Source of the DNA: a virus
Taxonomy: Duplodnaviria > Heunggongvirae > Uroviricota > Caudoviricetes
Reading direction: 5' to 3' (one strand)
Length of the DNA stretch: 64,000 nt
IMG/VR virus record: IMGVR_UViG_3300028048_001412
Location: 109,858-173,857 of that record
Shown here: piece by piece, positions 1 to 64,000 of the stretch
Position numbering within the stretch: the stretch's first letter is position 1
Layout: each line of letters starts with the position of its first letter
Notes under the pieces: generated by a model
The model's input: the letters and a program-made list of their open reading frames with translations, nothing else
What the model was told of the DNA's origin: nothing
Database searches by the model: none
Position numbers and translations under genes: made by a program

Positions 1-492
1 ACTTGTATAAAACATTATGGCATAGAATATTCTTCTCAATCAAAAGAAGTAATAAATAAAATAATAGAATCAAAAAGAAAAAATGGAACATTTAATACAT
101 CAAAACCTGAAGAGAAAATTTACGAAAGATTATGTAAAGATTTCGGAAAAAGAGATATAAAAAGACAATGCAAAGAAGAACGATACCCATATATGGTTGA
201 TTTTTATATTAAATCAAAAGATCTGTTCATAGAGTGTAATTTTTCTTGGACTCATGGAAGTCATTGGTTTAATAAGGATTCAAAAGAAGACAGAAAAATC
301 TTACAAAAATGGAAAGAGAAATCTGAAAATTCAGATTTTTATAAAAATGCAATAAAGACATGGTCGAAAAAAGATGTAGAAAAGCGAGATATTGCAAATA
401 AAAATAAACTTAACTATGTAGTATTCTGGATCGAAGGTGATTATGATAAATGGAAAAATAAAAAATATCCTAATAAATTTCAAAATAAATAA
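1..492 (+). CDS. Putative homing endonuclease (paralog family A), 5'-truncated at window edge; C-terminal Vsr/DUF559-like PD-(D/E)xK nuclease domain
   Basis: Frame 1 is open from nt 1. C-terminus RYPYMVDFYIKSKDLFIECNFSWTHGSHWF ... KRDIANKNKLNYVVFW is about 80% nt-identical to the C-termini of 6598..7980, 17541..18503 and 25338..26462. The xECNFxWTHGxHW motif resembles the Vsr DGCFWHGH motif. Confidence 0.6.
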   Translation, partial: TCIKHYGIEYSSQSKEVINKIIESKRKNGTFNTSKPEEKIYERLCKDFGKRDIKRQCKEERYPYMVDFYIKSKDLFIECNFSWTHGSHWFNKDSKEDRKILQKWKEKSENSDFYKNAIKTWSKKDVEKRDIANKNKLNYVVFWIEGDYDKWKNKKYPNKFQNK

Positions 493-493
493 A

Positions 494-506
494 GTATAAT
501 ATAAAT
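494..506 (+). promoter_or_regulatory. GTATAATATAAAT phage promoter-like motif
   Basis: One instance of a motif recurring at least 13 times upstream of + strand genes. Confidence 0.4.
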
Positions 507-545
507 GGAAACACATATCAAAAAACAAAGGAGAATTGAAAAATA

Positions 546-1277
546 ATGATTAAGGAATGTAAAAACTGTTGGTATTTTACAAAATGTCAACAAAAAGACA
601 AAATGGAAACTGTATGTCTAGAATATGAACATACTTTAAAAGGATTTAAGAATTCTAATATTCCTCCTGTTTTATGGAGTAGTAGATCAATCAAAATAGA
701 TCCTAACAATAAAAAACATCAAGAATTAAAAGCATTAGTTAGTGATATGAATGAACTTTACAATAATAATAGAAATATTCTCCTTTATACTCATAATCAA
801 TACGGAGATAATTTAAATGGTTGGATGATTAAAACTCTTCAAAATTATATCTTTGCTTTTAGAAAATATCAATTCAATAATGAGAACGAAAATAGTGTAT
901 TTTATATAGATGCAGGTAAATTTAAAGAGATATGTCAATTACAAGTAGATAATAAAGAATTATTTTTATCTACTATAAATAAAATGCAAGGTTGTGAATT
1001 ATTAGGAATAGACAACATAGATAAGTTAAAAGGATTAAAGAATTTTAACTTTCAAGAGAAATTAGTAAATATATTAGAATATAGACAATACAGAAAACAT
1101 AAATCTAATATATTTACTTCACATATTCCTCCTTCATTATTAGATGCTAAAAATAATGATGAATGGAATTCATGGATAAATTATTTAACTAGATTTATTC
1201 TTAAAGATGGTATAAATGGACAATATGAAATTGAAGAAGATGGTGAAAATAGTTATAATGCAGGAGGTCAAGAATAA
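546..1277 (+). CDS. Hypothetical protein; stop overlaps the helicase start (TAATG), possible helicase-associated or loader protein
   Basis: 243-aa ORF with an AAGGAG RBS. Translational coupling to the DnaB-like gene. No recognisable motifs. Confidence 0.45.
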   Translation: MIKECKNCWYFTKCQQKDKMETVCLEYEHTLKGFKNSNIPPVLWSSRSIKIDPNNKKHQELKALVSDMNELYNNNRNILLYTHNQYGDNLNGWMIKTLQNYIFAFRKYQFNNENENSVFYIDAGKFKEICQLQVDNKELFLSTINKMQGCELLGIDNIDKLKGLKNFNFQEKLVNILEYRQYRKHKSNIFTSHIPPSLLDAKNNDEWNSWINYLTRFILKDGINGQYEIEEDGENSYNAGGQE

Positions 1278-2731
1278 TGAGTGAGATAAGAACAGAAAGA
1301 AATAATTCTGAATTAAAAATTCTTACTAAAATTATAAAAGATAAAGATTATAATATTCTTTCTGAAAATAATTTAACAAAGAATGATTTTAAAGATTATT
1401 TTGTTAAAGAAGGCCAGAAATTATATTTAATTTCAGATATAGTAGATTATATTGACTCTTATTATAAAACCTCTTCTCAAGTTCCAGACGAAACTACTAT
1501 TAAAACTAAATTTCCATTACTTGAATTAAATAATGATGATTATTCTAGTGAAAATAAAACATTTATAGATAATTTGAAGAAATTAAATAAAGATGATGAT
1601 TTAATAAATGCAATGACTCAAGCTAATAGAATTCATCAAACTAAAGGTGCAAGAGATGCTATTAGTTTTCTTCAAGGAGAATTGGAAAAGTTAGAAGGTA
1701 GAGGTTCTGAAGTTAAAGGATATGACTTAATTCAAAATGTAGATGACAGAATTAATGAATATGAAGAATTATTAAAAAATCCAAATAAAGCATTTGTAAC
1801 TACTGGATTAAAAGAATTAGATAATTGCATTAAAGGTTGGTTAAGAGATGAAGAATTAGTTCTTATTCAAGGTAGATCTGGTCAATCTAAAACATTCTTC
1901 TTATTAAAGTTTTTATGGGAAGCATTTGCTAGAGGAGAAAATGTTTTATTATTTGAACCAGAAATGTCTTCTAAAGTTATTGGATATAGATTAGACGTAT
2001 TAGCAGATGATAATCATGAGATATCTAATTTTTCTTTATTAAGAGGTGAAAGATTTATAGATGCTAATAAATATAAAGCTTGTTGTGCTAGATTAAAAGA
2101 ACATAAGAATCATTTCTATTATTTATGTCCTGATGATTTTGAAGATGGTTTAACTGTTTCTCAATTAAAAGCTTGGTGTAAAAAGAATAAAATTACTATA
2201 GTGGGAATAGATGGTATTGAAATTCCTGATATTATAGATGAAAGAAAAGGTTTCAAGGACGAAGAACACCTTCAGTTAACACATATAGCCGCTGATCTTC
2301 TTAGGATGTCTAAAACTTTAAAAGTTCCTGTTATTGTTACTACTCAAGCTAAAAGAACTGATAAGAAAGAAGAGTTAAGTATTAATACTATTGGCTCTTC
2401 CTACGGCATGGCGAGAAAATGCACCATCATGATTACAATTAAGAAAGAAGATAGAGAAGTAGAAATAAGAATTGAAAAGAGTAGAAATAGTACTGATAAT
2501 CAAGTTCTTAATTACAAGGTTGATCTCGATAAAGGTATATTTGAATGGGATGGAATGCCTACAATAGATGAACAAACAAATCAATCTATAAATAATAGAG
2601 AGGCTCAACCTATAACAGACGTAGATAAGGATAAGTCAGGAATAACAGAAGAGAATATAAAATTTACAGACGAGAATGGCAAACCTTACGGAGAAGATGT
2701 CTTTCTAGATGGAGGAAAAGGATTAGAATAA
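1277..2731 (+). CDS. DnaB-like replicative DNA helicase
   Basis: Walker A GRSGQSKT, and the RecA-fold C-terminal domain motif VPVIVTTQAKR (compare DnaB SQLNR). 484 aa. Confidence 0.7.
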   Translation: MSEIRTERNNSELKILTKIIKDKDYNILSENNLTKNDFKDYFVKEGQKLYLISDIVDYIDSYYKTSSQVPDETTIKTKFPLLELNNDDYSSENKTFIDNLKKLNKDDDLINAMTQANRIHQTKGARDAISFLQGELEKLEGRGSEVKGYDLIQNVDDRINEYEELLKNPNKAFVTTGLKELDNCIKGWLRDEELVLIQGRSGQSKTFFLLKFLWEAFARGENVLLFEPEMSSKVIGYRLDVLADDNHEISNFSLLRGERFIDANKYKACCARLKEHKNHFYYLCPDDFEDGLTVSQLKAWCKKNKITIVGIDGIEIPDIIDERKGFKDEEHLQLTHIAADLLRMSKTLKVPVIVTTQAKRTDKKEELSINTIGSSYGMARKCTIMITIKKEDREVEIRIEKSRNSTDNQVLNYKVDLDKGIFEWDGMPTIDEQTNQSINNREAQPITDVDKDKSGITEENIKFTDENGKPYGEDVFLDGGKGLE

Positions 2732-3804
2732 TGAAAATTACAGATAAATATATTTTAGAAGAAATGTTGGATTCTGTAAATTCTCCTAATGGAAGAAAAG
2801 CAATAGATACAATATTAAAAGGAAAACCATTACAATTATTCTATTGGAGTAGAAATGATGACGGAAAGAAAACTACTTATGAATTAATGGATGGACAACA
2901 AAGAACTCTATCTATTATGCAATTTTTAGACCATAAATTTAGTATTTTAGATGCAAATGGAAATACTCAATATGAAAATACTATATCAAAAGAAGATAAA
3001 GATAAGATTTTAGATTATGATTTATCAGTTTATATATGCGAAGGAACAGATCAAGAAAAATTAGAATGGTTTAATACAATAAATATAGCAGGATTAAAAT
3101 TAACAGATCAAGAATTAAGAAATGCAGTATATACAGGACCTTGGTTAACAGATGCGAAGTTACACTTTAGTAAACGAAATTGTGCCGGATATAAATTAAC
3201 TGAAAAATATTTTAACGGAGATCCAGCAAGACAAGAATTATTAGAGAAATTCTTAAAAGGAATAATAGAAAAAGAAGGATTAAAAACAATAGAAGATTAT
3301 ATGGCTCAACATAGAAATGATAAAGATGCAGATGAATTATGGCAATATGCAAACGATATAATCAATTGGATAAATAAAACTTTCACAAATTATAGAAAAA
3401 TAATGGATGGATTAGATTGGTGTCATTTATATAATAAATATCATCAAAATACATATAATACTCAAGATATAGAAAAAACAATAGATAAATTAATGAAAGA
3501 TGAAGATATAGAGAAAAAGAAAGGCATTTATGAATATGTATTAGATGATAAAAATCCATTCCGTGAGAAATATCTGAATTTGAGAGCCTTTCTAGATAAA
3601 GATCAACAAACAGCATATGAAAAACAAAAAGGAATATGTCCAATATGTGGAAAACATTTTAATAAAGATGAAATGGAAGCAGATCATATAATTCCTTGGA
3701 GTAAAGGAGGTTCAACAGATATAAATAACCTTCAAATGCTATGTAAATCTTGTAATAGACAAAAATCATCAGGAAATGCACCTAAAACTACTAAAAAGAA
3801 ATAA
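2731..3804 (+). CDS. DUF262 (ParB/Srx-like, DGQQR) + DUF1524/HNH nuclease fusion, GmrSD-like type IV restriction-like protein
   Basis: N-terminal DGQQRTLSI motif. C-terminal EADHIIPWSKGGSTDINNLQMLCKSCNRQKS HNH motif. Start overlaps the helicase stop (TAATG). Confidence 0.7.
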   Translation: MKITDKYILEEMLDSVNSPNGRKAIDTILKGKPLQLFYWSRNDDGKKTTYELMDGQQRTLSIMQFLDHKFSILDANGNTQYENTISKEDKDKILDYDLSVYICEGTDQEKLEWFNTINIAGLKLTDQELRNAVYTGPWLTDAKLHFSKRNCAGYKLTEKYFNGDPARQELLEKFLKGIIEKEGLKTIEDYMAQHRNDKDADELWQYANDIINWINKTFTNYRKIMDGLDWCHLYNKYHQNTYNTQDIEKTIDKLMKDEDIEKKKGIYEYVLDDKNPFREKYLNLRAFLDKDQQTAYEKQKGICPICGKHFNKDEMEADHIIPWSKGGSTDINNLQMLCKSCNRQKSSGNAPKTTKKK

Positions 3805-3829
3805 CTCCAATAAATTTATCATTTTTAAA

Positions 3830-3841
3830 GTATAATATAAT
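3830..3841 (+). promoter_or_regulatory. GTATAATATAAT motif 3 nt before the primase ATG
   Basis: Motif instance. No SD between the motif and the ATG at 3845. Confidence 0.35.
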
Positions 3842-3844
3842 AAG

Positions 3845-4813
3845 ATGATAAAATTCAACGTGAAAATAGAACAATTCCTAAATGATTTAAGAAGAGAAAG
3901 TGGAAAAGACATATTCAACAACGTCAAACAAAGAGGAGATGATTATCAATGTAGTTGTCCATTTCATAAAGATATAAAACCATCATTTGGAATAAATAAA
4001 GATGGAATATGGCATTGTTTTAGTTGCGGAGAAAAAGGAAATGCTATTCAATTAGTTCAGAAAATATTAGATATTGATAACTATAAAATAGCTGAAAAAT
4101 GGATAGAAGATAAATATTATAAGTTTATTCTTGAAACTCCTACTATTCCAACATTAGATTTTACATTAAAAGAAGAAAATAAAATAGAAGTTCCTAAAAA
4201 ACAATATATACCAAAAGAAGAATTAAATAAATATAAATTCTATCATCCTTATATGTATGAACGTAAATTGACTAATCAAATTATTCAAATGTTTGATATA
4301 GGTTATGATAAAGATTTTATACTAGAAAAGAAAGATCCAAATGGAAATATTAAATACGATCATTTTGGACCTGCTATTACATTTCCAGTTAAAGATATAA
4401 ATGGAAATATTTTATTTATAGCTAGAAGATGTATAAATAATAAGATATTTCATTATCCTGATGGAGCAGAAAAACCTTTATATGGTGTTTATGAATTATT
4501 TAAATATCATAAAGACGTTAAACAAATATGGGTCTGTGAATCAATTTTAGATTCGCTCTATCTATGGACTCAAAATAGAGTTGCAGTAGCATTAAACGGA
4601 TTAGGAAGTTCAGAACAATATAGAGAATTAGAATCATTAGGAATAAAAGAAATGATTTTAGCATTAGATAATGATAAAGCAGGTGAAATAGGAACCAGAG
4701 GAATAATAGATAATGTTAAAAATGTGTATTTTAGAAGAGCTATTTTACCTGAAAATCGTAAAGATATCAATGAATGTACAGAAGAAGAGATAAAAAATTT
4801 AAAAATAGTGTAA
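3845..4813 (+). CDS. DNA primase (DnaG-like: CHC2 zinc finger + Toprim)
   Basis: CSCPFHKDIKPSFGINKDGIWHCFSCGEKGNAIQLV zinc-binding motif. Toprim-like ESILDSL...ALDNDKAGE. Confidence 0.8.
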   Translation: MIKFNVKIEQFLNDLRRESGKDIFNNVKQRGDDYQCSCPFHKDIKPSFGINKDGIWHCFSCGEKGNAIQLVQKILDIDNYKIAEKWIEDKYYKFILETPTIPTLDFTLKEENKIEVPKKQYIPKEELNKYKFYHPYMYERKLTNQIIQMFDIGYDKDFILEKKDPNGNIKYDHFGPAITFPVKDINGNILFIARRCINNKIFHYPDGAEKPLYGVYELFKYHKDVKQIWVCESILDSLYLWTQNRVAVALNGLGSSEQYRELESLGIKEMILALDNDKAGEIGTRGIIDNVKNVYFRRAILPENRKDINECTEEEIKNLKIV

Positions 4814-4830
4814 ATTTTTATAAAAAATAG

Positions 4831-4842
4831 GTATAATATAAT
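4831..4842 (+). promoter_or_regulatory. GTATAATATAAT motif upstream of HD-domain gene
   Basis: Motif instance, followed by an AAGGAG RBS and the ATG at 4898. Confidence 0.4.
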
Positions 4843-4897
4843 TATATAAAAGATCTGGGTAAAAATAGCCAGGGAAACAAATAAGGAGAAAATATCA

Positions 4898-5527
4898 ATG
4901 GAAACAACTTTAACAAAAGAAATTATGAATCAAAACAAAGAGAGATTTATTTCTCTTTTACAGAAAGCCGGTGAACTAGAACCTAAAAAGAAACCAGGAA
5001 TTGATAGGTTACTTAATTGGTTAGAGGGGACCGACTTTTATTATGCTCCAGCTTCTACTAAATATCATGGCAATTATGAAGGTGGATTATGTGAGCATTC
5101 TATTAAAGTATATGATAATTTGTGTACTTTAAATACTGCTTTTAATGAAGATATGAAAGAGTATGATATAATTATATGTGCTCTTTTACATGATCTTTGT
5201 AAAATTGATTTCTATAAGAAAGTAGTTAAAGGTGCTTATAAGAAAGATGAAAATGGCGCTACTATTCAACCTAAAGTTTGGGAAGAAAAAGAAGTTTATG
5301 ATTATGGTGAGGAGAAAACTATATTAGGGCATTCTCCAAAATCAATATTTATAATTCAACATTTCTTCTTACTTTCAGATGAACAAGCAGAAGCAATATA
5401 TGCTCATATGGGTGGAATGGAATGTAGTGATCAAATGGAGAAGAATACTTATTCTAAAATATATAATAAGAATAAGTTAGCTTTCTATCTTCATTTAGCA
5501 GATTATAAACAAGCATATTATGGTTAA
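4898..5527 (+). CDS. HD-domain phosphohydrolase (YfbR-like 5'-deoxynucleotidase?)
   Basis: HD motif ICALLHDLCK with upstream His residues. 209 aa. Confidence 0.6.
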   Translation: METTLTKEIMNQNKERFISLLQKAGELEPKKKPGIDRLLNWLEGTDFYYAPASTKYHGNYEGGLCEHSIKVYDNLCTLNTAFNEDMKEYDIIICALLHDLCKIDFYKKVVKGAYKKDENGATIQPKVWEEKEVYDYGEEKTILGHSPKSIFIIQHFFLLSDEQAEAIYAHMGGMECSDQMEKNTYSKIYNKNKLAFYLHLADYKQAYYG

Positions 5528-5939
5528 AAATTAGAAGTTCAATGAACTACCATTAACCTAAAGGTATAATGGCTTCCGTTAAATAGTTCATTAGACTCAG
5601 TTTTGAGAAATCTTAACTACGTTAGAAAAATCATAACACCTTCGATTACCGGACTAGATTGAAGCTCTGTTGAATATTTTTAAGTTAGGTCGGAGTAAGA
5701 AAAGCCTTGTGAAATATTTGTAAAAAGTTTTTCTAACGTTGTCGAAGTCAAGTAGGATTTTTGATTTGGTAACAGAATCAAAATACTCATTAAGGTTTTA
5801 AGTCTTGAACCTGCTTGCAGCAAAAATCAAGACTATTTCAAAAATTATCTTTCAATTCATCTATTTGTCTAAAGACTAAATAGTTTTCTTGAAAGAAAAA
5901 ATATAAAAAATTGTATTCTAAAAAGGAGAAAAAACAGTT
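5528..5939 (+). other. 412-nt non-coding region, GC-richer than surroundings, multiple nested inverted repeats; candidate structured RNA / regulatory leader / origin
   Basis: No ORF. Hairpins include CCATTAACCTAAAGGTATAATGG, AGTCTTGA...TCAAGACT and AACGTTAGAAAA...TTTTCTAACGTT. The first 40 nt are shared with 56991-57030. Confidence 0.4.
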
Positions 5940-6521
5940 ATGAAAATAGCAATGATGAATGACAAAATGTTGCAATTAGATGATTGCAGTATTATTTTCA
6001 AGAATTTTTCAGGAAAAGCAGGAATGTACAATAAGGAAGGAGATAAGAATTTCTGTATTAAGGTAGATGAGGAATTAATATCTCAATTGGAAAACTGCAA
6101 GAACAAAGATGGTAAGGGTTGGAATGTAAAACTTTATACTCCAAAGCCAGATGATAAGTTTAAGGATAAGGATTTAACTCCATTCCACTATCTTAAGGTT
6201 AAAATTGGTAATGGTAATATTCCAGTTCAAATTGAAATTGATGGCGTTACTTCAGTTTGTCAAGATATTACTTCTTTAGATGGATTGCATATAGACCATG
6301 CAGACGTAGATTTGAGCGCATATGATGGTATCGTTAATGGAGCACCTTTTAGAGCCGCTTACTTAAAAGGAATGAAGGTATATGCAACTAGAAGTTCAAG
6401 ATTTGACACAATAGGAATGACTCCTTCAACTCCAGTATCAAATAATGCAACAGCACCAGTAACACCACAAGAAGCATTAGGTGATGACTATGAAAATTTA
6501 GACAATGTAGAGATTGTCTAG
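5940..6521 (+). CDS. Hypothetical protein; candidate single-stranded DNA-binding protein (acidic C-terminal tail)
   Basis: Strong AAAAGGAGAAAA RBS. Acidic tail EALGDDYENLDNVEIV. Followed by an intrinsic terminator. Sits in the replication module. Confidence 0.3.
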   Translation: MKIAMMNDKMLQLDDCSIIFKNFSGKAGMYNKEGDKNFCIKVDEELISQLENCKNKDGKGWNVKLYTPKPDDKFKDKDLTPFHYLKVKIGNGNIPVQIEIDGVTSVCQDITSLDGLHIDHADVDLSAYDGIVNGAPFRAAYLKGMKVYATRSSRFDTIGMTPSTPVSNNATAPVTPQEALGDDYENLDNVEIV

Positions 6522-6536
6522 TTAAAAAATAAATAA

Positions 6537-6575
6537 GAAAGAGGGATTTTAATAATCTCTCTTTCTCTTTTTATT
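6537..6575 (+). terminator. Rho-independent terminator
   Basis: GAAAGAGGGATT/AATCTCTCTTTC hairpin followed by a T-run. Confidence 0.6.
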
Positions 6576-6597
6576 TATATAAAAGGAAAATAAAATT

Positions 6598-7980
6598 TTG
6601 AAAATTAATGATGAATATATTATTAAAATATTTACTAGAAAAGATAATAGAATAGATAGCCATAAATGTAATGATAAATGGTTGAATGAAAATATAGAAA
6701 TCAAAAAATATTTAGAATCTCGATTTGATTATTTCAATGGAAAATATTCAGATGTAATAAATCTTATAAAAAATAAAGTTAAAGAATGGCCTAAATGCCC
6801 GATTTGTAAAGAATATTTAAATCATCCTGAAAATAAGCATTGTTCTTATGCTTGCGAACAAAAAGATCCTTTAGTTAATGATAAAAAGAAAAATACTTAT
6901 TTAAATAATTATGGTGTAGAACATCCTTTAAAATCAAAAGAAATAAAGAAAAAAATAAAACAGACTAATTTGCAAAAATATGGAGTAGAAAATCCTTCTC
7001 AAAACGAAGAAATTAAAGAGAAGAAAAGACAAACTAGTTTAAAAAATTATGGAGTTGATAATCCATTTAAATCTGAAGATATTAAAGAAAAAATAAAAGA
7101 AATAAATTTACAAAGATATGGATTTGAAAATGTCTTTCAAAATGAACAAATAAGACAAAAATATAAAAGCACATGTAAAGAAAAATACGGTGTAGAAAAT
7201 CCATCTCAATCTGAAAAAATAAAGAAAAAGAAAGAAAATACTAATTTAAAAAACATAGGATTCAAAAATCCATTACAATCAGAAGAAATAAAGAAAAAAG
7301 TAAAAAATACTAACTTACAAAAATACGGTGTAGAAAATCCATCTCAATTGGAAGAAATTAAGAAGAAAAAAGAAGATTCTTGTCTGAAACATTATGGAGT
7401 AAAGAGTCCATTACAATCGGAAGAAGTAAAAGAGAAAAGTAAAAAAACATGTCTTAAAAAATATGGAGTTGAAGTAGCAGCTAAATCAGAAATAGTAAAA
7501 GAGAAATTATCAAAAACTCTTTCAACTATGGAATCAAAAGAAAAACAATATAATACCAAAAAGAAAAATAATTCCTTTAATACTTCAAAACCCGAAGAAG
7601 AAATATATGAAAAATTATGTAAACAATTAGGAAAAAATAATATTTTAAGAAATTATAATAAAGATTCTAGATATCCGTTTATGGTGGATTTCTACATTAA
7701 ATCAAAAGATCTATTCATTGAATGTAATTTTAACTGGACACATGGTGAACATTGGTTTAATGAAAACTCTAAAAGCGATTTAAAAATTTCACAAAAATGG
7801 AACGAAAAATCTAAAGATTCAGATTTTTATAAAATAGCATTAAAAGTATGGACAGTAAAAGATGTAGAAAAACGAGATACTGCCAATAAAAACGGATTAA
7901 ATTACATAGTATTTTGGAAAGAATCTGATTATGAAAAGTGGATTAGTAAAGGATGTCCAAAGAAATTTCAAAATAAATAG
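6598..7980 (+). CDS. Putative homing endonuclease (family A): N-terminal Cys/His zinc finger, nine tandem ~25-aa YGVENPxQSEEIKKK repeats, C-terminal Vsr/DUF559-like nuclease; TTG start
   Basis: N-terminus KINDEYIIKIF shared with 17541 and 25338. CPICKEYLNHPENKHCSYAC zinc finger. Repeats from aa ~98-305. C-terminus DFYIKSKDLFIECNFNWTHGEHWF. Confidence 0.65.
   Translation: MKINDEYIIKIFTRKDNRIDSHKCNDKWLNENIEIKKYLESRFDYFNGKYSDVINLIKNKVKEWPKCPICKEYLNHPENKHCSYACEQKDPLVNDKKKNTYLNNYGVEHPLKSKEIKKKIKQTNLQKYGVENPSQNEEIKEKKRQTSLKNYGVDNPFKSEDIKEKIKEINLQRYGFENVFQNEQIRQKYKSTCKEKYGVENPSQSEKIKKKKENTNLKNIGFKNPLQSEEIKKKVKNTNLQKYGVENPSQLEEIKKKKEDSCLKHYGVKSPLQSEEVKEKSKKTCLKKYGVEVAAKSEIVKEKLSKTLSTMESKEKQYNTKKKNNSFNTSKPEEEIYEKLCKQLGKNNILRNYNKDSRYPFMVDFYIKSKDLFIECNFNWTHGEHWFNENSKSDLKISQKWNEKSKDSDFYKIALKVWTVKDVEKRDTANKNGLNYIVFWKESDYEKWISKGCPKKFQNK
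6889..7520 (+). repeat. Nine tandem ~75-nt coding repeats (TxLxKYGVENPxQSEEIKKKxKx)
   Basis: Periodic repeats are visible at both the protein and nucleotide level inside 6598..7980. Confidence 0.7.
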
Positions 7981-7991
7981 GGATAAAATAA

Positions 7992-8885
7992 ATGGAAAAA
8001 TTTGAAGGAATAACAAAAGAACAATTATTAGAAGAATGTTTAAATTATCCATTTCCAGGTAATACTAAATGGGAATCTAATAATCCGATATGGGATTCAT
8101 TTGTTCCTCCAAATAAAAGTCCTAGAGAAGCATGGAAAGATAGAGAATGTTTAAAAAAAGCGATAGATAATTTATATTGGATATTAGATAAATCGATAAA
8201 AGAAAATAAATATGAAGATTTTGTAGAAAAACATAGAAAAGAATTTAAAAACTTTAAAAAAGGCGATAAATTAAGATTAATGCAATTAATACTTTTTAGA
8301 TTTACTGTAGTAAAAATAGCACCTAAAGTAACAGCATTAAAAGCAACTGATATGTTAAAGATAATAGATGAAAGTGAAATTGATTTATCATCTGGAGTAT
8401 ATTGTCCAATGGCCGGATTTGGAGGAATAGTAGAAGCAAGCAAAAGATGGTTTAAAGAAAGAAAATTAGATTATGAAGATAAAATAGAAAGTTATGATAT
8501 AAATAAATCATTTGTAGATTATTATCATTTCACGGGACAAAGAGATATATTTGAAAAAGTAATAAAAACCAATAAAATATGTATAGTATGTCCACCATTT
8601 GGAAAACAATTTGAACATTGGAAAGGAACTCCTGATAAAATGTCAGATATAACATTTCTAGAATGGTATAATATAATAAAAAAACAAATAAAAGCGAAAG
8701 ATTACATAATAATTGGTCCTGAAATAGATAAAACAGGGACAGGATCTAATAAAGGATTAGATTCTCAAGGTAAAAAAATTAATGGATTATTTTCCAAAAC
8801 AATAGGAATTCAAAGATGGACAGATGATTTAGTAAAAGACGCAATAAATAATCCTGAAAAATACAAAAAAATATTAAAAAATTAA
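7992..8885 (+). CDS. Hypothetical protein; weak resemblance to gamma-class N6-adenine methyltransferase motifs
   Basis: VYCPMAGFGG (FxGxG-like) then ~68 aa later IVCPPFG (xPPF). Cys in place of D/N/S is atypical. Confidence 0.25.
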   Translation: MEKFEGITKEQLLEECLNYPFPGNTKWESNNPIWDSFVPPNKSPREAWKDRECLKKAIDNLYWILDKSIKENKYEDFVEKHRKEFKNFKKGDKLRLMQLILFRFTVVKIAPKVTALKATDMLKIIDESEIDLSSGVYCPMAGFGGIVEASKRWFKERKLDYEDKIESYDINKSFVDYYHFTGQRDIFEKVIKTNKICIVCPPFGKQFEHWKGTPDKMSDITFLEWYNIIKKQIKAKDYIIIGPEIDKTGTGSNKGLDSQGKKINGLFSKTIGIQRWTDDLVKDAINNPEKYKKILKN

Positions 8886-8886
8886 G

Positions 8887-8899
8887 GTATAATATAAAT
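8887..8899 (+). promoter_or_regulatory. GTATAATATAAAT motif immediately abutting the polymerase ATG
   Basis: Motif ends at 8899 and the ATG is at 8900. Confidence 0.35.
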
Positions 8900-10753
8900 A
8901 TGAATGAATTTACATCTTTTCACAAATTAATAGAAGATAAGAAATTAGATGAAAACGTAGCAAAACAGTTAATATTTTATGATGCTGAAGTTTTTCAAAA
9001 TGATTGGATGTTCGTAATAATAAATCCTTATACAAAAGAAACTAAAGTAATAGCTAATAATAGGGATGAATTATTTAAATATTTTTTGTCTCATAAGGAA
9101 TTTATTTGGATAGGATATAATACAACTCATTATGACCAATATATATTAAAATGTATATTGATGAATCTTAATCCTAAAGAAATGAGTGATTTCTTAATTA
9201 AAGATGGAGAAATGGGATGGAACTTCTTCAGAAAGAAAAAAATATACACTGCTGATTTAGCTCAATGTGAATATAATAACTATGATTTATTCCAAATAAA
9301 TGATGGTGGATTAAAAAAACTAGAATCATTTATGGGAAATGACATAGAAGAAACAGATGTGGATTTTGATATAGATAGAAAATTAACAGAAGAAGAATTA
9401 AAACAAACTGAAAAGTATTGTATTCATGATGTAGAACAAACAATAGAAGTATTTGTAAAAAGAATAGATTCATTTAATGCAAGATTGAGTTTATTAAAAA
9501 TATTCAATCTTAATTATAGTTATATGAATAAATCTGATGCTCAATTAACTGCAACTATATTAGGAGCAAAAAGACCTGCAGGAAGAGGAGAAGATGAATT
9601 TAATATAACATTACTTCCAAATATTAAGTTAGATAAATATAAAGAAGTATTAGAATGGTATAAAAATCCAGAAAATAGAGATTATAAGAAATCTTTAAAT
9701 ATAGATGTAGCAGGGGTTCCTCATACATTTGCTTGGGGTGGATTACATGGAGCAATAAAGAAATTTCACGAAGATGGATACTTTGTAAATATGGACGTTA
9801 CTTCATATTATCCTTCTTTAATGATAGAATATAATTTATTATCTAGAAACGTAGATCAACCAAGTAAATTTAAAAATATTTATAATCAAAGAGTATTATT
9901 TAAGAAACAAAAAGATGTAAGAGAAAAACCATTAAAAATTCCGCTAAATGCAACTTATGGTGCTTGTAAAGATAAATTTAGTCAATTATATGACCCTCTT
10001 CAAGCTAATAACGTCTGTTGTAATGGGCAATTATTTTTATTGGATTTAATAGAAAAATTAGAACCATATTGCAAAATAATACAAAGTAATACCGATGGTA
10101 TTTTAATTCAAGTAGTTCCAGCAACTAAAGCTCAATGGGTTAAAATATATGAAGTTACTCAAGAATGGCAAAAAAGAACAAAAATGAATCTTGATTTTGA
10201 AAGATTTGTTTCTGTATATCAAAAAGACGTAAATAACTATATCATTGTAGGAGAAGATGGTAAATATAAATCAAAAGGCTCATATGTTAAAAAGCAAAAT
10301 GATTTAGATAACGATCTTCCAGTGGTAAATAAAGCAATGAAAGATTATATGATAAATAAAGTTCCAGTAGAGGATACTATAAATAATTGTGATAATTTAT
10401 TAGATTTTGCTAAAACGGTTAAAGTTACAAGTGCTTATTTATATGGAGAAAAAGGAACATTTGATGATAATGGAGTAGAACAATACGAAAAACAAACCAA
10501 TAAAACTTTTAGAATATTTGCATCTAAAAATCCTAAAGATGGTGGAATATATAAAGCAAAAATGAAAGATAAGAAAGATAAAGAAACTGGAAATATTACT
10601 AAAGAATTATCTCATGATAAATTTGCTAATACTCCAATAAAGTGCTTTTTTAGAAATGGAAATATTCAAGGTGAAAAATGTCCAGAAGATTTAGATAAAC
10701 AATGGTATATTGATTTAGCAAATGAAAGATTAAAACAATTTGGTGTAAAATAA
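8900..10753 (+). CDS. Compact family-B DNA polymerase with 3'-5' exonuclease motifs
   Basis: Exo I FYDAEVF, Exo II YNTTHYDQYIL, Exo III YCIHDVEQT. Motif A DVTSYYPSLM, motif B KIPLNATYGACKDKFS, motif C region IIQSNTDGILI (NTD instead of DTD). Confidence 0.6.
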   Translation: MNEFTSFHKLIEDKKLDENVAKQLIFYDAEVFQNDWMFVIINPYTKETKVIANNRDELFKYFLSHKEFIWIGYNTTHYDQYILKCILMNLNPKEMSDFLIKDGEMGWNFFRKKKIYTADLAQCEYNNYDLFQINDGGLKKLESFMGNDIEETDVDFDIDRKLTEEELKQTEKYCIHDVEQTIEVFVKRIDSFNARLSLLKIFNLNYSYMNKSDAQLTATILGAKRPAGRGEDEFNITLLPNIKLDKYKEVLEWYKNPENRDYKKSLNIDVAGVPHTFAWGGLHGAIKKFHEDGYFVNMDVTSYYPSLMIEYNLLSRNVDQPSKFKNIYNQRVLFKKQKDVREKPLKIPLNATYGACKDKFSQLYDPLQANNVCCNGQLFLLDLIEKLEPYCKIIQSNTDGILIQVVPATKAQWVKIYEVTQEWQKRTKMNLDFERFVSVYQKDVNNYIIVGEDGKYKSKGSYVKKQNDLDNDLPVVNKAMKDYMINKVPVEDTINNCDNLLDFAKTVKVTSAYLYGEKGTFDDNGVEQYEKQTNKTFRIFASKNPKDGGIYKAKMKDKKDKETGNITKELSHDKFANTPIKCFFRNGNIQGEKCPEDLDKQWYIDLANERLKQFGVK

Positions 10754-10766
10754 GAGGATAAATTAT

Positions 10767-10982
10767 ATGATTCAAAGAGATAATGGAAGTCCTGGAATAA
10801 CAAAAGAAGTAACATATTTAATTCAAGTTAAAAATTCTCATTCTATAGTTAATGAATTAGTAGAATTAAATAATGCATTAATGTCAGATGGATATTTATT
10901 AAAAGAATTACATACTAAAAGAGGAACTAATTTTAAAGAATATTTAGTTACTTTTAAATCATTTAAAGAAGGTTTGAAATAA
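10767..10982 (+). CDS. Hypothetical small protein
   Basis: 71-aa ORF with RBS. Confidence 0.35.
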   Translation: MIQRDNGSPGITKEVTYLIQVKNSHSIVNELVELNNALMSDGYLLKELHTKRGTNFKEYLVTFKSFKEGLK

Positions 10983-11495
10983 TTGAATATTATAGAAGAA
11001 AAAGTAGAAGATAAAGTAAAACAAACATTAAAAGATTTAGGATTAAGATTCTATGCTAAATCTGAATCAATTAATTCTGAAATAGATAAAGCTTTAAAAT
11101 TATTTCCTTCTAAATCCGGAGGAGATGGTGGAAATTATCCAGATATCAAGCTTTTAATAGATGATATTCCAGTAATGATAGAAATAAAAGGTGATACTGA
11201 TTTCATAAGAAAATGTAAATTTACTAATAATGGATTAGAATTAGATATGTCTAAATATGCAATTCAGAAATATGCTACAAATGGAGCAATTCATTATGGA
11301 TTAGCAATATTAACTCATACACATTATGATAAATGTATAGCAATAGGAATCGGAGGAAATATGTTTAATGATTTATTTCCTTGGTCATATTTAATAGAAA
11401 GAAGTAAACCTATAAAAATATTAGAAGATGTTACTAATAAACATGATTTATCTTATTTAAAAGATTTGAAAAATTATTTATTAAATATAAAATAA
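10983..11495 (+). CDS. Putative PD-(D/E)xK nuclease
   Basis: YPDIKLLIDDIPVMIEIKGD has a D...E-x-K arrangement. TTG start. Confidence 0.35.
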   Translation: MNIIEEKVEDKVKQTLKDLGLRFYAKSESINSEIDKALKLFPSKSGGDGGNYPDIKLLIDDIPVMIEIKGDTDFIRKCKFTNNGLELDMSKYAIQKYATNGAIHYGLAILTHTHYDKCIAIGIGGNMFNDLFPWSYLIERSKPIKILEDVTNKHDLSYLKDLKNYLLNIK

Positions 11496-11517
11496 ATGTA
11501 ATATAAGGAGATTTTAA

Positions 11518-13500
11518 ATGTCTAAAGAGTATGGTAATAATTCTGCTAGAAAACAAGACGATAGAGAAATTTGTAGAACAAGAATTCAAACTTACTTTGG
11601 TACCACTGAATTAGCAGGAGCGACTCACTCTATAGTTGAAATTTTATCAAACGCTATAGATGAAGAGAAAGTAAAAGATAAAAAAGGAAAAGTAAAACTT
11701 ACTATTCATAAAGATAATTCTGTTACTATTGAAGATGAAGGTAGAGGATTGCCTTTAGATTGGAATAATAATGAAAAATGTTATAATGCTGAATTGATGT
11801 TAGCCACTCTTCATGCTGGAGCCAAATTTGATGATAATAGAGATAATTTTAAAGATTCAGCAGGTATGAATGGAGTAGGTTTAACTGTTACTGCTTTATC
11901 TTCTGAATGGTGTAAAGTAGAATCAAGAAGAGATGGATATATTTATACTATAGAAATGAAAAAAGGATATTTTTCTAATGATAATAATGTAGAAAAATCT
12001 CTTAAAAAGATAAAAGATCCTAAAGGAAAACAACAAAAAACGGGAACTATTGTTTCTTGGAAATGTGATACTGATGAAGTTTATTTAGATGATAACTTTG
12101 ATTTAGAAGAAATTAAAGATTGGGTTGATATGCAAGCAAGATTAGCAGACGGAGTAGTAATAGAATTAACAGATGAAAGAAGTAATTTTAAACAAAGTTA
12201 TTGTTATAAAGACGGATTAAGAACATTTATGGAATCTCAAGTAAATGATCCTAAATCAATAGTAGAATTTGAATTTAAAGGTTCTGGTAAAGATTCTGCT
12301 AAACAAACAAAGAATTATGAAGTAAGAGGAAGAATATTATTTGCATTTACAGATGGAAAGAAAACTGATTCTATGTGGTATCATAATTCTCTTCCAATGA
12401 CTTTAGGTGGTTCTCCAAAAAATGCAGAACAAAATGCTTTCCTTAATTTCTTTTCTAAAAGATGTAAAGGAGCAAAAAAATTAGAATTTAGTGATATACA
12501 AGAAAATCTTTTATTCTATTCTAATACATTGACTCAAGTAGCTCCAGCATATAAAAATCAAACTAAAGATGCTTTAGGAATGCCTTTTATAGAGCAATGC
12601 ATGCAAGGACATCTAGAAAAAGAATTAGAAAAATGGGCAAAAGAAAATAAATTAGAATTAGAAAAAGTAGTAAAACAAATTGAAATAAATAACCAAGCGA
12701 GATTATCTTCAGCATCACAAAGACAATTAAATAAAGAAAAATTATCAGGTAAAATAAAATTATCAGATAAAATAGAAAAATTAACTGAATGTGAAAGCGA
12801 CGATGTAAATATAAATGAAGTTTTCTTTTGTGAGGGTGACAGCGCATCTTCAATTAAAGGAGCAAGAGATGCTAAATTTCAAGCTATATATGCATTGAGA
12901 GGAAAAGTATTAAATATTCAAAAAGCAAATATAAATGCATTATTAGAAAGACCAGTATTAATGGAACTTATAAAAGTAGTAGGAACTGGAATACATCTAG
13001 CTAATGGAAAAAACAAAATAGGTGAGTTTGATATAAATAATAGAAGATTTGGTAAATATATAATTGCTTCAGATGCAGATATTGATGGGGATCATATAGC
13101 TTGTCTATTATTAAATTTATTTTATTGGTTTATGCCTGATTTAATAAATGAAGGAATGGTATATAGATTAATATCACCTTTATTTGTTAATAAATTAAAA
13201 GATGGTTCCATTAAAGAAGCATATACTGATGTAGAACAGGATGAAATATTAAAAAAATACGGAAAAGATATAAAAGATACTGCAAGATATAAAGGTTTAG
13301 GTGAATGGAACGCTGAAGATTTTGAACCTTATATAGCACCTGAAACAAGAAGATTAACTAGATATACTATAAAAGATGCTAAAGATGCAGCTAAACAATT
13401 AGAATTATGGATGGGAAAAGATTCTGATGTAAGAAAAGAATATATTTCCAAACATGGTTCTGAATATAGTGATATAGATTTCAATGTAAGTGAGGAGTAA
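11518..13500 (+). CDS. Type II DNA topoisomerase ATPase/Toprim subunit (GyrB/ParE/T4 gp39-like)
   Basis: GHKL N-box EILSNAIDE, G-box SAGMNGVGLTV, Toprim FFCEGDSAS, IASDADIDGDHI. Confidence 0.85.
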   Translation: MSKEYGNNSARKQDDREICRTRIQTYFGTTELAGATHSIVEILSNAIDEEKVKDKKGKVKLTIHKDNSVTIEDEGRGLPLDWNNNEKCYNAELMLATLHAGAKFDDNRDNFKDSAGMNGVGLTVTALSSEWCKVESRRDGYIYTIEMKKGYFSNDNNVEKSLKKIKDPKGKQQKTGTIVSWKCDTDEVYLDDNFDLEEIKDWVDMQARLADGVVIELTDERSNFKQSYCYKDGLRTFMESQVNDPKSIVEFEFKGSGKDSAKQTKNYEVRGRILFAFTDGKKTDSMWYHNSLPMTLGGSPKNAEQNAFLNFFSKRCKGAKKLEFSDIQENLLFYSNTLTQVAPAYKNQTKDALGMPFIEQCMQGHLEKELEKWAKENKLELEKVVKQIEINNQARLSSASQRQLNKEKLSGKIKLSDKIEKLTECESDDVNINEVFFCEGDSASSIKGARDAKFQAIYALRGKVLNIQKANINALLERPVLMELIKVVGTGIHLANGKNKIGEFDINNRRFGKYIIASDADIDGDHIACLLLNLFYWFMPDLINEGMVYRLISPLFVNKLKDGSIKEAYTDVEQDEILKKYGKDIKDTARYKGLGEWNAEDFEPYIAPETRRLTRYTIKDAKDAAKQLELWMGKDSDVRKEYISKHGSEYSDIDFNVSEE

Positions 13501-13503
13501 TTT

Positions 13504-15657
13504 ATGCCTAAGAAAAATAATAAGAAAACTACTAAAAAATCATCTTCTAAAAAAGAAGTTAAAGAAACTAAATTAAATAAAGAGGTTAAAGAAAAAGAAG
13601 TAAAAGAAATAAAAAATACTTCTTCTAATTCTCATAATAATATTATTGATCAAGAAGTAGGACCAATGATTAATGATAATATGATGAGATATTCCATTTC
13701 TACCTTAACAGCAAGAGCTTTGCCAGACGTAATAGATGGATTTATTCCAGGTCAAAGATGTTTCATTTGGGGAGCAAAACAAGCTCATGCAGATGGAGAA
13801 AAAACTATTAAATCTGCAACAATAGTTGGAGAAGTAATGGGAAAATATCATCCTCACGGAGATAAAAGTATATATGGAACAGGATGTAGAATGGTAGATA
13901 GTGCTTTACATTTAAATGTTCCTTTTATGAGAGGAAAAGGTGGATTCGGAAAACATTATGATTCCAATAATAATCCAGCTGCTTCTAGATATACAGAAAT
14001 GGCCTTAAGTCAAATATCTAAAGATCTCATAAATGAATGTGTAAAATATCATCCAAATAATATGATAGATAATTTTGATGGAACTCATAAATTACCTAGA
14101 TATATAAGTGCTCCATTTCCAATGGTATTAGCAAATGCACAAGAAGGAATAGCTGTAGGATTCGCATGTAAATTCGGAAGTTTTAATGTAAATGAAATAT
14201 GTGAAGCTACTAAAATAGTAATAAAAAATTATAAAAAATCAGATAAAGAATTATTAAAAGAAATAAAAAAAGTAATGCCTACTATGGATTTCCCAACAGG
14301 AGGAGAAACTTGCATAGATGATGAACAAATAAATAATCTTTATTTAACAGGCGAAGGACAAATTACTTGTAGAGTAATATTTGAAAATATAAAAGAGAAA
14401 AGAGTATTAAAAATAAAAGAAGTTCCTTATTCTACTGATATTCAAGCAATAATGAAAGCAGTAATGAATATGGTAGATGCAGGAAAAATAACTGAAATAA
14501 GTAATATAAAGAATCTTGATGGTAAAACAGGATTTGATTTGTCTATCTATTATAAAACAGGAACAGATATAGAAGAATTAAAGAAAAAATTATATGCATT
14601 AACTCCTTGCCAATCTACTTTAAATGTAAAAATGTACGTAGTTAATCATAATGCTCCTATGATGATGGGCCCTATTTCTTGTATAAAAGCTTGGTTAGAA
14701 CATAGAAAACTTTGGGTGAAAGAATCATTAGAAGGGCAAATAAAAGAATTAAAAGATAAATTACATCTATTAGAAGCATTACAAGCTATTCTATTAGATA
14801 TTGATAAAGCAATTAAAATTATAAGACAATCTAAATCAGACGAAGAATCTTTAACGGGATTGATGAAATCATTTAAAATAGATAGGATTCAAGCAGAATA
14901 TGTATCAAATATTAAATTGATAAATTTAAATAAAGATTATATCTTAAACAGAACTAAAGATATAAATGATATAAAGAAAAATATAAAAGATTTAGAAAAT
15001 AGATTAAAAAATATTGATCAAGAAATAATAAATGATTTAGATGATGCTAAAAAGAAATATGGTCAAGAAAGAAGAACAAAAATAGTAGATAAATGGGAAG
15101 AACTTCCAATATTTGCTAAAAATTCAAAGCCAGAAGTAAAATTAGATGGAGAATCTACTTTATTCTGTAGTGCAGATGCTGTTAAGAGAGTTCCACCTGA
15201 TTCTGGAGCAAAAGCATTTAATGGTGCAACTAAATATGATAATGTTCCTAATAGTGGAGAATTATTGATATTTACTAATACTTCTAATGTATTTAAGATA
15301 GTAATAGGAACTATTCCAAATAATAATCAAATTAAATTGGGTGATATAAAGAAAATAAAGAAGAAAGTTCAAACTGGTATGCAAGCAACTTTAATGGCTC
15401 CTTTATTAGATAAACATAAAATAGTTATAATATTTGATAATGGAAAAGCAGTTAAAATTCCAACTGATGCTTGGAAAACAACAGGACCAAAAACCCTATT
15501 CCCAAAAGGAATAAATCCAAAAGCAAATATAGAATTTATAACTATGATTGATAAAGATAAAATTATAGATGTAAATGGTAAAAAGTTAGATACATCTAAA
15601 ATAAAAGAGGTTGGAAATAAAACCGGTCAAGGTGCTAAATTCAAATATGAAAAATAG
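13504..15657 (+). CDS. Type II DNA topoisomerase DNA-cleavage subunit (GyrA/ParC/T4 gp52-like)
   Basis: MRYSISTLTARALPDVIDGFIPGQR, HPHGD, and the active-site region SRYTEMAL. Confidence 0.85.
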   Translation: MPKKNNKKTTKKSSSKKEVKETKLNKEVKEKEVKEIKNTSSNSHNNIIDQEVGPMINDNMMRYSISTLTARALPDVIDGFIPGQRCFIWGAKQAHADGEKTIKSATIVGEVMGKYHPHGDKSIYGTGCRMVDSALHLNVPFMRGKGGFGKHYDSNNNPAASRYTEMALSQISKDLINECVKYHPNNMIDNFDGTHKLPRYISAPFPMVLANAQEGIAVGFACKFGSFNVNEICEATKIVIKNYKKSDKELLKEIKKVMPTMDFPTGGETCIDDEQINNLYLTGEGQITCRVIFENIKEKRVLKIKEVPYSTDIQAIMKAVMNMVDAGKITEISNIKNLDGKTGFDLSIYYKTGTDIEELKKKLYALTPCQSTLNVKMYVVNHNAPMMMGPISCIKAWLEHRKLWVKESLEGQIKELKDKLHLLEALQAILLDIDKAIKIIRQSKSDEESLTGLMKSFKIDRIQAEYVSNIKLINLNKDYILNRTKDINDIKKNIKDLENRLKNIDQEIINDLDDAKKKYGQERRTKIVDKWEELPIFAKNSKPEVKLDGESTLFCSADAVKRVPPDSGAKAFNGATKYDNVPNSGELLIFTNTSNVFKIVIGTIPNNNQIKLGDIKKIKKKVQTGMQATLMAPLLDKHKIVIIFDNGKAVKIPTDAWKTTGPKTLFPKGINPKANIEFITMIDKDKIIDVNGKKLDTSKIKEVGNKTGQGAKFKYEK

Positions 15658-15675
15658 GAGTAAATATTAAATAAT

Positions 15676-15906
15676 ATGCAAAGAATATATGGAACATATA
15701 AAAGAAATGATTCAAATGACATATTTACTTTTAATACTACTGTTAGAGATATGGAAGAAGGAAATGAAATCATAAATCGCTATAAATCTATGTATAAAAA
15801 TGTAGAAATAAGATATTATGATATCAATCCTTCTACTCTAAAAGGTTCAGATTATGCAGAAGAATGCTATAATTATTTTCTAAATAATAAGGAATTCAAA
15901 AATTAA
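15676..15906 (+). CDS. Hypothetical small protein
   Basis: 76-aa ORF. Confidence 0.35.
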   Translation: MQRIYGTYKRNDSNDIFTFNTTVRDMEEGNEIINRYKSMYKNVEIRYYDINPSTLKGSDYAEECYNYFLNNKEFKN

Positions 15907-16632
15907 ATGAGAAAAATAATATGTTTTATATTATGTTTAATAATAATTTCAAATAATAATTATAGTAGAGAAGTATTTCCAGTTGAAGGGACTATAGATT
16001 ATAGATTTGTTAGAATGATTTCTAATTTAAATCAAGAACATATAGAAAAATCAAAAAATTATTTTCTTTTAACAGATAAAATAGGAATTAGTGGAATATT
16101 GTTATATAAAGATCCTGTTAACCAAATAATTCCTGAAAAAATAGCATTATCAATAAATAGATTAACTAAAACTTTAACTATATGGGCTTATAATAAAGAA
16201 GAAGATAATTATAATATTCCTTATAAAACTATATTATGCAGTCCTAATCCCATAAGAACTCCTATAGGTGTATTTCATATAGAACAATTTATAAATGGAT
16301 TTCATAAAATGTTTGGAGAAGATAATTATTGTCAATATTGTATGAGATACAAAGATCATTTTTTAATACATAGTCCTTTATTTAGTAATAAAAATGATCA
16401 TAATTCATTAAAAACATATAGTTATAATGGTTTAGGAGTTAGAGAAAGTGGAGGATGCATTAGATTAAGTACAGGAGATGCTTATTGGATATTTAATAAT
16501 TTAGATGAAAATAGTCCAGTTTTAATATATGATTCCGATTATATTGGACCTTTATCAATAACTCCATTAGAATCTATACCTGAAGATCAAATATGGGATC
16601 CTACAGATCCTCATTGGTTATTAGAAAAATAA
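15907..16632 (+). CDS. Secreted L,D-transpeptidase (YkuD-like) domain protein
   Basis: N-terminal signal peptide MRKIICFILCLIIIS. Catalytic motif SGGCIRLSTGDAYWIF preceded by a His region. Confidence 0.5.
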   Translation: MRKIICFILCLIIISNNNYSREVFPVEGTIDYRFVRMISNLNQEHIEKSKNYFLLTDKIGISGILLYKDPVNQIIPEKIALSINRLTKTLTIWAYNKEEDNYNIPYKTILCSPNPIRTPIGVFHIEQFINGFHKMFGEDNYCQYCMRYKDHFLIHSPLFSNKNDHNSLKTYSYNGLGVRESGGCIRLSTGDAYWIFNNLDENSPVLIYDSDYIGPLSITPLESIPEDQIWDPTDPHWLLEK

Positions 16633-16702
16633 GATTGTTTCTTTCATAAGATATATAACATGGAGGGCATGTTTAAAAAATTACAAGGAGGAAAATACAA
16701 TA

Positions 16703-16966
16703 ATGTATGAAAAATATTCTGAAGAAAGAATTAATGTAGTACAAAGATATTGTTTATTAGGATATTCATTAGAAGAAACTATAGATAGAGTTGCTTTTAC
16801 AAAAGCTAATTATAAAAGCATTGAACCTTATACTGTAGATGAAATAGAAGAATATTATAATGATTTTTTTGAACACGTATATAATGATAAATTAGGGAAA
16901 ATATTTAAAGAATGTAAAAAAAGACATGATTTAATCAAAAAGAGCAAAGAAAATAAAAAGAAATAA
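16703..16966 (+). CDS. Hypothetical protein
   Basis: 87-aa ORF with a GGAGG RBS. Confidence 0.4.
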   Translation: MYEKYSEERINVVQRYCLLGYSLEETIDRVAFTKANYKSIEPYTVDEIEEYYNDFFEHVYNDKLGKIFKECKKRHDLIKKSKENKKK

Positions 16967-16967
16967 A

Positions 16968-16979
16968 GTATAATATAAT
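16968..16979 (+). promoter_or_regulatory. GTATAATATAAT motif
   Basis: Motif instance upstream of 17008. Confidence 0.4.
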
Positions 16980-17007
16980 TATAAATTATTTTTAAAGGAA
17001 ACAAATT

Positions 17008-17523
17008 ATGAAGGAAAATGTAAAAGTAATATTAAATAGGGTAAAAGAAGAAGGAATAGATTTAAATGAAGAAATTCATAATATTATAGGTGAATATGCT
17101 GATCCTTTTGACGCTAAAAATAAAGAAATAAGAGAATCTTCTTTAAAATCAAAAGGAGATTTAAGTATAGATGAATTATCTGCTTACGTAGTAGAATTAC
17201 AATCATATCTTTCCTATATAGCGGCAGGAATAGAAAAAATAGGAATAATGGTTGATAATTCTAAACTTATTTATACTGAACAATATAATAAAGCATTTGA
17301 TTCTATTGCTGGAACTGAAAAAATTAGAACTGCTTTTGCGGAAAATAATTCATTAGATGAACAATTAGTTAATTATATTTATACGAGAGCATATAAATCT
17401 TTACAAAACAGAATGACTATGGGATTAGAGAGTTTAAGCGACCTTAAAAAATCTTTATCTGTTAAATCAGAACAAGTAATTTTAGAGAAAAGAAGTATTA
17501 CATTAGCTTCTCAAATGCAGTAA
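17008..17523 (+). CDS. Hypothetical protein
   Basis: 171-aa ORF, AAAGGAAAC RBS. Confidence 0.45.
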   Translation: MKENVKVILNRVKEEGIDLNEEIHNIIGEYADPFDAKNKEIRESSLKSKGDLSIDELSAYVVELQSYLSYIAAGIEKIGIMVDNSKLIYTEQYNKAFDSIAGTEKIRTAFAENNSLDEQLVNYIYTRAYKSLQNRMTMGLESLSDLKKSLSVKSEQVILEKRSITLASQMQ

Positions 17524-17540
17524 AAGAAAAGGTTTAAATT

Positions 17541-18503
17541 GTGAATATTAATGATGAATATATATTATCTTTAGATATATTTGATACTAAAGGAAGACTT
17601 AAAGCAATATCATTTGAAAAAATACTTGAGAACAATTCTGAAATTAAAGAATATCTTAAAAATAGATATAATGATAAATTTGTAGATTATAAAACCGCTT
17701 TATGGAGAATTAGAAATAATATAGATGAATGGCCTAAATGTCCAACTTGTGGAAAATTATTAGATAATTTAGAACATAAACATTGTTCTCCAAGATGTGC
17801 TTCATTAGATCCGGAAGTGCAAAAGAAAAATGAAGAAACTAATTTAAAATTATATGGTGTTAGAAATGTATTTTGTTTAGAATCAGAACATAAAAAAGCA
17901 AAGAAAGAATGGGTAAAATCAATAGTTAAGAAATATGGTTCATTAAAGAATTTCTATAAAATACGTTCAGATTTAGGAAATAAAACGATTAAAGAAAAAA
18001 TAGAAGAAGATGAACATTTTTGGGATAAAAGAAATGAAAAGAAAAAAGAAACTATAGATTCTATATTAAAGAATGATCCTGATTGGTATAAAAGATTAAA
18101 AGAGAAAGAGATTGAAACTAAAAAGAAAAATAATTCTTTAAATGCTTCGAAAGAAGAAGATAGAATATATGAAAAATTATTAAATATATTTAACAAAGAT
18201 GATATTATAAGAGAATATTCTGAAAAAAGATATCCATTTCATTGCGACTTTTATATTAAATCAAAGGATTTATTCATTGAATGTAATTTTCATTGGACTC
18301 ATGGCTTTCATTGGTTTGATAAAAATAATAAATCTGATTTGGAAATAGTACAAAAATGGAAAGATAAAAATACTAAATTCTATGATATCGCAATAGAAGT
18401 TTGGACTAAGCGTGATATACTAAAACGAGATACTGCATTAAAAAATAAATTGAATTATTTGGTATTTTGGAACACAAAAGAATTTAAAAATTACAGTTTT
18501 TAA
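17541..18503 (+). CDS. Putative homing endonuclease (family A, short form with ~2 degenerate repeats); GTG start
   Basis: N-terminus NINDEYI. CPTCGKLLDNLEHKHCSPRC zinc finger. C-terminus RYPFHCDFYIKSKDLFIECNFHWTHGFHWF. Confidence 0.6.
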   Translation: MNINDEYILSLDIFDTKGRLKAISFEKILENNSEIKEYLKNRYNDKFVDYKTALWRIRNNIDEWPKCPTCGKLLDNLEHKHCSPRCASLDPEVQKKNEETNLKLYGVRNVFCLESEHKKAKKEWVKSIVKKYGSLKNFYKIRSDLGNKTIKEKIEEDEHFWDKRNEKKKETIDSILKNDPDWYKRLKEKEIETKKKNNSLNASKEEDRIYEKLLNIFNKDDIIREYSEKRYPFHCDFYIKSKDLFIECNFHWTHGFHWFDKNNKSDLEIVQKWKDKNTKFYDIAIEVWTKRDILKRDTALKNKLNYLVFWNTKEFKNYSF

Positions 18504-18504
18504 G

Positions 18505-18515
18505 GTATAATATAT
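18505..18515 (+). promoter_or_regulatory. GTATAATATAT motif
   Basis: Motif instance upstream of the recA-like gene. Confidence 0.35.
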
Positions 18516-18611
18516 TATAAAACAATAAATATATTTCACAATTCAACAACATTTTAGGCATCATTAAAAATTGAATTGATTTAAAAAATTTGTTTAAAGG
18601 AGAAATTAACA

Positions 18612-19757
18612 ATGGGATTAACAAAAGAAGAAATCGCTAAAAAAATGGCGAAGATGCAAGAGAAGATGGCTAAATCATATGGCGATACTGTAGTTAAAGG
18701 AACTGAAGTTGAAAGAGTATCTTTTTTTCCTAGCGGTATTGCAAGTATAGATAGAGCATTAGGGGGAGGTTGGGCTGTCGGTAGATTATGTTCAATATAT
18801 GGTTATCCATCAGCTGGAAAAACAACTTTCTTATTGCAAAGTATAGCAAATATGCAAAAAATTGATCCAAGAGCTTGTTTATATGCAGATGCAGAAGCAT
18901 CATTGGATTTAGATTATGCTCAAAGATTAGGAGTAGATTTAGATAGACTTATAGTAGTTCAAGCTGATACTGCAGAAAATATGACTACTATTCTTCGTAA
19001 TTATTGTTTAGAAGAATATGAAGAAAAAGGAAAGACTATAAAAAATGATATGTTTGGTTGTATATCATTAGCAGTACTAGATTCTACTAATGCTTTAGTT
19101 CCAGCCGCTGACTATGGAAAAGAAGTTAATAGAACAGGTGGAACAATGGCAGGAACAGCAGGATTATTAAGTAACTGGGTTAAACAAATGTATGGTCCGT
19201 TAAGAAAATCAGGAATGACTCTAATATGTATAGAACAAGTAAGAGATAATGTAGGTGAATTATATGGTCCAAAAATTAAAGTCGGAAACGGTTGGGGTGT
19301 TGCATTTGCCGCTTCACAAAGACTTGAATTAGTTAAAGGCCAAAATATAATGAATAAAGATGATTGGGCTGGACAACATATTAAATTCAAAGTTGTTAAA
19401 AATAAATGTGCAGTTCCTCAAATTAAAGGTGAAACTATTATGTCACCAGGAAGAGGATTTGATGCTGAAGCCGATGAAGCTTACTTCTTACAAGAATCTG
19501 GATTATTTGTAAGACTTAATAATATAAAATGGTCTTATACAACTAATCAAGGAGAAGTAATTGAAATAAAAGGAAAAGATAATATAATACCTACTCTTAA
19601 AGAAAAAGGATTATATGATGAAGCTGTAGCTAATGCAAAAAGATTAACTGTAGAAAGAGCAAATAAAGGTCCTAAAGGTTCAGAAGAATTAGATTATGCT
19701 AATGCTGAAGGAGAAGAAGGTGCTAAAAATGCTCCGGATGAAGAACCAGTAGTATAA
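18612..19757 (+). CDS. RecA/UvsX-like recombinase
   Basis: SIDRALGGGWAVGRLCSIYGYPSAGKTTFLLQ is near-canonical for the RecA N-terminal core and Walker A. Confidence 0.85.
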   Translation: MGLTKEEIAKKMAKMQEKMAKSYGDTVVKGTEVERVSFFPSGIASIDRALGGGWAVGRLCSIYGYPSAGKTTFLLQSIANMQKIDPRACLYADAEASLDLDYAQRLGVDLDRLIVVQADTAENMTTILRNYCLEEYEEKGKTIKNDMFGCISLAVLDSTNALVPAADYGKEVNRTGGTMAGTAGLLSNWVKQMYGPLRKSGMTLICIEQVRDNVGELYGPKIKVGNGWGVAFAASQRLELVKGQNIMNKDDWAGQHIKFKVVKNKCAVPQIKGETIMSPGRGFDAEADEAYFLQESGLFVRLNNIKWSYTTNQGEVIEIKGKDNIIPTLKEKGLYDEAVANAKRLTVERANKGPKGSEELDYANAEGEEGAKNAPDEEPVV

Positions 19758-19885
19758 TTTAAATAATTGAACTATTTGACGGAATAGGTAAAAATAATGA
19801 TTAAAATAATGGGTAAAATTAAATTAATTTAGAGCCGTCACTCTTCATTAATTGATTTTATCCATTTTTTAATAAATGCTAAAAT

Positions 19886-20380
19886 ATGAAAGATTATATA
19901 AAAGAAAAATTATTATCATATTCAAGTAATGAATATATGAAAAAATATATTGAGATATGTGAGTTTTATCAAGAAAAACCTTGTAAAACTAACAAATATA
20001 ATTTTCATCATATATTTCCAGCATTTTTATATAGACAAGAACACAATGCGAAGAATAGAAATAAAATTATAGATGATTTAGATAAAGAATATATTCCAAA
20101 AGATAATATAGTAAAATTACCTAATAAATGGCATTTCATAGTTCATTATTTTCTAGGAAAAGCATTATTAACTAAAGAAGCTATAAATAGTTTTCAAATA
20201 TTTATAGGTGATTTTAATAAAAACATAAATGATTATACATTAGATGAAGTTAAATTATTAGGACAAGAATATGAAGATACCTCTCAACCTAATACATTAA
20301 ATGAATATATGACAAATAAAGAAAAACAGAAATATTATTATCAACAATATAAAGAATATATGAAATCTAAAAAGAAATAG
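19886..20380 (+). CDS. Small HNH-like endonuclease
   Basis: NFHHIFPAFLY ... N...LPNKWH pattern. Confidence 0.35.
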   Translation: MKDYIKEKLLSYSSNEYMKKYIEICEFYQEKPCKTNKYNFHHIFPAFLYRQEHNAKNRNKIIDDLDKEYIPKDNIVKLPNKWHFIVHYFLGKALLTKEAINSFQIFIGDFNKNINDYTLDEVKLLGQEYEDTSQPNTLNEYMTNKEKQKYYYQQYKEYMKSKKK

Positions 20381-20402
20381 TTGATTTATATTTCAAAATA
20401 TA

Positions 20403-20414
20403 GTATAATATAAT
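20403..20414 (+). promoter_or_regulatory. GTATAATATAAT motif
   Basis: Motif instance upstream of queE. Confidence 0.4.
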
Positions 20415-20443
20415 TATAAAATAAATAGGAAGGAAATTAAAAT

Positions 20444-21193
20444 ATGGTAAAAGATGGAAAAATAGCATTAGTTGAAATTTTTAAATCTATTGATGGAGAA
20501 GGTTTTCACTCAGGTCAACCTACTGTTTTCATAAGAACTTTCGGATGCAATCTCCACTGCAGTTTCTGTGATACTTCATATTCTTTAAATGAAGAAGAAT
20601 ATAAGAAAACATATAATAAAGATTTATTATGGATGACAGCTGAAGAAATAGTAAATAAGTGTAATGAATTGGAAAAAGATTTTAAATATAAATCTGTTTG
20701 TTTAACAGGTGGAGAACCTTTAATAGAAGAAAATAAAGATTTTATGTTAAATCATCTTATACCATTATTATTAGATAATAAATATGCAGTGAATATAGAA
20801 ACAAATGGTGCTGTAGATTATAAACCATATAAAGATAAATTCGGAGAACCTGTAATATTAGACCCTTATGGAAATAGATATGGAGTAAGTATTATAGCAG
20901 ATTATAAACTTCCATATTCTAAAATGAATAAATTGATGAAATGGGAAAATTTATCAATTTATAGTGAATATGATTTAATTAAAATGGTAATTAGTGATGA
21001 TCCTGAAGATTGGAAAGAGTTAGAAAAAGTATGTCAATCAGGAACCAAAGCAAAGTTGTATTTAAGTCCTTGTTTTGGAGAAGTGACAATGTCAAAAATA
21101 CCGGAATTTGTAATGAATCATCCAGAATATAATATCACGGCTCAATTGCAAATCCATAAATTCTTCTGGGACAAAGATAAGATAGGAGTGTAA
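20444..21193 (+). CDS. queE: 7-carboxy-7-deazaguanine synthase (radical SAM)
   Basis: IDGEGFHSGQPTVFIRTFGCNLHCSFCDT (CxxxCxxC and the QueE-type N-terminus). Confidence 0.8.
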   Translation: MVKDGKIALVEIFKSIDGEGFHSGQPTVFIRTFGCNLHCSFCDTSYSLNEEEYKKTYNKDLLWMTAEEIVNKCNELEKDFKYKSVCLTGGEPLIEENKDFMLNHLIPLLLDNKYAVNIETNGAVDYKPYKDKFGEPVILDPYGNRYGVSIIADYKLPYSKMNKLMKWENLSIYSEYDLIKMVISDDPEDWKELEKVCQSGTKAKLYLSPCFGEVTMSKIPEFVMNHPEYNITAQLQIHKFFWDKDKIGV

Positions 21194-21197
21194 AGAA

Positions 21198-22085
21198 ATG
21201 ATGAATATAAATCAAGAATTATTAGAATTTATTAAAGACAATTATCAGAAGAAATTCGGAAGTTTAGATACATTTGAAGAAAATTATAAATTATATTGTT
21301 CTTTACCTTCTTTTAAAGCAAGTGAAAATTTTCATGAAGTATTTGGACAATTAAATGTAATAAATTCAGAAGATCCAAATGCTTTAGATAAAGAGAGTGA
21401 ATTTGTAAATAGAGAAGAAAAATTAGGAGATAATACTAAATATACTGATTATTTAGATTGTCAAAAAGAATTAAAACCTGAAATACATTGGATAATGAGA
21501 TCTGTCGCTCAATTCTATATGATAAAAGTATTTGATGCATTAAAAATAGATCAAAAAGATCCAAATATAGCAATAAATGCTTTAGGTAAAGGAACTCCAG
21601 GCAGAATTGTTAAAATGTGGAGTGGCGCTAATCCAGAAGATACATCAGAATTATTATCAGGAAGGTGGAATAAAGAACCTGCGCTATCAGTATTTCCAAA
21701 TGATGGTTCAACTACAGGAGGAGAAATAATCACTACTCCTATTACTAAAGAAGTAGATGTAGTTGCTGTTTGTAGTCACCATTTTCTTCCATTTTCAACA
21801 TTAGAACCAAATGCAAAAGCAATAATTACATATATACCACAAAAGCATTTAATTGGAATATCTAAATTGCAAAGATTTACTAAATGGGCTAGTGCAAGAG
21901 GATGGTTACAAGAAGATTTAACAACTTATTTAGGAACAACAATTAAAAGAATAAGTGAATCTGAAGATGTAAAAGTAGAACTGATCAATTTAGTTCATGG
22001 ATGTGAAAAGTTTAGAGGTGCTTATTCTAAAAATGGTAATTTAACAACTTATTATAAATCAGGAGTGTTCAAAGATGTCAAGTAA
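21198..22085 (+). CDS. folE: GTP cyclohydrolase I with ~100-aa N-terminal extension
   Basis: GTPGRIVKMW, VCSHHFLPF (CEHH zinc motif), TYIPQKHLIGISKLQRF, HGCEKFRG. Confidence 0.85.
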   Translation: MMNINQELLEFIKDNYQKKFGSLDTFEENYKLYCSLPSFKASENFHEVFGQLNVINSEDPNALDKESEFVNREEKLGDNTKYTDYLDCQKELKPEIHWIMRSVAQFYMIKVFDALKIDQKDPNIAINALGKGTPGRIVKMWSGANPEDTSELLSGRWNKEPALSVFPNDGSTTGGEIITTPITKEVDVVAVCSHHFLPFSTLEPNAKAIITYIPQKHLIGISKLQRFTKWASARGWLQEDLTTYLGTTIKRISESEDVKVELINLVHGCEKFRGAYSKNGNLTTYYKSGVFKDVK

Positions 22086-22959
22086 AGAATATTTTTCTAA
22101 AGAGTATCAAAAAGATCTTTATGAATATATGGCTGATAGAACGTGGCTTAAAAAAGGTAAAGAAATGCATTTACCTGAAAAAAAATTAAAACGTAAGTTT
22201 GATATGATAAATTTTGAAAAATATCCTGGTGTAAATGAGGAGAGAATTTGGAATGTTAAAGAAAATACTAAAGAACAATATACTAATCCTAAATTCTTAC
22301 AAAATTATAAAGCTGCAAATAAAGAACAATTAAAATTATTAAAAAAAGCTGATAAAAAAGATATTCTATTATTATCTCTATGTGCAAATAATAAACCTTA
22401 TTCTGATAATGCTACTATAAGATGTGTAAAAAACATTGCTGATAAAAATAATATGGATTATGCTATATTATCAAAAACGGTTTGGTTTATAGAACCTTTT
22501 GATTTTTCAGTTAGACCTCCCGCATTATGTTATAATGAACCTCATGATTGGTTCTATTATAGTATAGCATTTAAGAAATATTGTGATAAAAAGAAATTAA
22601 AAGAAAAATTCGAAGAATTTAATAATAGTTGGTTTCCTGGATTTGAAATGCCTCAATATATGGTAGAAGAAATATCTAAACAATATAAAGCAATAGTGAT
22701 TTTTCATAATGGTGGGGCTAATGAATATTTAAGAAGATTTGGGAGTGAACATTATAAGCCATTTGAACCTAGTTGTCCAGTTTATAATATAGATACTTCT
22801 AAAGAAATATATATGAAAGAATTAAGGCCTATATTTCATTCAGGTGGATTATGCCATCAAAGATATTATACCAGTAAAAAAGCAACTAATGAAATAGCAA
22901 ATATTTGTAAAAATATAAGAAAAGATGTTATTCCTCAAAAAAATCTTATGAATAAGTAA
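22075..22959 (+). CDS. Hypothetical protein embedded in 7-deazaguanine cluster (overlaps folE by 11 nt)
   Basis: 294-aa ORF with no recognisable motif. Translationally coupled to folE. Confidence 0.5.
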   Translation: MSSKEYFSKEYQKDLYEYMADRTWLKKGKEMHLPEKKLKRKFDMINFEKYPGVNEERIWNVKENTKEQYTNPKFLQNYKAANKEQLKLLKKADKKDILLLSLCANNKPYSDNATIRCVKNIADKNNMDYAILSKTVWFIEPFDFSVRPPALCYNEPHDWFYYSIAFKKYCDKKKLKEKFEEFNNSWFPGFEMPQYMVEEISKQYKAIVIFHNGGANEYLRRFGSEHYKPFEPSCPVYNIDTSKEIYMKELRPIFHSGGLCHQRYYTSKKATNEIANICKNIRKDVIPQKNLMNK

Positions 22960-22978
22960 TCAGTAAAGGAGAATATAA

Positions 22979-23668
22979 ATGAAACCAGATCTAAAAATAA
23001 AGAATAGTGATTTTAAATACTTTGAGATAAATCCAGAGAAATATAGTAGAGAATATGTAATGTTATTAGCTCAGGATTATCATAAAAATCCCAATAAAGA
23101 AATTCCAAAAGCTGATTATAAGATGCTGGACAATGGAGCTGCCGAAGGAGAACAACTATCTAATAAAGATTTGATAGAAGTAATTAAATTAGTAAAGCCG
23201 GATGAAATTATATATCCTGATATAATGGGAGATAAAGATGCTACTATAAAATCATCTACTGAATTTTATAATGAATTACCTGATGATTTAAAGAATTCTT
23301 TATCTAAACTAGGTGTAATTCATGGAAAAACATTTAAAGAATTTCAAGAATGTGCTGAATATTATATGGAAAGCGGTAAAATTAAAGTAGATGTAATAGG
23401 AGTTCCTAAATATTCTGTATATTCTTTAAAGAATATGTTTGTTAGAGTTAAATTAGCAAAATGGTTGAATGAGAAATATCCAAATGTAAAAATTCATTTT
23501 TTAGGAATGAATGAACCTTTTTATATTATAAAACAAGCAATAGAAAAAGGAATGATTATAAGAAGTATAGATAGTATTGTTCCTTATCAATGGGAAAAAG
23601 AAAATTCAAGTATTCCATTTGATTATTATTTAAGAGATCCAGATATTTCTTATAATGAATTAAAGTAG
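22979..23668 (+). CDS. Hypothetical protein; weak TGT/DpdA-like (DNA-guanine transglycosylase) resemblance
   Basis: MLDNGAAEG (compare TGT DSGGFQ) and IRSIDSIVPYQW (compare TGT MFDCVLPTR). 229 aa is short for TGT. Genomic context supports the assignment. Confidence 0.3.
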   Translation: MKPDLKIKNSDFKYFEINPEKYSREYVMLLAQDYHKNPNKEIPKADYKMLDNGAAEGEQLSNKDLIEVIKLVKPDEIIYPDIMGDKDATIKSSTEFYNELPDDLKNSLSKLGVIHGKTFKEFQECAEYYMESGKIKVDVIGVPKYSVYSLKNMFVRVKLAKWLNEKYPNVKIHFLGMNEPFYIIKQAIEKGMIIRSIDSIVPYQWEKENSSIPFDYYLRDPDISYNELK

Positions 23669-23676
23669 AAATATAA

Positions 23677-23688
23677 GTATAATATAAT
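23677..23688 (+). promoter_or_regulatory. GTATAATATAAT motif
   Basis: Motif instance upstream of the mazG-like gene. Confidence 0.4.
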
Positions 23689-23719
23689 TAGAGAATATTT
23701 TCAGGAGGTTTTAGTTAAT

Positions 23720-24073
23720 ATGACAATACAAGAATATCAAAAGTATGTAAAAGAAGGTGCTAGTAAAGATTATACTAAAGAATTAGCCATAATTGGAGTT
23801 ATGGGAGAATTAGGTGAGCTTTCAGATGTAGTGAAAAAAGAGGCAATTTTTAAGGATATGTCTAAATTTATAGAAAAATATGGCATGTCAGTAGAAGACA
23901 AAATGACTTCAGAGATAGGTGACATTATGTGGCAAGTATTTAATTTAGCCAATATGTATAATATAGATATGGAAAAAATATTAGAACATAATGTAGAAAA
24001 ATTAAATAAAAGACATGGTGGAGCAGGTAAAACAGCAATTGATGGTGGAATAAGATTAAATCCAAACGAATAA
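23720..24073 (+). CDS. MazG-like nucleoside triphosphate pyrophosphohydrolase
   Basis: ELGELSDVVKKE ... EIGDIMWQVFNLANMYNID. Confidence 0.6.
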   Translation: MTIQEYQKYVKEGASKDYTKELAIIGVMGELGELSDVVKKEAIFKDMSKFIEKYGMSVEDKMTSEIGDIMWQVFNLANMYNIDMEKILEHNVEKLNKRHGGAGKTAIDGGIRLNPNE

Positions 24074-24092
24074 AAATTTAAAGGAGAAAATA

Positions 24093-24539
24093 ATGAGATT
24101 AATTTTAATTGGACCTGATTGTTGTGGGAAATCAACCTTAGCAAAAAAATTATCAAAACAGTTAAATGTTCCTATAATAAAAGGAATAAGAGGTGATTTT
24201 GATCAAATAAATAGACAAAAAGAACCATGTATATTTGATAGAATTCCTAATATAGATGAAAGAATCTATACTAATTCTAAAATAACGGATAAAGATATAG
24301 AACCTTTAAAAGATAATTGTATTGTTCTTTATATAGAAACTCCTTTATCAGTATTAAAAGAAAGATTTGAAATTAGAGGAGATGAAGAAGTTAATTTAGA
24401 TGATATCCAAAGAGTAAAAGAAAATTATGAAAAATGGCTATTTATGGAAAATAGAATAAATTTAATGATGATCACTTATGATTATACTAAAAAAGATATA
24501 GATAGAATAATTGAAGCATTTAATAAATATGGTAAATAA
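24093..24539 (+). CDS. P-loop nucleotide/nucleoside kinase (dNMP kinase or polynucleotide-kinase-like)
   Basis: N-terminal MRLILIGPDCCGKSTLAKKL Walker A. Confidence 0.5.
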   Translation: MRLILIGPDCCGKSTLAKKLSKQLNVPIIKGIRGDFDQINRQKEPCIFDRIPNIDERIYTNSKITDKDIEPLKDNCIVLYIETPLSVLKERFEIRGDEEVNLDDIQRVKENYEKWLFMENRINLMMITYDYTKKDIDRIIEAFNKYGK

Positions 24540-24552
24540 GAGGTGAAAAGAT

Positions 24553-25314
24553 ATGAAAGCAATAGTTAGTCTTTCTGGCGGTAGAGATTCTGCAACTTGT
24601 TTAGGAGTGGCTGTAGAAAAATATGGAAAAGAAAATGTATTTGCTATGGGATTTGAATATGGAAGTACTCACCCACAAGAATTAGAAGCAGCACAAAAAA
24701 TAGCTGATTATTATGGCGTTCCTTATCAAATAGTTAAAATAGATCCAAGTATATTTGAAGGTTCAGGTTGTTCTATGTTAGAATCAGAAGGATTATCTCC
24801 TGAAAAAGGAAAAACATATGAGCAATTACAAGCAGAAAATGAAGGAAAAGTAGCAACTTATGTTCCAGCAAGAAATACATTATTTTCAGCATATGTATTA
24901 GCAAAAGCAGAATCATTAGCCCAAAAATATAATGATGAAGTAACTATTATTTTAGGTCAACACGCAGATGATTCAGGATTTTATGTAGATGAAAATGGAG
25001 TAGAACATTTAGATTATACTAAATCAGCATATCCAGATACTTCAGTAGAATTTGTAGAAGCTTTTGCAAAAGTAGCTGAAATTAGTTCGGTTGGAAAAGT
25101 AAAATATTGGTCACCATTTATAAAGAATCATAAATATGAATTATTACAAATAGGTTCAAAATTAAAGAAACCTGTTCCATATAATTTATGTATATCTTGT
25201 TATAAACCAGAATTAGGTGAAGATGGTAAATATCATGAGTGCGGATTATGTGCAACCTGCTTGGACACTTTGAAAGCATTAAAGAAAGCAGGATTACCAG
25301 AAAAATTAAATTAA
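24553..25314 (+). CDS. queC: 7-cyano-7-deazaguanine (preQ0) synthase
   Basis: PP-loop SLSGGRDS. C-terminal zinc-cluster cysteines (CISC...C, CGLCATC). Confidence 0.8.
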   Translation: MKAIVSLSGGRDSATCLGVAVEKYGKENVFAMGFEYGSTHPQELEAAQKIADYYGVPYQIVKIDPSIFEGSGCSMLESEGLSPEKGKTYEQLQAENEGKVATYVPARNTLFSAYVLAKAESLAQKYNDEVTIILGQHADDSGFYVDENGVEHLDYTKSAYPDTSVEFVEAFAKVAEISSVGKVKYWSPFIKNHKYELLQIGSKLKKPVPYNLCISCYKPELGEDGKYHECGLCATCLDTLKALKKAGLPEKLN

Positions 25315-25337
25315 AATAAAGAAAAGGAATAATTTAT

Positions 25338-26462
25338 TTGAAAATTAATGATAAATACATCTTGAAAATTTTTATTGGAGAGAATCAAAGAGTTAATGGT
25401 TGGAGATGTTCTTATAATTGGATAAATGAAAATCCAGAAATCAAAGAATATCTAGAGACTAGATTTAATTATTTCAATGGAAAATACGGAGATGTAGTTA
25501 GATTAATAAGAGATGGATTTGATGAATGGCCTAAATGTAAAACATGTAATGAATTTTTAAAAGAACCATTTACTCAAGATAAACAACCTTCATATCATAT
25601 TTATTGCAGCAATAAATGTAAGAATATAAATGAAGAAAAGAAACAGAAATCTATAAATACTTGTTTGGAAAAATACGGAACTCCAGTTTCTTCTCAATCC
25701 GAAATAGTTAAAGAAAAAGAGAGAAATACTATAAATTCTAGAACTGAAGAAGAGAAAAATAAAATAACTTCTAGAGCTAGAAAAACTTATATTAAAAAAT
25801 ATGGAGTAAATTGGATTTCAAAATCAAAGGAATTTAAAGATAAATTCAAAGAGACTTGGGATAATAAATCAGAAGAAGAATTACAAGACATAAAAAATAA
25901 AAAAGAAAATACTTGCTTAGAAAAATACGGCGTGAAATATTATTTTGAAACAGAAGAATTTCAAGAAAAATCAAAACAAACTATTCTAGATAAATACGGA
26001 GTAGAGTACACGCATCAATGCAAAGAAATATTAGATAAAGTTAATGAAACTAAACATAAAAATGGAACATTTAATACATCGAGGCCTGAAGAAGAATTTT
26101 ATAAATATCTTTTAAATAATTTTTCGGAAAATGATGTAAAAAGACAATATTATAAAGATTCTAGATATCCATTCAGATGTGATTTCTATATTAAATCTTT
26201 GGATTTATTTATAGAGTTAAATCTTTCTTGGGTTCATGGTGGACATTGGTTTAATAAAAATTCAAAAGAAGATTTAAAAATATTAGATAAATGGAAAAAT
26301 AAAAATACAGATTATTATAATGCGGCTATAAATACATGGACGAAGAGAGATTTATTAAAAAAGAAAACAGCAATAAAAAATAAGATTAATTATCTTGTTT
26401 TCTGGACTGAAAAAGAAATAAATAATTTAATAAAAGGAGAAAATAAATTATGTATAGTTTAA
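25338..26462 (+). CDS. Putative homing endonuclease (family A, ~4 degenerate repeats); TTG start; inserted between queC and queD
   Basis: N-terminus KINDKYILKIF. CKTCNEFL zinc finger. C-terminus RYPFRCDFYIKSLDLFIELNLSWVHGGHWF. Confidence 0.6.
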   Translation: MKINDKYILKIFIGENQRVNGWRCSYNWINENPEIKEYLETRFNYFNGKYGDVVRLIRDGFDEWPKCKTCNEFLKEPFTQDKQPSYHIYCSNKCKNINEEKKQKSINTCLEKYGTPVSSQSEIVKEKERNTINSRTEEEKNKITSRARKTYIKKYGVNWISKSKEFKDKFKETWDNKSEEELQDIKNKKENTCLEKYGVKYYFETEEFQEKSKQTILDKYGVEYTHQCKEILDKVNETKHKNGTFNTSRPEEEFYKYLLNNFSENDVKRQYYKDSRYPFRCDFYIKSLDLFIELNLSWVHGGHWFNKNSKEDLKILDKWKNKNTDYYNAAINTWTKRDLLKKKTAIKNKINYLVFWTEKEINNLIKGENKLCIV

Positions 26463-26878
26463 GAATTAAATTCGAAATTGCCTACGCTCATAGATTAATG
26501 ACTTCCTATTCCGCCAGTTGCAGGGGACTCCACGGACATAACGGAGTGTGTGAAATATTAATAGGAAATGATAAATTAAATGAAGATATGATGGTGGTAG
26601 ATTTCAAAAAAATTAAAGAAATTGTGAAAGAAACTTTAGAAGAAAAATATGATCATTCAACTATTCTTTATAAAGATGATCCATTAGCAGAAGCAGTAAA
26701 ACCTTTCTGTAATCCAGCTAAATTTCATTTATTTGAAAAGAATCCAACAGCTGAATATATGGCTGAAAGATTTACAAATGAATTACAAGAAATATTAGAT
26801 AAAGAGTTACCGGGAACTAAAGTATTATCATTTAGTTTTGAAGAAACATCAAATAATAAAGCAATATTTGAAAGTTAA
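26450..26878 (+). CDS. queD: 6-carboxy-5,6,7,8-tetrahydropterin synthase
   Basis: FEIAYAHRL and CRGLHGHN motifs. Confidence 0.8.
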   Translation: MYSLRIKFEIAYAHRLMTSYSASCRGLHGHNGVCEILIGNDKLNEDMMVVDFKKIKEIVKETLEEKYDHSTILYKDDPLAEAVKPFCNPAKFHLFEKNPTAEYMAERFTNELQEILDKELPGTKVLSFSFEETSNNKAIFES

Positions 26879-26899
26879 GAGAAAAAGGATATAATTATA

Positions 26900-27694
26900 A
26901 TGAGTGAAAATTCAAGATTTGCTCCTTCTGGAAATACTGAAAATTTTGCATTTGTAGAAGAAGTAAAGAAAGCAATAGAAGTATTTACAAGAGAAGGAGC
27001 AAAAACTCCTTCAAAGTTTTTTAAACCATCAATGATGAAATGCCCAAGATCAATGTTTTTTGTAGGAATGGGGTATGAACAAGCTCCAGGAGAAATAAGA
27101 TATAATTGGACTAATTCAGCAGATACAGGTTCAAGAAGACATGAAGGAATACAAGAGACTTTATTAAAAATGACTAAAGATGCTAGATTTAGTTGGGAAT
27201 ATGTAGATGTAGCAAAATATGTAGAAGAAATGCAAAAGAATGGTAAATGTAAAGGTTTAAGAATTGGTGAACAAAAAGGAGCGGAAACTCATTTATATCA
27301 CGATGAATTAAATCTATCATTCTTCTGTGATGGAATTTTAAGAAATAAAAATACAGGTGAATATTATTTATTCGAGTTTAAGAATAAAAAATCAGAAAAG
27401 TTTGTTAAATCAGCAGGTTCATTTCCAATGGAACACTATGATCAATGTGTAATATATTGTACTGTATTAGATTTAGAAAAAGTATTTCTTTTAATGGAAG
27501 ACAGAAATACTTTAGAATTAGCATGTCCGGAATTATTTGTAGTTACTAAAGAAATGAAAGATGCTATGATTAAAAAGATTAAAAATGTATTAAGTTGTAT
27601 GGAAAAGAATAAAGTTCCTGCTAAACCAGCTTTAACTGATTATGAATTAGGATGTTTCTTTTGTCCTTATCAAAGATATTGCGTAGGTTCCTAA
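26900..27694 (+). CDS. Cas4/RecB-like PD-(D/E)xK exonuclease with Fe-S cysteine cluster
   Basis: N-terminal Cys (MMKCPR). FCDGIL...YYLFEFKNKK (D...E.K). C-terminal CFFCPYQRYC. Confidence 0.5.
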   Translation: MSENSRFAPSGNTENFAFVEEVKKAIEVFTREGAKTPSKFFKPSMMKCPRSMFFVGMGYEQAPGEIRYNWTNSADTGSRRHEGIQETLLKMTKDARFSWEYVDVAKYVEEMQKNGKCKGLRIGEQKGAETHLYHDELNLSFFCDGILRNKNTGEYYLFEFKNKKSEKFVKSAGSFPMEHYDQCVIYCTVLDLEKVFLLMEDRNTLELACPELFVVTKEMKDAMIKKIKNVLSCMEKNKVPAKPALTDYELGCFFCPYQRYCVGS

Positions 27695-27703
27695 AATTAG
27701 AAG

Positions 27704-28273
27704 ATGTATAATGAAGGAATTTTAATATCAATAGATCCTGGAGATTTTGGAGCATTAACTGTTTTTAAAGATAGCAAAAGAATTAAAACTATTGATTTTG
27801 ATATTATAGAATACTTAAAAATATTCAAAGAATATAAAAAAGGTGTTATTGCTATAGAAACAGTTAATCCTTTTCCTGGTAGAATAAATCAATTTGGTTC
27901 ATTAAAAGAATCAATAGGTGAAATAAAAGGACTAGCAAAATCTACAGGAGATTTTCTTATTATAAATGAAGGATTAGGACCATCTCAATGGAAAAGACCT
28001 TATGGATTAGTAAAGCCAAAAGATGAAAAATGGAAAGAATATGAAGAAAAAACAAGAACTATAAATAAATGTAAAGAATTATACCCAGATATAGATATTC
28101 CATTTATAAGAACTGTTCATCATAAAGATGGAACTACTACTGATTATTATAAAGATGGTAGGGCTGATAGTTGTATGATAGGTGACTTTGTTTTGAATTA
28201 TTATTCACCTAAACCTTCAAAAAAGTCAAATAAATCAAGTAAAAAATCCAGTAAAAAGAAGAGTAAAAAGTAA
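27704..28273 (+). CDS. RuvC-like Holliday junction resolvase with Lys/Ser-rich tail
   Basis: ILISIDPGDFGALTVF resembles the RuvC motif I. KS-rich C-terminus. Confidence 0.4.
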   Translation: MYNEGILISIDPGDFGALTVFKDSKRIKTIDFDIIEYLKIFKEYKKGVIAIETVNPFPGRINQFGSLKESIGEIKGLAKSTGDFLIINEGLGPSQWKRPYGLVKPKDEKWKEYEEKTRTINKCKELYPDIDIPFIRTVHHKDGTTTDYYKDGRADSCMIGDFVLNYYSPKPSKKSNKSSKKSSKKKSKK

Positions 28274-28291
28274 TATTTTACTAAAATATAA

Positions 28292-28303
28292 GTATAATAT
28301 TAT
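28292..28303 (+). promoter_or_regulatory. GTATAATATTAT motif
   Basis: Motif instance upstream of the mre11-like gene. Confidence 0.35.
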
Positions 28304-28334
28304 ATATAAAGTATTTTAATGAGAGGAAACTTAT

Positions 28335-29402
28335 TTGAAGCTTTTAGTATATTCTGATATTCATACTTCTCCAAAAGATGATGAGATATATGGATTAGAA
28401 AAAAGTCAAAATATTCATAATATATTTAAATCGATGTTATGGGCTAGACAATTAGCCAAAGATTTAAAGTGTGATAAAATAATAAATAATGGTGATTTTC
28501 TAGATTCAGATAAAATAGAAGCAGAAGTAAGTTATTTAGTTTCTAAAATATATGAAAATAATACACAAGAAGAATTGATATTATTAGGTAATCATGAAAT
28601 TAAAGATGTTAAAGGGAAATATAATTCTTTAAATATATTAAAACCTTATCCTAATATAAAGATTATAGATAAAATATCTATGTCTAAAGCAGGAGATACT
28701 ACTTTAATATTTCAACCTTATTCTAAAGATCCAGAAGCAATTAAAAAATTAGTTTATACTTTAGATAAAATAAAAGGTAAAAAAATATTATTTTCTCATT
28801 TAACTTATGTAAATGTTCCAAATGTAATGTTAAATCCAAATATTAAAGGAGAAATCGATTATAGATCAGTTAGAGATAAAGTAGATTTAATATTTAACGG
28901 TCATATTCATATAGGATTAGAATCTGATAAATATGTTCAATGTGGAACTTTAGATGGAATATCATTCAATGATGATTATAAGAGCCCTTATCATAAACCA
29001 GGAGTCATTATATTAGATACTGATACTTTAAAATGGGAAAGAATTGAAAATCCATATGCTATATTATATAAAAAAGTAAAATGGGATAAAATAGACATTA
29101 TTGATAAATCAGAATTAAATAGAACTAGATTATCAGTTGAATGTCCTGCAGAAAAGATAGAAGAAGTCAGAAAACAATTAGAAAATTTAAATGCATTAAG
29201 TTATAGAATTACTTTACAAGCATCTACTATTAAAGATGAAAATGGAAATGAAATAGAAAAAACTGATTTTAATTTATATACTGATCCAAGTCAAGCGCTA
29301 TATGATTTTATAAAAATTGAAAAAGGAATTTATACAGAAGAACTTTTATCAGGATTTATAAAAGAATATGTAGAAGGTGAAAAAGTAGTTTCAGGAGAAT
29401 AA
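28335..29402 (+). CDS. Mre11/SbcD-like nuclease (T4 gp47-like)
   Basis: Calcineurin-like motifs: YSDIHTS, NNGDFLD, LLGNHE, GHIH. Confidence 0.7.
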   Translation: MKLLVYSDIHTSPKDDEIYGLEKSQNIHNIFKSMLWARQLAKDLKCDKIINNGDFLDSDKIEAEVSYLVSKIYENNTQEELILLGNHEIKDVKGKYNSLNILKPYPNIKIIDKISMSKAGDTTLIFQPYSKDPEAIKKLVYTLDKIKGKKILFSHLTYVNVPNVMLNPNIKGEIDYRSVRDKVDLIFNGHIHIGLESDKYVQCGTLDGISFNDDYKSPYHKPGVIILDTDTLKWERIENPYAILYKKVKWDKIDIIDKSELNRTRLSVECPAEKIEEVRKQLENLNALSYRITLQASTIKDENGNEIEKTDFNLYTDPSQALYDFIKIEKGIYTEELLSGFIKEYVEGEKVVSGE

Positions 29403-29408
29403 ATAATA

Positions 29409-31247
29409 GTGAATTTAATTTTTAAGAAAATTTATATACAAAACTTTATGTCTATTCAAGAAGCTACTTTAGATTTAGAAAATAAAGGTAAAGTATTTGT
29501 TAAAGGTATAAATAATAGTGAAGGAACTCTTGATTCTAATGGATCAGGTAAATCAGCAACCACTTCAGAATCTTTATTATGGGTTTTAACAGGTGAAACA
29601 AATAAAGATGCAAAAACAATCAATAATAGAAGAATAAAAGGTGGAGTTGCTAAAGTAACCCTTGATTTTAAGATAGATGATAATGAATTTACTATTACTA
29701 GAATAAATGATACTAATAAAACATTGCAAATTATAAAGAACGGAAAAGATATAACAGGAAATACTTATACTAAAAGTAAAGATATATTAGATAAAGAATT
29801 AGGATTCTTAAATAAAACAGTTCTTACTTCAATTATAATATTAGGTCAAGGATTAGAAGATAGATTTTCTAAATTAAAACCTAGTGAAAGAAAAGGAATG
29901 TTAGAAGGACTTGTAGGAATGGATTCTTTATTGAATAGCATAGGAACTATTTTAGATAATGCAGAAGAAAGAATAAATAAAGGAATTACAGAATCTAATT
30001 TAAAAATTACAGAACAAAATGCAATCATAAATACTTCTAAACAAATCATAGATAATAGTAAAGTATCTAAAGTAATAACAGAAGAAGAATATCAAGATAA
30101 TTTAAATAAATACAATGAATTAGATGGCAAAATAAAAGAATTACAATCTAAATTAAAAAACAATGAAGAAGATATAAAAAAGAAATTAGTAGAGAAAGAC
30201 GAATTTAATAAAAAAATAATTGAATCTACTAATAATATGAATTCTAAAAATTCTATTATATTAAATTATAATAATAAATATAAGAATATTGAAAATAATA
30301 TTAAATCATTGCAATCTCAATTGGATAGTGCTGAAAAATCAGAATGCCCTTTATGCCATCAACATTTATCAGATGATGAATTAAAAAATCATTTGAAAGA
30401 AGAAATAAATAAAAATAATGATGAATTAAATAAACTAACAAAAGAAATAAATGTAGATAATATTAAAAAAGAAATAAATGATATTCAATCTACTATAAAT
30501 GAATATAATTCTTCATTAAATAGTATTCAAGATAATATAAATAAAATAAATTCTAATTCAAATGATATAAATAAAGAATTAAATGAAGTAAATACAAATT
30601 ATTCTCAATATAAAACATTAATTGATGAATATAATAAATACAAGGCAGAAGAAAATAGTTTAGAACAAGTAAAAAAAGAAGCAAAAACTAAAATAGATAA
30701 TGCAAATAAAGAATTATCAATATGGAATACTTCTTTACAAAAATATAATAAAGATAGAGATATAAGTAAGTTCTTTAGAAATAATGTATCTCGTAAATTT
30801 AGAAATTTCCTATTAGAAGGAGTATTCGGATATATAAATGAAAGATTGATTTATTATAGTTCTAAATTATTTGATAATTATTCTGTAAGATTAGAAAATA
30901 ATGGTAATAATATAGATATAGTTATAAAGACTGATGGATTTGATCTTGACTTTAAAGATTTATCTGGTGGAGAACAAAGAAGAGTAGATATGATAATTCA
31001 ATGTTCATTAAGAGATTTGGCTAGAAATCAAAGAGGATTATCATGTAATATGTTAGTATTAGATGAAGTATTTGATTATTTAGATGCTTTAGGAATTGAA
31101 ACTATGGTCCAATTTATTGAAGAAGAGATTAAAGGTGTAAATACTATGTTTATTACTACTCATCAAAAAGATATAAATATTGATTTTGATAGTATGATTG
31201 AAGTAACTAAAGGCGTTGATAAAATATCAACAGTTAAAGTGTATTAA
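29409..31247 (+). CDS. Rad50/SbcC-like ATPase (T4 gp46-like)
   Basis: Walker A SNGSGKSA. Long coiled coil with a CPLC zinc hook. Signature LSGGEQRRV. Walker B LVLDEVF. Confidence 0.8.
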   Translation: MNLIFKKIYIQNFMSIQEATLDLENKGKVFVKGINNSEGTLDSNGSGKSATTSESLLWVLTGETNKDAKTINNRRIKGGVAKVTLDFKIDDNEFTITRINDTNKTLQIIKNGKDITGNTYTKSKDILDKELGFLNKTVLTSIIILGQGLEDRFSKLKPSERKGMLEGLVGMDSLLNSIGTILDNAEERINKGITESNLKITEQNAIINTSKQIIDNSKVSKVITEEEYQDNLNKYNELDGKIKELQSKLKNNEEDIKKKLVEKDEFNKKIIESTNNMNSKNSIILNYNNKYKNIENNIKSLQSQLDSAEKSECPLCHQHLSDDELKNHLKEEINKNNDELNKLTKEINVDNIKKEINDIQSTINEYNSSLNSIQDNINKINSNSNDINKELNEVNTNYSQYKTLIDEYNKYKAEENSLEQVKKEAKTKIDNANKELSIWNTSLQKYNKDRDISKFFRNNVSRKFRNFLLEGVFGYINERLIYYSSKLFDNYSVRLENNGNNIDIVIKTDGFDLDFKDLSGGEQRRVDMIIQCSLRDLARNQRGLSCNMLVLDEVFDYLDALGIETMVQFIEEEIKGVNTMFITTHQKDINIDFDSMIEVTKGVDKISTVKVY

Positions 31248-31267
31248 AATATTAAATTTTATGAGAG

Positions 31268-32740
31268 GTGATTGAGATGATTAAATTAATTCTTATTGGT
31301 TCTCTAGTAGTCATATTTCTACTAGTTTTAACAAGTGGATATGTAAAGAGTCCACCTGATATTGCATTTATTATTTCTGGTTTAGGCAAAAAACCTAAAG
31401 TTCTTATTGGTCAAGCCGGAATTAGAATTCCTTTCTTTGAAAGATTGGATAAATTATTAGTAAAACAAATATCAGTAGATATTAAAACTAATGGAGCTAT
31501 TCCAACTAAAGATTTTATAGGTGTAGATATAGATGCTATTGCAAAAGTTAGAATAATGACTGATCCTGAAGGAATTCAAAAAGCAATGAAAAACTTTTTG
31601 AATATGTCAGAAGAAAGAATTATTCAATCTCTTACAGATTCTTTGCAAGGAAATATGCGTGAAATTATAGGAACAGTTTCTTTAAAAGAATTATGTACTG
31701 ATAGAAAACAATTTGGTGATCAAATACAAGAGAAAGCACAAGCAGATATGAATGCACTTGGAATTGAAATAATTTCTTGTAATATTCAAAAGATAGAAGA
31801 TGAAAAAGGTCTTATAAATGCTTTAGGTCAAGATAATATGTCTCAAATTCAAAAATCAGCAAGTATTGCTAAAGCTGAGGCTGAAAGAGATGTTAAAATT
31901 GCTCAAGCGGAAGCTGATAAGGCCGCTAATGAAGCAGAAGTAAATGCAAAAACAGAAATTGCTAAAAGAAATAATGATTTAGCAATTAAAGAATCTGAAT
32001 TAAAAGCCATTTCAGATAATGAAAAAGCAAAGGCTGATGCTGCATATGAAATTCAAAAAGAAGAGCAAAGAAGAAGTATAGAAACTCAAAAAGTAAATGC
32101 TGATATTGCTAAAGCATCTAAAGAAGCTGAATTAAAAGAACAAGAGATTAAAGTAAAACAAAATACTTTAGCCGCTGAAATTAAAGCAACTGCTGATGCT
32201 GAAAAATATAGAAAAGAAAAAGAAGCAGAAGCTATTAAATTAGTAGCAATGCAAGAAGCAGAAGCAATTAGAGTTAAAGGTGAAGCAGAAGCAGAGGCAA
32301 TTAGAGCAAAAGGTAAAGCAGAAGCTGACGCAATGTTAGAAAGAGCAAAAGCATATCAACAATATAATAAATATGCAGCAATTGAAAAAATAGTTGATAT
32401 ATTACCACAAGTTGCAAAAGAAGTATCTTCTCCAATCACTCAAATTAAAGATATTAAAATCTTTGATGGTGGAAGTGATGGAAATGGTGTTACTCAAGTA
32501 GGCGGATATGTTCCGGGAGTAATGGCTAAGACATTCGAAACAGTAAAAGCAGCTACCGGGATAGATTTAGGCGAAGTTGTAAAAGGTGAAACATATGATG
32601 CTAAAGTAAATAAAAATATAAAGATAGATTCTCAATTAAATTCAAAAACAGCAGAAAGAATTTATGATAAGAAAGCTAAAGCTGAAAAAGAAATGATTGA
32701 GAAAGAAATTAAAAATCAATCAGAAGGAGATGAAGAATAA
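31268..32740 (+). CDS. Flotillin-like SPFH/band-7 membrane protein
   Basis: N-terminal TM. SPFH region. Long Ala/Glu/Lys-rich coiled coil AEAERDVKIAQAEADKAANEAE, typical of FloT/YuaG. Confidence 0.6.
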   Translation: MIEMIKLILIGSLVVIFLLVLTSGYVKSPPDIAFIISGLGKKPKVLIGQAGIRIPFFERLDKLLVKQISVDIKTNGAIPTKDFIGVDIDAIAKVRIMTDPEGIQKAMKNFLNMSEERIIQSLTDSLQGNMREIIGTVSLKELCTDRKQFGDQIQEKAQADMNALGIEIISCNIQKIEDEKGLINALGQDNMSQIQKSASIAKAEAERDVKIAQAEADKAANEAEVNAKTEIAKRNNDLAIKESELKAISDNEKAKADAAYEIQKEEQRRSIETQKVNADIAKASKEAELKEQEIKVKQNTLAAEIKATADAEKYRKEKEAEAIKLVAMQEAEAIRVKGEAEAEAIRAKGKAEADAMLERAKAYQQYNKYAAIEKIVDILPQVAKEVSSPITQIKDIKIFDGGSDGNGVTQVGGYVPGVMAKTFETVKAATGIDLGEVVKGETYDAKVNKNIKIDSQLNSKTAERIYDKKAKAEKEMIEKEIKNQSEGDEE

Positions 32741-33333
32741 TGAGTAATTGGTTTAAAAAACTAATGGAAGAAGGGAAACGCAGATCAAATCAATATAATC
32801 AGGAAAATAATAAATGTACTTGCGGATGTAGTTGCTCATGTAACAATCATCAATCTACTAAAAAAAGTAATGGTATTCATTTAAGTAAAGAAGAAAAAGC
32901 CAGAAGAAGATGTCTAGCAATGACTCTTAATAATACTCCAAAGAAACCTTACATTTATCAAGGAAATGAAATATTAAATGTTAATCCTAATGATAAAACA
33001 GTAACTATTCGTTGGAATGATGGAACTACTACTAAATCTAAAGCTATTGATGGCGATTATTTTGATGTAGGATATGGAATACTTCTTGCAACTTCTAAAA
33101 AATTAATAAAAGGATTATGTATTGATGCTTTAGAAACAATACTTCCTGAAAGATTTCAAAAAGAAGGAATGGTATATGTTCTTGAAACTATGTTATTAAA
33201 TATACCAGGAGCAGGAAAGAAAGTAATAAATGATATTCATAAAGAAAGTAGAAATTATAAGAAAGCATATTTTAATCAAATCAGAAGTGAATTAGCAAAA
33301 AGTCTTATAAATCTACTTGAGCAATTTAAGTAA
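32740..33333 (+). CDS. Hypothetical protein with N-terminal Cys cluster (CTCGCSCSC); TAATG-coupled to flotillin gene
   Basis: 197-aa ORF. Confidence 0.45.
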   Translation: MSNWFKKLMEEGKRRSNQYNQENNKCTCGCSCSCNNHQSTKKSNGIHLSKEEKARRRCLAMTLNNTPKKPYIYQGNEILNVNPNDKTVTIRWNDGTTTKSKAIDGDYFDVGYGILLATSKKLIKGLCIDALETILPERFQKEGMVYVLETMLLNIPGAGKKVINDIHKESRNYKKAYFNQIRSELAKSLINLLEQFK

Positions 33334-33348
33334 GAAGGAGAGGTTTGA

Positions 33349-33564
33349 ATGAAAAATGAAAAACCCTCTAAAACTAATAATAAGAAAACTTTACTTGAAT
33401 TAAGGAAAGAACAAAAAATATCTCGTAATAAATTGGCTGAAATATTAAAAATAAGCCCTCAAAGTATTTATAATTATGAGACATATTGTGTTCAACCTTC
33501 AGTAACTGTTGCTCAAATAATTGCTAAATACTTTAATATGAATGTAGAAGATATACAATGGTAA
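33349..33564 (+). CDS. XRE/Cro-type helix-turn-helix transcriptional regulator
   Basis: LLELRKEQKISRNKLAEILKISPQSIYNYE. Confidence 0.6.
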   Translation: MKNEKPSKTNNKKTLLELRKEQKISRNKLAEILKISPQSIYNYETYCVQPSVTVAQIIAKYFNMNVEDIQW

Positions 33565-33597
33565 TTATCAAGTAAAATTTAATATTTATAAGTAAAA

Positions 33598-33630
33598 GCA
33601 AGGTATTTTTCATTAATATCTTGCTTTTTT
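33598..33630 (+). terminator. Rho-independent terminator
   Basis: GCAAGGTAT/ATATCTTGC hairpin + TTTTTT. Confidence 0.6.
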
Positions 33631-33666
33631 CATTTTATTTAAAGAAATATTTTTTAAAAATTACCC

Positions 33667-33695
33667 TTGATTTTTTGTAATAAATATCATATAAT
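33667..33695 (+). promoter_or_regulatory. Sigma70/SigA-like promoter (-35 TTGATT, 17-nt spacer, -10 TATAAT), followed by GTATAATATAAAT motif at 33700
   Basis: Consensus spacing. A 45-nt block is nearly identical to 63268-63312. Confidence 0.6.
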
Positions 33696-33749
33696 ATTAG
33701 TATAATATAAATATAATATTATCATATTACAAGAAAGGAGATAATTATT

Positions 33750-34196
33750 ATGAGGACTATATGGTTAGACATGGATGGCACAATAATAGACCTCTATGCC
33801 GATCCAAATTGGTTAAAAAGAATAGAAGATGAAGATGTTTCTTTATATGAAGAAGCAAAACCTTTAATTAACATAAAAGATTTTAAAAAATGTTGTAAAA
33901 AATTACAAGATAAAGGTTATAAGATAGGTATTATAAGTTATTTACCTTGGGAAGCATCTAAAAAATATAAGAAAGCAGTTAAGAAAGCAAAAGAAAATTA
34001 TTTGAAAAATTATTTTTCAGATATTACTTTTGATGAAGTTCATATAGAAGATTATACGGTTCCTAAACATTCTTTAGCAAGTAAAGGTGATTGTATTTTT
34101 GACGATGATATTAAAAATAGAAAAGATTGGGATAAAGGAAGAGCATTTACTGAAAAGAATATAATAGAAAAACTTAAAAAATTATATTTGAAGTAG
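33750..34196 (+). CDS. HAD-like hydrolase (5'(3')-deoxyribonucleotidase-like)
   Basis: N-terminal WLDMDGTIIDL (DxDGT motif I). Confidence 0.45.
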   Translation: MRTIWLDMDGTIIDLYADPNWLKRIEDEDVSLYEEAKPLINIKDFKKCCKKLQDKGYKIGIISYLPWEASKKYKKAVKKAKENYLKNYFSDITFDEVHIEDYTVPKHSLASKGDCIFDDDIKNRKDWDKGRAFTEKNIIEKLKKLYLK

Positions 34197-34211
34197 AAAG
34201 GAAACACATAT

Positions 34212-34661
34212 ATGAATTTTGATCAATTAATTTATCTTTTAATTAGTGGATATTTAGGATGTTTCATAACCGGAATATTATTTTTCATAATATTAAATTT
34301 TGAATTATATATTCTCAATGGTTTATTTAAGAAAGTGAATAATTTAAATTCTTTAGCTAAAAAGAATTGGGATGAAATAGGACAAGTAATAACTCTTATT
34401 CAGAAAGATCCTAAACACATTAATTCATATTCAGAAGAAGAATTTAAAAAAGTATGTAAACAAATAGAAGAAATATCATTATTTAGTATTTATATTTGGA
34501 CAGTTCAAATACCATTATTAATGAATAAGATAAAGAAATGGTTAAATTCCACTCAAAATACAATAAATGTTATAAATATGTTTCTAAAATTAATAACATT
34601 TGGTAAAATAAAATTTGAAACTAGGACTAATTTTAAAGGAGGAAACACATATGGAAATTAA
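34212..34661 (+). CDS. Hypothetical membrane protein
   Basis: Two predicted TM stretches. Confidence 0.45.
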   Translation: MNFDQLIYLLISGYLGCFITGILFFIILNFELYILNGLFKKVNNLNSLAKKNWDEIGQVITLIQKDPKHINSYSEEEFKKVCKQIEEISLFSIYIWTVQIPLLMNKIKKWLNSTQNTINVINMFLKLITFGKIKFETRTNFKGGNTYGN

Positions 34662-35604
34662 GAAATTTGTAGATATTGAGAATTTAAGAGAAAAAGATAC
34701 TTTATTGAACGGATTGGTTACTAGAGGAAGAAATGATTTAAATTTCAGACCTGGCAATCAGATTTCAATAACTACTAAAGTAGATGGTTCAAACGCTTCT
34801 GTTGGATATAATGCAGAAACAGATAAATTAGAATGTTGGAGTAGAAGATTGCCATTAAAGTTTGATAATACTTTAAATGGATTTTTTGAATATGTTCAAT
34901 TATTAGATGTTTCTCCTTTCAAAAATCATCCTACATATAGAGTATTTGGTGAATGGATGCCATTTCAAAGAACAAATAAAATAACATATGATGAAAAGAT
35001 GAATCATAGATGGATAATTTATTCTATTTATGATATAAAAGAAGAAAAATGGTTAACTCAAGATATTGTTAAATCTTTCTGTGAAGAATCAGGATTAGAA
35101 TATGTAGAAGTTTTATATGAAGGTCCATTTATTTCATGGGATCATTGTAGAGAATTTATGAATAAATCTAAATACGGTGATAAACAAGAAGGAATAGTAA
35201 TTAGAAATATGGACGGTATTTATAATCCTGATGTTAAATATCCTTGGATTCTTAAAATAGTAGGAGAAGAATTTTCAGAAATAATGAAACATTCTAGAAA
35301 ACCTAAAGATCCTGAAGAAGAAAGAAGAAAACAAGGAGCTAAAGGAAAAGCCGCTGAAATATTATCTACTGTAATTACTAAAAATAGAATTGAAAAAGCA
35401 ATTACTAAATTCCAAGAAGATGGAATATTACCAAAACAATTATCTGATAAAGATATGGGAAATATAGCAAAAATACTTCCAAAAGCAATATATGAAGATA
35501 TATTGAAAGAAGAACCTGAAACTTTACAAGCATCTGGAGAATATGGCCCAAAAGTATTAGGACAAATGGTAATGGCTATAGTAAGACCTATGATATTAGG
35601 ATAA
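34651..35604 (+). CDS. ATP-dependent nucleic-acid ligase, RNA ligase 2-like size and motifs
   Basis: Motif I TTKVDGSNASVGY (KxDG). EGIVIRN (motif IV). KYPWILKIVGEEF (motif V). The likely start at 34651 follows a GGAGG RBS. The track ORF began at 34615. Confidence 0.55.
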   Translation: MEIKKFVDIENLREKDTLLNGLVTRGRNDLNFRPGNQISITTKVDGSNASVGYNAETDKLECWSRRLPLKFDNTLNGFFEYVQLLDVSPFKNHPTYRVFGEWMPFQRTNKITYDEKMNHRWIIYSIYDIKEEKWLTQDIVKSFCEESGLEYVEVLYEGPFISWDHCREFMNKSKYGDKQEGIVIRNMDGIYNPDVKYPWILKIVGEEFSEIMKHSRKPKDPEEERRKQGAKGKAAEILSTVITKNRIEKAITKFQEDGILPKQLSDKDMGNIAKILPKAIYEDILKEEPETLQASGEYGPKVLGQMVMAIVRPMILG

Positions 35605-35623
35605 TAAAATAGGAGAAATAAAA

Positions 35624-35636
35624 GTATAATATAAAT
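35624..35636 (+). promoter_or_regulatory. GTATAATATAAAT motif abutting ATG of small ORF
   Basis: Motif instance. The ATG is at 35637. Confidence 0.35.
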
Positions 35637-35795
35637 ATGGATAATAGAGAGAAAAAAATCAAACAATGTGAATTTTGTACTTCTTTTCTAAATATAGATA
35701 AAGAAAAGAAAGATAGTATATGTACAAATCCAGAAAGTCCTTGTTATAATTGCTGGGTTAGTAGAACTCAAGAAGGATGTGAATGTTTTGAATAA
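35637..35795 (+). CDS. Small Cys-rich protein (52 aa), not in ORF track
   Basis: MDNREKKIKQCEFC...CYNCW...GCECFE. Has the same motif-ATG arrangement as the polymerase gene. Confidence 0.35.
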   Translation: MDNREKKIKQCEFCTSFLNIDKEKKDSICTNPESPCYNCWVSRTQEGCECFE

Positions 35796-35822
35796 ATTGT
35801 AAATAGGAGGATATTATATTTA

Positions 35823-36041
35823 ATGATAGGTGTTAAAACATTAAATAATTTCGGAGGAATCATAGTATTAGGAATAGATGAAGAAATTGTAGAATATTAC
35901 TATGATTTTGGCGGTGAAAATATATCTCCTATTTATAAACAGAAATTAGAATATGATGAAAATGGAAAACCTTATTTTGAAACTAAAGAAGGAAATCAAT
36001 ATTTAGATGAATTTATGACTTCTAATAAAGGAGATAAATAA
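35823..36041 (+). CDS. Hypothetical small protein
   Basis: 72-aa ORF, AGGAGG RBS. Confidence 0.4.
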   Translation: MIGVKTLNNFGGIIVLGIDEEIVEYYYDFGGENISPIYKQKLEYDENGKPYFETKEGNQYLDEFMTSNKGDK

Positions 36042-36239
36042 ATGGAAAAATGGATCATTTATAGAAATAATGGACATGATATAATAGGAAATGAAGATGT
36101 AGGATATCAAATAACAAATGATATAAAAAATGCACTTATTTTTCCAAATGAATCTTCAGCAAGAGATTATAAGAAATTTTATGATGAAGAATCTATAAAA
36201 TCAGGAAATGGAAAATGGATGGTAAAACAAATACAATGA
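36042..36239 (+). CDS. Hypothetical small protein
   Basis: 65-aa ORF. Confidence 0.35.
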   Translation: MEKWIIYRNNGHDIIGNEDVGYQITNDIKNALIFPNESSARDYKKFYDEESIKSGNGKWMVKQIQ

Positions 36240-37504
36240 TTTATCAATATGACAAAAATATAATAGAGCAATATATTAAAGAAGGATGGTTAATAAGAAA
36301 ATGGCATCCTACTTTACCGTTACAAATTCTTAATTACAGCAGAGCTACTGAATATTCAGGAAAATGGGATGATATTACTAAAAACTGCAGAGGATTAGTT
36401 TTAGATGATAATTACAAGGTAGTAAGTCCTTGTATGCCTAAATTTTTTAACTTCTATCAACATCAAACAGAAGATCAGAAAATAATAGAAGAAAAAATGA
36501 AACATGGTTTTTATAATATCATGGCCAAGTACGATGGATGCTTGGGTTCAGTCTTTGAATATAACGGAGAAATTGTTTGTGCTTCTAAAGGCTCTTTTGA
36601 TTCATTTGTTACTAAAGAAATGTATAAAATGATAGATGGAAAATTATTCATAAATGATTTTGAAACCGTAAAATCTAATCTTATAGTAGAAGTTATTCAT
36701 CCAAATACTCATATCTTATGCAATTACGGAGATACAAAAGAATTTAGAGTTATAACTTCTTTTAGATGTGACAGAAAGAATAATGATTATTTCGAATGGT
36801 CTTATGAAGATACTTTAAATATAATTCATAATATGGATCCAAATCAAGAATTATTGAAACCTATAGAATCTTATAATATGACATTTGAACAATTAAGAGA
36901 ATGGCAAAAGAAACATAATGATAAATTAACTGAAGGATTTGTAGTAAGATTTTTAGATGATTCAGACTCAAAAATACAAAGAGTTAAGTTCAAATCAGAA
37001 GAATATTTATCTATCGCGGCAGTAAAATCAAATGCAGATCCAATTCATATATGTAATAATGCATTGGAATTATTTAAAGATAGAAAAAATTGGCCTAAAT
37101 ATGAAAATGGAAAATGGTTGGATTATTTATATGCTCAAGTTAAAGAAATTCCAGAAGATGAATTAAGAGATAAAGCATTTAATATATGTACTAATTTATG
37201 GGTAAAAACAGAATTTATATATGATAAATTCTTTATGATTGCTCAAAAATATAAAGATTTATCTGATAAAGAATTAGGAATGAAAGCAAAAGAAGATTCT
37301 GAATTAAAAAAGAATCTTAATTATATTTTCAATATTAGACACGATAAACCTTTTGATAGAGTTCTTATAGAAATGGCAAAACAAGAATTCATAGAATTTG
37401 AATCTTTACCAGAAGAAGAAAAAGAAAGAATTAGACAAGAAAAAGAAATAAAATTAGAAAAACATAAACAAAAATTAGATGAATGGAGGAAATCTCAATG
37501 TTAG
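36215..37504 (+). CDS. RNA ligase 1-like (T4 RnlA-like) nucleotidyltransferase
   Basis: IMAKYDGCLGSVF (KxDG; T4 Rnl1 has KEDGSLVSTY). EGFVVRF. KFKSEEY. The true start may be the ATG at 36236 (ATGA overlap with the previous stop). Confidence 0.55.
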   Translation: MDGKTNTMIYQYDKNIIEQYIKEGWLIRKWHPTLPLQILNYSRATEYSGKWDDITKNCRGLVLDDNYKVVSPCMPKFFNFYQHQTEDQKIIEEKMKHGFYNIMAKYDGCLGSVFEYNGEIVCASKGSFDSFVTKEMYKMIDGKLFINDFETVKSNLIVEVIHPNTHILCNYGDTKEFRVITSFRCDRKNNDYFEWSYEDTLNIIHNMDPNQELLKPIESYNMTFEQLREWQKKHNDKLTEGFVVRFLDDSDSKIQRVKFKSEEYLSIAAVKSNADPIHICNNALELFKDRKNWPKYENGKWLDYLYAQVKEIPEDELRDKAFNICTNLWVKTEFIYDKFFMIAQKYKDLSDKELGMKAKEDSELKKNLNYIFNIRHDKPFDRVLIEMAKQEFIEFESLPEEEKERIRQEKEIKLEKHKQKLDEWRKSQC

Positions 37505-37995
37505 AATTTTTAAATGCAATTCTTTGGGTAGTAGCTTTTTTAGGATTAGTTGCAGTAATATTAACTTTTTGGTTCATATTTGTTGAGAGTTATAACGATA
37601 AAACATTTACATTTGTATTGCCCTTTATAATTTCAATAATTATATTTTTAGGAACATCATACGGAGCATTTAGAACACAAGTAAAAATAGGAATTATAGA
37701 AGCAGAATCTCAAATTGAATCTTTTGAATTAGTAAAGAAACAAAAAGAAGAATTAGGAGATTCTTATATAATAGAACCTACTATGTTAACTAATTATGAT
37801 AAAGCACTTTCTACTCTAAATAAATATAAAAGATTAGGTTTATATAAAGATGATTATACTCCTAAATCAATAGAAGTCAAAATCATAGATGAAACTGGAC
37901 ATAATAAATATTGTGGTTGTAGTCCTTGTGAATGTATTGGAGAATGCAAATGCACTAAAGATTATCCATTTCCAGGATACGAAAGGACGAAATAA
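37483..37995 (+). CDS. Hypothetical membrane protein with Cys-rich C-terminus
   Basis: Two TM helices. CGCSPCECIGECKC. Confidence 0.45.
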   Translation: MEEISMLEFLNAILWVVAFLGLVAVILTFWFIFVESYNDKTFTFVLPFIISIIIFLGTSYGAFRTQVKIGIIEAESQIESFELVKKQKEELGDSYIIEPTMLTNYDKALSTLNKYKRLGLYKDDYTPKSIEVKIIDETGHNKYCGCSPCECIGECKCTKDYPFPGYERTK

Positions 37996-37996
37996 T

Positions 37997-38413
37997 ATGA
38001 TATTAAAAGATGTATTAGGTCTAATTTCTCCTAAAACTCCTATTTTCATCAAAGATGTAGATTCAGACGATATTTTAAATAAAAATGTATATGTTATATC
38101 ACAATTGGAAATGAGTGAATTTATAGATTGTCCTGTTTATGGAGTAGATCCTGAAAATTGTCAACCAATTGAAATAAATGAAGAAACTGTGGATAAATGC
38201 ATTATTATTACTATTGATCATGAAAAACATGATGATGAAATGGATATGACATTAGAAGAATTAGGAGAAATTCAAGATATAATAATAGAAGAACTTAAAA
38301 ATAATTCTAATTTAAAAGATGTAGATTATCCTGAATATCATCAAAGAAAACATGATAAACTTCATAGATTAGCATCTAAATTAGAAAATGTAATAGGAGA
38401 TAAATCTTTATAA
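37997..38413 (+). CDS. Hypothetical acidic protein
   Basis: The internal ATG at 37997 directly follows the previous stop. The track ORF 37889.. overlaps the upstream gene. Confidence 0.4.
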   Translation: MILKDVLGLISPKTPIFIKDVDSDDILNKNVYVISQLEMSEFIDCPVYGVDPENCQPIEINEETVDKCIIITIDHEKHDDEMDMTLEELGEIQDIIIEELKNNSNLKDVDYPEYHQRKHDKLHRLASKLENVIGDKSL

Positions 38414-38802
38414 TGCCTACTGAATTCAGATATATTACTAAAGAAGAAATGAGCAATAATATATTTAGATATAAAGATTTTCCTGTAGTATTTGGATTAA
38501 GTTCTAAATACTATATTGATAAAGTAGGATATTATGGTTTATTTTTTAAAGATAAACTTATAGCAATAGCTCATATTAAAATAACTAAAGATAATATCTG
38601 TAAATTAAAAGCAATAGAAGTTAAACAATATTATCAAAAGAAAGGTTATGGAAAAGAATTATTATCTAAATTAGAAGAAGTTGCAAGAAATAAAAGATGT
38701 AAAGAAATTAGATTAGTACCTAGAGATTACAGAGTATTTGATTTTTATAAAAAATGTAGGTATGAATATATTCACGAACATTTAATGAAGAAAATATTAT
38801 AG
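38413..38802 (+). CDS. GNAT family N-acetyltransferase
   Basis: QKKGYGKELLSKLEEVARNKRCKEIRL (GNAT motif A). Confidence 0.5.
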   Translation: MPTEFRYITKEEMSNNIFRYKDFPVVFGLSSKYYIDKVGYYGLFFKDKLIAIAHIKITKDNICKLKAIEVKQYYQKKGYGKELLSKLEEVARNKRCKEIRLVPRDYRVFDFYKKCRYEYIHEHLMKKIL

Positions 38803-38812
38803 AGGTGTCCAA

Positions 38813-39271
38813 ATGAAAAGAATAATAGGTTTAACATTGATTTTATCTTTATTATTATCTGTTCCTGTATTTGCAGAAGATTCTATTTTACCGTGGATTG
38901 CTATAGGTTCATCAGTTAGTGCATCCAGTAATGCATCTGAAGCGAATAGAAATGCAGCTAAAGCAAATGAAAAATTAAAAAATTTAGAAGGATTAATTAA
39001 CTCCAATATTAATAATAAACCTTCTCATTTTATTAAATTTACAAACGACTCCAATAATGAACAATATGTAGATATGGCCAATATTATATCAATAAATGGA
39101 AGAGAAGATCAATGGAGTAATAAATATGGATTTGTTTTAAAAGATTGTTTTGGTAATTATTACTATTCTCGATTATATAAATCCAAAGAAGAAGTAAATA
39201 AAATTCAAGAATATATTATTGATGAATATAATAAAGTGTTAAAAGAATATTATAATGACAGGAAGGAGTAA
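38813..39271 (+). CDS. Secreted hypothetical protein
   Basis: Signal peptide MKRIIGLTLILSLLLSVPVFA. Confidence 0.45.
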   Translation: MKRIIGLTLILSLLLSVPVFAEDSILPWIAIGSSVSASSNASEANRNAAKANEKLKNLEGLINSNINNKPSHFIKFTNDSNNEQYVDMANIISINGREDQWSNKYGFVLKDCFGNYYYSRLYKSKEEVNKIQEYIIDEYNKVLKEYYNDRKE

Positions 39272-39275
39272 ATCT

Positions 39276-39653
39276 ATGAAAAAATTAGAATTTTTCGTAT
39301 TAAATTACGACCCTAATGCTAAAAAAGTGGAAAACTTTGATATTTTTAGAAATATTAGAGTTAGAGAAGGTGTAGAAAATGCAGTAAAAGAATATTTGAA
39401 AGATCCAGATAATTATGAATATGATTTAGATGGAATTCATTCTAATAATATAGTTAAAGGATATGAGGCAATTAAATCTCATATTGATAATATTATTAGA
39501 TGGCAAGAATGGGGAAGAAGAGAATATGAAATATCAGTAGGAGATGCTTTTGAAGAAGATTGCTCAAAATTAGAAAAATGGGATTGCTATTCTCAAGCTC
39601 ATCCAAATATAGATTTAATTACTAAAATGTGTATTGATTATTTCAAGAGGTAA
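39276..39653 (+). CDS. Hypothetical protein
   Basis: ATG at 39276 after an AGGAAGGAG RBS. Confidence 0.4.
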   Translation: MKKLEFFVLNYDPNAKKVENFDIFRNIRVREGVENAVKEYLKDPDNYEYDLDGIHSNNIVKGYEAIKSHIDNIIRWQEWGRREYEISVGDAFEEDCSKLEKWDCYSQAHPNIDLITKMCIDYFKR

Positions 39654-39656
39654 CAT

Positions 39657-40058
39657 ATGGATTTTGAATTATCAACAAAAGATTTAAAGAATAAAGTTGC
39701 TCATTTTATTCAAATTGACCCTAATACTTGGGTTGATTTATCTAAAGTAATTGGAATAGAAATAAATCCTGTTCAAAGACAAGCAAATGTTCATTTTGAA
39801 GTTTGTTTTGCTATATCTACTACTTCAAAACAAGAAGCAGAAGAATTTAATACTAACTTTATAGGAGCAGTCCCTTTTATTAAATTTGAAACCTTAAATC
39901 AAGCAATAGAATATTTAAGAGATTTAGGAATAGAAATAAATCAAGATAATAATGAATTATTTAAAAAATATAATTGCACTTCAAGATTAAACAATATAAA
40001 ACAATCTAAAGTAGATGATAACGATGATTTAACTGCAGGAAAATTCGGAGCAGAGTAA
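39657..40058 (+). CDS. Hypothetical protein
   Basis: 133-aa ORF. Confidence 0.4.
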   Translation: MDFELSTKDLKNKVAHFIQIDPNTWVDLSKVIGIEINPVQRQANVHFEVCFAISTTSKQEAEEFNTNFIGAVPFIKFETLNQAIEYLRDLGIEINQDNNELFKKYNCTSRLNNIKQSKVDDNDDLTAGKFGAE

Positions 40059-40062
40059 TATT

Positions 40063-40869
40063 ATGAATGATATAAAACAATATTGGAAAAATAAAGATAC
40101 TAAAGCACAAGAAGCCAAAGTTCATACAGAATTAATGGAAAAATTCAATAAAAAAGAGATTGAGAATTCAATAGAAGGAACTATTGAATATGAAGAACAT
40201 AAAAATATTGAATTAAATACTTCTATTTCTAATCAAATTCCAGAATTTATATTAGATGATATTGATTCTGTTTCTGCAATATTCAAATATAAAGAAGATG
40301 ATGTTAAAATGGCAGTATTAAATTTTGCATCATTTAAATTTGCAGGCGGAGGATTTATTAAAGGTTCTATTGCACAGGAAGAATGTTTATGTCATGAATC
40401 TTTTTTATATAATGTATTATCTAAAAAAGAAGATTTTTATGCAAAAAATAGAACTATATTAAATGATAGCCTTTATAAAAATAGAGGATTATATTCTCCA
40501 GATATTCAATTTAGTAGAAAGATAGAGGATAATAATATCATATGTAATTGCAATGTTATAACAGTTGCAGCTCCTAATAAAAGAGCATATTTACAACATA
40601 ATGAGAAAAGTAAAGAATTGGAAGAGATAAATAAAAGATATTTAGTTTCTAGATGTAATTTTGTACTTACTATTGCTAAACTTCATAATATTAAAACACT
40701 AATATTAGGTGCTTTTGGATGTGGAGTATTTAATCAAGATCCAGAAGAAGTAGCTTTAGCATTTAGAACATTATTAGAACAATACGATTATGGTGTAGAA
40801 AAAGTAATATTTGCTATTCCTAATAAAAATGATCCGAATTATCAAGGATTTTTTAAATATTTTAAGTAA
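40063..40869 (+). CDS. PARG-type macrodomain protein (DUF2263/TIGR02452-like poly/mono-ADP-ribose glycohydrolase)
   Basis: LNFASFKFAGGGFIKGSIAQEE matches the PARG catalytic signature GGG-X6-8-QEE. Confidence 0.55.
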   Translation: MNDIKQYWKNKDTKAQEAKVHTELMEKFNKKEIENSIEGTIEYEEHKNIELNTSISNQIPEFILDDIDSVSAIFKYKEDDVKMAVLNFASFKFAGGGFIKGSIAQEECLCHESFLYNVLSKKEDFYAKNRTILNDSLYKNRGLYSPDIQFSRKIEDNNIICNCNVITVAAPNKRAYLQHNEKSKELEEINKRYLVSRCNFVLTIAKLHNIKTLILGAFGCGVFNQDPEEVALAFRTLLEQYDYGVEKVIFAIPNKNDPNYQGFFKYFK

Positions 40870-40949
40870 AATAGATCTTTTAATATATTTTATATGAAAT
40901 TTCAAGAACTAAATATATAATATATTAATAGATAGGAGGATTACTCTGA

Positions 40950-41120
40950 ATGAAAGTATATATTCTCTGGTATCAACCTCTTCATAATTATGATGATGAA
41001 CCTTGGCAAATATATGATATTTTAAGTTCGGAAGAAAAAGCAAGAATTAGACAAAGAGAAATAGAGGTTGAAAATCCAAAACTATATAAATTCAACATTG
41101 AAGAGTGGTCTGTAAAGTAA
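40950..41120 (+). CDS. Small hypothetical protein (56 aa), not in ORF track
   Basis: Strong ATAGGAGGA RBS, then ATG. MKVYILWYQPLHNYDDEPWQIYDIL... Confidence 0.4.
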   Translation: MKVYILWYQPLHNYDDEPWQIYDILSSEEKARIRQREIEVENPKLYKFNIEEWSVK

Positions 41121-41176
41121 TTTACATTTATCACTCTTTTTAAGTTCAAATAAATAAGGAGAAGCAATTAAAATTA

Positions 41177-42097
41177 ATGAAAATTTATGCACACATAGTA
41201 AAAAACATGACTTTAAATTCTATTACTTATGATGATTTCGTAGAATTATTCAAAGATAATAAACTTGGTCAAAGAACTTGGATGCATTGCAAAGATAAAA
41301 TGGCAAAACAACCTACTAAATATGGAAAAGGAAGATATGTTCAATATAAAGCATTAGGAAATAATTTTATATTTAGTTCAGGATTAACTAAAGAAGAATT
41401 ATTAAAAATAGCAAATTGTGAGACTAAACAAGTTCCTAAAAATATAGAGTCAATAACTACTCCTTATAAAACAGATGATGAAATATATAGAGAAGATTTA
41501 CATATATTTATAAAAGAAAAATATCCAGTAGATTATATACTTAAAGGCAAAGTTGGAGATTATATTATAAAATATGCAAATGTTAAGAAAAAACAAATAC
41601 TATTAGATGGAGATACTATTAAAATTACTTCTAATAATTTAAGATTATTTAAAACTAAAGGATATAAATGTTGTAAGTGCGGAGTAGAAGGAAAATGGTT
41701 TTATAAAATTAGAAGTGATGTAAATGACGGATATCATTTAGAATTATTTGGAGAAAAAGATGGTAAATTAGTAGTAATGACTAAAGATCATATTCTTCCT
41801 CTTTCAAAAGGAGGAGCGGATCATGTGGCGAATCTTCAAACAATGTGCAGTAAATGTAATCAAGAAAAAAGTAATGATGTTAATTTAAAAGATAAAGCAA
41901 ATGGAATATCAAAACAAGAATTATGTTTAGCAAAAATGCAAGCCGTTACTAAATTATGTCAAAAAGAATATAATTCAAAAATGGATAAACAAGAACTTTG
42001 CAGAAAAATATTTGAAATTATAAACGGTAGAGATGAAAAAAATCTCGATAAAAGTAAAGGTTTATTAAGAAAATTAGGTAGATTAATAGGAGTGTAA
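41177..42097 (+). CDS. HNH homing endonuclease
   Basis: DHILPLSKGGADHVANLQTMCSKCNQEKSN. Confidence 0.7.
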   Translation: MKIYAHIVKNMTLNSITYDDFVELFKDNKLGQRTWMHCKDKMAKQPTKYGKGRYVQYKALGNNFIFSSGLTKEELLKIANCETKQVPKNIESITTPYKTDDEIYREDLHIFIKEKYPVDYILKGKVGDYIIKYANVKKKQILLDGDTIKITSNNLRLFKTKGYKCCKCGVEGKWFYKIRSDVNDGYHLELFGEKDGKLVVMTKDHILPLSKGGADHVANLQTMCSKCNQEKSNDVNLKDKANGISKQELCLAKMQAVTKLCQKEYNSKMDKQELCRKIFEIINGRDEKNLDKSKGLLRKLGRLIGV

Positions 42098-42168
42098 ATT
42101 AATTATTGATTTTTCTCCTTAAGTATCTTATAATATTATAATAATATTTTTGAAAGGAGAAAATAAAA

Positions 42169-42696
42169 ATGCAAGAAACAATCATAAAAGAAAAATGTAT
42201 TTATTTAGATATTGATGGAGTACTTAACTCTGATAAAACTTTAGCCAGAACTCCTAATAGGTATATAGGAATAAGTTCGGATAAAGTTAAATTGTTAAAA
42301 GAAATTGTTAAAGCCACTGATGCTTGTATTGTTTTATCTTCTTCTTGGAGACTGATGGAAGAATATGATGAAGATAAAAAATATTTATATAAACAATTAA
42401 GATATAAAGATTTAAAAATAGTGGATCAAACTAAAAAATTATCTATGAATAGAGGACTTGAGATATCAAAGCATTTAGAAGAACATCCAGAAATTAAATC
42501 TTTTGTAATATTAGATGATGAATTTGCATTGCAATTTAAAGAATGTGGATTATCTAAACATTATATTCAAACTGATTATACCACTGGTTTAACTAAAGAT
42601 GATGTAATGAAAGCAATTAAAATATTGAATGATGAATTTGATAATGTAAACTATAAAGATAATTCTAATGAAGAACATTTTGGAAGAGAATTATAA
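42169..42696 (+). CDS. HAD-like phosphatase (polynucleotide 3'-phosphatase-like?)
   Basis: CIYLDIDGVLN motif I. VILDDE motif. Confidence 0.4.
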   Translation: MQETIIKEKCIYLDIDGVLNSDKTLARTPNRYIGISSDKVKLLKEIVKATDACIVLSSSWRLMEEYDEDKKYLYKQLRYKDLKIVDQTKKLSMNRGLEISKHLEEHPEIKSFVILDDEFALQFKECGLSKHYIQTDYTTGLTKDDVMKAIKILNDEFDNVNYKDNSNEEHFGREL

Positions 42697-42722
42697 TGTA
42701 AAATAGGAAAGGAGATATTAAA

Positions 42723-43847
42723 ATGGCTGGTAAAATATTCATGTATGGACTAGATTATAGAACAGGCAGAGCAGAATTTGGTAATATTTCATCTGAAAGA
42801 TTATTATCAAAATTAGATGCTAGTACTAAAAAGAGAATTAATAGTAAATTAGAAGAACGAAAATCATTTATAAATAAACAGGAAATGAATTTAAAGCCAT
42901 TTAAATATTTCAATACTATTTCTCCAGTAGCTCCTAAAAACAAAGAATGTATATTTGGAGATGATTGTGTAATATTAGCATTTTCTTCTGGATTTGATAC
43001 TACTCAAATAGAAGAAGCTTTATATAAAAAAGTGAAATCTTCTAAAGTTCCAAATAAATTATATATACTTAAAGTAAAAGAAGGAATATCTATTGCAGTA
43101 AGTGTAGATAAATCTAATTTAGATAAAGTAAAAGAAAATTATTTAAAAGATAGAGTAGGATATAAAAATATTAAGTTTGAAATACTAGAATTTCCAATTT
43201 GTCCTAATTTTATAGAAGGAAAAACTCCTGTAAAATCTAATTCAAAAACTGAGAATAAAGATGAAATAAATGTAACTAAAGAAGAATTTTTAGCATTTGA
43301 AAAAGTTAGAAAAAGCGGAGTTACTAATATGTTTGCTAAAGATACTGTTTGTAAATTAGCAAATATATCTAAAGAAACATATTATAAAATAGTTAAAGGT
43401 AATAATTATAGCATTTTAGCCGATAAATATTTAAAGAATAATAAAGATAAAGAAGAATCTAAAGATGTAAAATCTAGTAAATTATATGAAGATAAAGAAG
43501 TTACTCTTACTTTAGCTACAGAGAAAGATTTGAAAAGGTTTTATGATGATTGGTCATTTACATTTGAAGGAATGGCTGGAGATAATAAGAATCTTAAAGA
43601 CATAAAGAAATTCTTAAATGATAAATTCAAAGTAAAATTTTCAGGCAATTATTATTTAGTAAAAGGAAAATTGATGAATAGTCATTATGGATTAAAAGGA
43701 GATAATAAATATCCAAATGATTTAGATATATTAGTTTTAATGCAGGGTGAATTTGGAAATATTAATTCTTTACCAATGGCTAAAATGTCTGTAGGAGCGA
43801 GATGGTTTACAGATATAGTGGATAACAACAAGAGGTTTAATAAATAA
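42723..43847 (+). CDS. Hypothetical protein
   Basis: 374-aa ORF, GGAAAGGAG RBS. Confidence 0.45.
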   Translation: MAGKIFMYGLDYRTGRAEFGNISSERLLSKLDASTKKRINSKLEERKSFINKQEMNLKPFKYFNTISPVAPKNKECIFGDDCVILAFSSGFDTTQIEEALYKKVKSSKVPNKLYILKVKEGISIAVSVDKSNLDKVKENYLKDRVGYKNIKFEILEFPICPNFIEGKTPVKSNSKTENKDEINVTKEEFLAFEKVRKSGVTNMFAKDTVCKLANISKETYYKIVKGNNYSILADKYLKNNKDKEESKDVKSSKLYEDKEVTLTLATEKDLKRFYDDWSFTFEGMAGDNKNLKDIKKFLNDKFKVKFSGNYYLVKGKLMNSHYGLKGDNKYPNDLDILVLMQGEFGNINSLPMAKMSVGARWFTDIVDNNKRFNK

Positions 43848-43848
43848 T

Positions 43849-44508
43849 ATGGAAAAGATGAAAGCTTTCAACGTAGAAACTAACTACGGTGGAAAAAGAA
43901 AATGGAGAATTGAACCTATTTCAAAAGAAAAATTACAAAATTTCTTTGGCGGAGAATCTATTCTTAATTATTATTGGGATATTTTTAAATCTAAATTGAA
44001 CGAAATTATATTAAATGATAAAGGTGCAATTGCTTTTAATATTTTCCATTCAGATGATGAAAATATACTTACTAGACATCTTTTATTTACATATGGATAT
44101 AGTTTAAAAGATGCTAGAGATGTGGTGGATGAAATATATCATAACGATTTTAAAACTAATGAGTATTTAAAGTTTGAACAAGATGAACAAAAAAGAGAAG
44201 AAGAAAGAGAAAAAAGCAAACATGAAGAAGAAATAGAACATAAAAATGAAATAAACGATCAATCTAGACCTATAAAAATAATAGTTAATAAATTACCCAA
44301 AACTAAGGATGAATGTCCTTTTTGTGTAGATGGATATTGTAAATTAATGGAAAATTCTTTACCTAGTGTTTCTTGGGATGATTCTCCAGGATTTTATGAT
44401 AGTGGTCCTTCTTTAAATAGTATAGATTTACATTTTGATTATGACGAATGTATATTAAAAGATGATGAGCCTGGAATTAAATGTCCTTGTTTACAAGCGT
44501 CGAATTAA
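43849..44508 (+). CDS. Hypothetical protein
   Basis: 219-aa ORF coupled to the previous gene. Confidence 0.45.
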   Translation: MEKMKAFNVETNYGGKRKWRIEPISKEKLQNFFGGESILNYYWDIFKSKLNEIILNDKGAIAFNIFHSDDENILTRHLLFTYGYSLKDARDVVDEIYHNDFKTNEYLKFEQDEQKREEEREKSKHEEEIEHKNEINDQSRPIKIIVNKLPKTKDECPFCVDGYCKLMENSLPSVSWDDSPGFYDSGPSLNSIDLHFDYDECILKDDEPGIKCPCLQASN

Positions 44509-44527
44509 GAAAAGAAGAAATTTTTAA

Positions 44528-45031
44528 TTGAAAAGATGCGTTAGATTTTTGATTACAATTTTATTATTATTTAGTCTTACTAATATTGCATTTGCTCAAG
44601 ATAATACAGAAATAGAAGAAATTAATATTTCTAAAGATATTAAATCTTCAGACGTACTTATATCAGCAACTTTAATTGATGAAAATGGAAAACAAATATC
44701 AAGGACTATTCCAAATACAGCAACTATTTGCAATAAACAACAAATATTAGAATTTATGCAGTTACATATTCAATGGAGTTCTTGGGTATGGATAGATCAC
44801 GGAAATTACTTTAGTGTATATACTATTCCAACTATATATTATAACGATGAAATTCCTATGATTATAACTTATGAAAAATCGGAATTTGTAAATATAGTTA
44901 GATATACTGATGAAAATATGAAAATAATTACAGATAGAGGAATTTTAGATATAACAAATGAATATTTAAAAAATGAAGAATATTATATGAATATTAAAGA
45001 AGATAGTTCAATATCTATTTGGCCTAAGTAA
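44528..45031 (+). CDS. Secreted hypothetical protein
   Basis: Signal peptide, then AFAQD. Confidence 0.4.
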   Translation: MKRCVRFLITILLLFSLTNIAFAQDNTEIEEINISKDIKSSDVLISATLIDENGKQISRTIPNTATICNKQQILEFMQLHIQWSSWVWIDHGNYFSVYTIPTIYYNDEIPMIITYEKSEFVNIVRYTDENMKIITDRGILDITNEYLKNEEYYMNIKEDSSISIWPK

Positions 45032-45043
45032 AGGAGATATATT

Positions 45044-45436
45044 ATGTTTGAAGTAGAATATGAATATGGTGATTATGAAGGAAACATTACTAAAGTAAAA
45101 ACCACTATGAATGAAATTTCTTTAAAAATGTTAGAACAAAGTCTTCAAAAATATCCTCATTATTCATTAACATATAGAGAAATTGGAGAAACTAATATTA
45201 ATGGTATAAATCCTTGGCAAATAGATGAGGATTATCCTTTAGAAGTTGGAAATGGTAATGATTATTCATTAGATATTGGTAATAATAATGATTATCCTTT
45301 AACTGTAGGTGAAAATGTAGTTCCATTAACTATAGGTGAAGGAATAGTGTCTTTGACCATAGGAGAAAATGTTTCACCATTAATTATAGATTTGAAAATG
45401 ATGAAAGATATGAAAAGAAAGAGGAAAACTAAATGA
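45044..45436 (+). CDS. Hypothetical protein with short G-N-xDY repeats
   Basis: 130-aa ORF. Confidence 0.4.
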   Translation: MFEVEYEYGDYEGNITKVKTTMNEISLKMLEQSLQKYPHYSLTYREIGETNINGINPWQIDEDYPLEVGNGNDYSLDIGNNNDYPLTVGENVVPLTIGEGIVSLTIGENVSPLIIDLKMMKDMKRKRKTK

Positions 45437-45780
45437 AAAGAATAATTAGTTTAATAATTTGTATAATTTGTTTAACTCAAACTATATTTGCTTCTACTAT
45501 TATATGGAGTCCTAATACCAAAAGCGAATATTCTATTCAAGAAGAATGGTATGATAATAGAAAACATGAAGAAATTAAAGGACCTAAATGCATTAAAGGT
45601 AGAACAAAAGAAGAAGTAGTTTCTCAATGGAAAGAAAAACAAAGACAAGAAGCTATAACTAGTTGGAAAAAATATTGTGAATCATATCGAGCATCAATTG
45701 AAAGAATAAAACAGGAAAATCTTAAAACATATGATCCTTATATTATAACTCCATTAGGTGTTATAAATAAAGATAAATAA
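45433..45780 (+). CDS. Secreted hypothetical protein
   Basis: Signal peptide. ATGA overlap. Confidence 0.4.
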   Translation: MKRIISLIICIICLTQTIFASTIIWSPNTKSEYSIQEEWYDNRKHEEIKGPKCIKGRTKEEVVSQWKEKQRQEAITSWKKYCESYRASIERIKQENLKTYDPYIITPLGVINKDK

Positions 45781-45814
45781 AATTATTTCTCTATATTTCT
45801 CTTAAATAGTAGAA

Positions 45815-46087
45815 ATGAAAGGAGATAAAATTATGAAAAATGAATTAGAAAAGAAAGAAAATCAAATTAAAACTCACACAGAAGCCATTAAAAACAAAGA
45901 AGGAAAAGCAGTAGGACATAAGACAACAAAGAAAGCTGAAGGTAAAAACTGGAAAGCAGAATCAACACATGCAAAAGTAAAAGAAGAAAATTACGAGGCA
46001 GAATCATTTTCAGAATCTTATGAATATCATTCTTCTGATTTTGACGAAGACAATGATATATTAGAAGATGATGAAAATAGAGAATGA
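45815..46087 (+). CDS. Hypothetical acidic protein
   Basis: 90-aa ORF, GGAG RBS. Confidence 0.4.
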   Translation: MKGDKIMKNELEKKENQIKTHTEAIKNKEGKAVGHKTTKKAEGKNWKAESTHAKVKEENYEAESFSESYEYHSSDFDEDNDILEDDENRE

Positions 46088-46369
46088 AATTGTTAATTTA
46101 ATTTCTAGTTTAGAAGGAGTATAAAATTCATGAAGAAAACAGATATTGACCATTTTATAAATGAAGGTGAGTGGTTATAAAATATGAAAAAGTATATTGT
46201 AAAAGCATTTAAACAAGGAAAAGAAGCAGGTTATTGGTCTTTTTCTGATGAATATTATGCTAAAAGAACTAAAGAAGATAAAGAAAAAGAAGGATATTTG
46301 GTTACTATAGAAGAAAAGGAAGAGTAGTACATGAAAATGTACTTTTAGAGGAAGAAAAACAGTAAATAT

Positions 46370-46381
46370 AGGTATAATATT
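46370..46381 (+). promoter_or_regulatory. GTATAATATTAT motif immediately upstream of tRNA-Ser
   Basis: The motif ends ~7 nt before the tRNA 5' end, consistent with a -10 element. Confidence 0.45.
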
Positions 46382-46387
46382 ATATAA

Positions 46388-46472
46388 GTTCCTATGGGAG
46401 AGTGGTTGAATCCATATGATTGGAAATCATAAGATCAGAAATGGTCCACAGGTTCGAATCCTGTTAGGAACG
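46388..46472 (+). tRNA. tRNA-Ser (anticodon GGA), class II with long variable arm
   Basis: Acceptor GTTCCTA/TAGGAAC. D-stem GGA/TCC with AGTGGTTGAA loop. Anticodon stem TATGA/TCATA with loop TTGGAAA. T-arm ACAGG-TTCGAAT-CCTGT. Confidence 0.6.
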
Positions 46473-46556
46473 TTAGCTTTATACGTAATTTGTTATAAAG
46501 TGATATTCAGATCTCTGTATTATTGAGACCAATAGAGCCGTAAATTAGGCTCTATA

Positions 46557-46628
46557 TGCGAGTATAGTATAGCGGTTATTATTTCTGGCTTCCACCCAGA
46601 GGAGAAGGGTTCAATTCCCTTTACTCGC
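46557..46628 (+). tRNA. tRNA-Gly (anticodon TCC)
   Basis: Acceptor GCGAGTA/TACTCGC. D-loop AGCGGTTA. Anticodon stem TCTGG/CCAGA with loop CTTCCAC. T-arm AAGGG-TTCAATT-CCCTT. Confidence 0.55.
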
Positions 46629-46655
46629 TTAAATAAATGAAAAGTAGGTAAACAT

Positions 46656-46982
46656 ATGAATGAGTTCAATATTATATTTTTATCAATAGGATTAACTATA
46701 CTTGTATGGGTAGTATATTATTTAATAAGAGGAATTATTAAATATATAAGAGAACATAATAATGATAAAACTATGATTTCTACAGAAGAAGAATATGATT
46801 TAGAAGATGAACAGGATGATGAAGACGAAGAATATTGTTCTAATTTTGAATGTAAAGTAATTAAAATTACTTCTGCAGAACAAGTAGAAGAAGAAATGAA
46901 TAAATTTTTTAAAGATAATAATGATAAAATTGGCGATATTGAAATAAAAATGAATGATAATTATGTTATAATTATTTATTAG
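46656..46982 (+). CDS. Hypothetical membrane-anchored acidic protein
   Basis: N-terminal TM, then a D/E-rich segment. Confidence 0.4.
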   Translation: MNEFNIIFLSIGLTILVWVVYYLIRGIIKYIREHNNDKTMISTEEEYDLEDEQDDEDEEYCSNFECKVIKITSAEQVEEEMNKFFKDNNDKIGDIEIKMNDNYVIIIY

Positions 46983-46992
46983 GAGTAACTAA

Positions 46993-47694
46993 ATGTCTAA
47001 ATTAGGTAAAAAATTAATTAAAGGTATGAAAGAAGCAGTAGAAATTACTAAAAATAAAGTTCCTGCTGGAAGATTAGTTTGTGATGGAAAACATTGGATA
47101 GCAGAAGACGGAACTAAATTTGATACTATAGATGAAATGTGTGATTATGATGCAAAAAAAAGAAAAGAAAAAATAAAAAAACTACCTCTTGAAAAACAAA
47201 AAGCCATTAAGGAAAAAGAAAAGAAAAGATTACAAAAATGGAAAGAAGATGAGAAGAAATTTGAAGAAAAAATGGCTAAACAAAGATATAAAAGAAAATT
47301 TGCAGATGTAGATACTTGGTCAATGAGTGATTGGTTTTGTGATGTGGTTCCTAAAATGATAGAGCAACTTATAAAAAATAAACATGGTTGGCAACCTCAA
47401 TTAGGATATAAAATAGAAAAAGGAAAGTTAGTTAAATTAAAGAAAGTTAAAATGGAACATCCTCATAGTAAAAAGATGGTTATGATGTATCCAGATATTA
47501 CTTTTGAAGATGAACAAAAAGTATTAAAATATTTAGCAGATAAAATAAAAAAGATAGTTGAATTAGATAGTTATGATGCTTTACCTAAAAAATTCACAGC
47601 AAAAGATGTAATTAAAAATCAAAAAGAACTTATTAAAACTAAAGATGAAGCATTAAAATTATTTTCAGATATATTCTTTTCATTAGGAGATTAA
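46993..47694 (+). CDS. Hypothetical K/E-rich protein
   Basis: 233-aa ORF, GGAG RBS. Confidence 0.4.
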   Translation: MSKLGKKLIKGMKEAVEITKNKVPAGRLVCDGKHWIAEDGTKFDTIDEMCDYDAKKRKEKIKKLPLEKQKAIKEKEKKRLQKWKEDEKKFEEKMAKQRYKRKFADVDTWSMSDWFCDVVPKMIEQLIKNKHGWQPQLGYKIEKGKLVKLKKVKMEHPHSKKMVMMYPDITFEDEQKVLKYLADKIKKIVELDSYDALPKKFTAKDVIKNQKELIKTKDEALKLFSDIFFSLGD

Positions 47695-47699
47695 TTATT

Positions 47700-48050
47700 T
47701 TGGATAATAAAAAATCAAAATTACATGCATTTCAAAATTGGAAGAAAGGAACAATTGGTAAAGCTTGGTTATTTTATAATCAAGAATTAAAAGGTCATTT
47801 TGAAAAACGTAATGGTTTATATTCTTTTGTTCCTGATTGGAATAGTAATAAAATAGGAGAAGATGGAAGTGTATTTTTAGGATGTGTTTTAGAATATTCT
47901 CCTTGGAAAAAAGATAGAAAAAGTAAAAGATTAAATAGAATTGAACGAAAAAAGAAATTAAGAGAAAAATTAGAAGCTCAAGGTAAGAAATTTCATAGTA
48001 AACTTCAAAATAAAAAGCATAAGAAGTGTAAATGCTATGAAAAAGAGTAA
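47700..48050 (+). CDS. Hypothetical basic protein
   Basis: 116-aa ORF. Confidence 0.35.
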   Translation: MDNKKSKLHAFQNWKKGTIGKAWLFYNQELKGHFEKRNGLYSFVPDWNSNKIGEDGSVFLGCVLEYSPWKKDRKSKRLNRIERKKKLREKLEAQGKKFHSKLQNKKHKKCKCYEKE

Positions 48051-48327
48051 GAAATACAAAAGATGGAAAGCTAAACAAAATATAATCAAAAAGAATAGAG
48101 AAAAACCTTTATTAGAAAGATGGGTTGGAAATGCTAAAGAAGAATGTTATACTTGTGGATATGCTGGATTATATTTTGACGAAAATGAAATGAGATTTAT
48201 TCCTTTTTGTTTTTATCAACATCATAAAGGAAAGATAGCAAATATTTCTTATTATAAATGGAATGATAAATTAGAAGAAAGAGAAAAGAAATTTGAACAG
48301 AAATTAAGTAATTGTAAAGATAAATGA
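48037..48327 (+). CDS. Hypothetical protein
   Basis: 96-aa ORF. Confidence 0.35.
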   Translation: MKKSKKYKRWKAKQNIIKKNREKPLLERWVGNAKEECYTCGYAGLYFDENEMRFIPFCFYQHHKGKIANISYYKWNDKLEEREKKFEQKLSNCKDK

Positions 48328-48350
48328 ATTAAATATTTCGAGGTAAATTT

Positions 48351-49451
48351 ATGAGAAAAGTTTTTATAATAGGTTTTTTAATATTATTTATAGGAGGAGT
48401 TTTAGGAATAATATTTTTATTACCTGATGACAATTCTTTTAAATTACCAGAAATCAATTTATCAAATATAAAACTTCCAGAATTTAAATTAGAAAATTCT
48501 TCAAATATAGATTCTCAAAACGATATTTTACCAAATATTGATGAAAAACAACTTGTTCTTACAGATGAAGAAGCAAAAGATTTAGTTTCAAAATGGGAAA
48601 AAGAAGGATTAGATTCTAAAGAGATAGTTCATAAATTAACTACTGAATATGGATTTACTAAATTTGCAATAATTAATGATAAACTTTATTTTGGAAAAGA
48701 TTATGATTATTATGCAAAACTAGATGAAGAATTATCTCATGTATTTGATGATGCACCTCCAGTAGAATCAATTGAAAATAAAACAGAAAAGATAGAAGAG
48801 GTTGAACCTAAAAAAGAGACTTCTTTAAATCAAAAAACGGATGAAATAAAGAAAAACAAATCCGAGATAGAACAAGAAATTCAAGATGATATTATAATTT
48901 CATTATTCGGATATGAATTTGCAAATAATAACATAAATGAATATAAAGATGTTAATTCAGAAAATACTAAACTTAAAAATATAGAAGATATTTCAACAAT
49001 ATATTTTGATGATGCAAATAAACAAATATGGTATTTTGATTCGGATTTGAGTGTTACTTTTATATATCCTCAACATACTAAAAATAAAAAATTAAAACCT
49101 TATAATGAAAGTAAAGATTATATATGGAGTTGGGTTACTTCCACATTAGAAGGAAATTATCTAGATATAAATAATGGAAATGTTCAATTCTTAATAAATA
49201 CTAATAAAATTATAGGTGCTGAGGTTGAAAAGAACGGAGAAATAAATATTTATACTGAATATGATATTATAAGTCCTTATAATAATTTTTATAATGAAGG
49301 TTCTTTAAAAAATACAGAAAAAGAAATCAAAATGAATGAATTTACAGTTACAGATGATAATATAAAAAGAGGATGGTTTTATAAAGATAAAATTCATATA
49401 ATTCATGGTGAGGAAATGGATTATGGTGAACCTTATAAAAAAGTATATTAA
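48351..49451 (+). CDS. Hypothetical membrane-anchored protein
   Basis: N-terminal TM helix. 366 aa. Confidence 0.45.
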   Translation: MRKVFIIGFLILFIGGVLGIIFLLPDDNSFKLPEINLSNIKLPEFKLENSSNIDSQNDILPNIDEKQLVLTDEEAKDLVSKWEKEGLDSKEIVHKLTTEYGFTKFAIINDKLYFGKDYDYYAKLDEELSHVFDDAPPVESIENKTEKIEEVEPKKETSLNQKTDEIKKNKSEIEQEIQDDIIISLFGYEFANNNINEYKDVNSENTKLKNIEDISTIYFDDANKQIWYFDSDLSVTFIYPQHTKNKKLKPYNESKDYIWSWVTSTLEGNYLDINNGNVQFLINTNKIIGAEVEKNGEINIYTEYDIISPYNNFYNEGSLKNTEKEIKMNEFTVTDDNIKRGWFYKDKIHIIHGEEMDYGEPYKKVY

Positions 49452-49462
49452 GGAGGTCTGAA

Positions 49463-49726
49463 ATGACAAGACAACAAATAGAAGAAGGATTAAGAGTTTC
49501 TGAAAAAATAACTACTTTAGAAAATGCATTAAATACAGTAACTAATTCAGTATTTGATGGTCAAGATAGAAAAGAAGTAGTATCTAATTATATTCATAAT
49601 GGATGTTTATCAAGTGAAGTATTAGTATTACTTTCTTCAGAAGATTGTAAAAAGATAAATAGTGCTATTTATGATGTACTATGTGAAAATATTAAAAAGT
49701 TACAAGAACAAATGAGCAATATATAA
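49463..49726 (+). CDS. Hypothetical protein
   Basis: 87-aa ORF with a GGAGG RBS. Confidence 0.4.
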   Translation: MTRQQIEEGLRVSEKITTLENALNTVTNSVFDGQDRKEVVSNYIHNGCLSSEVLVLLSSEDCKKINSAIYDVLCENIKKLQEQMSNI

Positions 49727-49753
49727 AAAGAAAGAGAGGTAAATAAAATAATT

Positions 49754-50608
49754 ATGATTAAGATAGCCATAATTACAGTAATAGTTTTATTTGTAGTATT
49801 TAGTTGTGCTTTTATAGTTCCAGAGAAGAAGGAGTTTATAATTGAATTCCTTGGGAAATATAATAGAACTTTAAAAGCAGGAATTCAATTTAAGTTACCA
49901 TTTGTAGAAAGAATCAGAACTAAAACAGATATGAGAGAACATATGCATGATTTTCCGCCTCAACAAGTTATTACTAAAGATAATGTAGGAATATCTATTG
50001 ATACAGTAGTATATTGTAGAGTATTTGATTCTTATAAAGCAACTTATATGATTTCTAATAGTTTAGAAGCTATTGAACAAATTACAGCTACTACTTTAAG
50101 AAATATTGTAGGAACAATGACTTTAGATGAATTATTAACTTCAAGAGATACTATAAATGGTCATCTTTTAAAAGAAGTAGATGAAGCAACTGATCCATGG
50201 GGAATTAAAGTTACTAGAATAGAAGTTAAAAATATTACTCCTCCTCAATCAATCAGAGAATCAATGGAAAAACAAATGAAAGCAGAAAGAGATAAAAGAG
50301 CGGCTATTCTTGAAGCAGAAGCCACTAAACAAAAAGCCATTACTGAAGCTCAAGGAAAGAAAGATGCAATGTTAATGGAAGCAGAAGCTAAAGCAAAAGC
50401 AATTGAAATGGTTGCAACTGCTGAAGCTGAGGCCGTAAAGAAAATAAATGAACAAAAACCTTCAGACGCATATATTAAATTAGAAGCAATTAAGAGTTTG
50501 AAAGATTTAGCAAAAGGCCAAGCTACTAAAATAGTAGTTCCTTCAGATATTGCTTCTTTAACAAGTGGTATTTTAGCAATTAAAGATTCTATTAAGGAAG
50601 GTAAGTAA
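49754..50608 (+). CDS. Stomatin/HflKC-like SPFH (band 7) membrane protein
   Basis: N-terminal TM, then EFIIEFLGKYNRTLKAGIQFKLPFVERI, typical of a stomatin/prohibitin core. Ala/Glu-rich C-terminal helix. Confidence 0.6.
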   Translation: MIKIAIITVIVLFVVFSCAFIVPEKKEFIIEFLGKYNRTLKAGIQFKLPFVERIRTKTDMREHMHDFPPQQVITKDNVGISIDTVVYCRVFDSYKATYMISNSLEAIEQITATTLRNIVGTMTLDELLTSRDTINGHLLKEVDEATDPWGIKVTRIEVKNITPPQSIRESMEKQMKAERDKRAAILEAEATKQKAITEAQGKKDAMLMEAEAKAKAIEMVATAEAEAVKKINEQKPSDAYIKLEAIKSLKDLAKGQATKIVVPSDIASLTSGILAIKDSIKEGK

Positions 50609-50610
50609 CA

Positions 50611-50829
50611 TTGGGAATATTTAGTTGGAGAGAAATGTTTGATGATAATGTAAAAGATTCAAATTATCATTTAAACAAATTGGCAAATTTAGCCAATAAT
50701 AATATAAAACCAACATTAAGATCTGATTATATAGATGTTGTAGATTGGAAAAAATCAGATAATATAGAATATATTCTAGTGTATGCAGTTGGTTTTATAC
50801 TAATGGGATTACTTATGTTTCTAAAATAA
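50611..50829 (+). CDS. Small membrane protein (possible NfeD-like partner of stomatin)
   Basis: 72 aa, C-terminal TM. Immediately downstream of the stomatin gene. TTG start. Confidence 0.3.
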   Translation: MGIFSWREMFDDNVKDSNYHLNKLANLANNNIKPTLRSDYIDVVDWKKSDNIEYILVYAVGFILMGLLMFLK

Positions 50830-50848
50830 ATTGACAAGTTATATTCAT

Positions 50849-50895
50849 ATAGGAAGGATTATTAATAGAATTAGTAATTCCTTCCTATTTTTTGA
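50849..50895 (+). terminator. Rho-independent terminator
   Basis: ATAGGAAGGATTA/TAATTCCTTCCTAT hairpin + TTTTTT. Confidence 0.65.
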
Positions 50896-50916
50896 ATAAA
50901 AAGGAAATTTTTTGAA

Positions 50917-52599
50917 ATGATTAAAAGATTATCTATAATTTTAATAAGTATAATTTTATTATCTAATAATGTTTTTGCGGAAGCTGCTATAATTTATGCT
51001 CCTACTAAACCTGTAGAAATAAAAGAAATAATAACTACTAATAATTATGATAATTATATTCCTGAGGAAAAAGGACCTATAACATCTGAAGTTATAGGAT
51101 ATTCTCTATCTTCTGATCCAGCAATGCAAGATTATATAAATATTTATAATTTATCGGAAGATTCAAATGGATATTTATATATAAAATCATCTAATAATCA
51201 ATATGTAAAGAATGCTTGGAGAAAAGTAAATATTAGAAGTTTTGAAAGAGTTGGTGGAAATACAGAAGGATTCAATAATAATTATGTTTGGGTATATTGC
51301 GGAAGTAATGGTAGATTATTAAAAGCATCATCTGGAAAAATGAAAATATATAAAATAGATAATAAAGCTTATGCTTTTAATGAATATGGCCAAATGATAG
51401 AAGGATATTTTAATGATGAAGGAGAAATATGGGATAAAAGTAATGATTCTGCTCCTTGGGAATTATTAAATGGTTCTAACTATCTATATTATGCTGATAA
51501 AAATGGTAATTTATATTCAGGATGGCTTCAATATAATGGAATTTTTACAGATGATTATGAATGGAAAAATAATATATGGTTCTATTTTGACCCTAAAAAT
51601 TATAAATCAATAAGAGCAAAAAATGATTATTATAAATTACAACAAATAGGTTCTAAAAAATATGCATTTGATAGTAATGGCGTAATGTTAACAGGAATGG
51701 ATGCTCTTAAATATAAATCAGATTCAGACGAATCAATTAAATATTTTAATTCTGATGGTTCAGTAGTAACTAATGGATTTGTTAAACTAAATTGGGATGA
51801 TGAAGTAGTAGAAGAAAACTTTAGTGATTACGATGATTATGATGAAGATATATCTATTTTCTTAAATAAATCAGGAAAAATGTATAAAGATATGATTAAG
51901 AAAATAAATAGTTCTTATTATGGATTTGATGATAATGGAGTAGTTCTTAAAAATTGTTTAGGTATATTCAATAATAATCATTTCGTAGATACAGTTTCAA
52001 TAGAAGATACAAATGGAAGAAGTTTTATATTAAAAGGTAAATATACTAATAAACATGGAAATAATGGAACTTATACTAAAGATTTAGGTAGTTTATATTA
52101 TTTTGATAATTCTGGTAAAAGACAAACTAGTGGAACTTTAAATTTTGATGACGATGATTATAAATGGGGTGCTTCAAATACAGGAGCATATGAAGATAGT
52201 AAACAAGGATATATTTATATTCATGGATTAGCTCTTAAAGCAGATAAAGATTTAAAATATGGAATATATGTTCAAAATCCTACTAAAGATACTTATTCTA
52301 ATAATGAATTATATACTTTGAATGATGTTTATGTTATAAATACTAGTGGAAAAAAAGTTAATGGTGGTTCTTCTACTATTAAAGATTCAGATGATAATTA
52401 TTGGAGAATATCTTCAAATGGATTATTTAGAGGGGTATATTCTGTTAAAGTTAGATCTAATGAATGGTATTCTTATTCTAAAAATGGAAAAGAAGAATGG
52501 ATTCCTATTGATCAGGCAGATGGTAGAGGAAAACATTTAGATGATTATAGAGTTAGATTAAATAATGAATATGGTTTGAATATAAACATTAGAAATTAA
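50917..52599 (+). CDS. Secreted protein with multiple choline/cell-wall-binding (YG) repeats
   Basis: Signal peptide. Repeats such as GWLQYNGIFTDDYEWKNNIWFYFDPKN, YAFDSNGVMLTG, YYGFDDNGVVLKN, LYYFDNSGKRQTSG. Confidence 0.55.
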   Translation: MIKRLSIILISIILLSNNVFAEAAIIYAPTKPVEIKEIITTNNYDNYIPEEKGPITSEVIGYSLSSDPAMQDYINIYNLSEDSNGYLYIKSSNNQYVKNAWRKVNIRSFERVGGNTEGFNNNYVWVYCGSNGRLLKASSGKMKIYKIDNKAYAFNEYGQMIEGYFNDEGEIWDKSNDSAPWELLNGSNYLYYADKNGNLYSGWLQYNGIFTDDYEWKNNIWFYFDPKNYKSIRAKNDYYKLQQIGSKKYAFDSNGVMLTGMDALKYKSDSDESIKYFNSDGSVVTNGFVKLNWDDEVVEENFSDYDDYDEDISIFLNKSGKMYKDMIKKINSSYYGFDDNGVVLKNCLGIFNNNHFVDTVSIEDTNGRSFILKGKYTNKHGNNGTYTKDLGSLYYFDNSGKRQTSGTLNFDDDDYKWGASNTGAYEDSKQGYIYIHGLALKADKDLKYGIYVQNPTKDTYSNNELYTLNDVYVINTSGKKVNGGSSTIKDSDDNYWRISSNGLFRGVYSVKVRSNEWYSYSKNGKEEWIPIDQADGRGKHLDDYRVRLNNEYGLNINIRN

Positions 52600-52614
52600 A
52601 GGAGAAAATTACTT

Positions 52615-53145
52615 TTGAAAAGAATTAATGAATATTTTGGAGAAATTAAAGATGTTAAAGGACCAAGTATAGTAAACGCCCCCGTAAATTGTTATAAACA
52701 AGGAAGAGATTGGACGTGCAGTGTAGCTTGTATAAGAACCGCAATAAGTGCATTTAAAAATATTTCAGAAGAAGAAATCATTAAAGAAGAACAATTAAAA
52801 ATGGGTGGACAATCTATAGAAAATATAAAAAATTGGAAATGTTTAGATGGATTAAAAATAGAAACAAAAGCTACTAGAGAAATAAATGATAGTCAAGGAT
52901 TATATGATTTATTATTAGATAACTATATAGTAATATGTGCTAGTACTTATAATTTATGGCATTATATAGTTTGTTATGGATATTTAACTACTAATGAAAG
53001 AAATAATCCTGAAAATCAATATGTATTATTCTACGATCCATATTTAGATGAGCATAAACTTATAAATGCAGATATATTTGATACTATGTGGTATGATATA
53101 GGAACAAGTAAATATAGAGATTATATTGCTATCAAACAAGATTAA
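52615..53145 (+). CDS. Putative papain-like cysteine peptidase (C39-like?)
   Basis: Cys region CYKQGRDWTCSVACIRTA and His region WHYIVCYGY. Weak call. Confidence 0.25.
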   Translation: MKRINEYFGEIKDVKGPSIVNAPVNCYKQGRDWTCSVACIRTAISAFKNISEEEIIKEEQLKMGGQSIENIKNWKCLDGLKIETKATREINDSQGLYDLLLDNYIVICASTYNLWHYIVCYGYLTTNERNNPENQYVLFYDPYLDEHKLINADIFDTMWYDIGTSKYRDYIAIKQD

Positions 53146-53185
53146 AAAATTATAATATATTTTACGGAGGTTTTACTAAAGAAAA

Positions 53186-55072
53186 GTGAAAATAGAAGAA
53201 ATAATTCAAAACTTAGATAAACCATTCTCTTATATAAATAATAAATGCAAGATAAATAATCAAGCTTTATCTCAATATTTATTTTCTAAATATATTGTAG
53301 ATTTACATAGAAATAATATTCAAAATCAAAGACAATTAGATAATTATATTGAAGAACATAAAAAAGACATTTTTGAAATACTTAAATTAAATACTAAAAA
53401 TTATATTGAAGATAAAATGGACAATATAGATTATGATAAAGAAATGTCTAAATATTTAAAGTCTGATAAAAATAGAGAACTTTTATTATATTTTACAGGA
53501 ACAGCGGTAAATGAAATTATAGATTCCATATTTAATGAAGAAAATAATAAGTTATCATATTCAAAAATATCAAAATTACATCCAGAACTTTATTCTAAAT
53601 TATATGGATATTTTGAAGTATATAAAGAAAACACTACTTGTAATAGACAATTAATTGAAAAAGAATTAGTCAATCTTATTCCTAAAGATTTAGTTAAATT
53701 GTATCCTGAAGCTAGAAAATTACAAAGACATTTTAAGATAATTTGTGGTCCTACTAATTCAGGTAAAACATATGAAGCAATGCAAGAATTAGAAAAATCA
53801 TATAATGGAATATATTTAGGACCCTTAAGATTATTAGCATATGAAAAATATAAAGAATTAAATGATAAAGGAATAATTGCTTCTTTAATTACAGGAGAAG
53901 AAGAAATTATAAACGAAAATAGTAGAATTCAATGTTCTACTGTAGAAATGTGTGATTTAAATAAACAATATGATTGTTTAGTATTAGATGAAGCTCAATT
54001 ATGTGTAGATAAAGATAGAGGATGTTATTGGACTAAAGTAATATTAGGTTCTTTATGTGAAAATATTATTATTTGTTGTGCTCCAGAAGCATTAACTCTA
54101 ATTACTAATTTAATAACTAAATGTAAAGATACTTATGAAATAATTAGAAAAGATAGATTGGTTCCTTTACAATCAACAGGTTCTAATTTTAATGAATCTG
54201 AAAATGGAGATGCTTATATAGTATTTAGTAGAAAACATGTTCATCAATTAGCAAATGAATTAAAACAGGATACTAAAAAGAAAATAAGTATTTTATATGG
54301 AAATCTTCCTTATGATGTAAGACAAGAAGAAGCAAAAAAATTTAATAATGGGGAAACAGATTTATTAGTAGCAACTGATTGTATTGGAATGGGTCTCAAT
54401 TTACCTATTAAAAGGGTAGTAGTAATGGAAACTGAAAAATATGACGGGACAGAAATGAGAAATCTTAATAGAGGAGAATTAAAACAAATAATAGGTAGAG
54501 CAGGAAGATATAATAAATATAAACAAGGTTATTATACAGGTCCTCAAATTAGAAAGATTGAAAATATATTAAATAAATCAGAAAAAGATAATAATATTCC
54601 ATATATTGATATGCCTAAATCATTACTTAAAATAAATGCACCTATTAAAAATATAATTGGTGTATGGAATATGTATAATATAGGAGAAGAATTTAAAAAA
54701 TCAAATAATTCTATATTATTAGATCTTTGTAAATATGCAGAAAGATATATTACTGATAGAAAATTATTATGGAATATCATAAACTTCAAATTTGATTATA
54801 AAGAAGATTTAGAGACAAAATCATTTATTGAATGGAAAAGAATGGTTCAATGTTTATCTAAAAAAGAGACATATGAATATAAAGAAAAATATTGTTCTAC
54901 TTTATTAGAATTAGAAGAAGAATATAAAGTTTATGATTTGATTTATCAATACTATAATTTAACTGGAGATAAAGATAATAAATTAAAAACAGTAGAGATT
55001 CGTAATAGATTATCAAATCTTATTATGAAAGAGTTAGAAGATATCAGAAATGATAAGAAGTGGTTTAAATAA
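53186..55072 (+). CDS. Suv3-like SF2 RNA/DNA helicase
   Basis: ICGPTNSGKTYEAMQ (Suv3-type Walker A), VLDEAQL, LVATDCIGMGLNLP (compare Suv3 ATDAIGMGLNL). Confidence 0.6.
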   Translation: MKIEEIIQNLDKPFSYINNKCKINNQALSQYLFSKYIVDLHRNNIQNQRQLDNYIEEHKKDIFEILKLNTKNYIEDKMDNIDYDKEMSKYLKSDKNRELLLYFTGTAVNEIIDSIFNEENNKLSYSKISKLHPELYSKLYGYFEVYKENTTCNRQLIEKELVNLIPKDLVKLYPEARKLQRHFKIICGPTNSGKTYEAMQELEKSYNGIYLGPLRLLAYEKYKELNDKGIIASLITGEEEIINENSRIQCSTVEMCDLNKQYDCLVLDEAQLCVDKDRGCYWTKVILGSLCENIIICCAPEALTLITNLITKCKDTYEIIRKDRLVPLQSTGSNFNESENGDAYIVFSRKHVHQLANELKQDTKKKISILYGNLPYDVRQEEAKKFNNGETDLLVATDCIGMGLNLPIKRVVVMETEKYDGTEMRNLNRGELKQIIGRAGRYNKYKQGYYTGPQIRKIENILNKSEKDNNIPYIDMPKSLLKINAPIKNIIGVWNMYNIGEEFKKSNNSILLDLCKYAERYITDRKLLWNIINFKFDYKEDLETKSFIEWKRMVQCLSKKETYEYKEKYCSTLLELEEEYKVYDLIYQYYNLTGDKDNKLKTVEIRNRLSNLIMKELEDIRNDKKWFK

Positions 55073-55090
55073 AAATAGAGGTGAAAAGCT

Positions 55091-55588
55091 ATGACAGAAA
55101 AAACTAAACAATTATTCGATTCTTTAAACTTATTAAGATATTCTGCTGAACATAGATTATCAGATATAACCATGGATGAAATTCAAGATGCTTATTATAA
55201 TATATTTGATTTAATATCACAGTTAAAACAAATTGAAGATCAACAACAATTAGCAATTCAAGCTCAAAATGAACAACAAAAGAAATTTGATTCTATTCAT
55301 AAGAAAGTAATGAAAAATTTTGATAATAAAGGTGCAATAGAAATTGCAAAAGATATATCAGATAGAATTGTTAGATTAGGAATAAATAAAACTTATATCA
55401 TATCAGAGATGGATAATGGAAAAATAGGAATTATTTCAGGAACAAATGCAAATGATAAACAGGTAATAAGAACTTATGATGATATTTACGATTTTACTAT
55501 TAACATAGAAGATGATTTAAAATGTGAATTTAAAAGAGAAAAGTTATTTTCTAATATAAAAACATTAAAGAAAGGTGACCACGAATAG
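55091..55588 (+). CDS. Hypothetical protein
   Basis: 165-aa ORF with a GAGGTG RBS. Confidence 0.4.
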   Translation: MTEKTKQLFDSLNLLRYSAEHRLSDITMDEIQDAYYNIFDLISQLKQIEDQQQLAIQAQNEQQKKFDSIHKKVMKNFDNKGAIEIAKDISDRIVRLGINKTYIISEMDNGKIGIISGTNANDKQVIRTYDDIYDFTINIEDDLKCEFKREKLFSNIKTLKKGDHE

Positions 55589-55615
55589 TTTTGAGTAGAG
55601 AAAGGAAATATTAAA

Positions 55616-56203
55616 TTGATATTATTTGTAGGTGGATTATTTTGTTATTATAATTTTAAGAATTATGTAGAAAATTTATTTTATAACATAAAAAGAAAAG
55701 AAGTAATTTATAGGACTTGTAAAGAAGTAAATCAAGCAGATATTGATAATGCAGATATAATTATTGCTTATTCATATGCTATACAATATATGAATACTTT
55801 AAAACTATATAATAAAAAGATAATATTATTAAGTCCTTTATTGAATGATTATAGATTCAAAGACATTATGATAAAAATAGCTGAAAAATTAGTAGATACC
55901 AAATCAGGAATTACTAAATTTGGAACTGAATTATACTGTAAAATGATAGGAGTTAATGAAAAATCATTTAAATATTGGGTGGAAGATGTTCAAGATTGGG
56001 TTAAAGATTATGGAATCAATGAATCTAAAATTCAAAACATTGAGCCTAAAAGCGATTGGATAATAATAGATGGATTTAAGCCAATATGTAAACTTCCAAG
56101 AATAGATGATATAGCTACTGATAATAATGGAAATAAAATAAGACATATTATAAATTACGACAATCATTTATTATTTTTAGATAAATATTTAGGTGTGAAA
56201 TAA
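55616..56203 (+). CDS. Hypothetical protein
   Basis: 195-aa ORF, TTG start. Confidence 0.35.
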   Translation: MILFVGGLFCYYNFKNYVENLFYNIKRKEVIYRTCKEVNQADIDNADIIIAYSYAIQYMNTLKLYNKKIILLSPLLNDYRFKDIMIKIAEKLVDTKSGITKFGTELYCKMIGVNEKSFKYWVEDVQDWVKDYGINESKIQNIEPKSDWIIIDGFKPICKLPRIDDIATDNNGNKIRHIINYDNHLLFLDKYLGVK

Positions 56204-56360
56204 TGAATATTTGGGATGATAAAAAAGAACAAATTGAAAAAGAAGAGTTTAATTCTGAATTGAAAATACAAATAATATTGATATTTGTATTTATTATATT
56301 CATATTATTTATTATAATATTTATGAGAGGAATGGATTTATTAGAAAATCTTTTAATTAG

Positions 56361-56990
56361 ATGAAGAAATTATTAATAGTTATTATATTAATTTTATTTA
56401 ATTGTAATTTTGTCTATTCATTAAATCCAGGATGGAATAATACAGGTGTAAATATTTATTATTCTTTAACAGGATATTGGTGTAATACATTAAAAGGATG
56501 GAATTATATAGATAATAATTGGTATTATTTTGATGAAAGTGGAAGATTACAAATAGATTTATCTTGTAATAATGAATCAAATCCTAAAGATAAAGTAATT
56601 TATTGGTCTCAAATTCTTTATAATAGCAAAAAATGTAAATATGATAATACTCCATCAGGAAGATATGAAGGGTTATCATTTGACTGTAGTTCTTTTGTAG
56701 GTAGATTATATAAAATGGCAGGAATAGATTTCTTTACTAAATATTATAGTTGTGAAAAACAAGCAAATTATTTTAAAGATGAAAATAAATTAATTGACTT
56801 GAATTTGTCAGAGCCAGGAGATTTAGTATATTTTGGAGAAAATTATGCTAATGTAACTCATTGCTCTTTAATAATAGAAAATAATCCTGATATAGGAATA
56901 ATTGTTTTATCTGCTTTTGGAAAAGAAAGAGGATTATATTTAGAAATATTAGATAGAGATGATATTTTATGTATAGCGAGACCATGTTAA
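56361..56990 (+). CDS. Secreted NlpC/P60-family peptidoglycan endopeptidase with N-terminal cell-wall-binding repeat (lysin-like)
   Basis: Signal peptide. GWNYIDNNWYYFDESGRL CW-binding repeat. Catalytic Cys motif FDCSSFVGRLYKMAGIDF. His in NVTHCSLII. Confidence 0.55.
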   Translation: MKKLLIVIILILFNCNFVYSLNPGWNNTGVNIYYSLTGYWCNTLKGWNYIDNNWYYFDESGRLQIDLSCNNESNPKDKVIYWSQILYNSKKCKYDNTPSGRYEGLSFDCSSFVGRLYKMAGIDFFTKYYSCEKQANYFKDENKLIDLNLSEPGDLVYFGENYANVTHCSLIIENNPDIGIIVLSAFGKERGLYLEILDRDDILCIARPC

Positions 56991-57071
56991 TTGAACTACC
57001 ATTAATCTAAAGCTTAATGGTTTTATAGACTCAAAATATAAAAATATTTAAGAGATTTTGGAGGTATTAAA

Positions 57072-57434
57072 TTGAAAGATAACGTAGATGAATTTTTAGT
57101 AGCGTATAAAGCATATGAAATGGTTTGTAGAGCTAAAGGAAAAGAAGTTAAAGATATTGAAGATGAATTAGGTGAAAATAATCCTAAAATGCAGAAGATC
57201 CGAATTTGTAGGCAATTGAGAAACTTCTGCGTTCACAATGAACATGATGATTTCATTCAAATTCATAAAGGAATGATTAAATTCTTAAAAGAAGAAATAA
57301 AATTAAGTAAACAAAAATCAAAGAAAACAAATGTTTCTAATAAAAATACTAAATCTTCTGTTTCTAAAAAGAAAAATGTCAAAATTAATAGTAAATCAAA
57401 TAAAAAGTCCACTATAAAAAAGAAAAGGAAGTAA
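57072..57434 (+). CDS. Hypothetical protein with Lys-rich basic tail
   Basis: 120-aa ORF, TTG start. Confidence 0.4.
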   Translation: MKDNVDEFLVAYKAYEMVCRAKGKEVKDIEDELGENNPKMQKIRICRQLRNFCVHNEHDDFIQIHKGMIKFLKEEIKLSKQKSKKTNVSNKNTKSSVSKKKNVKINSKSNKKSTIKKKRK

Positions 57435-58271
57435 TTGATGACTTTTAGTAATTGGGTTAAAAAGAATTCTAATAAATTAACAAATGTTTCTAAATTAACT
57501 CTTAATGATTGGATAAATAATAGAAATTTACCTGATTGGAAAGAGAGAAATAATATTTTATGGAATAATCATTGTTCAGATGATATAAAAGACGAGGATG
57601 GTTTTACATTTACTGGAAATAAAGCAGGGAAAAATACTAAATTTGATATAAATAATAAAATGCAATATTATAGAAGTGCTACTTGGCAAAAAGTAATGGC
57701 TAGAAAAATTAAATCCACAGGTGGTAAATGTGAAATATGCGGATCAAAAGACAATCTCACTGTTCATCACCGTGAGTATACAGCTAATTGGGGAGGGAAG
57801 GAATCGGACGATGAACTCTTGACTTGTTGCAAGCGTTGCCATATGCTGCAACACAAAGATAAACCAGAATGTGTAAAACAATATAATGAATTAATGTCTC
57901 CAATAAGAAGTATAGTTATAAATGTTAAATCTGATGGTTCAATTACTCCTCATGTATTTACTAATTGTGATGATGATATGATAAGAGCATATATGGTAGA
58001 TATGTATAAAAAAGCAAAAGTAATTAAATATATAAAAAACTGTAGATTATATAAAACCAAATTAGAAGGCGAACCTAATAAAGCAAATGATAGATGGTTT
58101 GCTATAAGTATAAATAATAAAAATGAAGTAGTAGAACTTCATCAATGTAATTCTAAAAAAGAGGCTGAAAAATATAAAAAGAAAAATTTAAAAAATTTCG
58201 TAGTATTTAAGCCTTCTAAAACCATTGATTCGGAAAAGTTAAATCAGATATATCATCCTAAAAAGAAATAA
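57435..58271 (+). CDS. HNH endonuclease
   Basis: CEICGSKDNLTVHHREY...CCKRCHMLQH. Confidence 0.65.
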   Translation: MMTFSNWVKKNSNKLTNVSKLTLNDWINNRNLPDWKERNNILWNNHCSDDIKDEDGFTFTGNKAGKNTKFDINNKMQYYRSATWQKVMARKIKSTGGKCEICGSKDNLTVHHREYTANWGGKESDDELLTCCKRCHMLQHKDKPECVKQYNELMSPIRSIVINVKSDGSITPHVFTNCDDDMIRAYMVDMYKKAKVIKYIKNCRLYKTKLEGEPNKANDRWFAISINNKNEVVELHQCNSKKEAEKYKKKNLKNFVVFKPSKTIDSEKLNQIYHPKKK

Positions 58272-58296
58272 AGGACCGCGAGGAAAACAAAAATAT

Positions 58297-58830
58297 ATGA
58301 AAAATGTATTATCATTTGAATGGTTAACGAAAAAGAATATAAGTGAAATGGATTTAATCCGTAGATTATTATTAAAAAATTATAATCTAGTAGATTTAGA
58401 ACCAGAGATTTTAGATAGTGTAATTAGCGGAGAATGCAAACAATTCTACCCTATTATAGATTATGCTATAATTAAAGTAAATAATAAAAGTGTAGGTCTT
58501 ATTGGTCAATATAATTCATTTTTATTTAAAAATGATTTATGGTTAGGATGGGCTGGAATATTACCTGAATTTCATGATAAGAAAAAATCATATATGAAAA
58601 ATGCAATGAAATTATGGGAAGCATATGTAAAAAAGAAATATCCTAATATTGATCATTTAAGAGCATATATTTCTAAAAGCAAAGAAAAAGACGATTTAAT
58701 TTATCTAAAAGATTTAGGATATAAATTAGAAAAAGGAATGTATAAACATTATCAAGATGATGATATAATAATATTAAGTAAATGTTTAAAAGGAGAATAT
58801 AGACCTTGGACTAGAAAACCCGTTTGGTAA
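58297..58830 (+). CDS. Hypothetical protein (possible acetyltransferase-like)
   Basis: 177-aa ORF. Confidence 0.4.
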   Translation: MKNVLSFEWLTKKNISEMDLIRRLLLKNYNLVDLEPEILDSVISGECKQFYPIIDYAIIKVNNKSVGLIGQYNSFLFKNDLWLGWAGILPEFHDKKKSYMKNAMKLWEAYVKKKYPNIDHLRAYISKSKEKDDLIYLKDLGYKLEKGMYKHYQDDDIIILSKCLKGEYRPWTRKPVW

Positions 58831-58939
58831 AAATTTATTAATATATTTTATTTTGATTTTTCAGTATAAATAGTATAATAATTATAATATATAATATTAA
58901 AATAATATTAAGCAAATGTTTAAAAGGAGAATATAGTGA

Positions 58940-59473
58940 ATGAATAATTCGGGAGCAATAATGGCAGGAGTGTTAATATTTGTAGTTCTTATTGTTTTAT
59001 TTACAATTGTTTTTTCTATAATGTGTTTATGGAAAATATACGAAAAAGCAGGAGAACCAGGTTGGAAATGTTTAGTTCCTATTTATAATACTTGGACTTT
59101 ATATAAGTTTATCAAAATGCCAGTAGTTGTATTTTGGATAGCTTTAGCATCTAGTATATTACAAAATATATTTAGTTCTACTATAACTGTGAATGGAGAA
59201 ATTTATTATCAAAGTATAACTAGTTTAGGACCTGTTGGAACTATTTGTGCAATAATATCATTAATAATCTATGTAATGGTTAGTTATAAATTATCATTAG
59301 CTTTTGGTAAAGGAATAGGATATACTATACTTTTAATTTTTATAATTGGTTATCCTATGTTAGCATTTGGAAGTGCTCAATATCAATATAATTCAATAAA
59401 TGATAATGATTATGGAAATTCTCATTTTAATGATAATAACGATGATGAATTTCAAATGATAGATGAAAATTAA
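58940..59473 (+). CDS. Hypothetical multi-pass membrane protein
   Basis: Four hydrophobic helices. Acidic C-terminus. Confidence 0.45.
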   Translation: MNNSGAIMAGVLIFVVLIVLFTIVFSIMCLWKIYEKAGEPGWKCLVPIYNTWTLYKFIKMPVVVFWIALASSILQNIFSSTITVNGEIYYQSITSLGPVGTICAIISLIIYVMVSYKLSLAFGKGIGYTILLIFIIGYPMLAFGSAQYQYNSINDNDYGNSHFNDNNDDEFQMIDEN

Positions 59474-59605
59474 TATCAACAACCTAGTGGTTAAATACCA
59501 CAAGGTTTGTGAAAACAAACCTTACGTTGATTAGCTTTAATAACAGTTTGTGGGAAATGTCATTCACATAAAAATCATCAAAAAGGTGGAATTTTACATA
59601 AATGG

Positions 59606-60139
59606 ATGCAAAAGAAAAAGAAAGTAAAAACATATAAAGAACCAACATTTATGAATATCTTACAAAGTAGAATTATAAAAGAATACCCAAATGCAAGAAT
59701 AACTTATGGATATGAAACAGAAATTAAAAGAATAGAATTAGGATTAGAAAAAGAACATTATAACGACGCAATAGCCATAACAAATTTAGATAATATAAAA
59801 GAAAACTCAAATGAATTTTTATTTATAAAACAGTTTAGAAAGAAAAAGAGAAGTTTACACGAAGCAACTATACGAAAAGGAAGAAAAGAACCAAATAGAT
59901 CTCAAAAACGAAATTCAAAGAATACGGTGACGAATGGAATACATTATTTAGGAGATACAGTAAAAGTAGGAAATAAAATAGGATATGTAAGTGGTTTTTC
60001 AGGAAAACAGTTATATGTAAAAGATTTTGAAGATAATTACATAACAAAAGAAGGAAAGAAATATAAACAAATTGGAGAAAAAGAATGTCTAATAGTAAAA
60101 CACAACAACAATTGGATTTACCAAGCAATTCATCCTTAG
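59606..60139 (+). CDS. Hypothetical basic protein
   Basis: 177-aa ORF. Confidence 0.4.
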   Translation: MQKKKKVKTYKEPTFMNILQSRIIKEYPNARITYGYETEIKRIELGLEKEHYNDAIAITNLDNIKENSNEFLFIKQFRKKKRSLHEATIRKGRKEPNRSQKRNSKNTVTNGIHYLGDTVKVGNKIGYVSGFSGKQLYVKDFEDNYITKEGKKYKQIGEKECLIVKHNNNWIYQAIHP

Positions 60140-60197
60140 TGCTAAAGACTCAAAGGAATTCTTGCTTGAAAAAGTTAAAAAGTGAGGTAAAAGATTA

Positions 60198-61352
60198 ATG
60201 GGCTTAATAAAAGCAATTTCTGGTTCAGTAACTGGTGCACTTGCTGATCAATGGAAAGAAGTATTTGTATGCGATTCATTACCAAATACAGTTTTAGTTA
60301 AAAAAGGTGTTAAAAAAGTAACTGGAAGAAGTTCTAATACTAAAGGAGAAGATAATATCATCTCTAATGGCTCTTTAATTATAGTAAATAATGAACAATG
60401 TGCTATAATTACAGATAATGGTAAAATTAGAGATGTAGTTATGGAACCGGGAGGATTTGAATATCATAATGATACTCAACCTTCTATTTTTGCAGATCAA
60501 GATATAATAGGTGTATTAAAAGAATCTTGGAAAAGATTAGGATATGGAGGTCAACCAGGTTCAGAACAAAGAGTATATTATGTAAATACAAAAGAGATTC
60601 TTGATAATAAATATGGAACAGAAAGTCCATTTAATTATCATTTTGTAGCTAGAGATGAAAATGGAAATTTAATTCAAGGTGGTTCTCTTGATTTAAATGT
60701 AAGATGTCATGGAGTATATTCATTTAGAATAGTAGATCCAATTAAGTTTTATAATAATATAGCTGGAAATATTAAAGAAGAATATAATATAAGCAATATA
60801 GAAACTCAATTAAAAGAAGAATTTGTAACTGCTTTACCAGATGCTCTTTCAAAATTTGGTTCAGAAGGAATATTACCATCACAATTAGTTTCTAAACAAA
60901 CAAAGATTGCTGATAAGATGGATGAGATATTATCTAATAAATGGAAAGAATTAAGAGGATTAGATATTATTTCAGTAGGTGTTAAAATTACATTAACTTC
61001 AGAAGATGATAAGAGACTTAAAGATATTATGCAAATGGGTTCTGGTAAAGAATCAAGAATGGCAGATATTTTAGAAAAAGCCGCAAGTAATTCAGGTGGT
61101 TCAATGGCTGGATTTATGGGAATGAATATGGCTAATATGGGAATGAATGGTATGTTTGGTGGTGCTGTATCTCAAGGAAACAATAATCAAAATCAAGCTC
61201 AAGGAATTAAATGTCCTAAATGTGGAACAGTAAATAATGGAAAATTCTGTTCTAATTGTGGTTCATCTTTATCAACTAGTTGGAAATGTGAGTGTGGAAC
61301 AGAAAATACAGGTAATTTCTGTAATAATTGTGGAAAAAAGAAACCAGAGTAA
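60198..61352 (+). CDS. SPFH-domain protein of the Band_7_1 type (so-called putative virion core protein family) with C-terminal double zinc ribbon
   Basis: N-terminus MGLIKAISGSVTGALADQWKEVF is the hallmark start of this family. C-terminal CPKCG...CSNCG and CECG...CNNCG. Confidence 0.5.
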   Translation: MGLIKAISGSVTGALADQWKEVFVCDSLPNTVLVKKGVKKVTGRSSNTKGEDNIISNGSLIIVNNEQCAIITDNGKIRDVVMEPGGFEYHNDTQPSIFADQDIIGVLKESWKRLGYGGQPGSEQRVYYVNTKEILDNKYGTESPFNYHFVARDENGNLIQGGSLDLNVRCHGVYSFRIVDPIKFYNNIAGNIKEEYNISNIETQLKEEFVTALPDALSKFGSEGILPSQLVSKQTKIADKMDEILSNKWKELRGLDIISVGVKITLTSEDDKRLKDIMQMGSGKESRMADILEKAASNSGGSMAGFMGMNMANMGMNGMFGGAVSQGNNNQNQAQGIKCPKCGTVNNGKFCSNCGSSLSTSWKCECGTENTGNFCNNCGKKKPE

Positions 61353-61397
61353 TGATAAAAAATAAATAAAATAAGAAATATAGGAGAATTAAAATAT

Positions 61398-61790
61398 ATG
61401 GAAAGAATGGATGAAATATTGTCTGGTGGTGTAAAAATAGGACCAACTTTAGGACTTATAATAGTAATTGCATATATAGGATATTTAATTTGGTTAAATA
61501 GAAAAACAAATTCTCCTATATTTTTCTTATTGTTTTTTATTATGTGGGGTTGCGGATTTATGGGTGGAGGTTTAGCAGCTATGAATTCAAGTTTTCTATT
61601 TGGTTTAATATTTTGTGTTTGTGCTATATTTGCTCCTATCTTATTTATGAGCGCAGGAAGTAGTATGAATAGAAAATCAAGATATAGAAACAATCAACAT
61701 AATGAAAATAAAGAATGGAAACAAAATGATATAGATGATGATTCTCATGATAAAAATGATAAGAATAATGATTGGATAGTAGAAGGATAA
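61398..61790 (+). CDS. Hypothetical membrane protein
   Basis: Three TM helices. Confidence 0.45.
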   Translation: MERMDEILSGGVKIGPTLGLIIVIAYIGYLIWLNRKTNSPIFFLLFFIMWGCGFMGGGLAAMNSSFLFGLIFCVCAIFAPILFMSAGSSMNRKSRYRNNQHNENKEWKQNDIDDDSHDKNDKNNDWIVEG

Positions 61791-61806
61791 TTTAAGGAGA
61801 GAACTA

Positions 61807-62547
61807 ATGAAAATTAAATGTGATTTTTGTGGTAATGAGTTTGAAGAAACATTACAAAATTGTCCATCATGTGGAGCTGTAAATAATAATATAAATAAAA
61901 CGGCAAGCAGTGGTCCTAGAACAATTGAAGAATTAAAAGATTGGTTCTATGTAACTCATGGATTAACTAAAGAAAAAACTCATATTTATATTGGAGAAGA
62001 TTGCAAAGAACCTGCTTGTTTTGGAATATATAGAGATGTTAATACTAATGATATAGTAGTTTATAAAAATAAAGCTAATGGTGAAAGAGCAATTAGATAT
62101 CAAGGTGTAGATGAACAATATGGAGTTAATGAATTATATCAACTAATTCAAAGGCAAGCATTAAGAAATGGTGTAGATTTAAATGGTGCAAAAAATCCAG
62201 GTCAAATAACTAGTAGAAATAGTGCTTTAAATAGTGATAGAAATACTTATTCTAGAAATTATTCAAATAATAGAAGAAATAATCATTATTTTGCAATAAG
62301 TTGGCTAATATTGATAATTTTTATAATTGTAATTTATATTTATGGTAGTATGAATGGGTGGCAGAATACTTCATCACGTAGTAGCGGAAGTTCAGGATCT
62401 TCATATAGCAGAGATTATGATTGGAGTTCAAGTAGAGATGATGATTGGGGTTCTAGTTGGGATGACGATGATGATTGGGATTCAGGAGATTGGGATTCAG
62501 ATTGGGGTGCAAATTTCGAAGAATTTCAATACAAAAGATTATGTTAA
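61807..62547 (+). CDS. Zinc-ribbon membrane protein with Ser/Asp/Trp-rich C-terminal low-complexity tail
   Basis: CDFCGNEF...CPSCGA, one TM, DDDWGSSWDDDDDWDSGDWDSDWG. Confidence 0.45.
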   Translation: MKIKCDFCGNEFEETLQNCPSCGAVNNNINKTASSGPRTIEELKDWFYVTHGLTKEKTHIYIGEDCKEPACFGIYRDVNTNDIVVYKNKANGERAIRYQGVDEQYGVNELYQLIQRQALRNGVDLNGAKNPGQITSRNSALNSDRNTYSRNYSNNRRNNHYFAISWLILIIFIIVIYIYGSMNGWQNTSSRSSGSSGSSYSRDYDWSSSRDDDWGSSWDDDDDWDSGDWDSDWGANFEEFQYKRLC

Positions 62548-62661
62548 ATTTCATAATATATTTTATATGAATTTTTAAAAAATTTGGGTATAATATTAAA
62601 TATGATAAAAATGAGTAGATTAAATTCTACTTTGATTTAAAAATATAAAAAGGAAAAAGAA

Positions 62662-63132
62662 ATGTTAAGAACAAAGAGATTTCAAATAATTACATTATTA
62701 TTTATATTAACTATTAGTTTTAATAGTTTCTCTGCTACTGTTATTTCATCTGAACAAAAGAATAACATTTCTCCTGAAACTAATATTATAAATCAACAAT
62801 TACAACCTAGCCAAAATACTCAATTATCTACAATGCCAGAAGGTGGATTAAATGGTAACTTTACATATGGATTGAGAAGATTAGCGGTTATTTTAGCCAA
62901 AAATAAAGATTTCACTGTCGATTTTGTAGGTTATTTTAAAGAATCAGATGATAAATATAAAGTAATAATTTCATCATCAAACGCCTGGAGAAGTGGTAAT
63001 TGGAGAGTTGATATTTATCCGGCTTTATCTGAATATGAGAAGGTTCTCGATGGTTATCATTGTTGGTTTGGTTTCTATGATGAAAATAGACAAAGAATTG
63101 GTACTGCGCAAGCTGTAAAATTGAAAAGTTAA
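62662..63132 (+). CDS. Secreted hypothetical protein
   Basis: Signal peptide. Confidence 0.4.
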   Translation: MLRTKRFQIITLLFILTISFNSFSATVISSEQKNNISPETNIINQQLQPSQNTQLSTMPEGGLNGNFTYGLRRLAVILAKNKDFTVDFVGYFKESDDKYKVIISSSNAWRSGNWRVDIYPALSEYEKVLDGYHCWFGFYDENRQRIGTAQAVKLKS

Positions 63133-63170
63133 ATGATGTAGAAATATTTAACTTTATAGATAGATTTTAA

Positions 63171-63210
63171 ATAAGGACCAATTCTTTAATAGAAAAGGTC
63201 CTTATTTTTT
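63171..63210 (+). terminator. Rho-independent terminator
   Basis: ATAAGGACC/GGTCCTTAT hairpin + T-run. Confidence 0.65.
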
Positions 63211-63270
63211 ATGTAAAAATAGTTGAAAATATTGAGGAAAATTAATTTATAAAAAAATTTTAAAAAACCC

Positions 63271-63299
63271 TTGATTTTTTCTCAAAAATATCATATAAT
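63271..63299 (+). promoter_or_regulatory. Sigma70/SigA-like promoter (TTGATT-17-TATAAT) followed by GTATAATATTAT motif; drives tRNA cluster
   Basis: Duplicate of the 33667 promoter block. An A/T UP-like tract lies upstream. Confidence 0.55.
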
Positions 63300-63463
63300 A
63301 TTAGTATAATATTATTAAGGCAAAATAATATTAGATCTATTTAAAAAGTTTCTGCCATAGCTTCTTAAATAGATGCCATACTTACCTCCTTTAATTATAA
63401 ATAAAATGTTTGTGATTTAAGTAGGGGTGATTCGAGTATAGTTCAGTTGCCCCTATTTACTCG

Positions 63464-63539
63464 GGCGATATCGGCAAGCGGTTTAAGCCACAGGATTTTC
63501 ATTCCTGCATCTTCGTGGGTTCGAATCCCACTATCGTCA
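63464..63539 (+). tRNA. tRNA, probably Glu (anticodon TTC); noncanonical D-arm
   Basis: Acceptor GGCGATA/TATCGTC (one G.U). Anticodon stem CAGGA/TCCTG with loop TTTTCAT. T-arm GTGGG-TTCGAAT-CCCAC. Confidence 0.4.
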
Positions 63540-63701
63540 TTCGTAAAGAGACAGAAACTTTACGAGACTTTCATAGAAGTCCTCCTATAAAATAAATCCT
63601 AGGTCTTATTAAGTAAAATTAAGTAAGATATATTATTCAGAATATAAGAGGTTCAAATCTCTCCTAGGAATTCAAATCGTTCTATGACAATTGAATATTA
63701 A

Positions 63702-63781
63702 GCTCCATTGGTGGAATTGGTAGACACGCGAGTCTTAGGAACTCGTTCGAAAGAGTGTAAGTTCGAGTCTTACATGGAGTA
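63702..63781 (+). tRNA. tRNA-Leu (anticodon TAG), class II
   Basis: Acceptor GCTCCAT/ATGGAGT (G1.U72). D-arm GTG-GAATTGGTAGA-CAC. Anticodon stem CGAGT/ACTCG with loop CTTAGGA. Long variable arm. T-arm GTAAG-TTCGAGT-CTTAC. Confidence 0.5.
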
Positions 63782-64000
63782 CGCATATCTTTTTACCACG
63801 TTCGATTCGTTGAGAGAATGTTGAAATGATCTGTAATGGTTTACTAAAAAGATCAAGATTAGAGCTTATATTTATAACATTCGTAAATATAAGGTCGAGA
63901 ATCATTAAAAATAAGGGGCTAGGGACTGCAATGGGGTGGTCGCTTCTCTTGCAAAGAAGAAATCAGTCGGAATCATTCTCCGATAGCTCCACTATAATAA

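Follow-up and report, generated by a model that had tools for sequence, protein, structure and literature searches.

Three SPFH-domain proteins of separate subfamilies in an uncultured jumbo phage suggest management of the host membrane during infection

SPFH genes and their setting

The window analyzed here is a 64-kb stretch of the ~284-kb genome of an uncultured phage, and it contains three genes for SPFH (Band 7) proteins, referred to as SPFH1, SPFH2 and SPFH3, along with small soluble and membrane-associated ORFs adjacent to them (Table 1). The bearer of these genes is very probably a phage, as judged from a DNA polymerase with a strong PHROG match (8e-166; 47% identical to Firmicute-phage polymerases), a primase, RNA ligases, homing endonucleases and a phage ssDNA-binding domain in the window, plus four tRNAs and the location of every gene on one strand. 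No structural genes lie inside the 64 kb. The same gene arrangement is present in independent assemblies (JGI, 284 kb; ENA, 245.5 and 38.6 kb; Logan contigs). The host, uncultured like the phage, is probably a member of the gut Clostridia. Envelope-related genes in the window include those for a secreted protein with choline-binding repeats, an NlpC/P60 protein, a DUF5684 membrane protein and a YkuD-domain protein.

Table 1. Positions of the SPFH genes and neighboring features in the window
Feature	Position	Strand	Length (aa)	Basis or remark
SPFH1, flotillin/FloT-type scaffold	31277..32740	+	487	Pfam, structure alignment
Cys-rich soluble ORF	32740..33333	+	197	7 Cys; no TM segment; no Pfam family
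Candidate phage-specific SPFH2 partner, soluble	49463..49726	+	87	Immediately upstream of SPFH2
SPFH2, stomatin/QmcA-type scaffold	49754..50608	+	284	Pfam, structure alignment
ORF with single C-terminal TM segment (51-72)	50611..50829	+	72	Hydropathy
C39-like cysteine peptidase	52615..53145	+	176	Pfam Peptidase_C39 8.7e-5, 22.8 bits (cut-off 22)
SPFH3, Band_7_1 (COG4260, YdjI/SamI-like), soluble	60198..61352	+	384	Pfam, predicted structure
Membrane protein, ~3 TM segments, own RBS	61398..61790	+	130	Hydropathy; downstream of SPFH3
Bitopic Zn-ribbon membrane protein	61807..62547	+	246	Weak Zn_ribbon_3 match, hydropathy
ORF with N-terminal signal-like hydrophobic segment	62662..63132	+	156	Hydropathy; promoter-like TGGGTATAAT precedes

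A sequence-only reading of this DNA had proposed three SPFH proteins and named domain searches as the check. All three folds are supported by these searches, and Pfam, alignments to solved structures, and AlphaFold modeling with Foldseek place the proteins in three types, with E-values that exclude chance matches. SPFH1, taken as flotillin-like in that reading, indeed matches Pfam Band_7 (E=2.1e-24; 86.9 bits, cut-off 23.6) and Flot (E=1.5e-8), and human flotillin-1 (9l3g) aligns along its whole length (residues 26-448, 2.4e-62). A hydrophobic anchor at its N terminus (residues 1-25) precedes the SPFH domain (33-206), after which come the EA-rich coiled coil of the flotillin domain and a C-terminal tail. 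The plus-strand ORF originally given as 31268..32740 exists, but ATG 31277 appears to be a more likely start than the alternative GTG 31268, because a Shine-Dalgarno sequence (GAGAGGTGA) lies 5-6 nt before it and gene callers in public assemblies also report 487 amino acids.

In SPFH2, a TM segment at the N terminus (1-26) precedes the SPFH domain and a coiled coil. Its assignment as stomatin-like stands on a Band_7 match (E=1.8e-39) and full-length homology to Escherichia coli QmcA (8z5g, 2e-59) and to stomatin (~4e-33). HflK aligns at 7e-17, and scores against the NCBIfam equivalog models of HflK and HflC fall under the cut-offs. SPFH3 matches Band_7_1 (E=5.3e-20; 72.4 bits, cut-off 24) and shows no TM or hydrophobic segment by hydropathy. 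A low-complexity linker rich in G, M and N (~296-335) leads to the double zinc ribbon noted earlier (C339-C355 and C364-C379), whose CxxC...CxxC cysteine columns are invariant across 25 homologues. The core of its AlphaFold model has a pLDDT of ~80-95, and Foldseek returned only SPFH-family structures, all at probability 1.0 (stomatin, HflK/C, prohibitin, QmcA, erlin and flotillin).

Neighboring genes and bacterial counterparts

SPFH1 resembles FloT (YuaG) and flotillin-1/2 in its N-terminal anchor, SPFH domain and EA-rich coiled coil. It differs in being phage-encoded, in scoring 250.7 bits (3.3e-74) against the NCBIfam FloT model with its 700-bit equivalog cut-off, and in having no NfeD (YuaF-like) gene beside it, although in Otoolea muris, which has the closest named bacterial homologue, that gene likewise stands without an NfeD neighbor. 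The genes directly upstream are Mre11-like (Metallophos) and Rad50-like (SbcC Walker B), an adjacency that had been pointed out before; a link between them and SPFH1 is not borne out, as the flotillin gene sits elsewhere in the related phage B. The Cys-rich ORF, described as coupled to SPFH1, does overlap its stop codon, but its homologues in phages B and C (41-42% identity) lie 2.7-3 kb from the SPFH gene or in a phage that shows no flotillin gene across the 20 kb examined. It was thus rejected as a dedicated partner and is considered a mere neighbor. An LPG_synthase_TM gene lies close to the flotillin gene of phage B.

SPFH2 is similar along its full length to QmcA (YbbK) and stomatin, including the order of TM segment, SPFH domain and coiled coil, yet lacks the NfeD partner that QmcA has in YbbJ. 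The 72-aa ORF after it, called as 64 aa from ATG 50635 in public assemblies, had been read as a small NfeD-like membrane partner. This does not hold: the ORF gives no NfeD (PF01957) signal and no match in Pfam, PHROG, NCBIfam or PADLOC, and no homologue of it occurs beside the SPFH2 genes of related phages in the loci compared, while true NfeD genes (PF01957, 149-178 aa) are found upstream of bacterial SPFH2 homologues, directly so in Faecalibacterium, Allobaculum and Eubacteriales. The upstream gene in the phage is instead an unrelated soluble 87-aa ORF without matches in Pfam, PHROG or PADLOC. In phage C, its homologue (56% identity) is located beside the SPFH2-type gene or one gene off, and in the phage-like contig D a homologue (39%) is directly upstream of that gene. 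None occurs upstream of the bacterial SPFH2 homologues, which makes this ORF a candidate for a conserved SPFH2 partner. Farther downstream, the C39-like peptidase, which has neither a signal peptide nor a TM segment, is 53% identical to a counterpart 4 kb downstream of an SPFH2-type gene in locus L162. It belongs to a neighborhood common to contig D, and its tie to SPFH2 is positional only.

The two membrane proteins said to follow SPFH3 are confirmed by hydropathy. The 246-aa protein starts with a zinc ribbon, which is followed by a cytosolic domain (~100 aa), a TM segment (158-186) and a Ser/Asp/Trp-rich tail. In locus L015, the gene just before the closest SPFH3 homologue encodes a full-length homologue of this protein (47% identity, rising to 75% in the first 141 aa). 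We consider it the conserved partner of SPFH3, analogous to YdjG. The 130-aa protein, a candidate membrane anchor for SPFH3, matches no family in Pfam, PHROG, NCBIfam or PADLOC and has no homologue in the related loci compared. In Bacillus subtilis, YdjI (SamI) goes with YdjG/YdjH and PspA (PMC8581546, PMC9239133). Matched by description, SPFH3 is like YdjI in being soluble without a TM segment and in having a low-complexity region and C-terminal zinc finger(s), and its locus is like that of YdjG/YdjH in having two adjacent membrane proteins, one of which starts with a zinc ribbon (PMC8581546, PMC9239133). In the phage, the genes come in the opposite order, starting with the SPFH gene, and no pspA gene is nearby. 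In a clostridial operon (L012), the gene after the bacterial SPFH3 homologue encodes a Zn-ribbon protein with a TM segment at its C terminus, and the third gene a TPM-domain membrane protein; the phage 130-aa protein lacks this domain, and no TPM-domain protein or PspA is encoded next to SPFH3. The 156-aa ORF, without a Pfam, PHROG, NCBIfam or PADLOC family match, is probably a separate transcription unit, and its membership of the SPFH3 cassette is uncertain.

Origin, retention and occurrence in other phages

The three proteins had been described as paralogous. They are instead members of three separate subfamilies, and each resembles its bacterial homologues more than it does the remaining two: SPFH1 and SPFH2 share 26% identity, and SPFH3 has no BLAST similarity to either. 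The nearest bacterial relatives of all three are in Clostridia, with ~60% identity for SPFH1 (Lachnospiraceae/Clostridia flotillins), 69-73% for SPFH2 (chromosomal genes of uncultured Clostridiales; ~50% to other Clostridia) and 45-57% for SPFH3 (45-50% over the full length to thousands of Clostridia/Erysipelothrix proteins; 57% to L015). The chromosomal SPFH2 homologues have clearly bacterial surroundings (two-component system, CdaA, SerS, Na/H exchanger), and the GyrB of their bearers is just 29% identical to that of the phage.

SPFH1 is 75% identical to its counterpart in phage B, and SPFH2 79% and 72-75% identical to those in phage C and contig D, respectively. Between related jumbo phages, the two proteins are conserved at 75-79% (77-79% in the comparison with gyrase), in contrast to 55-59% for GyrA/GyrB, and their dN/dS is 0.17-0.20 (0.17 for SPFH1) versus 0.39 for gyrase, values that are approximate because dS is close to saturation in this genome of 25% GC. 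SPFH1 and SPFH2 are held in the jumbo-phage lineage under stronger constraint than gyrase. Some of the identity between phages could come from separate acquisitions from similar hosts; in a neighbor-joining tree, the SPFH2 proteins of phages A and C form a pair, which does not include that of contig D. All three genes have a GC3 (0.09-0.13) matching that of phage core genes, are co-oriented with good RBSs, and are located between phage genes. Overall, they look host-derived and selectively maintained, and this apparent retention shows that they matter to the phage without telling what for.

SPFH/Band 7 ORFs have been annotated in the T4-like phages 44RR, Aeh1 and RB43 (PMC1524935), in Vi01-like phages (PMC3220722) and in Xanthomonas phage X1 (PMC13384950), and the PHROG search matched a phage SPFH/Band 7 family, PHROG 200. 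These share with the phage studied here the presence of SPFH-domain proteins without an assigned function in large lytic phages, but they involve a single weakly matching SPFH ORF or unspecified 'SPFH domain proteins', in contrast to the three subfamilies here, each highly identical to host proteins. Among the INPHARED records and IMG/VR contigs found in scans, none combines two of the three types. Each gene belongs to a known kind, and the co-occurrence of one flotillin, one stomatin/QmcA and one YdjI type sets this phage apart from the other SPFH phages reported.

Proposed role in the host membrane

That SPFH proteins act as membrane scaffolds, as the earlier reading assumed, holds by homology, and the set suggests that the phage manages the host membrane during infection. 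The most likely role, to which we assign a probability of roughly 0.45, would be membrane maintenance or takeover by three host-derived scaffolds rather than a novel biochemical activity. The genes would have entered from hosts in separate capture events and now be expressed as part of the replication/accessory region. Judging from the solved assemblies of their homologues (flotillin, QmcA, stomatin and HflK/C), SPFH1 and SPFH2 may oligomerize on the cytoplasmic membrane into scaffolds shaped like cages or domes, around membrane patches and client proteins, and the 130-aa and 246-aa proteins may recruit SPFH3 to the membrane as YdjG/YdjH do for YdjI in B. subtilis. The phage would thereby bring its own supply of three host-type membrane-organizing scaffolds, keeping the membrane fluid, energized and intact and membrane-bound clients such as proteases under control through a prolonged jumbo-phage infection, with host gene expression presumably off. 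Since the canonical partners are missing near the SPFH genes, the phage proteins may work differently from their host counterparts or use host partners. The earlier reading had suggested that the scaffolds may serve as a platform for replication or assembly, in exclusion or in counter-defense. Membrane maintenance is a generic description, hard to separate by sequence alone from exclusion or counter-defense.

A more specific function, considered unlikely, is that SPFH2, and possibly SPFH1, cages a membrane-associated protease to stabilize phage proteins or time lysis. Regulation of FtsH is the case for HflK/C and has been reported for B. subtilis flotillins, and the candidates here are host FtsH or the C39-like peptidase of the phage. 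In favor of this, SPFH2 is a homologue of QmcA, stomatin and HflK, and in the solved assemblies of these proteins a protease or NfeD is enclosed or bound as a partner. Putative lysis/envelope genes also lie between SPFH2 and SPFH3, and the C39-like peptidase and a 195-aa ORF (55616-56203) recur near the SPFH2-type gene of the distant contig D. However, the 20 kb of phage C examined do not show that neighborhood, the C39 match is marginal and its protein has no TM segment or signal peptide, SPFH2 scores under the cut-offs of the HflK and HflC models, and the FtsH role is drawn from other systems only.

Similarly improbable is superinfection exclusion or inter-phage competition, by which the scaffolds would alter the membrane so that DNA injection or membrane steps of other phages fail. 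The SPFH genes do lie in an accessory region amid membrane and secreted proteins, and an SPFH ORF is annotated beside a superinfection-exclusion gene in Vi01-like phages (PMC3220722). The match of the 246-aa protein to a Sie-like PHROG family is very weak and not significant (E=0.009), no PADLOC model matched, and the window shows no integrase or lysogeny module, only one small HTH gene of a kind that is common. Strong conservation and the presence of three subfamilies also suit a housekeeping-like role better than fast-evolving conflict.

Counter-defense, in which the scaffolds buffer or repair damage by depolarizing or permeabilizing effectors of host abortive infection so that the phage completes its cycle, is less likely still. 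YdjI-type proteins connect the PspA membrane-repair response to the membrane, and loss of flotillin or YdjI alters membrane fluidity (PMC8581546). Other candidate counter-defense genes are in the window (PARG-like, two RNA ligases with tRNAs, 7-deazaguanine genes), but a PspA/IM30 gene is absent from the window and the flanks seen, no known anti-defense family is matched, and the idea is wholly inferential. Finally, jumbo phages accumulate host-like genes and bacterial genes reach 73% identity to SPFH2, but recent role-less captures or bacterial DNA mis-assembled into the phage contig are very improbable and largely refuted by the repeated arrangement across assemblies, the phage-like GC3, the related-phage orthologues with low dN/dS, and the orientation, RBSs and phage-gene flanks of the three genes.

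The three SPFH proteins and their origins

The window carries three SPFH genes, all on the plus strand: a flotillin-type gene (SPFH1), a stomatin/QmcA-type gene (SPFH2) and a Band_7_1/YdjI-type gene (SPFH3). That the three ORFs are real and all encode SPFH proteins is beyond reasonable doubt. The sequence-only reading had proposed these folds, and domain searches did not fail, as each protein matches an SPFH profile above the Pfam cut-off. SPFH1 scores 86.9 bits against Band_7 (cut-off 23.6, E=2.1e-24) and 35.2 bits against Flot PF15975 (cut-off 27, E=1.5e-8), has a hydrophobic N-terminus (residues 1-25, Kyte-Doolittle window), and aligns over residues 26-448 with residues 6-433 of human flotillin-1 (9l3g, E=2.4e-62), which has been solved as a 44-subunit complex with flotillin-2. 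The likelier start of the gene is the ATG at 31277, preceded by a GAGAGGTGA ribosome-binding site; the GTG at 31268 assigned earlier is an in-frame alternative. The protein's identity to ‘flotillin family proteins’ from Clostridia, Lachnospiraceae among them, is about 60%, and it reaches 250.7 bits against a cut-off of 700 with NCBIfam NF058507, the model of the B. subtilis FloT equivalog. By these profile scores, SPFH1 is a flotillin-family member and not a FloT equivalog.

SPFH2 matches Band_7 at 136 bits (cut-off 23.6, E=1.8e-39), has an N-terminal transmembrane (TM) segment (residues 1-26), and aligns over its whole length with E. coli QmcA (8z5g, 2e-59, residues 2-282), with weaker matches to stomatin (~4e-33) and HflK (7e-17). 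An HflK or HflC identity is ruled out because the scores for both equivalog models fall under their curated cut-offs (104.8 versus 159.4 for TIGR01933 and 67.5 versus 134.4 for TIGR01932), and SPFH2 is thus typed by profile as a stomatin/QmcA-type protein.

SPFH3 scores 72.4 bits against Band_7_1 (cut-off 24, E=5.3e-20) and lacks any hydrophobic segment. Its linker is rich in Gly, Met and Asn, and the cysteines of its two CxxC...CxxC ribbons are invariant across 25 homologues. Because its family profile matched none of the sequences of solved structures, we predicted the structure with AlphaFold from the family alignment and compared the model with the PDB using Foldseek. The model (mean pLDDT 71.5; core 80-95; linker 294-335 disordered) has a predicted SPFH alpha/beta fold followed by a helical extension. 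Its top 43 matches (E<=0.001, probability 0.98-1.0) are all SPFH-family or major vault protein structures, including stomatin, HflK/C, prohibitin, QmcA, erlin and flotillin. Over the full length, ribbons included, SPFH3 is 45-50% identical to thousands of Clostridia and Erysipelothrix proteins, with the best match (57%) on a small contig of 25% GC (L015). This contig also carries a BrnT toxin gene (186-476).

The proteins had been described as paralogous scaffolds, a description that does not hold. SPFH1 is 26% identical to SPFH2, BLAST detects no similarity of SPFH3 to either, and each of the three is much nearer to bacterial proteins than to the other two. On these comparisons they are three subfamilies of host origin rather than paralogues, and we infer separate captures from Clostridia hosts. 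SPFH2 sits in a tight clade (68-79% identity) well apart from generic clostridial homologues (~50%). This clade is not restricted to phages: by gene context, two members (L023, L162) are phage-like, while three (L021, L164 and L026, the last from the record ‘uncultured Clostridiales bacterium RUG816’) lie on bacterial chromosomes, among genes for a two-component system, CdaA, SerS, a Na/H exchanger and an NRPS. The bacterial copies in L021 and L026 have gyrB upstream, yet reading them as phage remnants is ruled out, as the encoded GyrB is only 29-30% identical to phage GyrB. In a neighbor-joining tree, SPFH2 groups with the protein of a related phage (phage C, L023-L025), with that of a phage-like contig (contig D, L162/L163) placed elsewhere, and the clade has probably seen at least two transfers between host and phage.

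Each of the three is an ordinary member of a known family; what is unusual is the combination of three subfamilies, the loss of canonical partners and a candidate phage-specific 87-aa partner. SPFH/Band 7 ORFs have been listed since 2006 in T4-like phages (PMC1524935), in Vi01-like phages (PMC3220722) and in a Xanthomonas jumbo phage (PMC13384950), and PHROG 200 covers such proteins. They have appeared in genome papers for about 20 years, and the literature on phage SPFH or flotillin proteins yielded mentions at the level of annotation and no functional study. In pattern-limited scans of large IMG/VR contigs, the flotillin type is fairly common (27 loci, GC 26-52%), the QmcA type rarer (11 loci) and the YdjI type rarest (three loci matching in more than the ribbon), and no contig is found in two of the three lists. 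Likewise, no INPHARED accession matches more than one of the three proteins; in two multi-contig ‘Enterococcus/Listeria phage’ entries, matches to two types fall on separate records, which we suspect to be host DNA. Within the limits of these patterns, the scans indicate that combined SPFH types are rare.

Features of the window discussed in the text
Feature	Position	Remarks
Envelope-acting gene	15907-16632	
QueE-like radical-SAM gene	20444-21193	queuosine-type cluster
GTP cyclohydrolase I	21198-22085	queuosine-type cluster
MazG	23720-24073	within 7-deazaguanine cluster region
QueC	24553-25314	queuosine-type cluster
DUF7487 homing endonuclease	25338-26462	inserted in 7-deazaguanine cluster
PTPS/QueD	26450-26878	queuosine-type cluster
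SPFH1	31277-32740	flotillin type
T4-type RNA ligases	34615-35604, 36215-37504	PHROG 548 and 562
PARG-like gene, HAD_SAK_2 gene	40063-40869, 42169-42696	precomputed Pfam
tRNA genes	46388, 46558, 63464, 63702	
87-aa ORF	49463-49726	soluble
SPFH2	49754-50608	stomatin/QmcA type
72-aa ORF	50611-50829	
Secreted 560-aa protein	50917-52599	envelope-acting; choline-binding-type repeats
C39-like cysteine peptidase	52615-53145	envelope-acting; cytosolic
Envelope-acting genes	56203-56990, 58940-59473	
Three 177-aa ORFs	58297-60139	third ORF 59606-60139
SPFH3	60198-61352	Band_7_1/YdjI type
130-aa membrane protein	61398-61790	
246-aa membrane protein	61807-62547	

Neighbouring genes and candidate partners

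The sequence-only reading was right in identifying scaffold proteins, yet the partners it assigned to two of them were not sustained. The small membrane protein proposed as an NfeD-like partner of SPFH2, the 72-aa ORF directly downstream, is not NfeD: it is too short, its sole TM segment is C-terminal, it has no Pfam match at E<=0.01, and no homologue was found in the related loci compared. Neither this ORF nor the 87-aa ORF upstream matches NfeD (PF01957) in Pfam. Genuine NfeD genes (PF01957, 149-178 aa) lie directly upstream of QmcA-type genes in Faecalibacterium, Allobaculum and a Eubacteriales MAG (L033, L074 and L041), and NfeD is missing for SPFH2 in the phage as well as in the 69-73%-identical bacterial clade. 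The gene kept alongside SPFH2 is instead the 87-aa ORF, which has a 56%-identical homologue one gene away in phage C and a 39%-identical one directly upstream of the SPFH2-type gene in contig D. Contig D and the SPFH2 neighbourhood also share the C39-like cysteine peptidase (53%) and a 195-aa ORF. In contig D (ENA ERZ28653836 scaffold_109, 221 kb), the 87-aa-ORF homologue, the SPFH2-type gene, an AbiEii-domain gene and the C39-like peptidase make up a 7.8-kb unit present in three tandem copies, either a real amplification or a terminal-repeat assembly artefact.

For SPFH1, the claimed position directly after Mre11/Rad50 is correct in the window and is not kept in a second related phage (phage B, L017/L018), where the flotillin gene lies downstream of the gyrase block, ruling out a link between the two. 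The Cys-rich 197-aa ORF overlaps the stop codon of SPFH1, and the two had been considered coupled; its homologues in phages B and C do not adjoin any SPFH gene, and it is rejected as a flotillin partner. In a Lachnospiraceae MAG (L031, 5995-8543), the gene immediately after a QmcA-type SPFH gene is of the flotillin type (Band_7 plus Flot, 509 aa); scaffolds of these two types can therefore adjoin in potential hosts.

SPFH3 is followed by two membrane proteins. The 246-aa protein combines a Zn ribbon with a cytosolic domain of ~100 aa, a single TM segment and a tail that is acidic and rich in Trp, and a full-length homologue of it directly adjoins the closest SPFH3 homologue in L015. On a clostridial chromosome (L012), the two genes that come next after the SPFH3 homologue encode first a Zn-ribbon protein with a TM segment at its C-terminus and then a TPM-domain membrane protein. 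A likeness of the two phage proteins to these clostridial partners is not upheld: that of the 246-aa protein to the Zn-ribbon partner is confined to the ribbon motif, and the 130-aa protein lacks a TPM domain and does not resemble the TPM protein of L012. No PspA_IM30 match was found among the window genes scanned or precomputed in Pfam, nor in the flanks seen. The closest known counterpart of SPFH3 is B. subtilis YdjI, which we take to be a Pfam Band_7_1 member. Compared by description, its architecture (PMC8581546) matches that of SPFH3 in having Band_7_1, no TM segment, a low-complexity linker and C-terminal ribbons. To arrive at the membrane and recruit PspA, YdjI requires two membrane proteins, YdjG, which has a zinc ribbon, and YdjH (PMC8581546, PMC9239133, bioRxiv 10.64898/2026.02.06.704340). 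The pairing of an SPFH gene with a nearby Zn-ribbon membrane protein in the phage and clostridial loci resembles B. subtilis, although the phage cassette is reduced relative to known YdjI-type modules, lacking a TPM domain and, in the window and the flanks seen, pspA. Upstream of SPFH3 are three consecutive ORFs of exactly 177 aa each, which are unrelated in sequence and thus not paralogues; the third weakly matches the IscB model in the model's C-terminal part (E=6.6e-7), falling far short of the cut-off.

The phage genome and retention of the SPFH genes

The window has a GC content of 25.6%, and its long ORFs are essentially all on the plus strand. It encodes a replication and recombination set (DnaB-like helicase, primase, family-A DNA polymerase, GyrB/GyrA and RecA) along with a phage ssDNA-binding domain protein, Mre11/Rad50-like genes and a Suv3-like helicase. 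The polymerase matches PHROG 1252 (E=8e-166) and is 47% identical to Paenibacillus, Staphylococcus and Bacillus phage polymerases; two T4-type RNA ligases, several HNH/homing endonucleases, 7-deazaguanine-pathway genes and four tRNAs are further phage-typical genes. SPFH1 and SPFH2 have exact copies on a 284,018-bp JGI contig, and an ENA assembly (ERZ27252073, k141_303868 and k141_314866) has the same sequence in two contigs (245,530 and 38,638 bp). Together with the phage-type gene content, the exact copies identify the window as part of an uncultured jumbo phage of ~284 kb. No structural genes lie within the 64-kb window, and we regard its phage nature as very probable rather than certain. 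A megablast of 24 kb found no DNA-level relatives in INPHARED, and in IMG/VR single-protein scans all relatives have <=49% identity, with none for SPFH3, and the phage itself did not turn up in these scans. The queuosine-type gene cluster at 20444-26878 suggests that the phage DNA carries a 7-deazaguanine modification.

The gyrase block and several small ORFs of the window recur in phages B and C. Downstream of this block, in a syntenic slot, lie the flotillin gene of phage B (75-77% identity to SPFH1) and the SPFH2-type gene of phage C (79% identity to SPFH2); GyrA and GyrB are just 55-59% identical between the same phages. Nei-Gojobori dN/dS is 0.17-0.20 for the SPFH genes versus ~0.39 for gyrase, as approximate values with dS near saturation, and GC3 of SPFH1-3 (0.09-0.13) equals that of phage core genes. 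Based on identity, dN/dS and GC3, the SPFH genes are therefore long-resident and selectively maintained, which rules them out as assembly artefacts or fresh passengers. Host-derived copies have thus been kept in this lineage under stronger constraint than the phages' own gyrase; with three types collected in one genome, this suggests that large Firmicutes phages benefit from controlling membrane scaffolding. In phage C (L023/L024, 1669-5058), an intein carrying a LAGLIDADG endonuclease interrupts GyrA, which has 1129 aa there versus 717 aa in the window.

Possible roles during infection

SPFH scaffolds, including flotillins, stomatins, HflK/C and YdjI, play a central part in organising membranes and in protection against stress, and their cellular roles in bacteria are still debated. 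We favour, at a probability of roughly 0.45, the reading that the phage supplies its own scaffold set for membrane upkeep during infection. By analogy with solved flotillin, QmcA, stomatin and HflK/C assemblies, SPFH1 and SPFH2 would use their N-termini to insert into the membrane and would assemble there into large, cage-like oligomeric scaffolds, and the 130-aa and 246-aa proteins would bring SPFH3 to the membrane. The set would keep the membrane organised, energised and intact through a long infection. The three types in one genome parallel B. subtilis, which has exactly these three SPFH kinds (FloT, FloA and YdjI), all affecting membrane fluidity and stress protection (PMC8581546). Other envelope-acting genes of the window fit an envelope-management theme, as does the LPG_synthase_TM gene (MprF-like, lipid-modifying) of phage B (13192-14079), a second membrane-remodelling gene in the lineage, 2.3 kb downstream of its flotillin gene. 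Among these window genes, which lie between and around the SPFH genes, are a DUF5684 membrane protein, a YkuD (L,D-transpeptidase) domain protein and a possible holin/endolysin pair, made up of a 53-aa TM ORF and, after it, a secreted NlpC/P60 endopeptidase that bears a cell-wall-binding repeat.

Control of membrane proteases, via FtsH or the C39-like peptidase encoded near SPFH2, could be an additional role of a scaffold set for membrane upkeep or a rival to it. The scaffolds might otherwise serve superinfection exclusion, or protect against membrane-acting abortive infection; PADLOC defence-system models matched none of nine proteins (the SPFH genes and partners) at E<=0.01, leaving a defence role without support from this source. 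Eukaryotic viruses exploit membrane rafts, and a bacterial-virus analogue would exist if SPFH1-3 and their phage-specific partners (the 87-aa ORF, the 130- and 246-aa proteins and possibly the C39-like peptidase) formed a phage-built platform, a dedicated microdomain system anchoring or compartmentalising jumbo-phage replication, assembly or lysis timing in a Gram-positive host, which we consider improbable. The biology is plausible, and the value of the finding is limited in that host and phage are uncultured and the proteins conventional. The partner-poor compact variants, the QmcA type lacking NfeD and the YdjI type lacking TPM and PspA, are natural ‘minimal’ study systems.

Elsewhere in the window, a microbial PARG-like (poly-ADP-ribose glycohydrolase) gene and a HAD_SAK_2 gene are possible counter-defence candidates, and the two RNA ligases and four tRNAs represent a classic repair kit for anticodon-nuclease damage.

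Follow-up and report, generated by a model that had tools for sequence, protein, structure and literature searches.

Two predicted RNA ligases, accessory genes and tRNAs in an accessory region of an uncultured jumbo phage

The DNA analysed here, a 64-kb window (64,000 nucleotides in all) of a jumbo phage genome, holds at 33.7-46.6 kb an accessory-gene region with two functional-looking, predicted ATP-dependent RNA ligases, one of the T4 Rnl1 family and one Rnl2-like (Table 1). Together with accessory genes and phage tRNAs, the two ligases probably constitute a kit against host attack on tRNA, and the gene set fits the theme of RNA repair and tRNA provisioning already described for jumbo phages (Iyer et al., 2021; PMC7824862). 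The phage belongs to an uncultured lineage, matched at the nucleotide level by none of 50,697 phage records, and its window is very AT-rich (25.6% G+C). Contigs of the same phage reach 284 kb in public assemblies; our analysis covered these 64 kb of the about 284-kb genome, together with the 10 kb past the window end. Every feature that a first-pass annotation had placed in the window was found where it was said to be.

Table 1. Coordinates of the features discussed, in window positions
Feature	Position	Strand	Length	Evidence
7-deazaguanine/nucleotide cluster around 24093	QueE 20444, FolE 21198, MazG 23720, QueC 24553, QueD 26450			
(d)NMP/deoxynucleoside-kinase-like P-loop protein, outside the kit	24093..24539	+	148 aa	PF01712 1.3e-8; phrog_761 8.4e-15
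Small HAD-superfamily protein, IWLDMDGT	33750..34196	+	148 aa	Sub-threshold Pfam HAD matches
Rnl2-like ATP-dependent RNA ligase (predicted)	34651..35604	+	317 aa	PF09414 2.7e-23; phrog_548 2e-45, full-length
Three small ORFs between the ligases	35637..36239	+	52 aa (Cys-rich), 72 aa, 65 aa	ORF list
Rnl1 (T4 RnlA)-family RNA ligase (predicted)	36215..37504	+	429 aa	phrog_562 4.5e-30; profile A1 vs T4 Rnl1 8.8e-30
Bacterial-type PARG macrodomain	40063..40869	+	268 aa	PF10021 2.3e-24; TIGR02452 2.2e-51
Stand-alone 'Swiss-army-knife' (SAK) HAD phosphatase	42169..42696	+	175 aa	PF18143 HAD_SAK_2 6.9e-27
tRNA-Ser(GGA)	46388-46472	+		ARAGORN; Rfam RF00005 60 bits
tRNA-Gly(UCC)	46558-46629	+		ARAGORN; Rfam RF00005 60 bits
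tRNA-Glu(UUC) and tRNA-Leu(UAG)	63464..63782	+		ARAGORN and Rfam

Two ligases of the T4 Rnl1 and Rnl2 types

The signature KxDG occurs six times in plus-strand ORFs of the window, and four of the six are non-ligases, such as a helicase and SbcC. Being weak proof when taken alone, it was set aside in favour of profile matches, on which both ligase calls are therefore based. Profiles, motifs and best-matching structures, all of T4 enzymes, bear out the first-pass proposal of one Rnl2-like and one Rnl1-like RNA ligase. Its preference for RNA-ligase over DNA-ligase affinity also held, with DNA ligases ranking far below T4 Rnl1 and Rnl2 in the profile comparisons of both proteins and in the fold comparison of the Rnl2-like one.

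The Rnl1-family protein includes MAKYDGCLGSVF, in which K105 is the motif I lysine. Invariant across 30 homologues are the K, D and G of motif I (K105-Y-D107-G108, aligned to T4 K99-E-D-G), E159 of motif III, E240-G241 of motif IV and K258/K260 of motif V, the last three aligning with T4 Rnl1 E159, E227-G228 and K240/K242. The same is true of R59, K76 and F77, plus N79; the first three are the counterparts of R54, K75 and F77, the essential Rnl1-specific N-terminal residues of T4 Rnl1. When the homologue profile A1 is compared with the PDB, the best solved structure is T4 Rnl1 (2c5u, T4 residues 51-364), and the alignment spans the catalytic and helical C-terminal domains. The protein itself has no Pfam (PF09511) or NCBIfam match at E 0.1 or better, PF09511 being present in most of its listed homologues, and a direct phmmer comparison with T4 Rnl1 reaches E 0.03 only. 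It is thus like T4 Rnl1 (RnlA/gp63) in both domains and all listed catalytic residues, and unlike it in its identity (about 25% or less) and in an extra charged C-terminal tail of roughly 35 aa that homologues lack. Judged by sequence, it is an RNA ligase of the T4 Rnl1 (RnlA) family and not a DNA ligase.

The Rnl2-like protein, whose ATG start is backed by the homologue alignment, includes TTKVDGSNASVGY, where K43 is the lysine of motif I, and consists of a nucleotidyltransferase domain and a helical C-terminal domain. Motif I reads K43-V-D-G, motif III G100-E101-W, motif IV E180-G181...R185 and motif V L-K202-I-V204. K43, D45, G46, E101, E180 and G181 are kept in 120-121 of 121 sequences, and the C-domain residues R246 and D283, equivalent to T4 Rnl2 R266 and D292, in all 121; these two T4 residues are essential for nick sealing. 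The second motif V lysine (T4 K227) is replaced by V204, a valine found in 121 of 121 homologues and in three isolate phages too. This register is set by F208/E210, matching T4 F231/E233, and by the strand at 200-204 of the structural model. In T4 Rnl2, the K227Q enzyme keeps strand joining (step 3) and is deficient in ligase adenylylation (PMC3149579). Of motifs IV and V, singled out for checking in the first-pass annotation, both are intact in the Rnl1-family protein and motif IV is intact in the Rnl2-like one, whose motif V is K-I-V, not K-x-K.

Family scores and structure point the same protein to T4 Rnl2. It scores 83.4 bits on PF09414 (cut-off 27) and 16 bits only, below the cut-off, on PF18043. 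Its profile, A2, finds T4 Rnl2 (2hvq, 5.6e-8) as the best solved structure in the PDB, and its AlphaFold2 model (pLDDT 88) has T4 Rnl2 (2hvr/2hvq) as top Foldseek match at about 1e-9 (7e-10), with both domains covered. Its two domains, motifs I, III and IV, first motif V lysine and C-domain Arg/Asp are those of T4 Rnl2 (RnlB/gp24.1), whereas the valine for K227 and the score on the NCBIfam Rnl2 equivalog TIGR02307 (30.4 bits, below the cut-off of 197.15) set it apart. By sequence and model, we class it as an Rnl2-like RNA ligase, not a DNA ligase. Its family is a large Firmicutes-phage clade that always has valine at the position of the second motif V lysine and occurs in 332 isolate phage records, from phages of Staphylococcus, Bacillus, Listeria and Lactobacillus, with 26-32% identity across 80-99% of the protein length.

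Accessory enzymes, tRNA genes and the P-loop kinase

The stand-alone SAK-type HAD protein (42169) scores 94.9 bits on PF18143, well above the gathering score of 27.5, and carries LDIDGV, a DxDG[TV] motif. D14 and D16 of motif I (D14-I-D16-G-V), together with S58 and D116-D117, show little or no variation across 36 homologues. Its AlphaFold2 model (pLDDT 92.5) has a capless HAD fold, and Foldseek returns weak matches to capless HADs, among them the phosphatase domains of T4 Pnkp and Pnkp1. It resembles the phosphatase domain of T4 Pnkp at the HAD-superfamily level only (17% probability in hhalign, E about 5e-3 in Foldseek), and sequence makes the protein a candidate polynucleotide 3'-phosphatase. 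Stand-alone SAK-HAD genes are very common, with 8241 cluster representatives. The second HAD protein (33750), which has a DxDG[TV] motif as well, matches phrog_2643, '5'-3' deoxyribonucleotidase', at 3e-8 and TIGR01681 at 1e-5. A terminator-like site (33594-33628) and a promoter-like site (33667-33695) lie just upstream, and the gene possibly heads a transcription unit containing both ligases. The first-pass annotation had counted both HAD proteins as part of a repair set. This suits 42169, whose Pfam family was defined on RNA-repair proteins, and not 33750, a generic small HAD with sub-threshold matches whose membership of the kit is uncertain.

The bacterial-type PARG (40063), which the first-pass annotation overlooked, exceeds the curated cut-offs of both its families (PF10021, 86.9 vs 23.5 bits; TIGR02452, 174.9 vs 50 bits). 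The GGG-X7-QEE catalytic signature is intact (GGGFIKGSIAQEE, residues 95-107), and GAFGCGVF (residues 216-223) forms the diphosphate loop. Bacterial PARGs hydrolyse 2'-O-ADP-ribosyl and 5'-phosphate-ADP-ribosyl RNA (PMC11833690), and by analogy this protein is a candidate for removing ADP-ribose from RNA ends or 2'-OH groups. A gene for an HNH homing-type endonuclease lies between it and the SAK-HAD.

All four tRNAs listed earlier (Ser, Gly, Glu and Leu) are called by ARAGORN and by Rfam, so tRNA-Glu(UUC), which had carried a question mark, is real. The Glu and Leu genes are the first two of an array that runs past the window end and had gone unnoticed. In another assembly of the same phage (L008), it packs 21 tRNAs into 4.6 kb, among them Lys-UUU, Lys-CUU, Arg-UCU, Tyr, Asp, Asn, His and Gln. 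The phage thus has at least 23 tRNA genes (21 in the array, two of them among the window's four), of which at least 19 lie beyond the window end.

The P-loop protein at 24093 was examined as a polynucleotide kinase (Pnk), the role proposed for it earlier, and rejected: it matches thymidylate and deoxynucleoside kinases, has 7-deazaguanine genes as neighbours and lacks similarity to T4 Pnkp. Its Walker-A motif is GPDCCGKS; phrog_761, among its best family matches, is thymidylate kinase; and its gene lies between MazG and QueC, about 10-12 kb upstream of the ligases. T4 Pnkp gave no match to it, and a profile of 50 Rnl1-adjacent kinases, which finds T4 Pnkp at 2e-8, reaches it at E 0.08. A Pnk-HD profile matches it weakly (3.6e-5), mostly over the P-loop. 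When these three queries were run against the window, this P-loop-level match was the only one. Neither the 64-kb window nor the gene calls for the 10 kb past its end include a polynucleotide kinase, 2H/LigT, RtcB, Tpt1 or Thg1. The earlier view that the locus mirrors T4 Rnl1/Pnk consequently fails for want of the 5'-OH polynucleotide kinase in the window and the 10 kb past it, and its pairing of tRNA supplementation with healing stands as far as tRNAs and RNA-sealing enzymes are encoded, the healing kinase being absent from the window.

Gene neighbourhoods and known systems

Similar gene sets surround orthologous ligases in related phages. One relative (L001) has Rnl1, Rnl2, Pnk-HD and Thg1 around its orthologues; a second (L090, Rnl1 68% identical) has SAK-HAD, Tpt1/KptA and Thg1 no more than 10 kb from its Rnl1 orthologue; and a third (L091, Rnl2-like protein 62% identical) has a PARG, 45% identical to the one here, 3 kb from the Rnl2-like gene. 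Across viral contigs, a Pnk-like kinase lies within 10 kb in 59 of 80 Rnl1-like loci and is directly adjacent in 24. Around 80 viral SAK-HAD loci, Pnk is found within 10 kb in 12, Rnl2 in two and Rnl1 in none, and none of 11 other viral PARG loci has a ligase, Pnk or SAK-HAD as neighbour. The ligases, SAK-HAD and PARG are not a conserved operon.

The T4 tRNA-Lys repair that counters PrrC, by Rnl1 and Pnkp, has a parallel here in that this phage also has tRNA-Lys genes. In T4, however, pseT lies within 2.5 kb of rnlA, and the window has no Pnkp gene. Staphylococcus phage K (PhageK_058), Bacillus phage G (gp170), Bacillus phage Riley (gp250) and the Listeria A511/P100-like phages encode 'RNA ligases' of the same Rnl2-like family. 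These Firmicutes myophages share with the present phage the motif V K-[ILV]-V and, in the gene surroundings, stomatin/Band 7, an HTH regulator, MazG and a nucleotide kinase; unlike it, they have no Rnl1 partner beside the Rnl2-like gene. To our knowledge, none of their Rnl2-like proteins has been biochemically characterised.

Jumbo phages with tRNA arrays, Rnl1/Rnl2, PNK, stand-alone SAK-HAD, KptA and Macro domains were catalogued by Iyer, Anantharaman, Krishnan, Burroughs and Aravind (2021; PMC7824862). The tRNA arrays, ligases, SAK-HAD and Macro-type domain recur here, and KptA, Thg1 and PNK in relatives; the kinase component, in contrast, is missing from the stretch covered here. The Deinococcus radiodurans operon DRB0100 (ligase)-DRB0099 (bacterial PARG)-DRB0098 (HD-Pnk) (PMC11833690) likewise co-locates a ligase with a DUF2263/bacterial-type PARG, and relatives of the present phage add a kinase-HD protein. 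Unlike in that operon, ligase and PARG genes are separated here by 4.5 kb and unrelated ORFs, the ligase families differ and the window has no HD-Pnk.

A tRNA-repair kit and its rivals

The substrates of the ligases, HAD and PARG, and the cooperation of these genes, are what we infer in reading the region as a kit against attack on tRNA. Like T4 RnlA, the Rnl1-family enzyme would most likely reseal tRNA anticodon loops that host anticodon nucleases have cut, and the Rnl2-like enzyme would most likely seal 3'-OH/5'-PO4 nicks in RNA that is double-stranded or structured. The SAK-type HAD is a candidate remover of the 3'-phosphate and the PARG a candidate eraser of ADP-ribose adducts on RNA, while the phage tRNAs could stand in for depleted host tRNAs. 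The 5'-OH kinase of a T4-style pathway may be encoded in another part of the genome, or the ligases may use ends that are already 5'-phosphorylated. The gene sets of relatives and of catalogued jumbo phages speak for this reading; the missing kinase, the lack of a conserved operon and the valine in place of T4 Rnl2 K227 speak against it.

Ligases acting with no dedicated end-healing at all would account for the lack of Pnk in the window and the 10 kb past it: they could seal 5'-phosphate/3'-OH breaks, such as those of metal-dependent PIN or Toprim type nucleases, or the Rnl2-like enzyme could seal RNA-containing nicks of replication or recombination. The wide spread of the Rnl2-like family in isolate phages favours this, as do its contexts. 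In phage K, the gene adjoins PhoH and RNase H, with neither Rnl1 nor an annotated Pnk, and in another locus (L186) it sits between topoisomerase II and RecA, neighbours that suggest general nucleic-acid metabolism rather than specifically tRNA repair. Yet only 64 of about 284 kb were examined, so the kinase may lie elsewhere; Pnk-HD, Tpt1 and Thg1 accompany orthologous ligases in relatives, and a kinase accompanies most viral-contig Rnl1-like genes. We regard this account as unlikely. A sizeable minority of our belief goes to the SAK-HAD and PARG being independent accessory genes unrelated to RNA repair, for instance a nucleotide phosphatase and an enzyme that strips ADP-ribose from proteins or DNA or degrades ADP-ribose-derived signals, the last of these being a role also assigned to phage Macro domains (Iyer et al., PMC7824862). 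The abundance of SAK-HADs and their rarity within 10 kb of viral ligases, the 11 PARG loci that lack ligase, Pnk and SAK-HAD neighbours and the homing-type endonuclease that separates the two genes here all agree with it. On the other side, two related phages, the present one and L091, have a PARG close to their Rnl2-like gene, L090 groups SAK-HAD, Tpt1 and Thg1 about its Rnl1 orthologue, PF18143 was defined on RNA-repair fusion proteins, and ADP-ribosylated RNA is a substrate of bacterial PARGs, one of which shares an operon with ligase and Pnk in D. radiodurans (PMC11833690).

Far less credible is a complete T4-like Rnl1/Pnkp system, with 24093 as polynucleotide kinase and the two HAD proteins (33750 and 42169) as phosphatase. 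At 148 aa, 24093 is about as large as the kinase domain of a Pnk, and it does touch the Pnk-HD profile, but its best matches are thymidylate and deoxynucleoside kinases, its place is between MazG and QueC, and neither T4 Pnkp nor the Rnl1-adjacent kinase profile recognises it. We also give very little credence to the Rnl1-like protein serving mainly to attach tail fibres, which is the second of the activities of T4 gp63, instead of acting as an RNA-repair enzyme. PHROG and GenBank family names bear that label, which derives from T4, the only phage for which we know of this activity. The gene, however, lies among accessory and nucleic-acid genes, not tail genes, and the invariance of all nucleotidyltransferase catalytic residues in the 30 homologues argues for selection on ligase chemistry.

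RNA ligases of two families

Against host anticodon nucleases, phages are known to deploy RNA ligases, end-healing enzymes and tRNA arrays. The window, with a G+C content of 25.6% and its credible genes nearly all on the plus strand, belongs to a jumbo phage, as its proteins recur on metagenomic contigs in public data that reach 284 kb and 245 kb. No nucleotide match to the 10-kb stretch around the ligases was found by megablast among 50,697 phage records.

Features of the window, with positions in nucleotides unless marked kb
Feature	Position	Strand	Length or location
Replication module: DnaB, primase, SSB, topoisomerase II	1.3-16 kb		
HEARO RNA	5542-5757	+	gap between HD-domain ORF 4898-5527 and SSB-like ORF 5940-6521
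DUF7487 ORF	6598-7980	+	
RecA	18.6 kb		
7-deazaguanine/nucleotide cluster: QueE-like radical SAM, FolE, MazG, small (dNMP-kinase-like) kinase, QueC, QueD	20.4-26.9 kb (20444-26878)	+	
ORFs without assignment	22075-22959, 22979-23668		7-deazaguanine run
Kinase 24093	24093-24539		148 aa; between MazG and QueC
DUF7487 ORF	25338-26462	+	interrupts the 7-deazaguanine run
Cas4-like nuclease, Holliday junction resolvase, SbcCD	26.9-31.2 kb		
Flotillin-like (SPFH/Band 7) gene	31.3 kb (31268-32740)	+	
Accessory region: ligases, HADs, PARG, tRNAs	33.7-46.6 kb		
Small HAD	33750-34196		
Rnl2-like ligase	34651-35604	+	317 aa
Rnl1-family ligase	36215-37504	+	429 aa
GNAT acetyltransferase	38413-38802	+	129 aa; between ligases and PARG
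PARG	40063-40869		
HNH endonuclease	41177-42097	+	306 aa; between PARG and SAK-HAD
SAK-HAD	42169-42696		
Unassigned ORF	46993-47694		
SPFH/Band 7/flotillin-family gene	49754-50608	+	
Rejected kinase candidate	57072-57434		
Tandem ORFs	58297-58830, 58940-59473, 59606-60139	+	177 aa each
SPFH/Band 7/flotillin-family gene	60198-61352	+	
tRNA-Glu, tRNA-Leu	63.4-63.8 kb		

The Rnl1-family ligase matches the PHROG family of T4 RnlA (4.5e-30) and has 282 homologues at E ≤0.001, with PF09511 present in most of the 120 listed. Since the ORF itself has no direct Pfam or NCBIfam match, its membership rests on its family. A profile built from 30 homologues finds T4 Rnl1 structures at 8.8e-30 over T4 residues 51-364; the next matches, at 5e-5 or weaker, are an Aquifex protein with a DNA-ligase annotation, an RNA ligase from an archaeon and fungal tRNA ligase. 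Residues invariant in the family (R59, K76, F77, N79, K105, D107, G108, E159, E240, G241, K258 and K260) align with T4 Rnl1 R54, K75 and F77, and further with K99 (motif I), E159 (motif III), E227/G228 (motif IV) and K240/K242 (motif V).

The Rnl2-like ligase, whose ATG at 34651 is the start backed by homologues, matches PF09414 (2.7e-23) and, over its full length, phrog_548 (2e-45), and its family profile has T4 Rnl2 as the best match (5.6e-8). The top fold match of its AlphaFold model (pLDDT 88) is full-length T4 Rnl2 (about 1e-9); the RNA ligases Rnl3, Rnl5 and Trl1 come next, and DNA ligases rank far lower. Motifs I (K43), III (E101) and IV (E180-G181) are kept in at least 120 of 121 sequences, and the C-domain residues R246 and D283, equivalent to T4 Rnl2 R266 and D292, in every one. 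Against the NCBIfam Rnl2 equivalog the protein scores 30 bits (cut-off 197). It is better placed in a distinct and common clade of Firmicutes-phage "RNA ligases", represented in 332 isolate records, than called a T4 Rnl2 orthologue.

For both enzymes, family profiles rather than single sequences were needed to reach PDB structures, direct phmmer searches of either ligase against PDB sequences having returned only noise. The first-pass annotation's reading of both ORFs as RNA ligases stands: the motifs are present, T4 Rnl1 and Rnl2 are closest with DNA ligases well below, and a check for motif loss or DNA-ligase affinity revealed neither in either protein. Beyond the family, fold and catalytic residues, which are established, we infer their substrates: the Rnl1-family enzyme would most likely reseal tRNA anticodon loops cut by host nucleases, and the Rnl2-like enzyme would most likely seal nicks in duplex or structured RNA.

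End-healing candidates and gene neighbourhoods

A P-loop kinase, kinase 24093, had been proposed as the Pnk partner of these ligases. It matches the PF01712 deoxynucleoside kinases (1.3e-8) and the PHROG "thymidylate kinase" (8.4e-15), and does not match T4 Pnkp. A profile built from 50 small kinases flanking Rnl1-like genes in viral contigs recovers the T4 Pnkp kinase domain at 2e-8 and kinase 24093 at only 0.08. Together, the deoxynucleoside and thymidylate kinase matches, the locus and the profile score rule it out as Pnk; by its sequence, it is a nucleotide kinase and the end-healing assignment falls. Searches of all window ORFs of at least 40 aa with T4 Pnkp, a Pnk-HD profile and the small-kinase profile gave nothing convincing, and one further kinase candidate proved to be a low-complexity artefact without a P-loop. 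No Pnk, 2H, RtcB, Tpt1 or Thg1 was found among the window ORFs. When the relatives' Pnk-HD alignment was searched against 5.8 billion proteins, none of the 120 matches listed came from a contig of either size (284 or 245 kb). The T4 Rnl1/Pnkp parallel is incomplete: it extends to the Rnl1-family ligase and not, within the window, to a 5′-kinase. The 5′-kinase required by a T4-style pathway may reside in the remaining roughly 220 kb, or the ligases may use 5′-phosphate ends.

The two HADs put forward as end-healing phosphatases fared differently. The small HAD contains DMDGT and has generic HAD matches, all sub-threshold, which do not sustain the assignment; terminator-like and promoter-like sites just upstream of it are the only hint of co-transcription with the ligases. 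The SAK-HAD falls clearly within PF18143, the family of "Swiss-army-knife" RNA-repair HADs (6.9e-27). The modelled fold (pLDDT 92.5) is that of a capless HAD. Among its weak structural neighbours are KDO-8-P phosphatase and MDP-1, as well as the phosphatase domain of T4 Pnkp and the Pnkp1 subunit of the bacterial Pnkp/Rnl/Hen1 complex; the model is compatible with a candidate polynucleotide 3′-phosphatase. Judging from the family name and partial co-location in relatives, the enzyme may clear 3′-phosphates.

Relatives carry differing combinations of these genes. Within 20 kb, contig L001 (57 kb) has an Rnl1-like gene, an Rnl2-like gene, Thg1 and a kinase-HD fusion that bears the signature motifs of Pnk. 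In L090 (Rnl1 68% identical), SAK-HAD, Tpt1/KptA, Thg1 and a metallophosphoesterase lie within 10 kb, its Tpt1 and Thg1 having no homologue in the window. In L091, which comes from the same sample, the Rnl2-like ligase is 62% identical, and 3 kb from it lies a PARG sharing 45% identity with that of the window. In phage K the neighbours of the Rnl2-like gene include PhoH and RNase H; on the 337-kb contig L186 the gene is flanked by topoisomerase II and RecA. A Pnk-like kinase occurs within 10 kb of 59 of 80 viral Rnl1-like loci, within 2.5 kb of 49 and directly adjacent to 24, and tRNA genes occur at 22 of the 80. Single-sequence searches for HAD-related and PARG-related loci found none, and the loci were recovered with alignments as queries: near viral SAK-HAD genes, Pnk was present at 12/80, Rnl2 at 2/80 and Rnl1 at 0/80, and 11 other viral PARG loci had no ligase, Pnk or SAK-HAD nearby. 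Linkage among repair-type genes is loose.

Motif V of the Rnl2-like ligase and the neighbouring PARG

In motif V, the Rnl2-like ligase reads L-K202-I-V204 where T4 Rnl2 has I-K225-C-K227, a register set by F208/E210 (T4 F231/E233) and the predicted strand 200-204. Valine occupies the T4 K227 position in 121/121 homologues, and also in gp170 of Bacillus phage G, PhageK_058 of Staphylococcus phage K and gp250 of Bacillus phage Riley. In T4 Rnl2, K227 contacts the AMP phosphate, and the K227Q enzyme is deficient in ligase adenylylation and reverse step 2 and still joins pre-adenylylated ends (PMC3149579). A common Firmicutes-phage ligase family is thus without a lysine considered catalytic in T4 Rnl2, which bears on enzymes used for RNA adapter ligation.

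The PARG is of bacterial type (PF10021, 2.3e-24; TIGR02452, 2.2e-51), with its GGG-X7-QEE signature and diphosphate loop intact. Bacterial PARGs reverse both RNA 2′-O-ADP-ribosylation by RhsP2 and 5′-phosphate ADP-ribosylation by Tpt1-like enzymes, and in D. radiodurans a PARG lies between a ligase and HD-Pnk (PMC11833690). The placement of a bacterial-type PARG near an RNA ligase, here and in one related assembly, agrees with this recent evidence for erasure of RNA ADP-ribosylation. From the family name, one recent biochemical paper and the partial co-location in relatives, the phage enzyme may clear ADP-ribose adducts.

We regard it as unlikely that the valine-at-K227 clade constitutes a mechanistic RNA ligase variant, using a different step-1 mechanism or mainly joining already adenylylated ends, or else that the neighbouring PARG represents phage removal of ADP-ribose from RNA together with resealing. 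The former might apply because K227 is needed for self-adenylylation and not for final joining; the pre-adenylylated ends would perhaps be supplied here by the neighbouring Rnl1-type ligase. If true, the valine clade would be the natural counterpart of the engineered K227Q enzyme. Only two parts of the window might repay experiments, namely, the invariant K-to-V in motif V and the PARG near the ligases. Since jumbo phages with tRNA arrays, Rnl1 and/or Rnl2, PNK, stand-alone Swiss-army-knife HADs, KptA, Macro and Thg1-type enzymes have been described (PMC7824862, Iyer et al. 2021), the RNA-repair combination is already known, and another example from an uncultured jumbo phage adds little by itself. 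The window illustrates how loosely the kit can be laid out, with ligases, HAD, PARG and tRNAs scattered and the kinase missing locally.

tRNA array and genomic context

The tRNAs noted in the first pass are present, and the four in the window understate the set. Its tRNA-Glu and tRNA-Leu open an array of 21 genes in 4.6 kb. It is seen in L008 (4564-9121), a different assembly of this phage that continues the window past base 63464; the array includes tRNAs Lys-UUU, Lys-CUU, Arg-UCU, Tyr, Asp, Asn, His and Gln. Adding the tRNA-Ser and tRNA-Gly of the window brings the total for the phage to at least 23 tRNA genes. The array would replace lost tRNAs.

PHROG and Pfam scans of 20 unannotated neighbouring ORFs gave no match. 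ORF 46993 has no recognisable nucleotidyltransferase motif; in L001, the Rnl1 gene has a homologue of this ORF just downstream. A sigma-70 promoter scan (118 sites, 111 expected) is uninformative in such AT-rich DNA. In L001, the interval between the Rnl1-like and Rnl2-like genes contains a weak homologue (28% identity) of the GNAT acetyltransferase (PF00583, 1e-10). The HNH endonuclease is probably a mobile gene of the homing type and not a repair component.

The 7-deazaguanine (preQ0-type) precursor genes suggest a modified guanine in the phage DNA; nothing resembling DpdA/TGT was recognised. DUF7487 homing-endonuclease-like ORFs stand inside or beside conserved modules, both in the window and in relatives, where one separates the GyrB and GyrA genes (L186 5958-7061) and another directly upstream of the Rnl1-like gene (L090 8947-10008). 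They look like mobile endonucleases spreading through the phage lineage. The replication module contains a full-length match to RF02033 HEARO (96.4 bits, gathering score 83; most helices supported), the Rfam family of IscB omega-RNAs. No IscB-sized HNH/RuvC ORF lies beside it, which makes it an apparent orphan omega-like RNA. Three SPFH/Band 7/flotillin-family genes occur in the window, and a stomatin-like gene also lies close to the RNA ligase gene of Staphylococcus phage K. The three tandem ORFs, one with a weak DUF5684 match, look like a local triplication.

Follow-up and report, generated by a model that had tools for sequence, protein, structure and literature searches.

What would a phage gain from a PARG-type macrodomain enzyme, and from which molecule would such an enzyme remove ADP-ribose? 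The gene that raises this question lies in a 64-kb stretch of DNA (hereafter the window, meaning the whole stretch that was analysed) of a phage replicon with 25.6% GC. The source contig measures 284 kb, and the carrier is a low-GC jumbo phage whose host is probably a gut Firmicute.

The open reading frame encodes a bacterial-type PARG

The initial annotation had read the open reading frame at 40063..40869 on the plus strand as a phage-encoded, PARG-type macrodomain protein with a GGG-X7-QEE signature. The frame is borne out, running from ATG to TAA over 268 residues, as is its phage origin, and the assignment is upheld by family profiles, sequence matches to solved PARGs and the predicted fold. 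The gene and its two key motifs are as follows.

40063..40869, plus strand: predicted bacterial-type (DUF2263/TIGR02452) PARG macrodomain ADP-ribosyl glycohydrolase, 268 aa (profiles, solved PARGs, AF2 fold)
40345..40383, plus strand: predicted catalytic signature GGG-X7-QEE, G95-E107, with E106/E107 as the catalytic glutamates (read directly, and from the DrPARG alignment)
40708..40731, plus strand: predicted diphosphate-binding loop GAFGCGVF, G216-F223 (aligns to GAWGCGVF of DrPARG)

The NCBIfam model TIGR02452 covers residues 30-257 (228/268) with an E-value of 2.2e-51 and 174.9 bits against a cut-off of 50, and the Pfam model PF10021 (PARG_cat_microb, formerly DUF2263) returned E = 2.3e-24 and 86.9 bits against a gathering cut-off of 23.5. 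Of the two families against which a check had been proposed, DUF2263 thus stands, whereas PF05028, the canonical eukaryotic PARG, reached 18.5 bits and stayed below its Pfam gathering threshold of 26.3. Eukaryotic PARGs share the catalytic signature and the macrodomain core, and their chains, human PARG included, gave weak matches (E ≥ 0.007), but the phage protein is much shorter and has no accessory domains. The best sequence match among solved structures is DRB0099 of Deinococcus radiodurans (DrPARG, PDB codes 5zda-5zdg; ~29% identity), with E = 1.6e-24 for the single sequence and 2e-40 with a profile. The founding bacterial-type PARG, that of Thermomonospora curvata (TcPARG, PDB codes 3sig/3sih; 29% identity), was matched with E = 2.4e-20 (3sig).

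The signature lies within FAGGGFIKGSIAQEE (residues 93-107, nt 40339-40383), which aligns with GGGFLGGAQAQEE of DrPARG and agrees with the family definition GGG-X6-8-QEE (PMC8120803). It is the sole match to GGG.{6,8}QEE in the six frames of the 64-kb window; that it is more than a chance occurrence follows from the profile scores, not from the motif. No variation was seen among 41 relatives at G95, G96, G101, A104, Q105, E106 or E107, nor, in an alignment of 41 relatives (A1), at G216, G219, C220, G221, V222 or F223 of the diphosphate loop. GGG-X7-QEE and GAxGCGVF are both common to DRB0099 and the phage protein.

The macrodomain fold, which the initial annotation had named as a point to be checked, is also predicted. 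An AlphaFold (AF2) model (pLDDT 87.1, pTM 0.88) superposes on TcPARG and DrPARG; its helices at residues 2-39 precede the alpha/beta core as an N-terminal helical extension, and the catalytic-loop block 101-110 is less confident (pLDDT 70). TcPARG shares this extension, the macrodomain core and the signature. A Foldseek search with the model returned 3sih as the top match (E = 1.2e-17, TM = 0.75, 250 aligned columns), and the DrPARG structures (5zd*) gave TM values of 0.72-0.80, as against about 0.4-0.48 for other macrodomains. PARGs ranked best, followed by MacroD-, Af1521- and PARP14-type macrodomains with TM values below 0.5. The C-terminal ribose cap goes with exo-only cleavage in TcPARG and is open in DrPARG; our profile alignments end before DrPARG T267, the ribose-cap position. 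Judged by its sequence, 40063..40869 is a bacterial-type PARG with intact predicted catalytic residues, a solid identification of an already known kind.

Homologues annotated as microbial-type PARG occur in Bacillus phage G (gp114), Lak megaphages, a marine phage (Gp114), Bodo saltans virus and others, and our literature searches found no experimental characterisation of such PARGs from phages or giant viruses. Those of Lak phages, phage G and huge uncultured phages are 31-46% identical to the protein studied here, and the PARG fold is also present in BFVD.

The fold bears on the proposal, made in the initial annotation, that the enzyme counters DarT-like toxins by removing ADP-ribose from DNA bases. 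Phages carry orphan hydrolases against DarTG, as three papers describe (PMC11825919, PMC11481870, PMC13309987), and PARGs are able to clear ADP-ribose from 5'-phosphate DNA ends (PMC11833690). The anti-DarT proteins described there, however, are, to judge from the abstracts, DarG-like or antitoxin-like and not PARG-type. In published panels, robust reversal of thymidine ADP-ribosylation was seen only with DarG/TARG1-type macrodomains, and the hydrolysis of ADP-ribosylated guanine in published assays is the work of NADARs (PMC12879935, PMC11833690). The closest folds of the phage protein are PARGs, not DarG/TARG1, and it has no PADLOC match at E ≤ 0.01, be it to DarG or to other defence and antitoxin models. 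With a PARG-type fold, no DarG match and published assays all disfavouring it, we regard DNA bases as a very improbable substrate. DarG identity as such was rejected on the PADLOC result and the literature on thymidine reversal (PMC12879935). DarG and the DarG-like anti-DarT macrodomains of phages, which likewise belong to the macrodomain superfamily and include phage-borne orphan hydrolases for counter-defence, differ from the phage PARG in falling into a TARG1/ALC1-like clade, and the bond addressed by DarG is an N-glycosidic one to thymine.

Gene neighbourhood of the PARG

Two RNA ligases, two HAD phosphatases and tRNA genes, all missed by the initial annotation, lie in the co-directional block of the PARG gene. 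The features of the neighbourhood are:

33750..34196, plus strand: small HAD-family phosphatase, DMDGT motif (phrog_2643, E = 3.1e-08; Pfam HAD sub-threshold)
34651..35604, plus strand: Rnl2-type RNA ligase, motif KVDG (PF09414, E = 2.9e-23; phrog_548, E = 2.4e-45)
36215..37504, plus strand: T4 gp63/Rnl1-like RNA ligase, 429 aa, motif I KYDG with K105 (phrog_562, E = 4.5e-30)
38413..38802, plus strand: GNAT acetyltransferase inside the array, 129 aa (PF00583, E = 1.1e-10; acetyltransferase PHROGs)
39255..40058, plus strand: two ORFs, 39255-39653 and 39657-40058, abutting the PARG gene (gaps of 3 nt between them and 4 nt before PARG)
41177..42097, plus strand: HNH endonuclease between PARG and HAD_SAK_2 (PF14279, E = 4.1e-11; PF01844, E = 1.2e-09; phrog_6050, E = 7.4e-18)
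42169..42696, plus strand: HAD_SAK_2 phosphatase ('Swiss Army Knife' RNA-repair HAD family), DIDGV motif (PF18143, E = 6.9e-27; phrog_1818, E = 1.2e-29)
46388..46629, plus strand: tRNA-Ser(GGA) and tRNA-Gly(UCC), 5.5 kb downstream of PARG (ARAGORN)

The Rnl1-like ligase (from 36215) and the PARG (to 40869) are the first and last genes of an array of eight, in which no intergenic gap exceeds 10 nt. The ligase ends 2.56 kb upstream of the PARG, with seven ORFs between them, and the distance from the PARG back to the upstream Rnl2-type ligase is 4.5 kb; in the window, the PARG is not directly adjacent to a nucleic-acid ligase. The Rnl2-type frame opens with TTG at 34615, and its likely start is the ATG at 34651, where a GGAGG ribosome-binding site is found. 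The Rnl1-like protein has no Pfam match, and neither ligase matches a solved structure in the PDB by sequence. The catalytic motifs of the two ligases (KYDG, KVDG) and the two HADs (DMDGT, DIDGV) are all intact. The HAD_SAK_2 protein, encoded 1.3 kb downstream of the PARG, scores 94.9 bits against the PF18143 cut-off of 27.5 and belongs to a family with a role in jumbo-phage RNA repair (PMC7824862); for the phosphatase at 33750..34196 we infer a function in RNA end-healing. That the array has no gaps says little about whether it is a functional unit, because the window's genes are all tightly packed on one strand. Operon boundaries were taken from gene spacing alone, since a scan for promoter-like sites (118 against 111 expected) and terminator-like sites (2 against 1.7 expected) was uninformative in such AT-rich DNA.

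The GNAT acetyltransferase, which had been described as adjoining the PARG, is nearby but not adjacent, lying 1.26 kb upstream with three ORFs between. The small ORFs in that interval, which the initial annotation had put forward as possible further anti-defence genes, have no family match in Pfam, PHROG or PADLOC, and the two that abut the PARG gene, 39255-39653 among them, have no notable match in the PDB either. The ORF at 39657, directly upstream of the PARG, is an ORFan with a single relative, 99% identical, among 5.8 billion proteins. Three consecutive 177-aa ORFs were considered as tandem paralogues and rejected, having no shared BLASTP similarity. Downstream, a small DUF7336 ORF sits between the PARG and the HNH endonuclease, the latter probably a mobile homing-type insertion. 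A Megablast search with the region from 38 to 44 kb returned no match among catalogued phages.

No ART, PARP, Tpt1/KptA, Sir2, TIR, 2H or PNK gene was found among the window's proteins. There is no P-loop kinase from 32.7 to 44.5 kb, and the window's one kinase-like ORF, at 24093, is dNK-like; an HD domain is present in the window, but in no scanned ORF within about 15 kb of the PARG.

Phage relatives and their gene context

A scan of viral contigs with the single sequence gave no relatives, whereas an alignment-based scan found them on 196 IMG/VR contigs; the 79 relative genes that were analysed fall into 20 non-redundant phage clusters. The nearest database relative, the phage's own contig aside, is about 52% identical, and the closest cellular homologues, from Lachnospiraceae, share 44-48% identity. 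The latter figure, together with the HNH endonuclease two genes downstream, past the DUF7336 ORF, would fit a passenger gene that was recently taken over from a gut Firmicute and is not selected for any role during infection. Conservation of all catalytic and binding residues speaks against this; the distribution over 196 contigs and 20 clusters points to long retention in phages, and with no relative closer than about 52% identity the transfer is not a recent one. We consider a passenger the least probable of all the explanations.

Neighbours of the relatives were identified by iterated profiles, single-sequence tblastn being too insensitive. In phage contigs of 125-143 kb (L003 and L004), downstream of a 48%-identical PARG and 27 nt from it come a PF09414 RNA ligase and a PNK-like kinase. 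A PARG identical to that of L003 and L004, with an adjoining ligase, sits on a different phage backbone (L005 and L006), and PARG and ligase are also adjacent in L008. A ligase lies within 10 kb of the PARG in 7 of the 20 phage clusters and is unlinked in the other 13. Like for like, at 6 kb or less, 3/20 phage clusters have the linkage and 79/80 cellular loci lack it, a comparison in which the phage clusters are not phylogenetically independent and large phages tend in any case to group their accessory genes. Half of the clusters (10/20) carry tRNA genes within 10 kb, among them arrays of 22 tRNAs at 0.4-0.7 kb. Related phages repeatedly encode HD, Metallophos, RlaP, CCA-adding and PNK-type domains no more than 5 kb from the PARG, and in some of these phages the gene stands beside NAD+ salvage genes instead.

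A candidate role in RNA repair

Two ligases, two phosphatases and tRNAs in the neighbourhood suggest that ADP-ribose is removed from RNA rather than from DNA. Our leading explanation, put forward tentatively, is that the phage PARG provides the de-ADP-ribosylating step of an RNA-repair and translation-protection block; RNA as its substrate is what we infer from this setting. ADP-ribose would be placed on tRNA, rRNA or mRNA by RhsP2-like or Tpt1/KptA-like enzymes of the host, be they ART toxins or part of its defence. PARG-type enzymes cleave the bond between C1'' of ADP-ribose and the ribose 2'-OH and free ADP-ribose from 5'-phosphate ends, and the phage enzyme would in this way strip RNA-bound ADP-ribose, restoring usable 2'-OH groups and 5'-phosphate ends. 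Alongside it, the phosphatases would heal RNA ends, the Rnl1- and Rnl2-type ligases would reseal broken RNA, and the phage tRNAs would substitute for damaged ones. Several observations speak against this reading: the window's PARG does not adjoin a ligase, no PNK-type kinase, Tpt1/KptA or 2H phosphoesterase was found in the block, ligase linkage is missing in most phage clusters and nearly all cellular loci, and some relatives have NAD+ salvage genes beside the PARG. CmdT-type N6-adenine ADP-ribosylation, moreover, is an N-glycosidic linkage, which PARG is not known to cut.

The proposed mechanism has a precedent in Streptomyces coelicolor SCO0909, a cellular, not phage, member of the same DUF2263 family, which provides immunity against the RNA 2'-OH ART toxin RhsP2 (PMC11833690). 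SCO0909 and DRB0099 represent the sole hydrolase type found to undo the ADP-ribosylation of RNA at the 2'-OH by RhsP2; they also clear ADP-ribosylated 5'-phosphate ends and protect E. coli from RhsP2 (PMC11833690). RNA ADP-ribosylation is, moreover, an established anti-phage mechanism (CmdTAC; PMC11618068). Within the DRB0100-DRB0099-DRB0098 operon, DRB0099 has an RNA/DNA ligase on one side and an HD-phosphatase/PNK on the other (PMC11833690), so that PARG is linked there, as in some of the phage relatives, to a ligase and end-healing enzymes. The window differs from that operon in that its ligases are of the Rnl1 and Rnl2 types and lie about 2.5-5.5 kb away, not adjacent, and in having HAD phosphatases in place of the HD-PNK fusion, with no kinase found in the block.

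Proteins and soluble ADP-ribose derivatives as possible alternative substrates

The enzyme might instead de-ADP-ribosylate proteins, either undoing marks set by host ARTs or PARP-like enzymes, or resetting and limiting those of the phage's own Alt/Mod-like ART or PARP-like enzymes. Hydrolysis of poly(ADP-ribose) is the classical activity of the family, known for TcPARG and DrPARG (PMC8120803), and, according to two papers, ARTs are encoded by more than 40% of jumbo phages and PARP-like enzymes by a few (PMC9503650, PMC7824862). The window covers part of the 284-kb contig, and about 220 kb, where such a partner could be encoded, lies outside it. On the other hand, ART, PARP, Sir2 and TIR domains are missing among the window's proteins, no ART family appears among the best 25 of 104 neighbour families at related phage loci, and the context of the PARG is centred on RNA and nucleotides. 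We judge a protein substrate to be rather unlikely.

Soluble derivatives form the other class of candidates. The PARG could degrade immune signals or by-products, such as gcADPR from TIR/Thoeris, O-acetyl-ADP-ribose or ADP-ribose-1''-phosphate, or free ADP-ribose for NAD+ recycling. According to the abstract of a survey of viral NAD+-ADP-ribose systems, phage domains targeting ADP-ribose more likely counter soluble derivatives (PMC9503650). Within 5 kb of the PARG in related phages there are at least 3 isochorismatase/PncA-like neighbours and 2 each of NAPRTase, NAD synthase and cytidylyltransferase-like (NMNAT-type) domains, and in phage G an Appr-1-p macrodomain is encoded 3.4 kb from the PARG homologue. 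Against this, the window has no NAD+ salvage genes, its NAD_synthase match being a QueC protein; the best-ranked literature on gcADPR, PARG and Thoeris holds no published PARG-type activity on gcADPR that we could find, and the known anti-Thoeris proteins are sponges. A soluble substrate is in our estimate unlikely.

A specific form of this idea is that the phage PARG acts as an enzymatic anti-Thoeris factor that linearises 1''-2' or 1''-3' gcADPR to inert ADP-ribose. A ribose-ribose O-glycosidic bond closes both molecules, and PARG cuts a bond of the same kind in poly(ADP-ribose), which makes linearisation conceivable. We hold this to be a long shot. The idea also draws on the NAD+ salvage genes that occasionally accompany PARG in phages; a PARG may be unsuited to the anomeric configuration of gcADPR. 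If true, it would be the first inhibitor of TIR immunity to destroy the signal and not sequester it.

Implications for phage biology

Bacterial-type PARGs long had no clear physiological substrate; work of 2025 then showed that they undo a toxic ADP-ribosylation of RNA. If phage-borne PARGs act likewise, removal of ADP-ribose would join end-healing and ligation as a third branch of RNA repair in phages, and RNA-targeting ARTs would be predicted to be common among the weapons of gut Firmicutes against phages. Should proteins or soluble signals prove to be the substrate, this would still be the first functional assignment for a family that spans at least 196 IMG/VR contigs, Lak megaphages and phage G.

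Identity and fold of the phage PARG

The 268-residue product of the ORF at 40063-40869 (+ strand, ATG to TAA) carries the catalytic signature GGG-X7-QEE at residues 93-107 (FAGGGFIKGSIAQEE), exactly as the initial annotation had described it, and provides the single match to GGG.{6,8}QEE in a six-frame translation of the 64-kb window. Profile searches returned 86.9 bits (E = 2.3e-24; cut-off 23.5) for the Pfam model PF10021 (PARG_cat_microb, formerly DUF2263) and 174.9 bits (E = 2.2e-51; cut-off 50) for the NCBIfam model TIGR02452, over residues 30-257. A canonical eukaryotic PARG is ruled out, as the Pfam model PF05028 scored 18.5 bits, under its threshold of 26.3. Among solved structures, bacterial PARGs alone gave significant sequence matches, with E values in single-sequence searches of ~1.6e-24 for Deinococcus radiodurans PARG (DrPARG, 5zda-5zdg) and 2.4e-20 for Thermomonospora curvata PARG (TcPARG, 3sig); a profile built from 41 relatives gave 2e-40 and 8e-34, respectively. 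In the sequence alignment with DrPARG, GGGFIKGSIAQEE pairs with GGGFLGGAQAQEE, and LGAFGCGVF with LGAWGCGVF. Across the 41 relatives, residues N87, F88, S90, G95, G96, G101, A104, Q105, E106 and E107 of the catalytic region and G216, G219, C220, G221, V222 and F223 of a second region are invariant.

An alignment-based AlphaFold2 model is confident (mean pLDDT 87.1, pTM 0.88), with lower pLDDT values of ~70 in the catalytic loop. In structure comparisons it comes closest to the solved TcPARG (E = 1.2e-17, TM-score 0.75) and DrPARG (TM-score 0.72-0.80), while other macrodomains reach only 0.37-0.48. Since the predicted fold matches PARGs and E106 and E107 are invariant in the relatives, neither of the grounds for rejection named earlier (a wrong fold or absent catalytic glutamates) holds, and the profiles, solved structures and predicted fold agree with the proposed PARG-type macrodomain. 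The protein has the profile matches, sequence motifs and predicted fold that mark the bacterial-type PARG family, and its enzyme family and intact active site are established.

The third signature glycine is present in the window protein and DrPARG, unlike most close relatives: the G97 column holds methionine in most of the 40 closest (consensus NPGGMFINGSKAQEE), and the textbook GGG-X6-8-QEE pattern would therefore miss most of the clade. Standard annotation pipelines would name the protein ‘TIGR02452 family protein’.

Carrier phage and host

The carrier is a jumbo phage. The window has a GC content of 25.6% and 79 ORFs of at least 90 amino acids, all on the + strand bar a few overlapping shadow ORFs. 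It contains four tRNA genes and encodes a phage-type DNA polymerase (phrog_1252, E = 8e-166), a primase, a UvsX-like recombinase, SbcC/SbcD, DnaB, GyrB- and GyrA-like topoisomerase subunits and several HNH or homing endonucleases. An identical PARG is on record from a contig of 284,018 bp; together with the polymerase and replication genes, this supports the earlier description of the enzyme as phage-encoded. None of the catalogued phages is closely related: megablast of the 38-44 kb stretch against them returned no match, and identity of the topoisomerase subunit to its Bacillus phage counterparts does not exceed 34%.

Cell-wall enzymes with choline-binding repeats are encoded in the window (a 560-residue protein at 50917-52599 and an NlpC/P60 peptidase at 56361-56990). 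These repeats point to a Gram-positive host and imply that its teichoic acids bear choline, as in a Firmicute of the Clostridia or Streptococcus kind. That the phage hypermodifies its own DNA is suggested by a 7-deazaguanine (queuosine-precursor) gene set at 20444-26878:

20444-21193, radical-SAM QueE-like protein
21198-22085, GTP cyclohydrolase I
24553-25314, QueC
25338-26462, homing-endonuclease-like ORF between QueC and QueD
26450-26878, QueD/PTPS

Three SPFH/Band 7 (flotillin-like) proteins, an unusual number for 64 kb, are found at 31268-32740 (also with a Flotillin domain), at 49754-50608 and in one unmapped ORF. At 2731-3804, a phage-borne GmrSD_N (DUF262-type) domain is fused to an HNH nuclease, the typical architecture of type IV restriction enzymes. 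Three successive ORFs of 177 residues each at 58297-60139 (58297, 58940 and 59606) resemble tandem paralogues in layout yet share no BLASTP similarity.

Gene neighbourhood in the window

The PARG gene lies among ligase and phosphatase genes:

33750-34196, small HAD phosphatase, motif DMDGT
34651-35604, Rnl2-type RNA ligase, motif KVDG (PF09414, E = 2.9e-23; phrog_548, E = 2.4e-45)
35605-36214, three small ORFs
36215-37504, T4 gp63/Rnl1-like ligase, motif KYDG (phrog_562, E = 4.5e-30)
37483-37995, hydrophobic, probably membrane protein, judged from sequence
37997-38413, ORF of no assigned function
38413-38802, GNAT acetyltransferase
38813-39271, protein with a signal-peptide-like N-terminus, judged from sequence
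39255-39653 and 39657-40058, two ORFs of no assigned function
40063-40869, + strand, bacterial-type PARG (PF10021, TIGR02452)
40950-41120, small DUF7336 ORF
41177-42097, HNH endonuclease
42169-42696, HAD_SAK_2 phosphatase, motif DIDGV (PF18143, E = 6.9e-27)
46388-46472, tRNA-Ser
46558-46629, tRNA-Gly

From the Rnl1-like gene through the PARG stop, every intergenic gap is at most 10 nt. The ORF at 39657-40058, which precedes PARG by 4 nt, is an ORFan, whose sole relative in 5.8 billion proteins is 99% identical. PMC7824862 describes HAD_SAK phosphatases as enzymes of RNA end-healing that occur together with RNA ligases in jumbo phages. No P-loop kinase was found in the PARG/ligase block. A further RNA-directed function close to this block is a Suv3-like DExQ-box RNA helicase of the mitochondrial-degradosome type (53186-55072; PF22527, E = 7.7e-52), flanked by a Peptidase_C39-like ORF (52615-53145).

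Distribution of relatives

A search for members of the family yielded 3,786 relatives (E ≤ 1e-5), with PF10021 in all among the matches listed; the closest, the identical copy aside, is 52% identical. Homologues occur in only 20 records of catalogued phages (Lak megaphages, Bacillus phage G gp114, two huge uncultured phages and one fecal contig) and in 196 IMG/VR contigs, mostly of 90-325 kb; PHROGs holds no family for the protein. In BFVD, the same fold is present in a marine phage, many giant viruses and a Siphoviridae fragment, some of these matches being auto-annotated ‘Microbial-type PARG’. The nearest cellular homologues are from gut Lachnospiraceae (Acetatifactor, Blautia; 44-48% identity), with those of Coriobacteriia next. 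This wide retention in phages and the strict residue conservation speak against a mere passenger gene, which we regard as extremely improbable.

Neighbourhood in relatives

One relative (P0014, 276 residues, 48% identical) occurs in phage contigs of 125-143 kb (L003, at 8001-8831, L004 and L008). A 440-residue PF09414 RNA ligase follows it 27 nt on, a PNK-like kinase (AAA_33/KTI12) comes next, and two genes beyond lies an NAD-dependent DNA ligase. The identical protein recurs on an unrelated phage backbone (L005/L006), again with an Rnl2-type ligase ORF 27 nt on, which suggests that PARG and ligase form a mobile two-gene unit. The L005/L006 version of this ligase ORF is shorter, at 228 or 296 residues, and the cassette looks to be decaying in this lineage.

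When 79 IMG/VR PARG genes were grouped at 90% identity, 7 of the 20 resulting clusters had an Rnl2-type ligase within 10 kb, 4 a PNK-like kinase and 10 tRNA genes. Cellular loci, with flanks of 6 kb, had a ligase in 1/80 and a tRNA gene in 3/80, the viral ligase count at 6 kb being 3/20. In a rough binomial estimate, with one ligase assumed for every 150 kb, at least 7/20 has P = 0.012, a value that is indicative only. For all these counts, the gene caller was crude, the clusters are mutually non-independent and accessory genes of large phages group together regardless. Arrays of 22 tRNAs start 0.4-0.7 kb from PARG in three IMG/VR contigs of 260-325 kb (L070, L072, L078). In Bacillus phage G (L167, 58424-74966), gp114 is a PARG homologue without annotation, with a tRNA array 6-8 kb upstream and an Appr-1-p-type macrodomain (gp122) 3.4 kb downstream. 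No earlier description of this recurring PARG-ligase-PNK-tRNA neighbourhood of large phages was found in the literature searched.

A Pfam scan of 150 neighbours within 5 kb of 19 cluster representatives identified RNA end-healing or tRNA-repair domains (Metallophos 5, HD 5, RlaP 3, CCA-adding enzyme 2, AAA_33/KTI12 2) and NAD-related ones (NAD-dependent DNA ligase 3, isochorismatase 3, NAPRTase 2, NAD synthase 2). The NAD+ salvage genes in some relatives would suit an enzyme acting on soluble ADP-ribose derivatives in the NAD+ economy, the substrates favoured for phage ADP-ribose-processing domains in the available text of PMC9503650; however, the best-ranked literature matches hold no biochemical precedent for such activity in PARG-type enzymes, and we judge this distinctly unlikely. 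De-ADP-ribosylation of proteins, the classical activity of the family, is rather unlikely: ARTs are common in jumbo phages (PMC7824862 and the accessible portion of PMC9503650), but no ART, PARP, Tpt1/KptA, Sir2 or TIR gene was found within the 64-kb window, outside which ~220 kb of the source contig lies, and no ART is among the best 25 of 104 neighbour families in relatives.

A possible role in RNA de-ADP-ribosylation

Published biochemistry of bacterial PARGs fits an RNA substrate, and we therefore propose an RNA-directed role. The bacterial-type PARGs SCO0909 (S. coelicolor) and DRB0099 (D. radiodurans), which the window PARG is predicted to resemble in action, belong to the sole hydrolase type that reverses RhsP2-catalysed ADP-ribosylation of RNA 2′-OH groups (Lu et al. 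2025, PMC11833690), a bond that is the same as the ribose-ribose linkage in PAR. These enzymes also efficiently clear ADP-ribose from 5′-phosphate RNA and DNA ends, the products of Tpt1/KptA-type enzymes; mutation of the catalytic glutamate abolishes activity, and these PARGs shield E. coli from the RhsP2 toxin (PMC11833690). DRB0099 is flanked by an RNA/DNA ligase and an HD-phosphatase/PNK (PMC11833690), a linkage that the window PARG shares only loosely. Anti-phage ADP-ribosylation of RNA is proven for CmdTAC; the CmdT linkage is to N6-adenine (PMC11618068), which no PARG has been shown to cut.

The counter-measure against DarT-like toxins put forward in the initial annotation finds no such footing and appears very unlikely. 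Only DarG/TARG1 reverse thymidine-ADP-ribose robustly, and NADAR reverses guanine-ADP-ribose (PMC11833690, PMC12879935); the known phage counter-DarT proteins, as described in the available parts of PMC11825919, PMC11481870 and PMC13309987, are DarG-like or antitoxin-like. The window PARG shows no DarG-like signal against the PADLOC models and is not a DarG.

In the RNA-directed role, the phage PARG would strip ADP-ribose off RNA riboses or 5′-phosphate ends and might cooperate with the phosphatases and ligases of its block; both substrate and cooperation are tentative, if quite possible. The literature searched yielded neither a functional study of phage PARGs nor an experimentally characterised one. 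The phage PARG and its recurring neighbourhood make a timely RNA-repair hypothesis directly testable.
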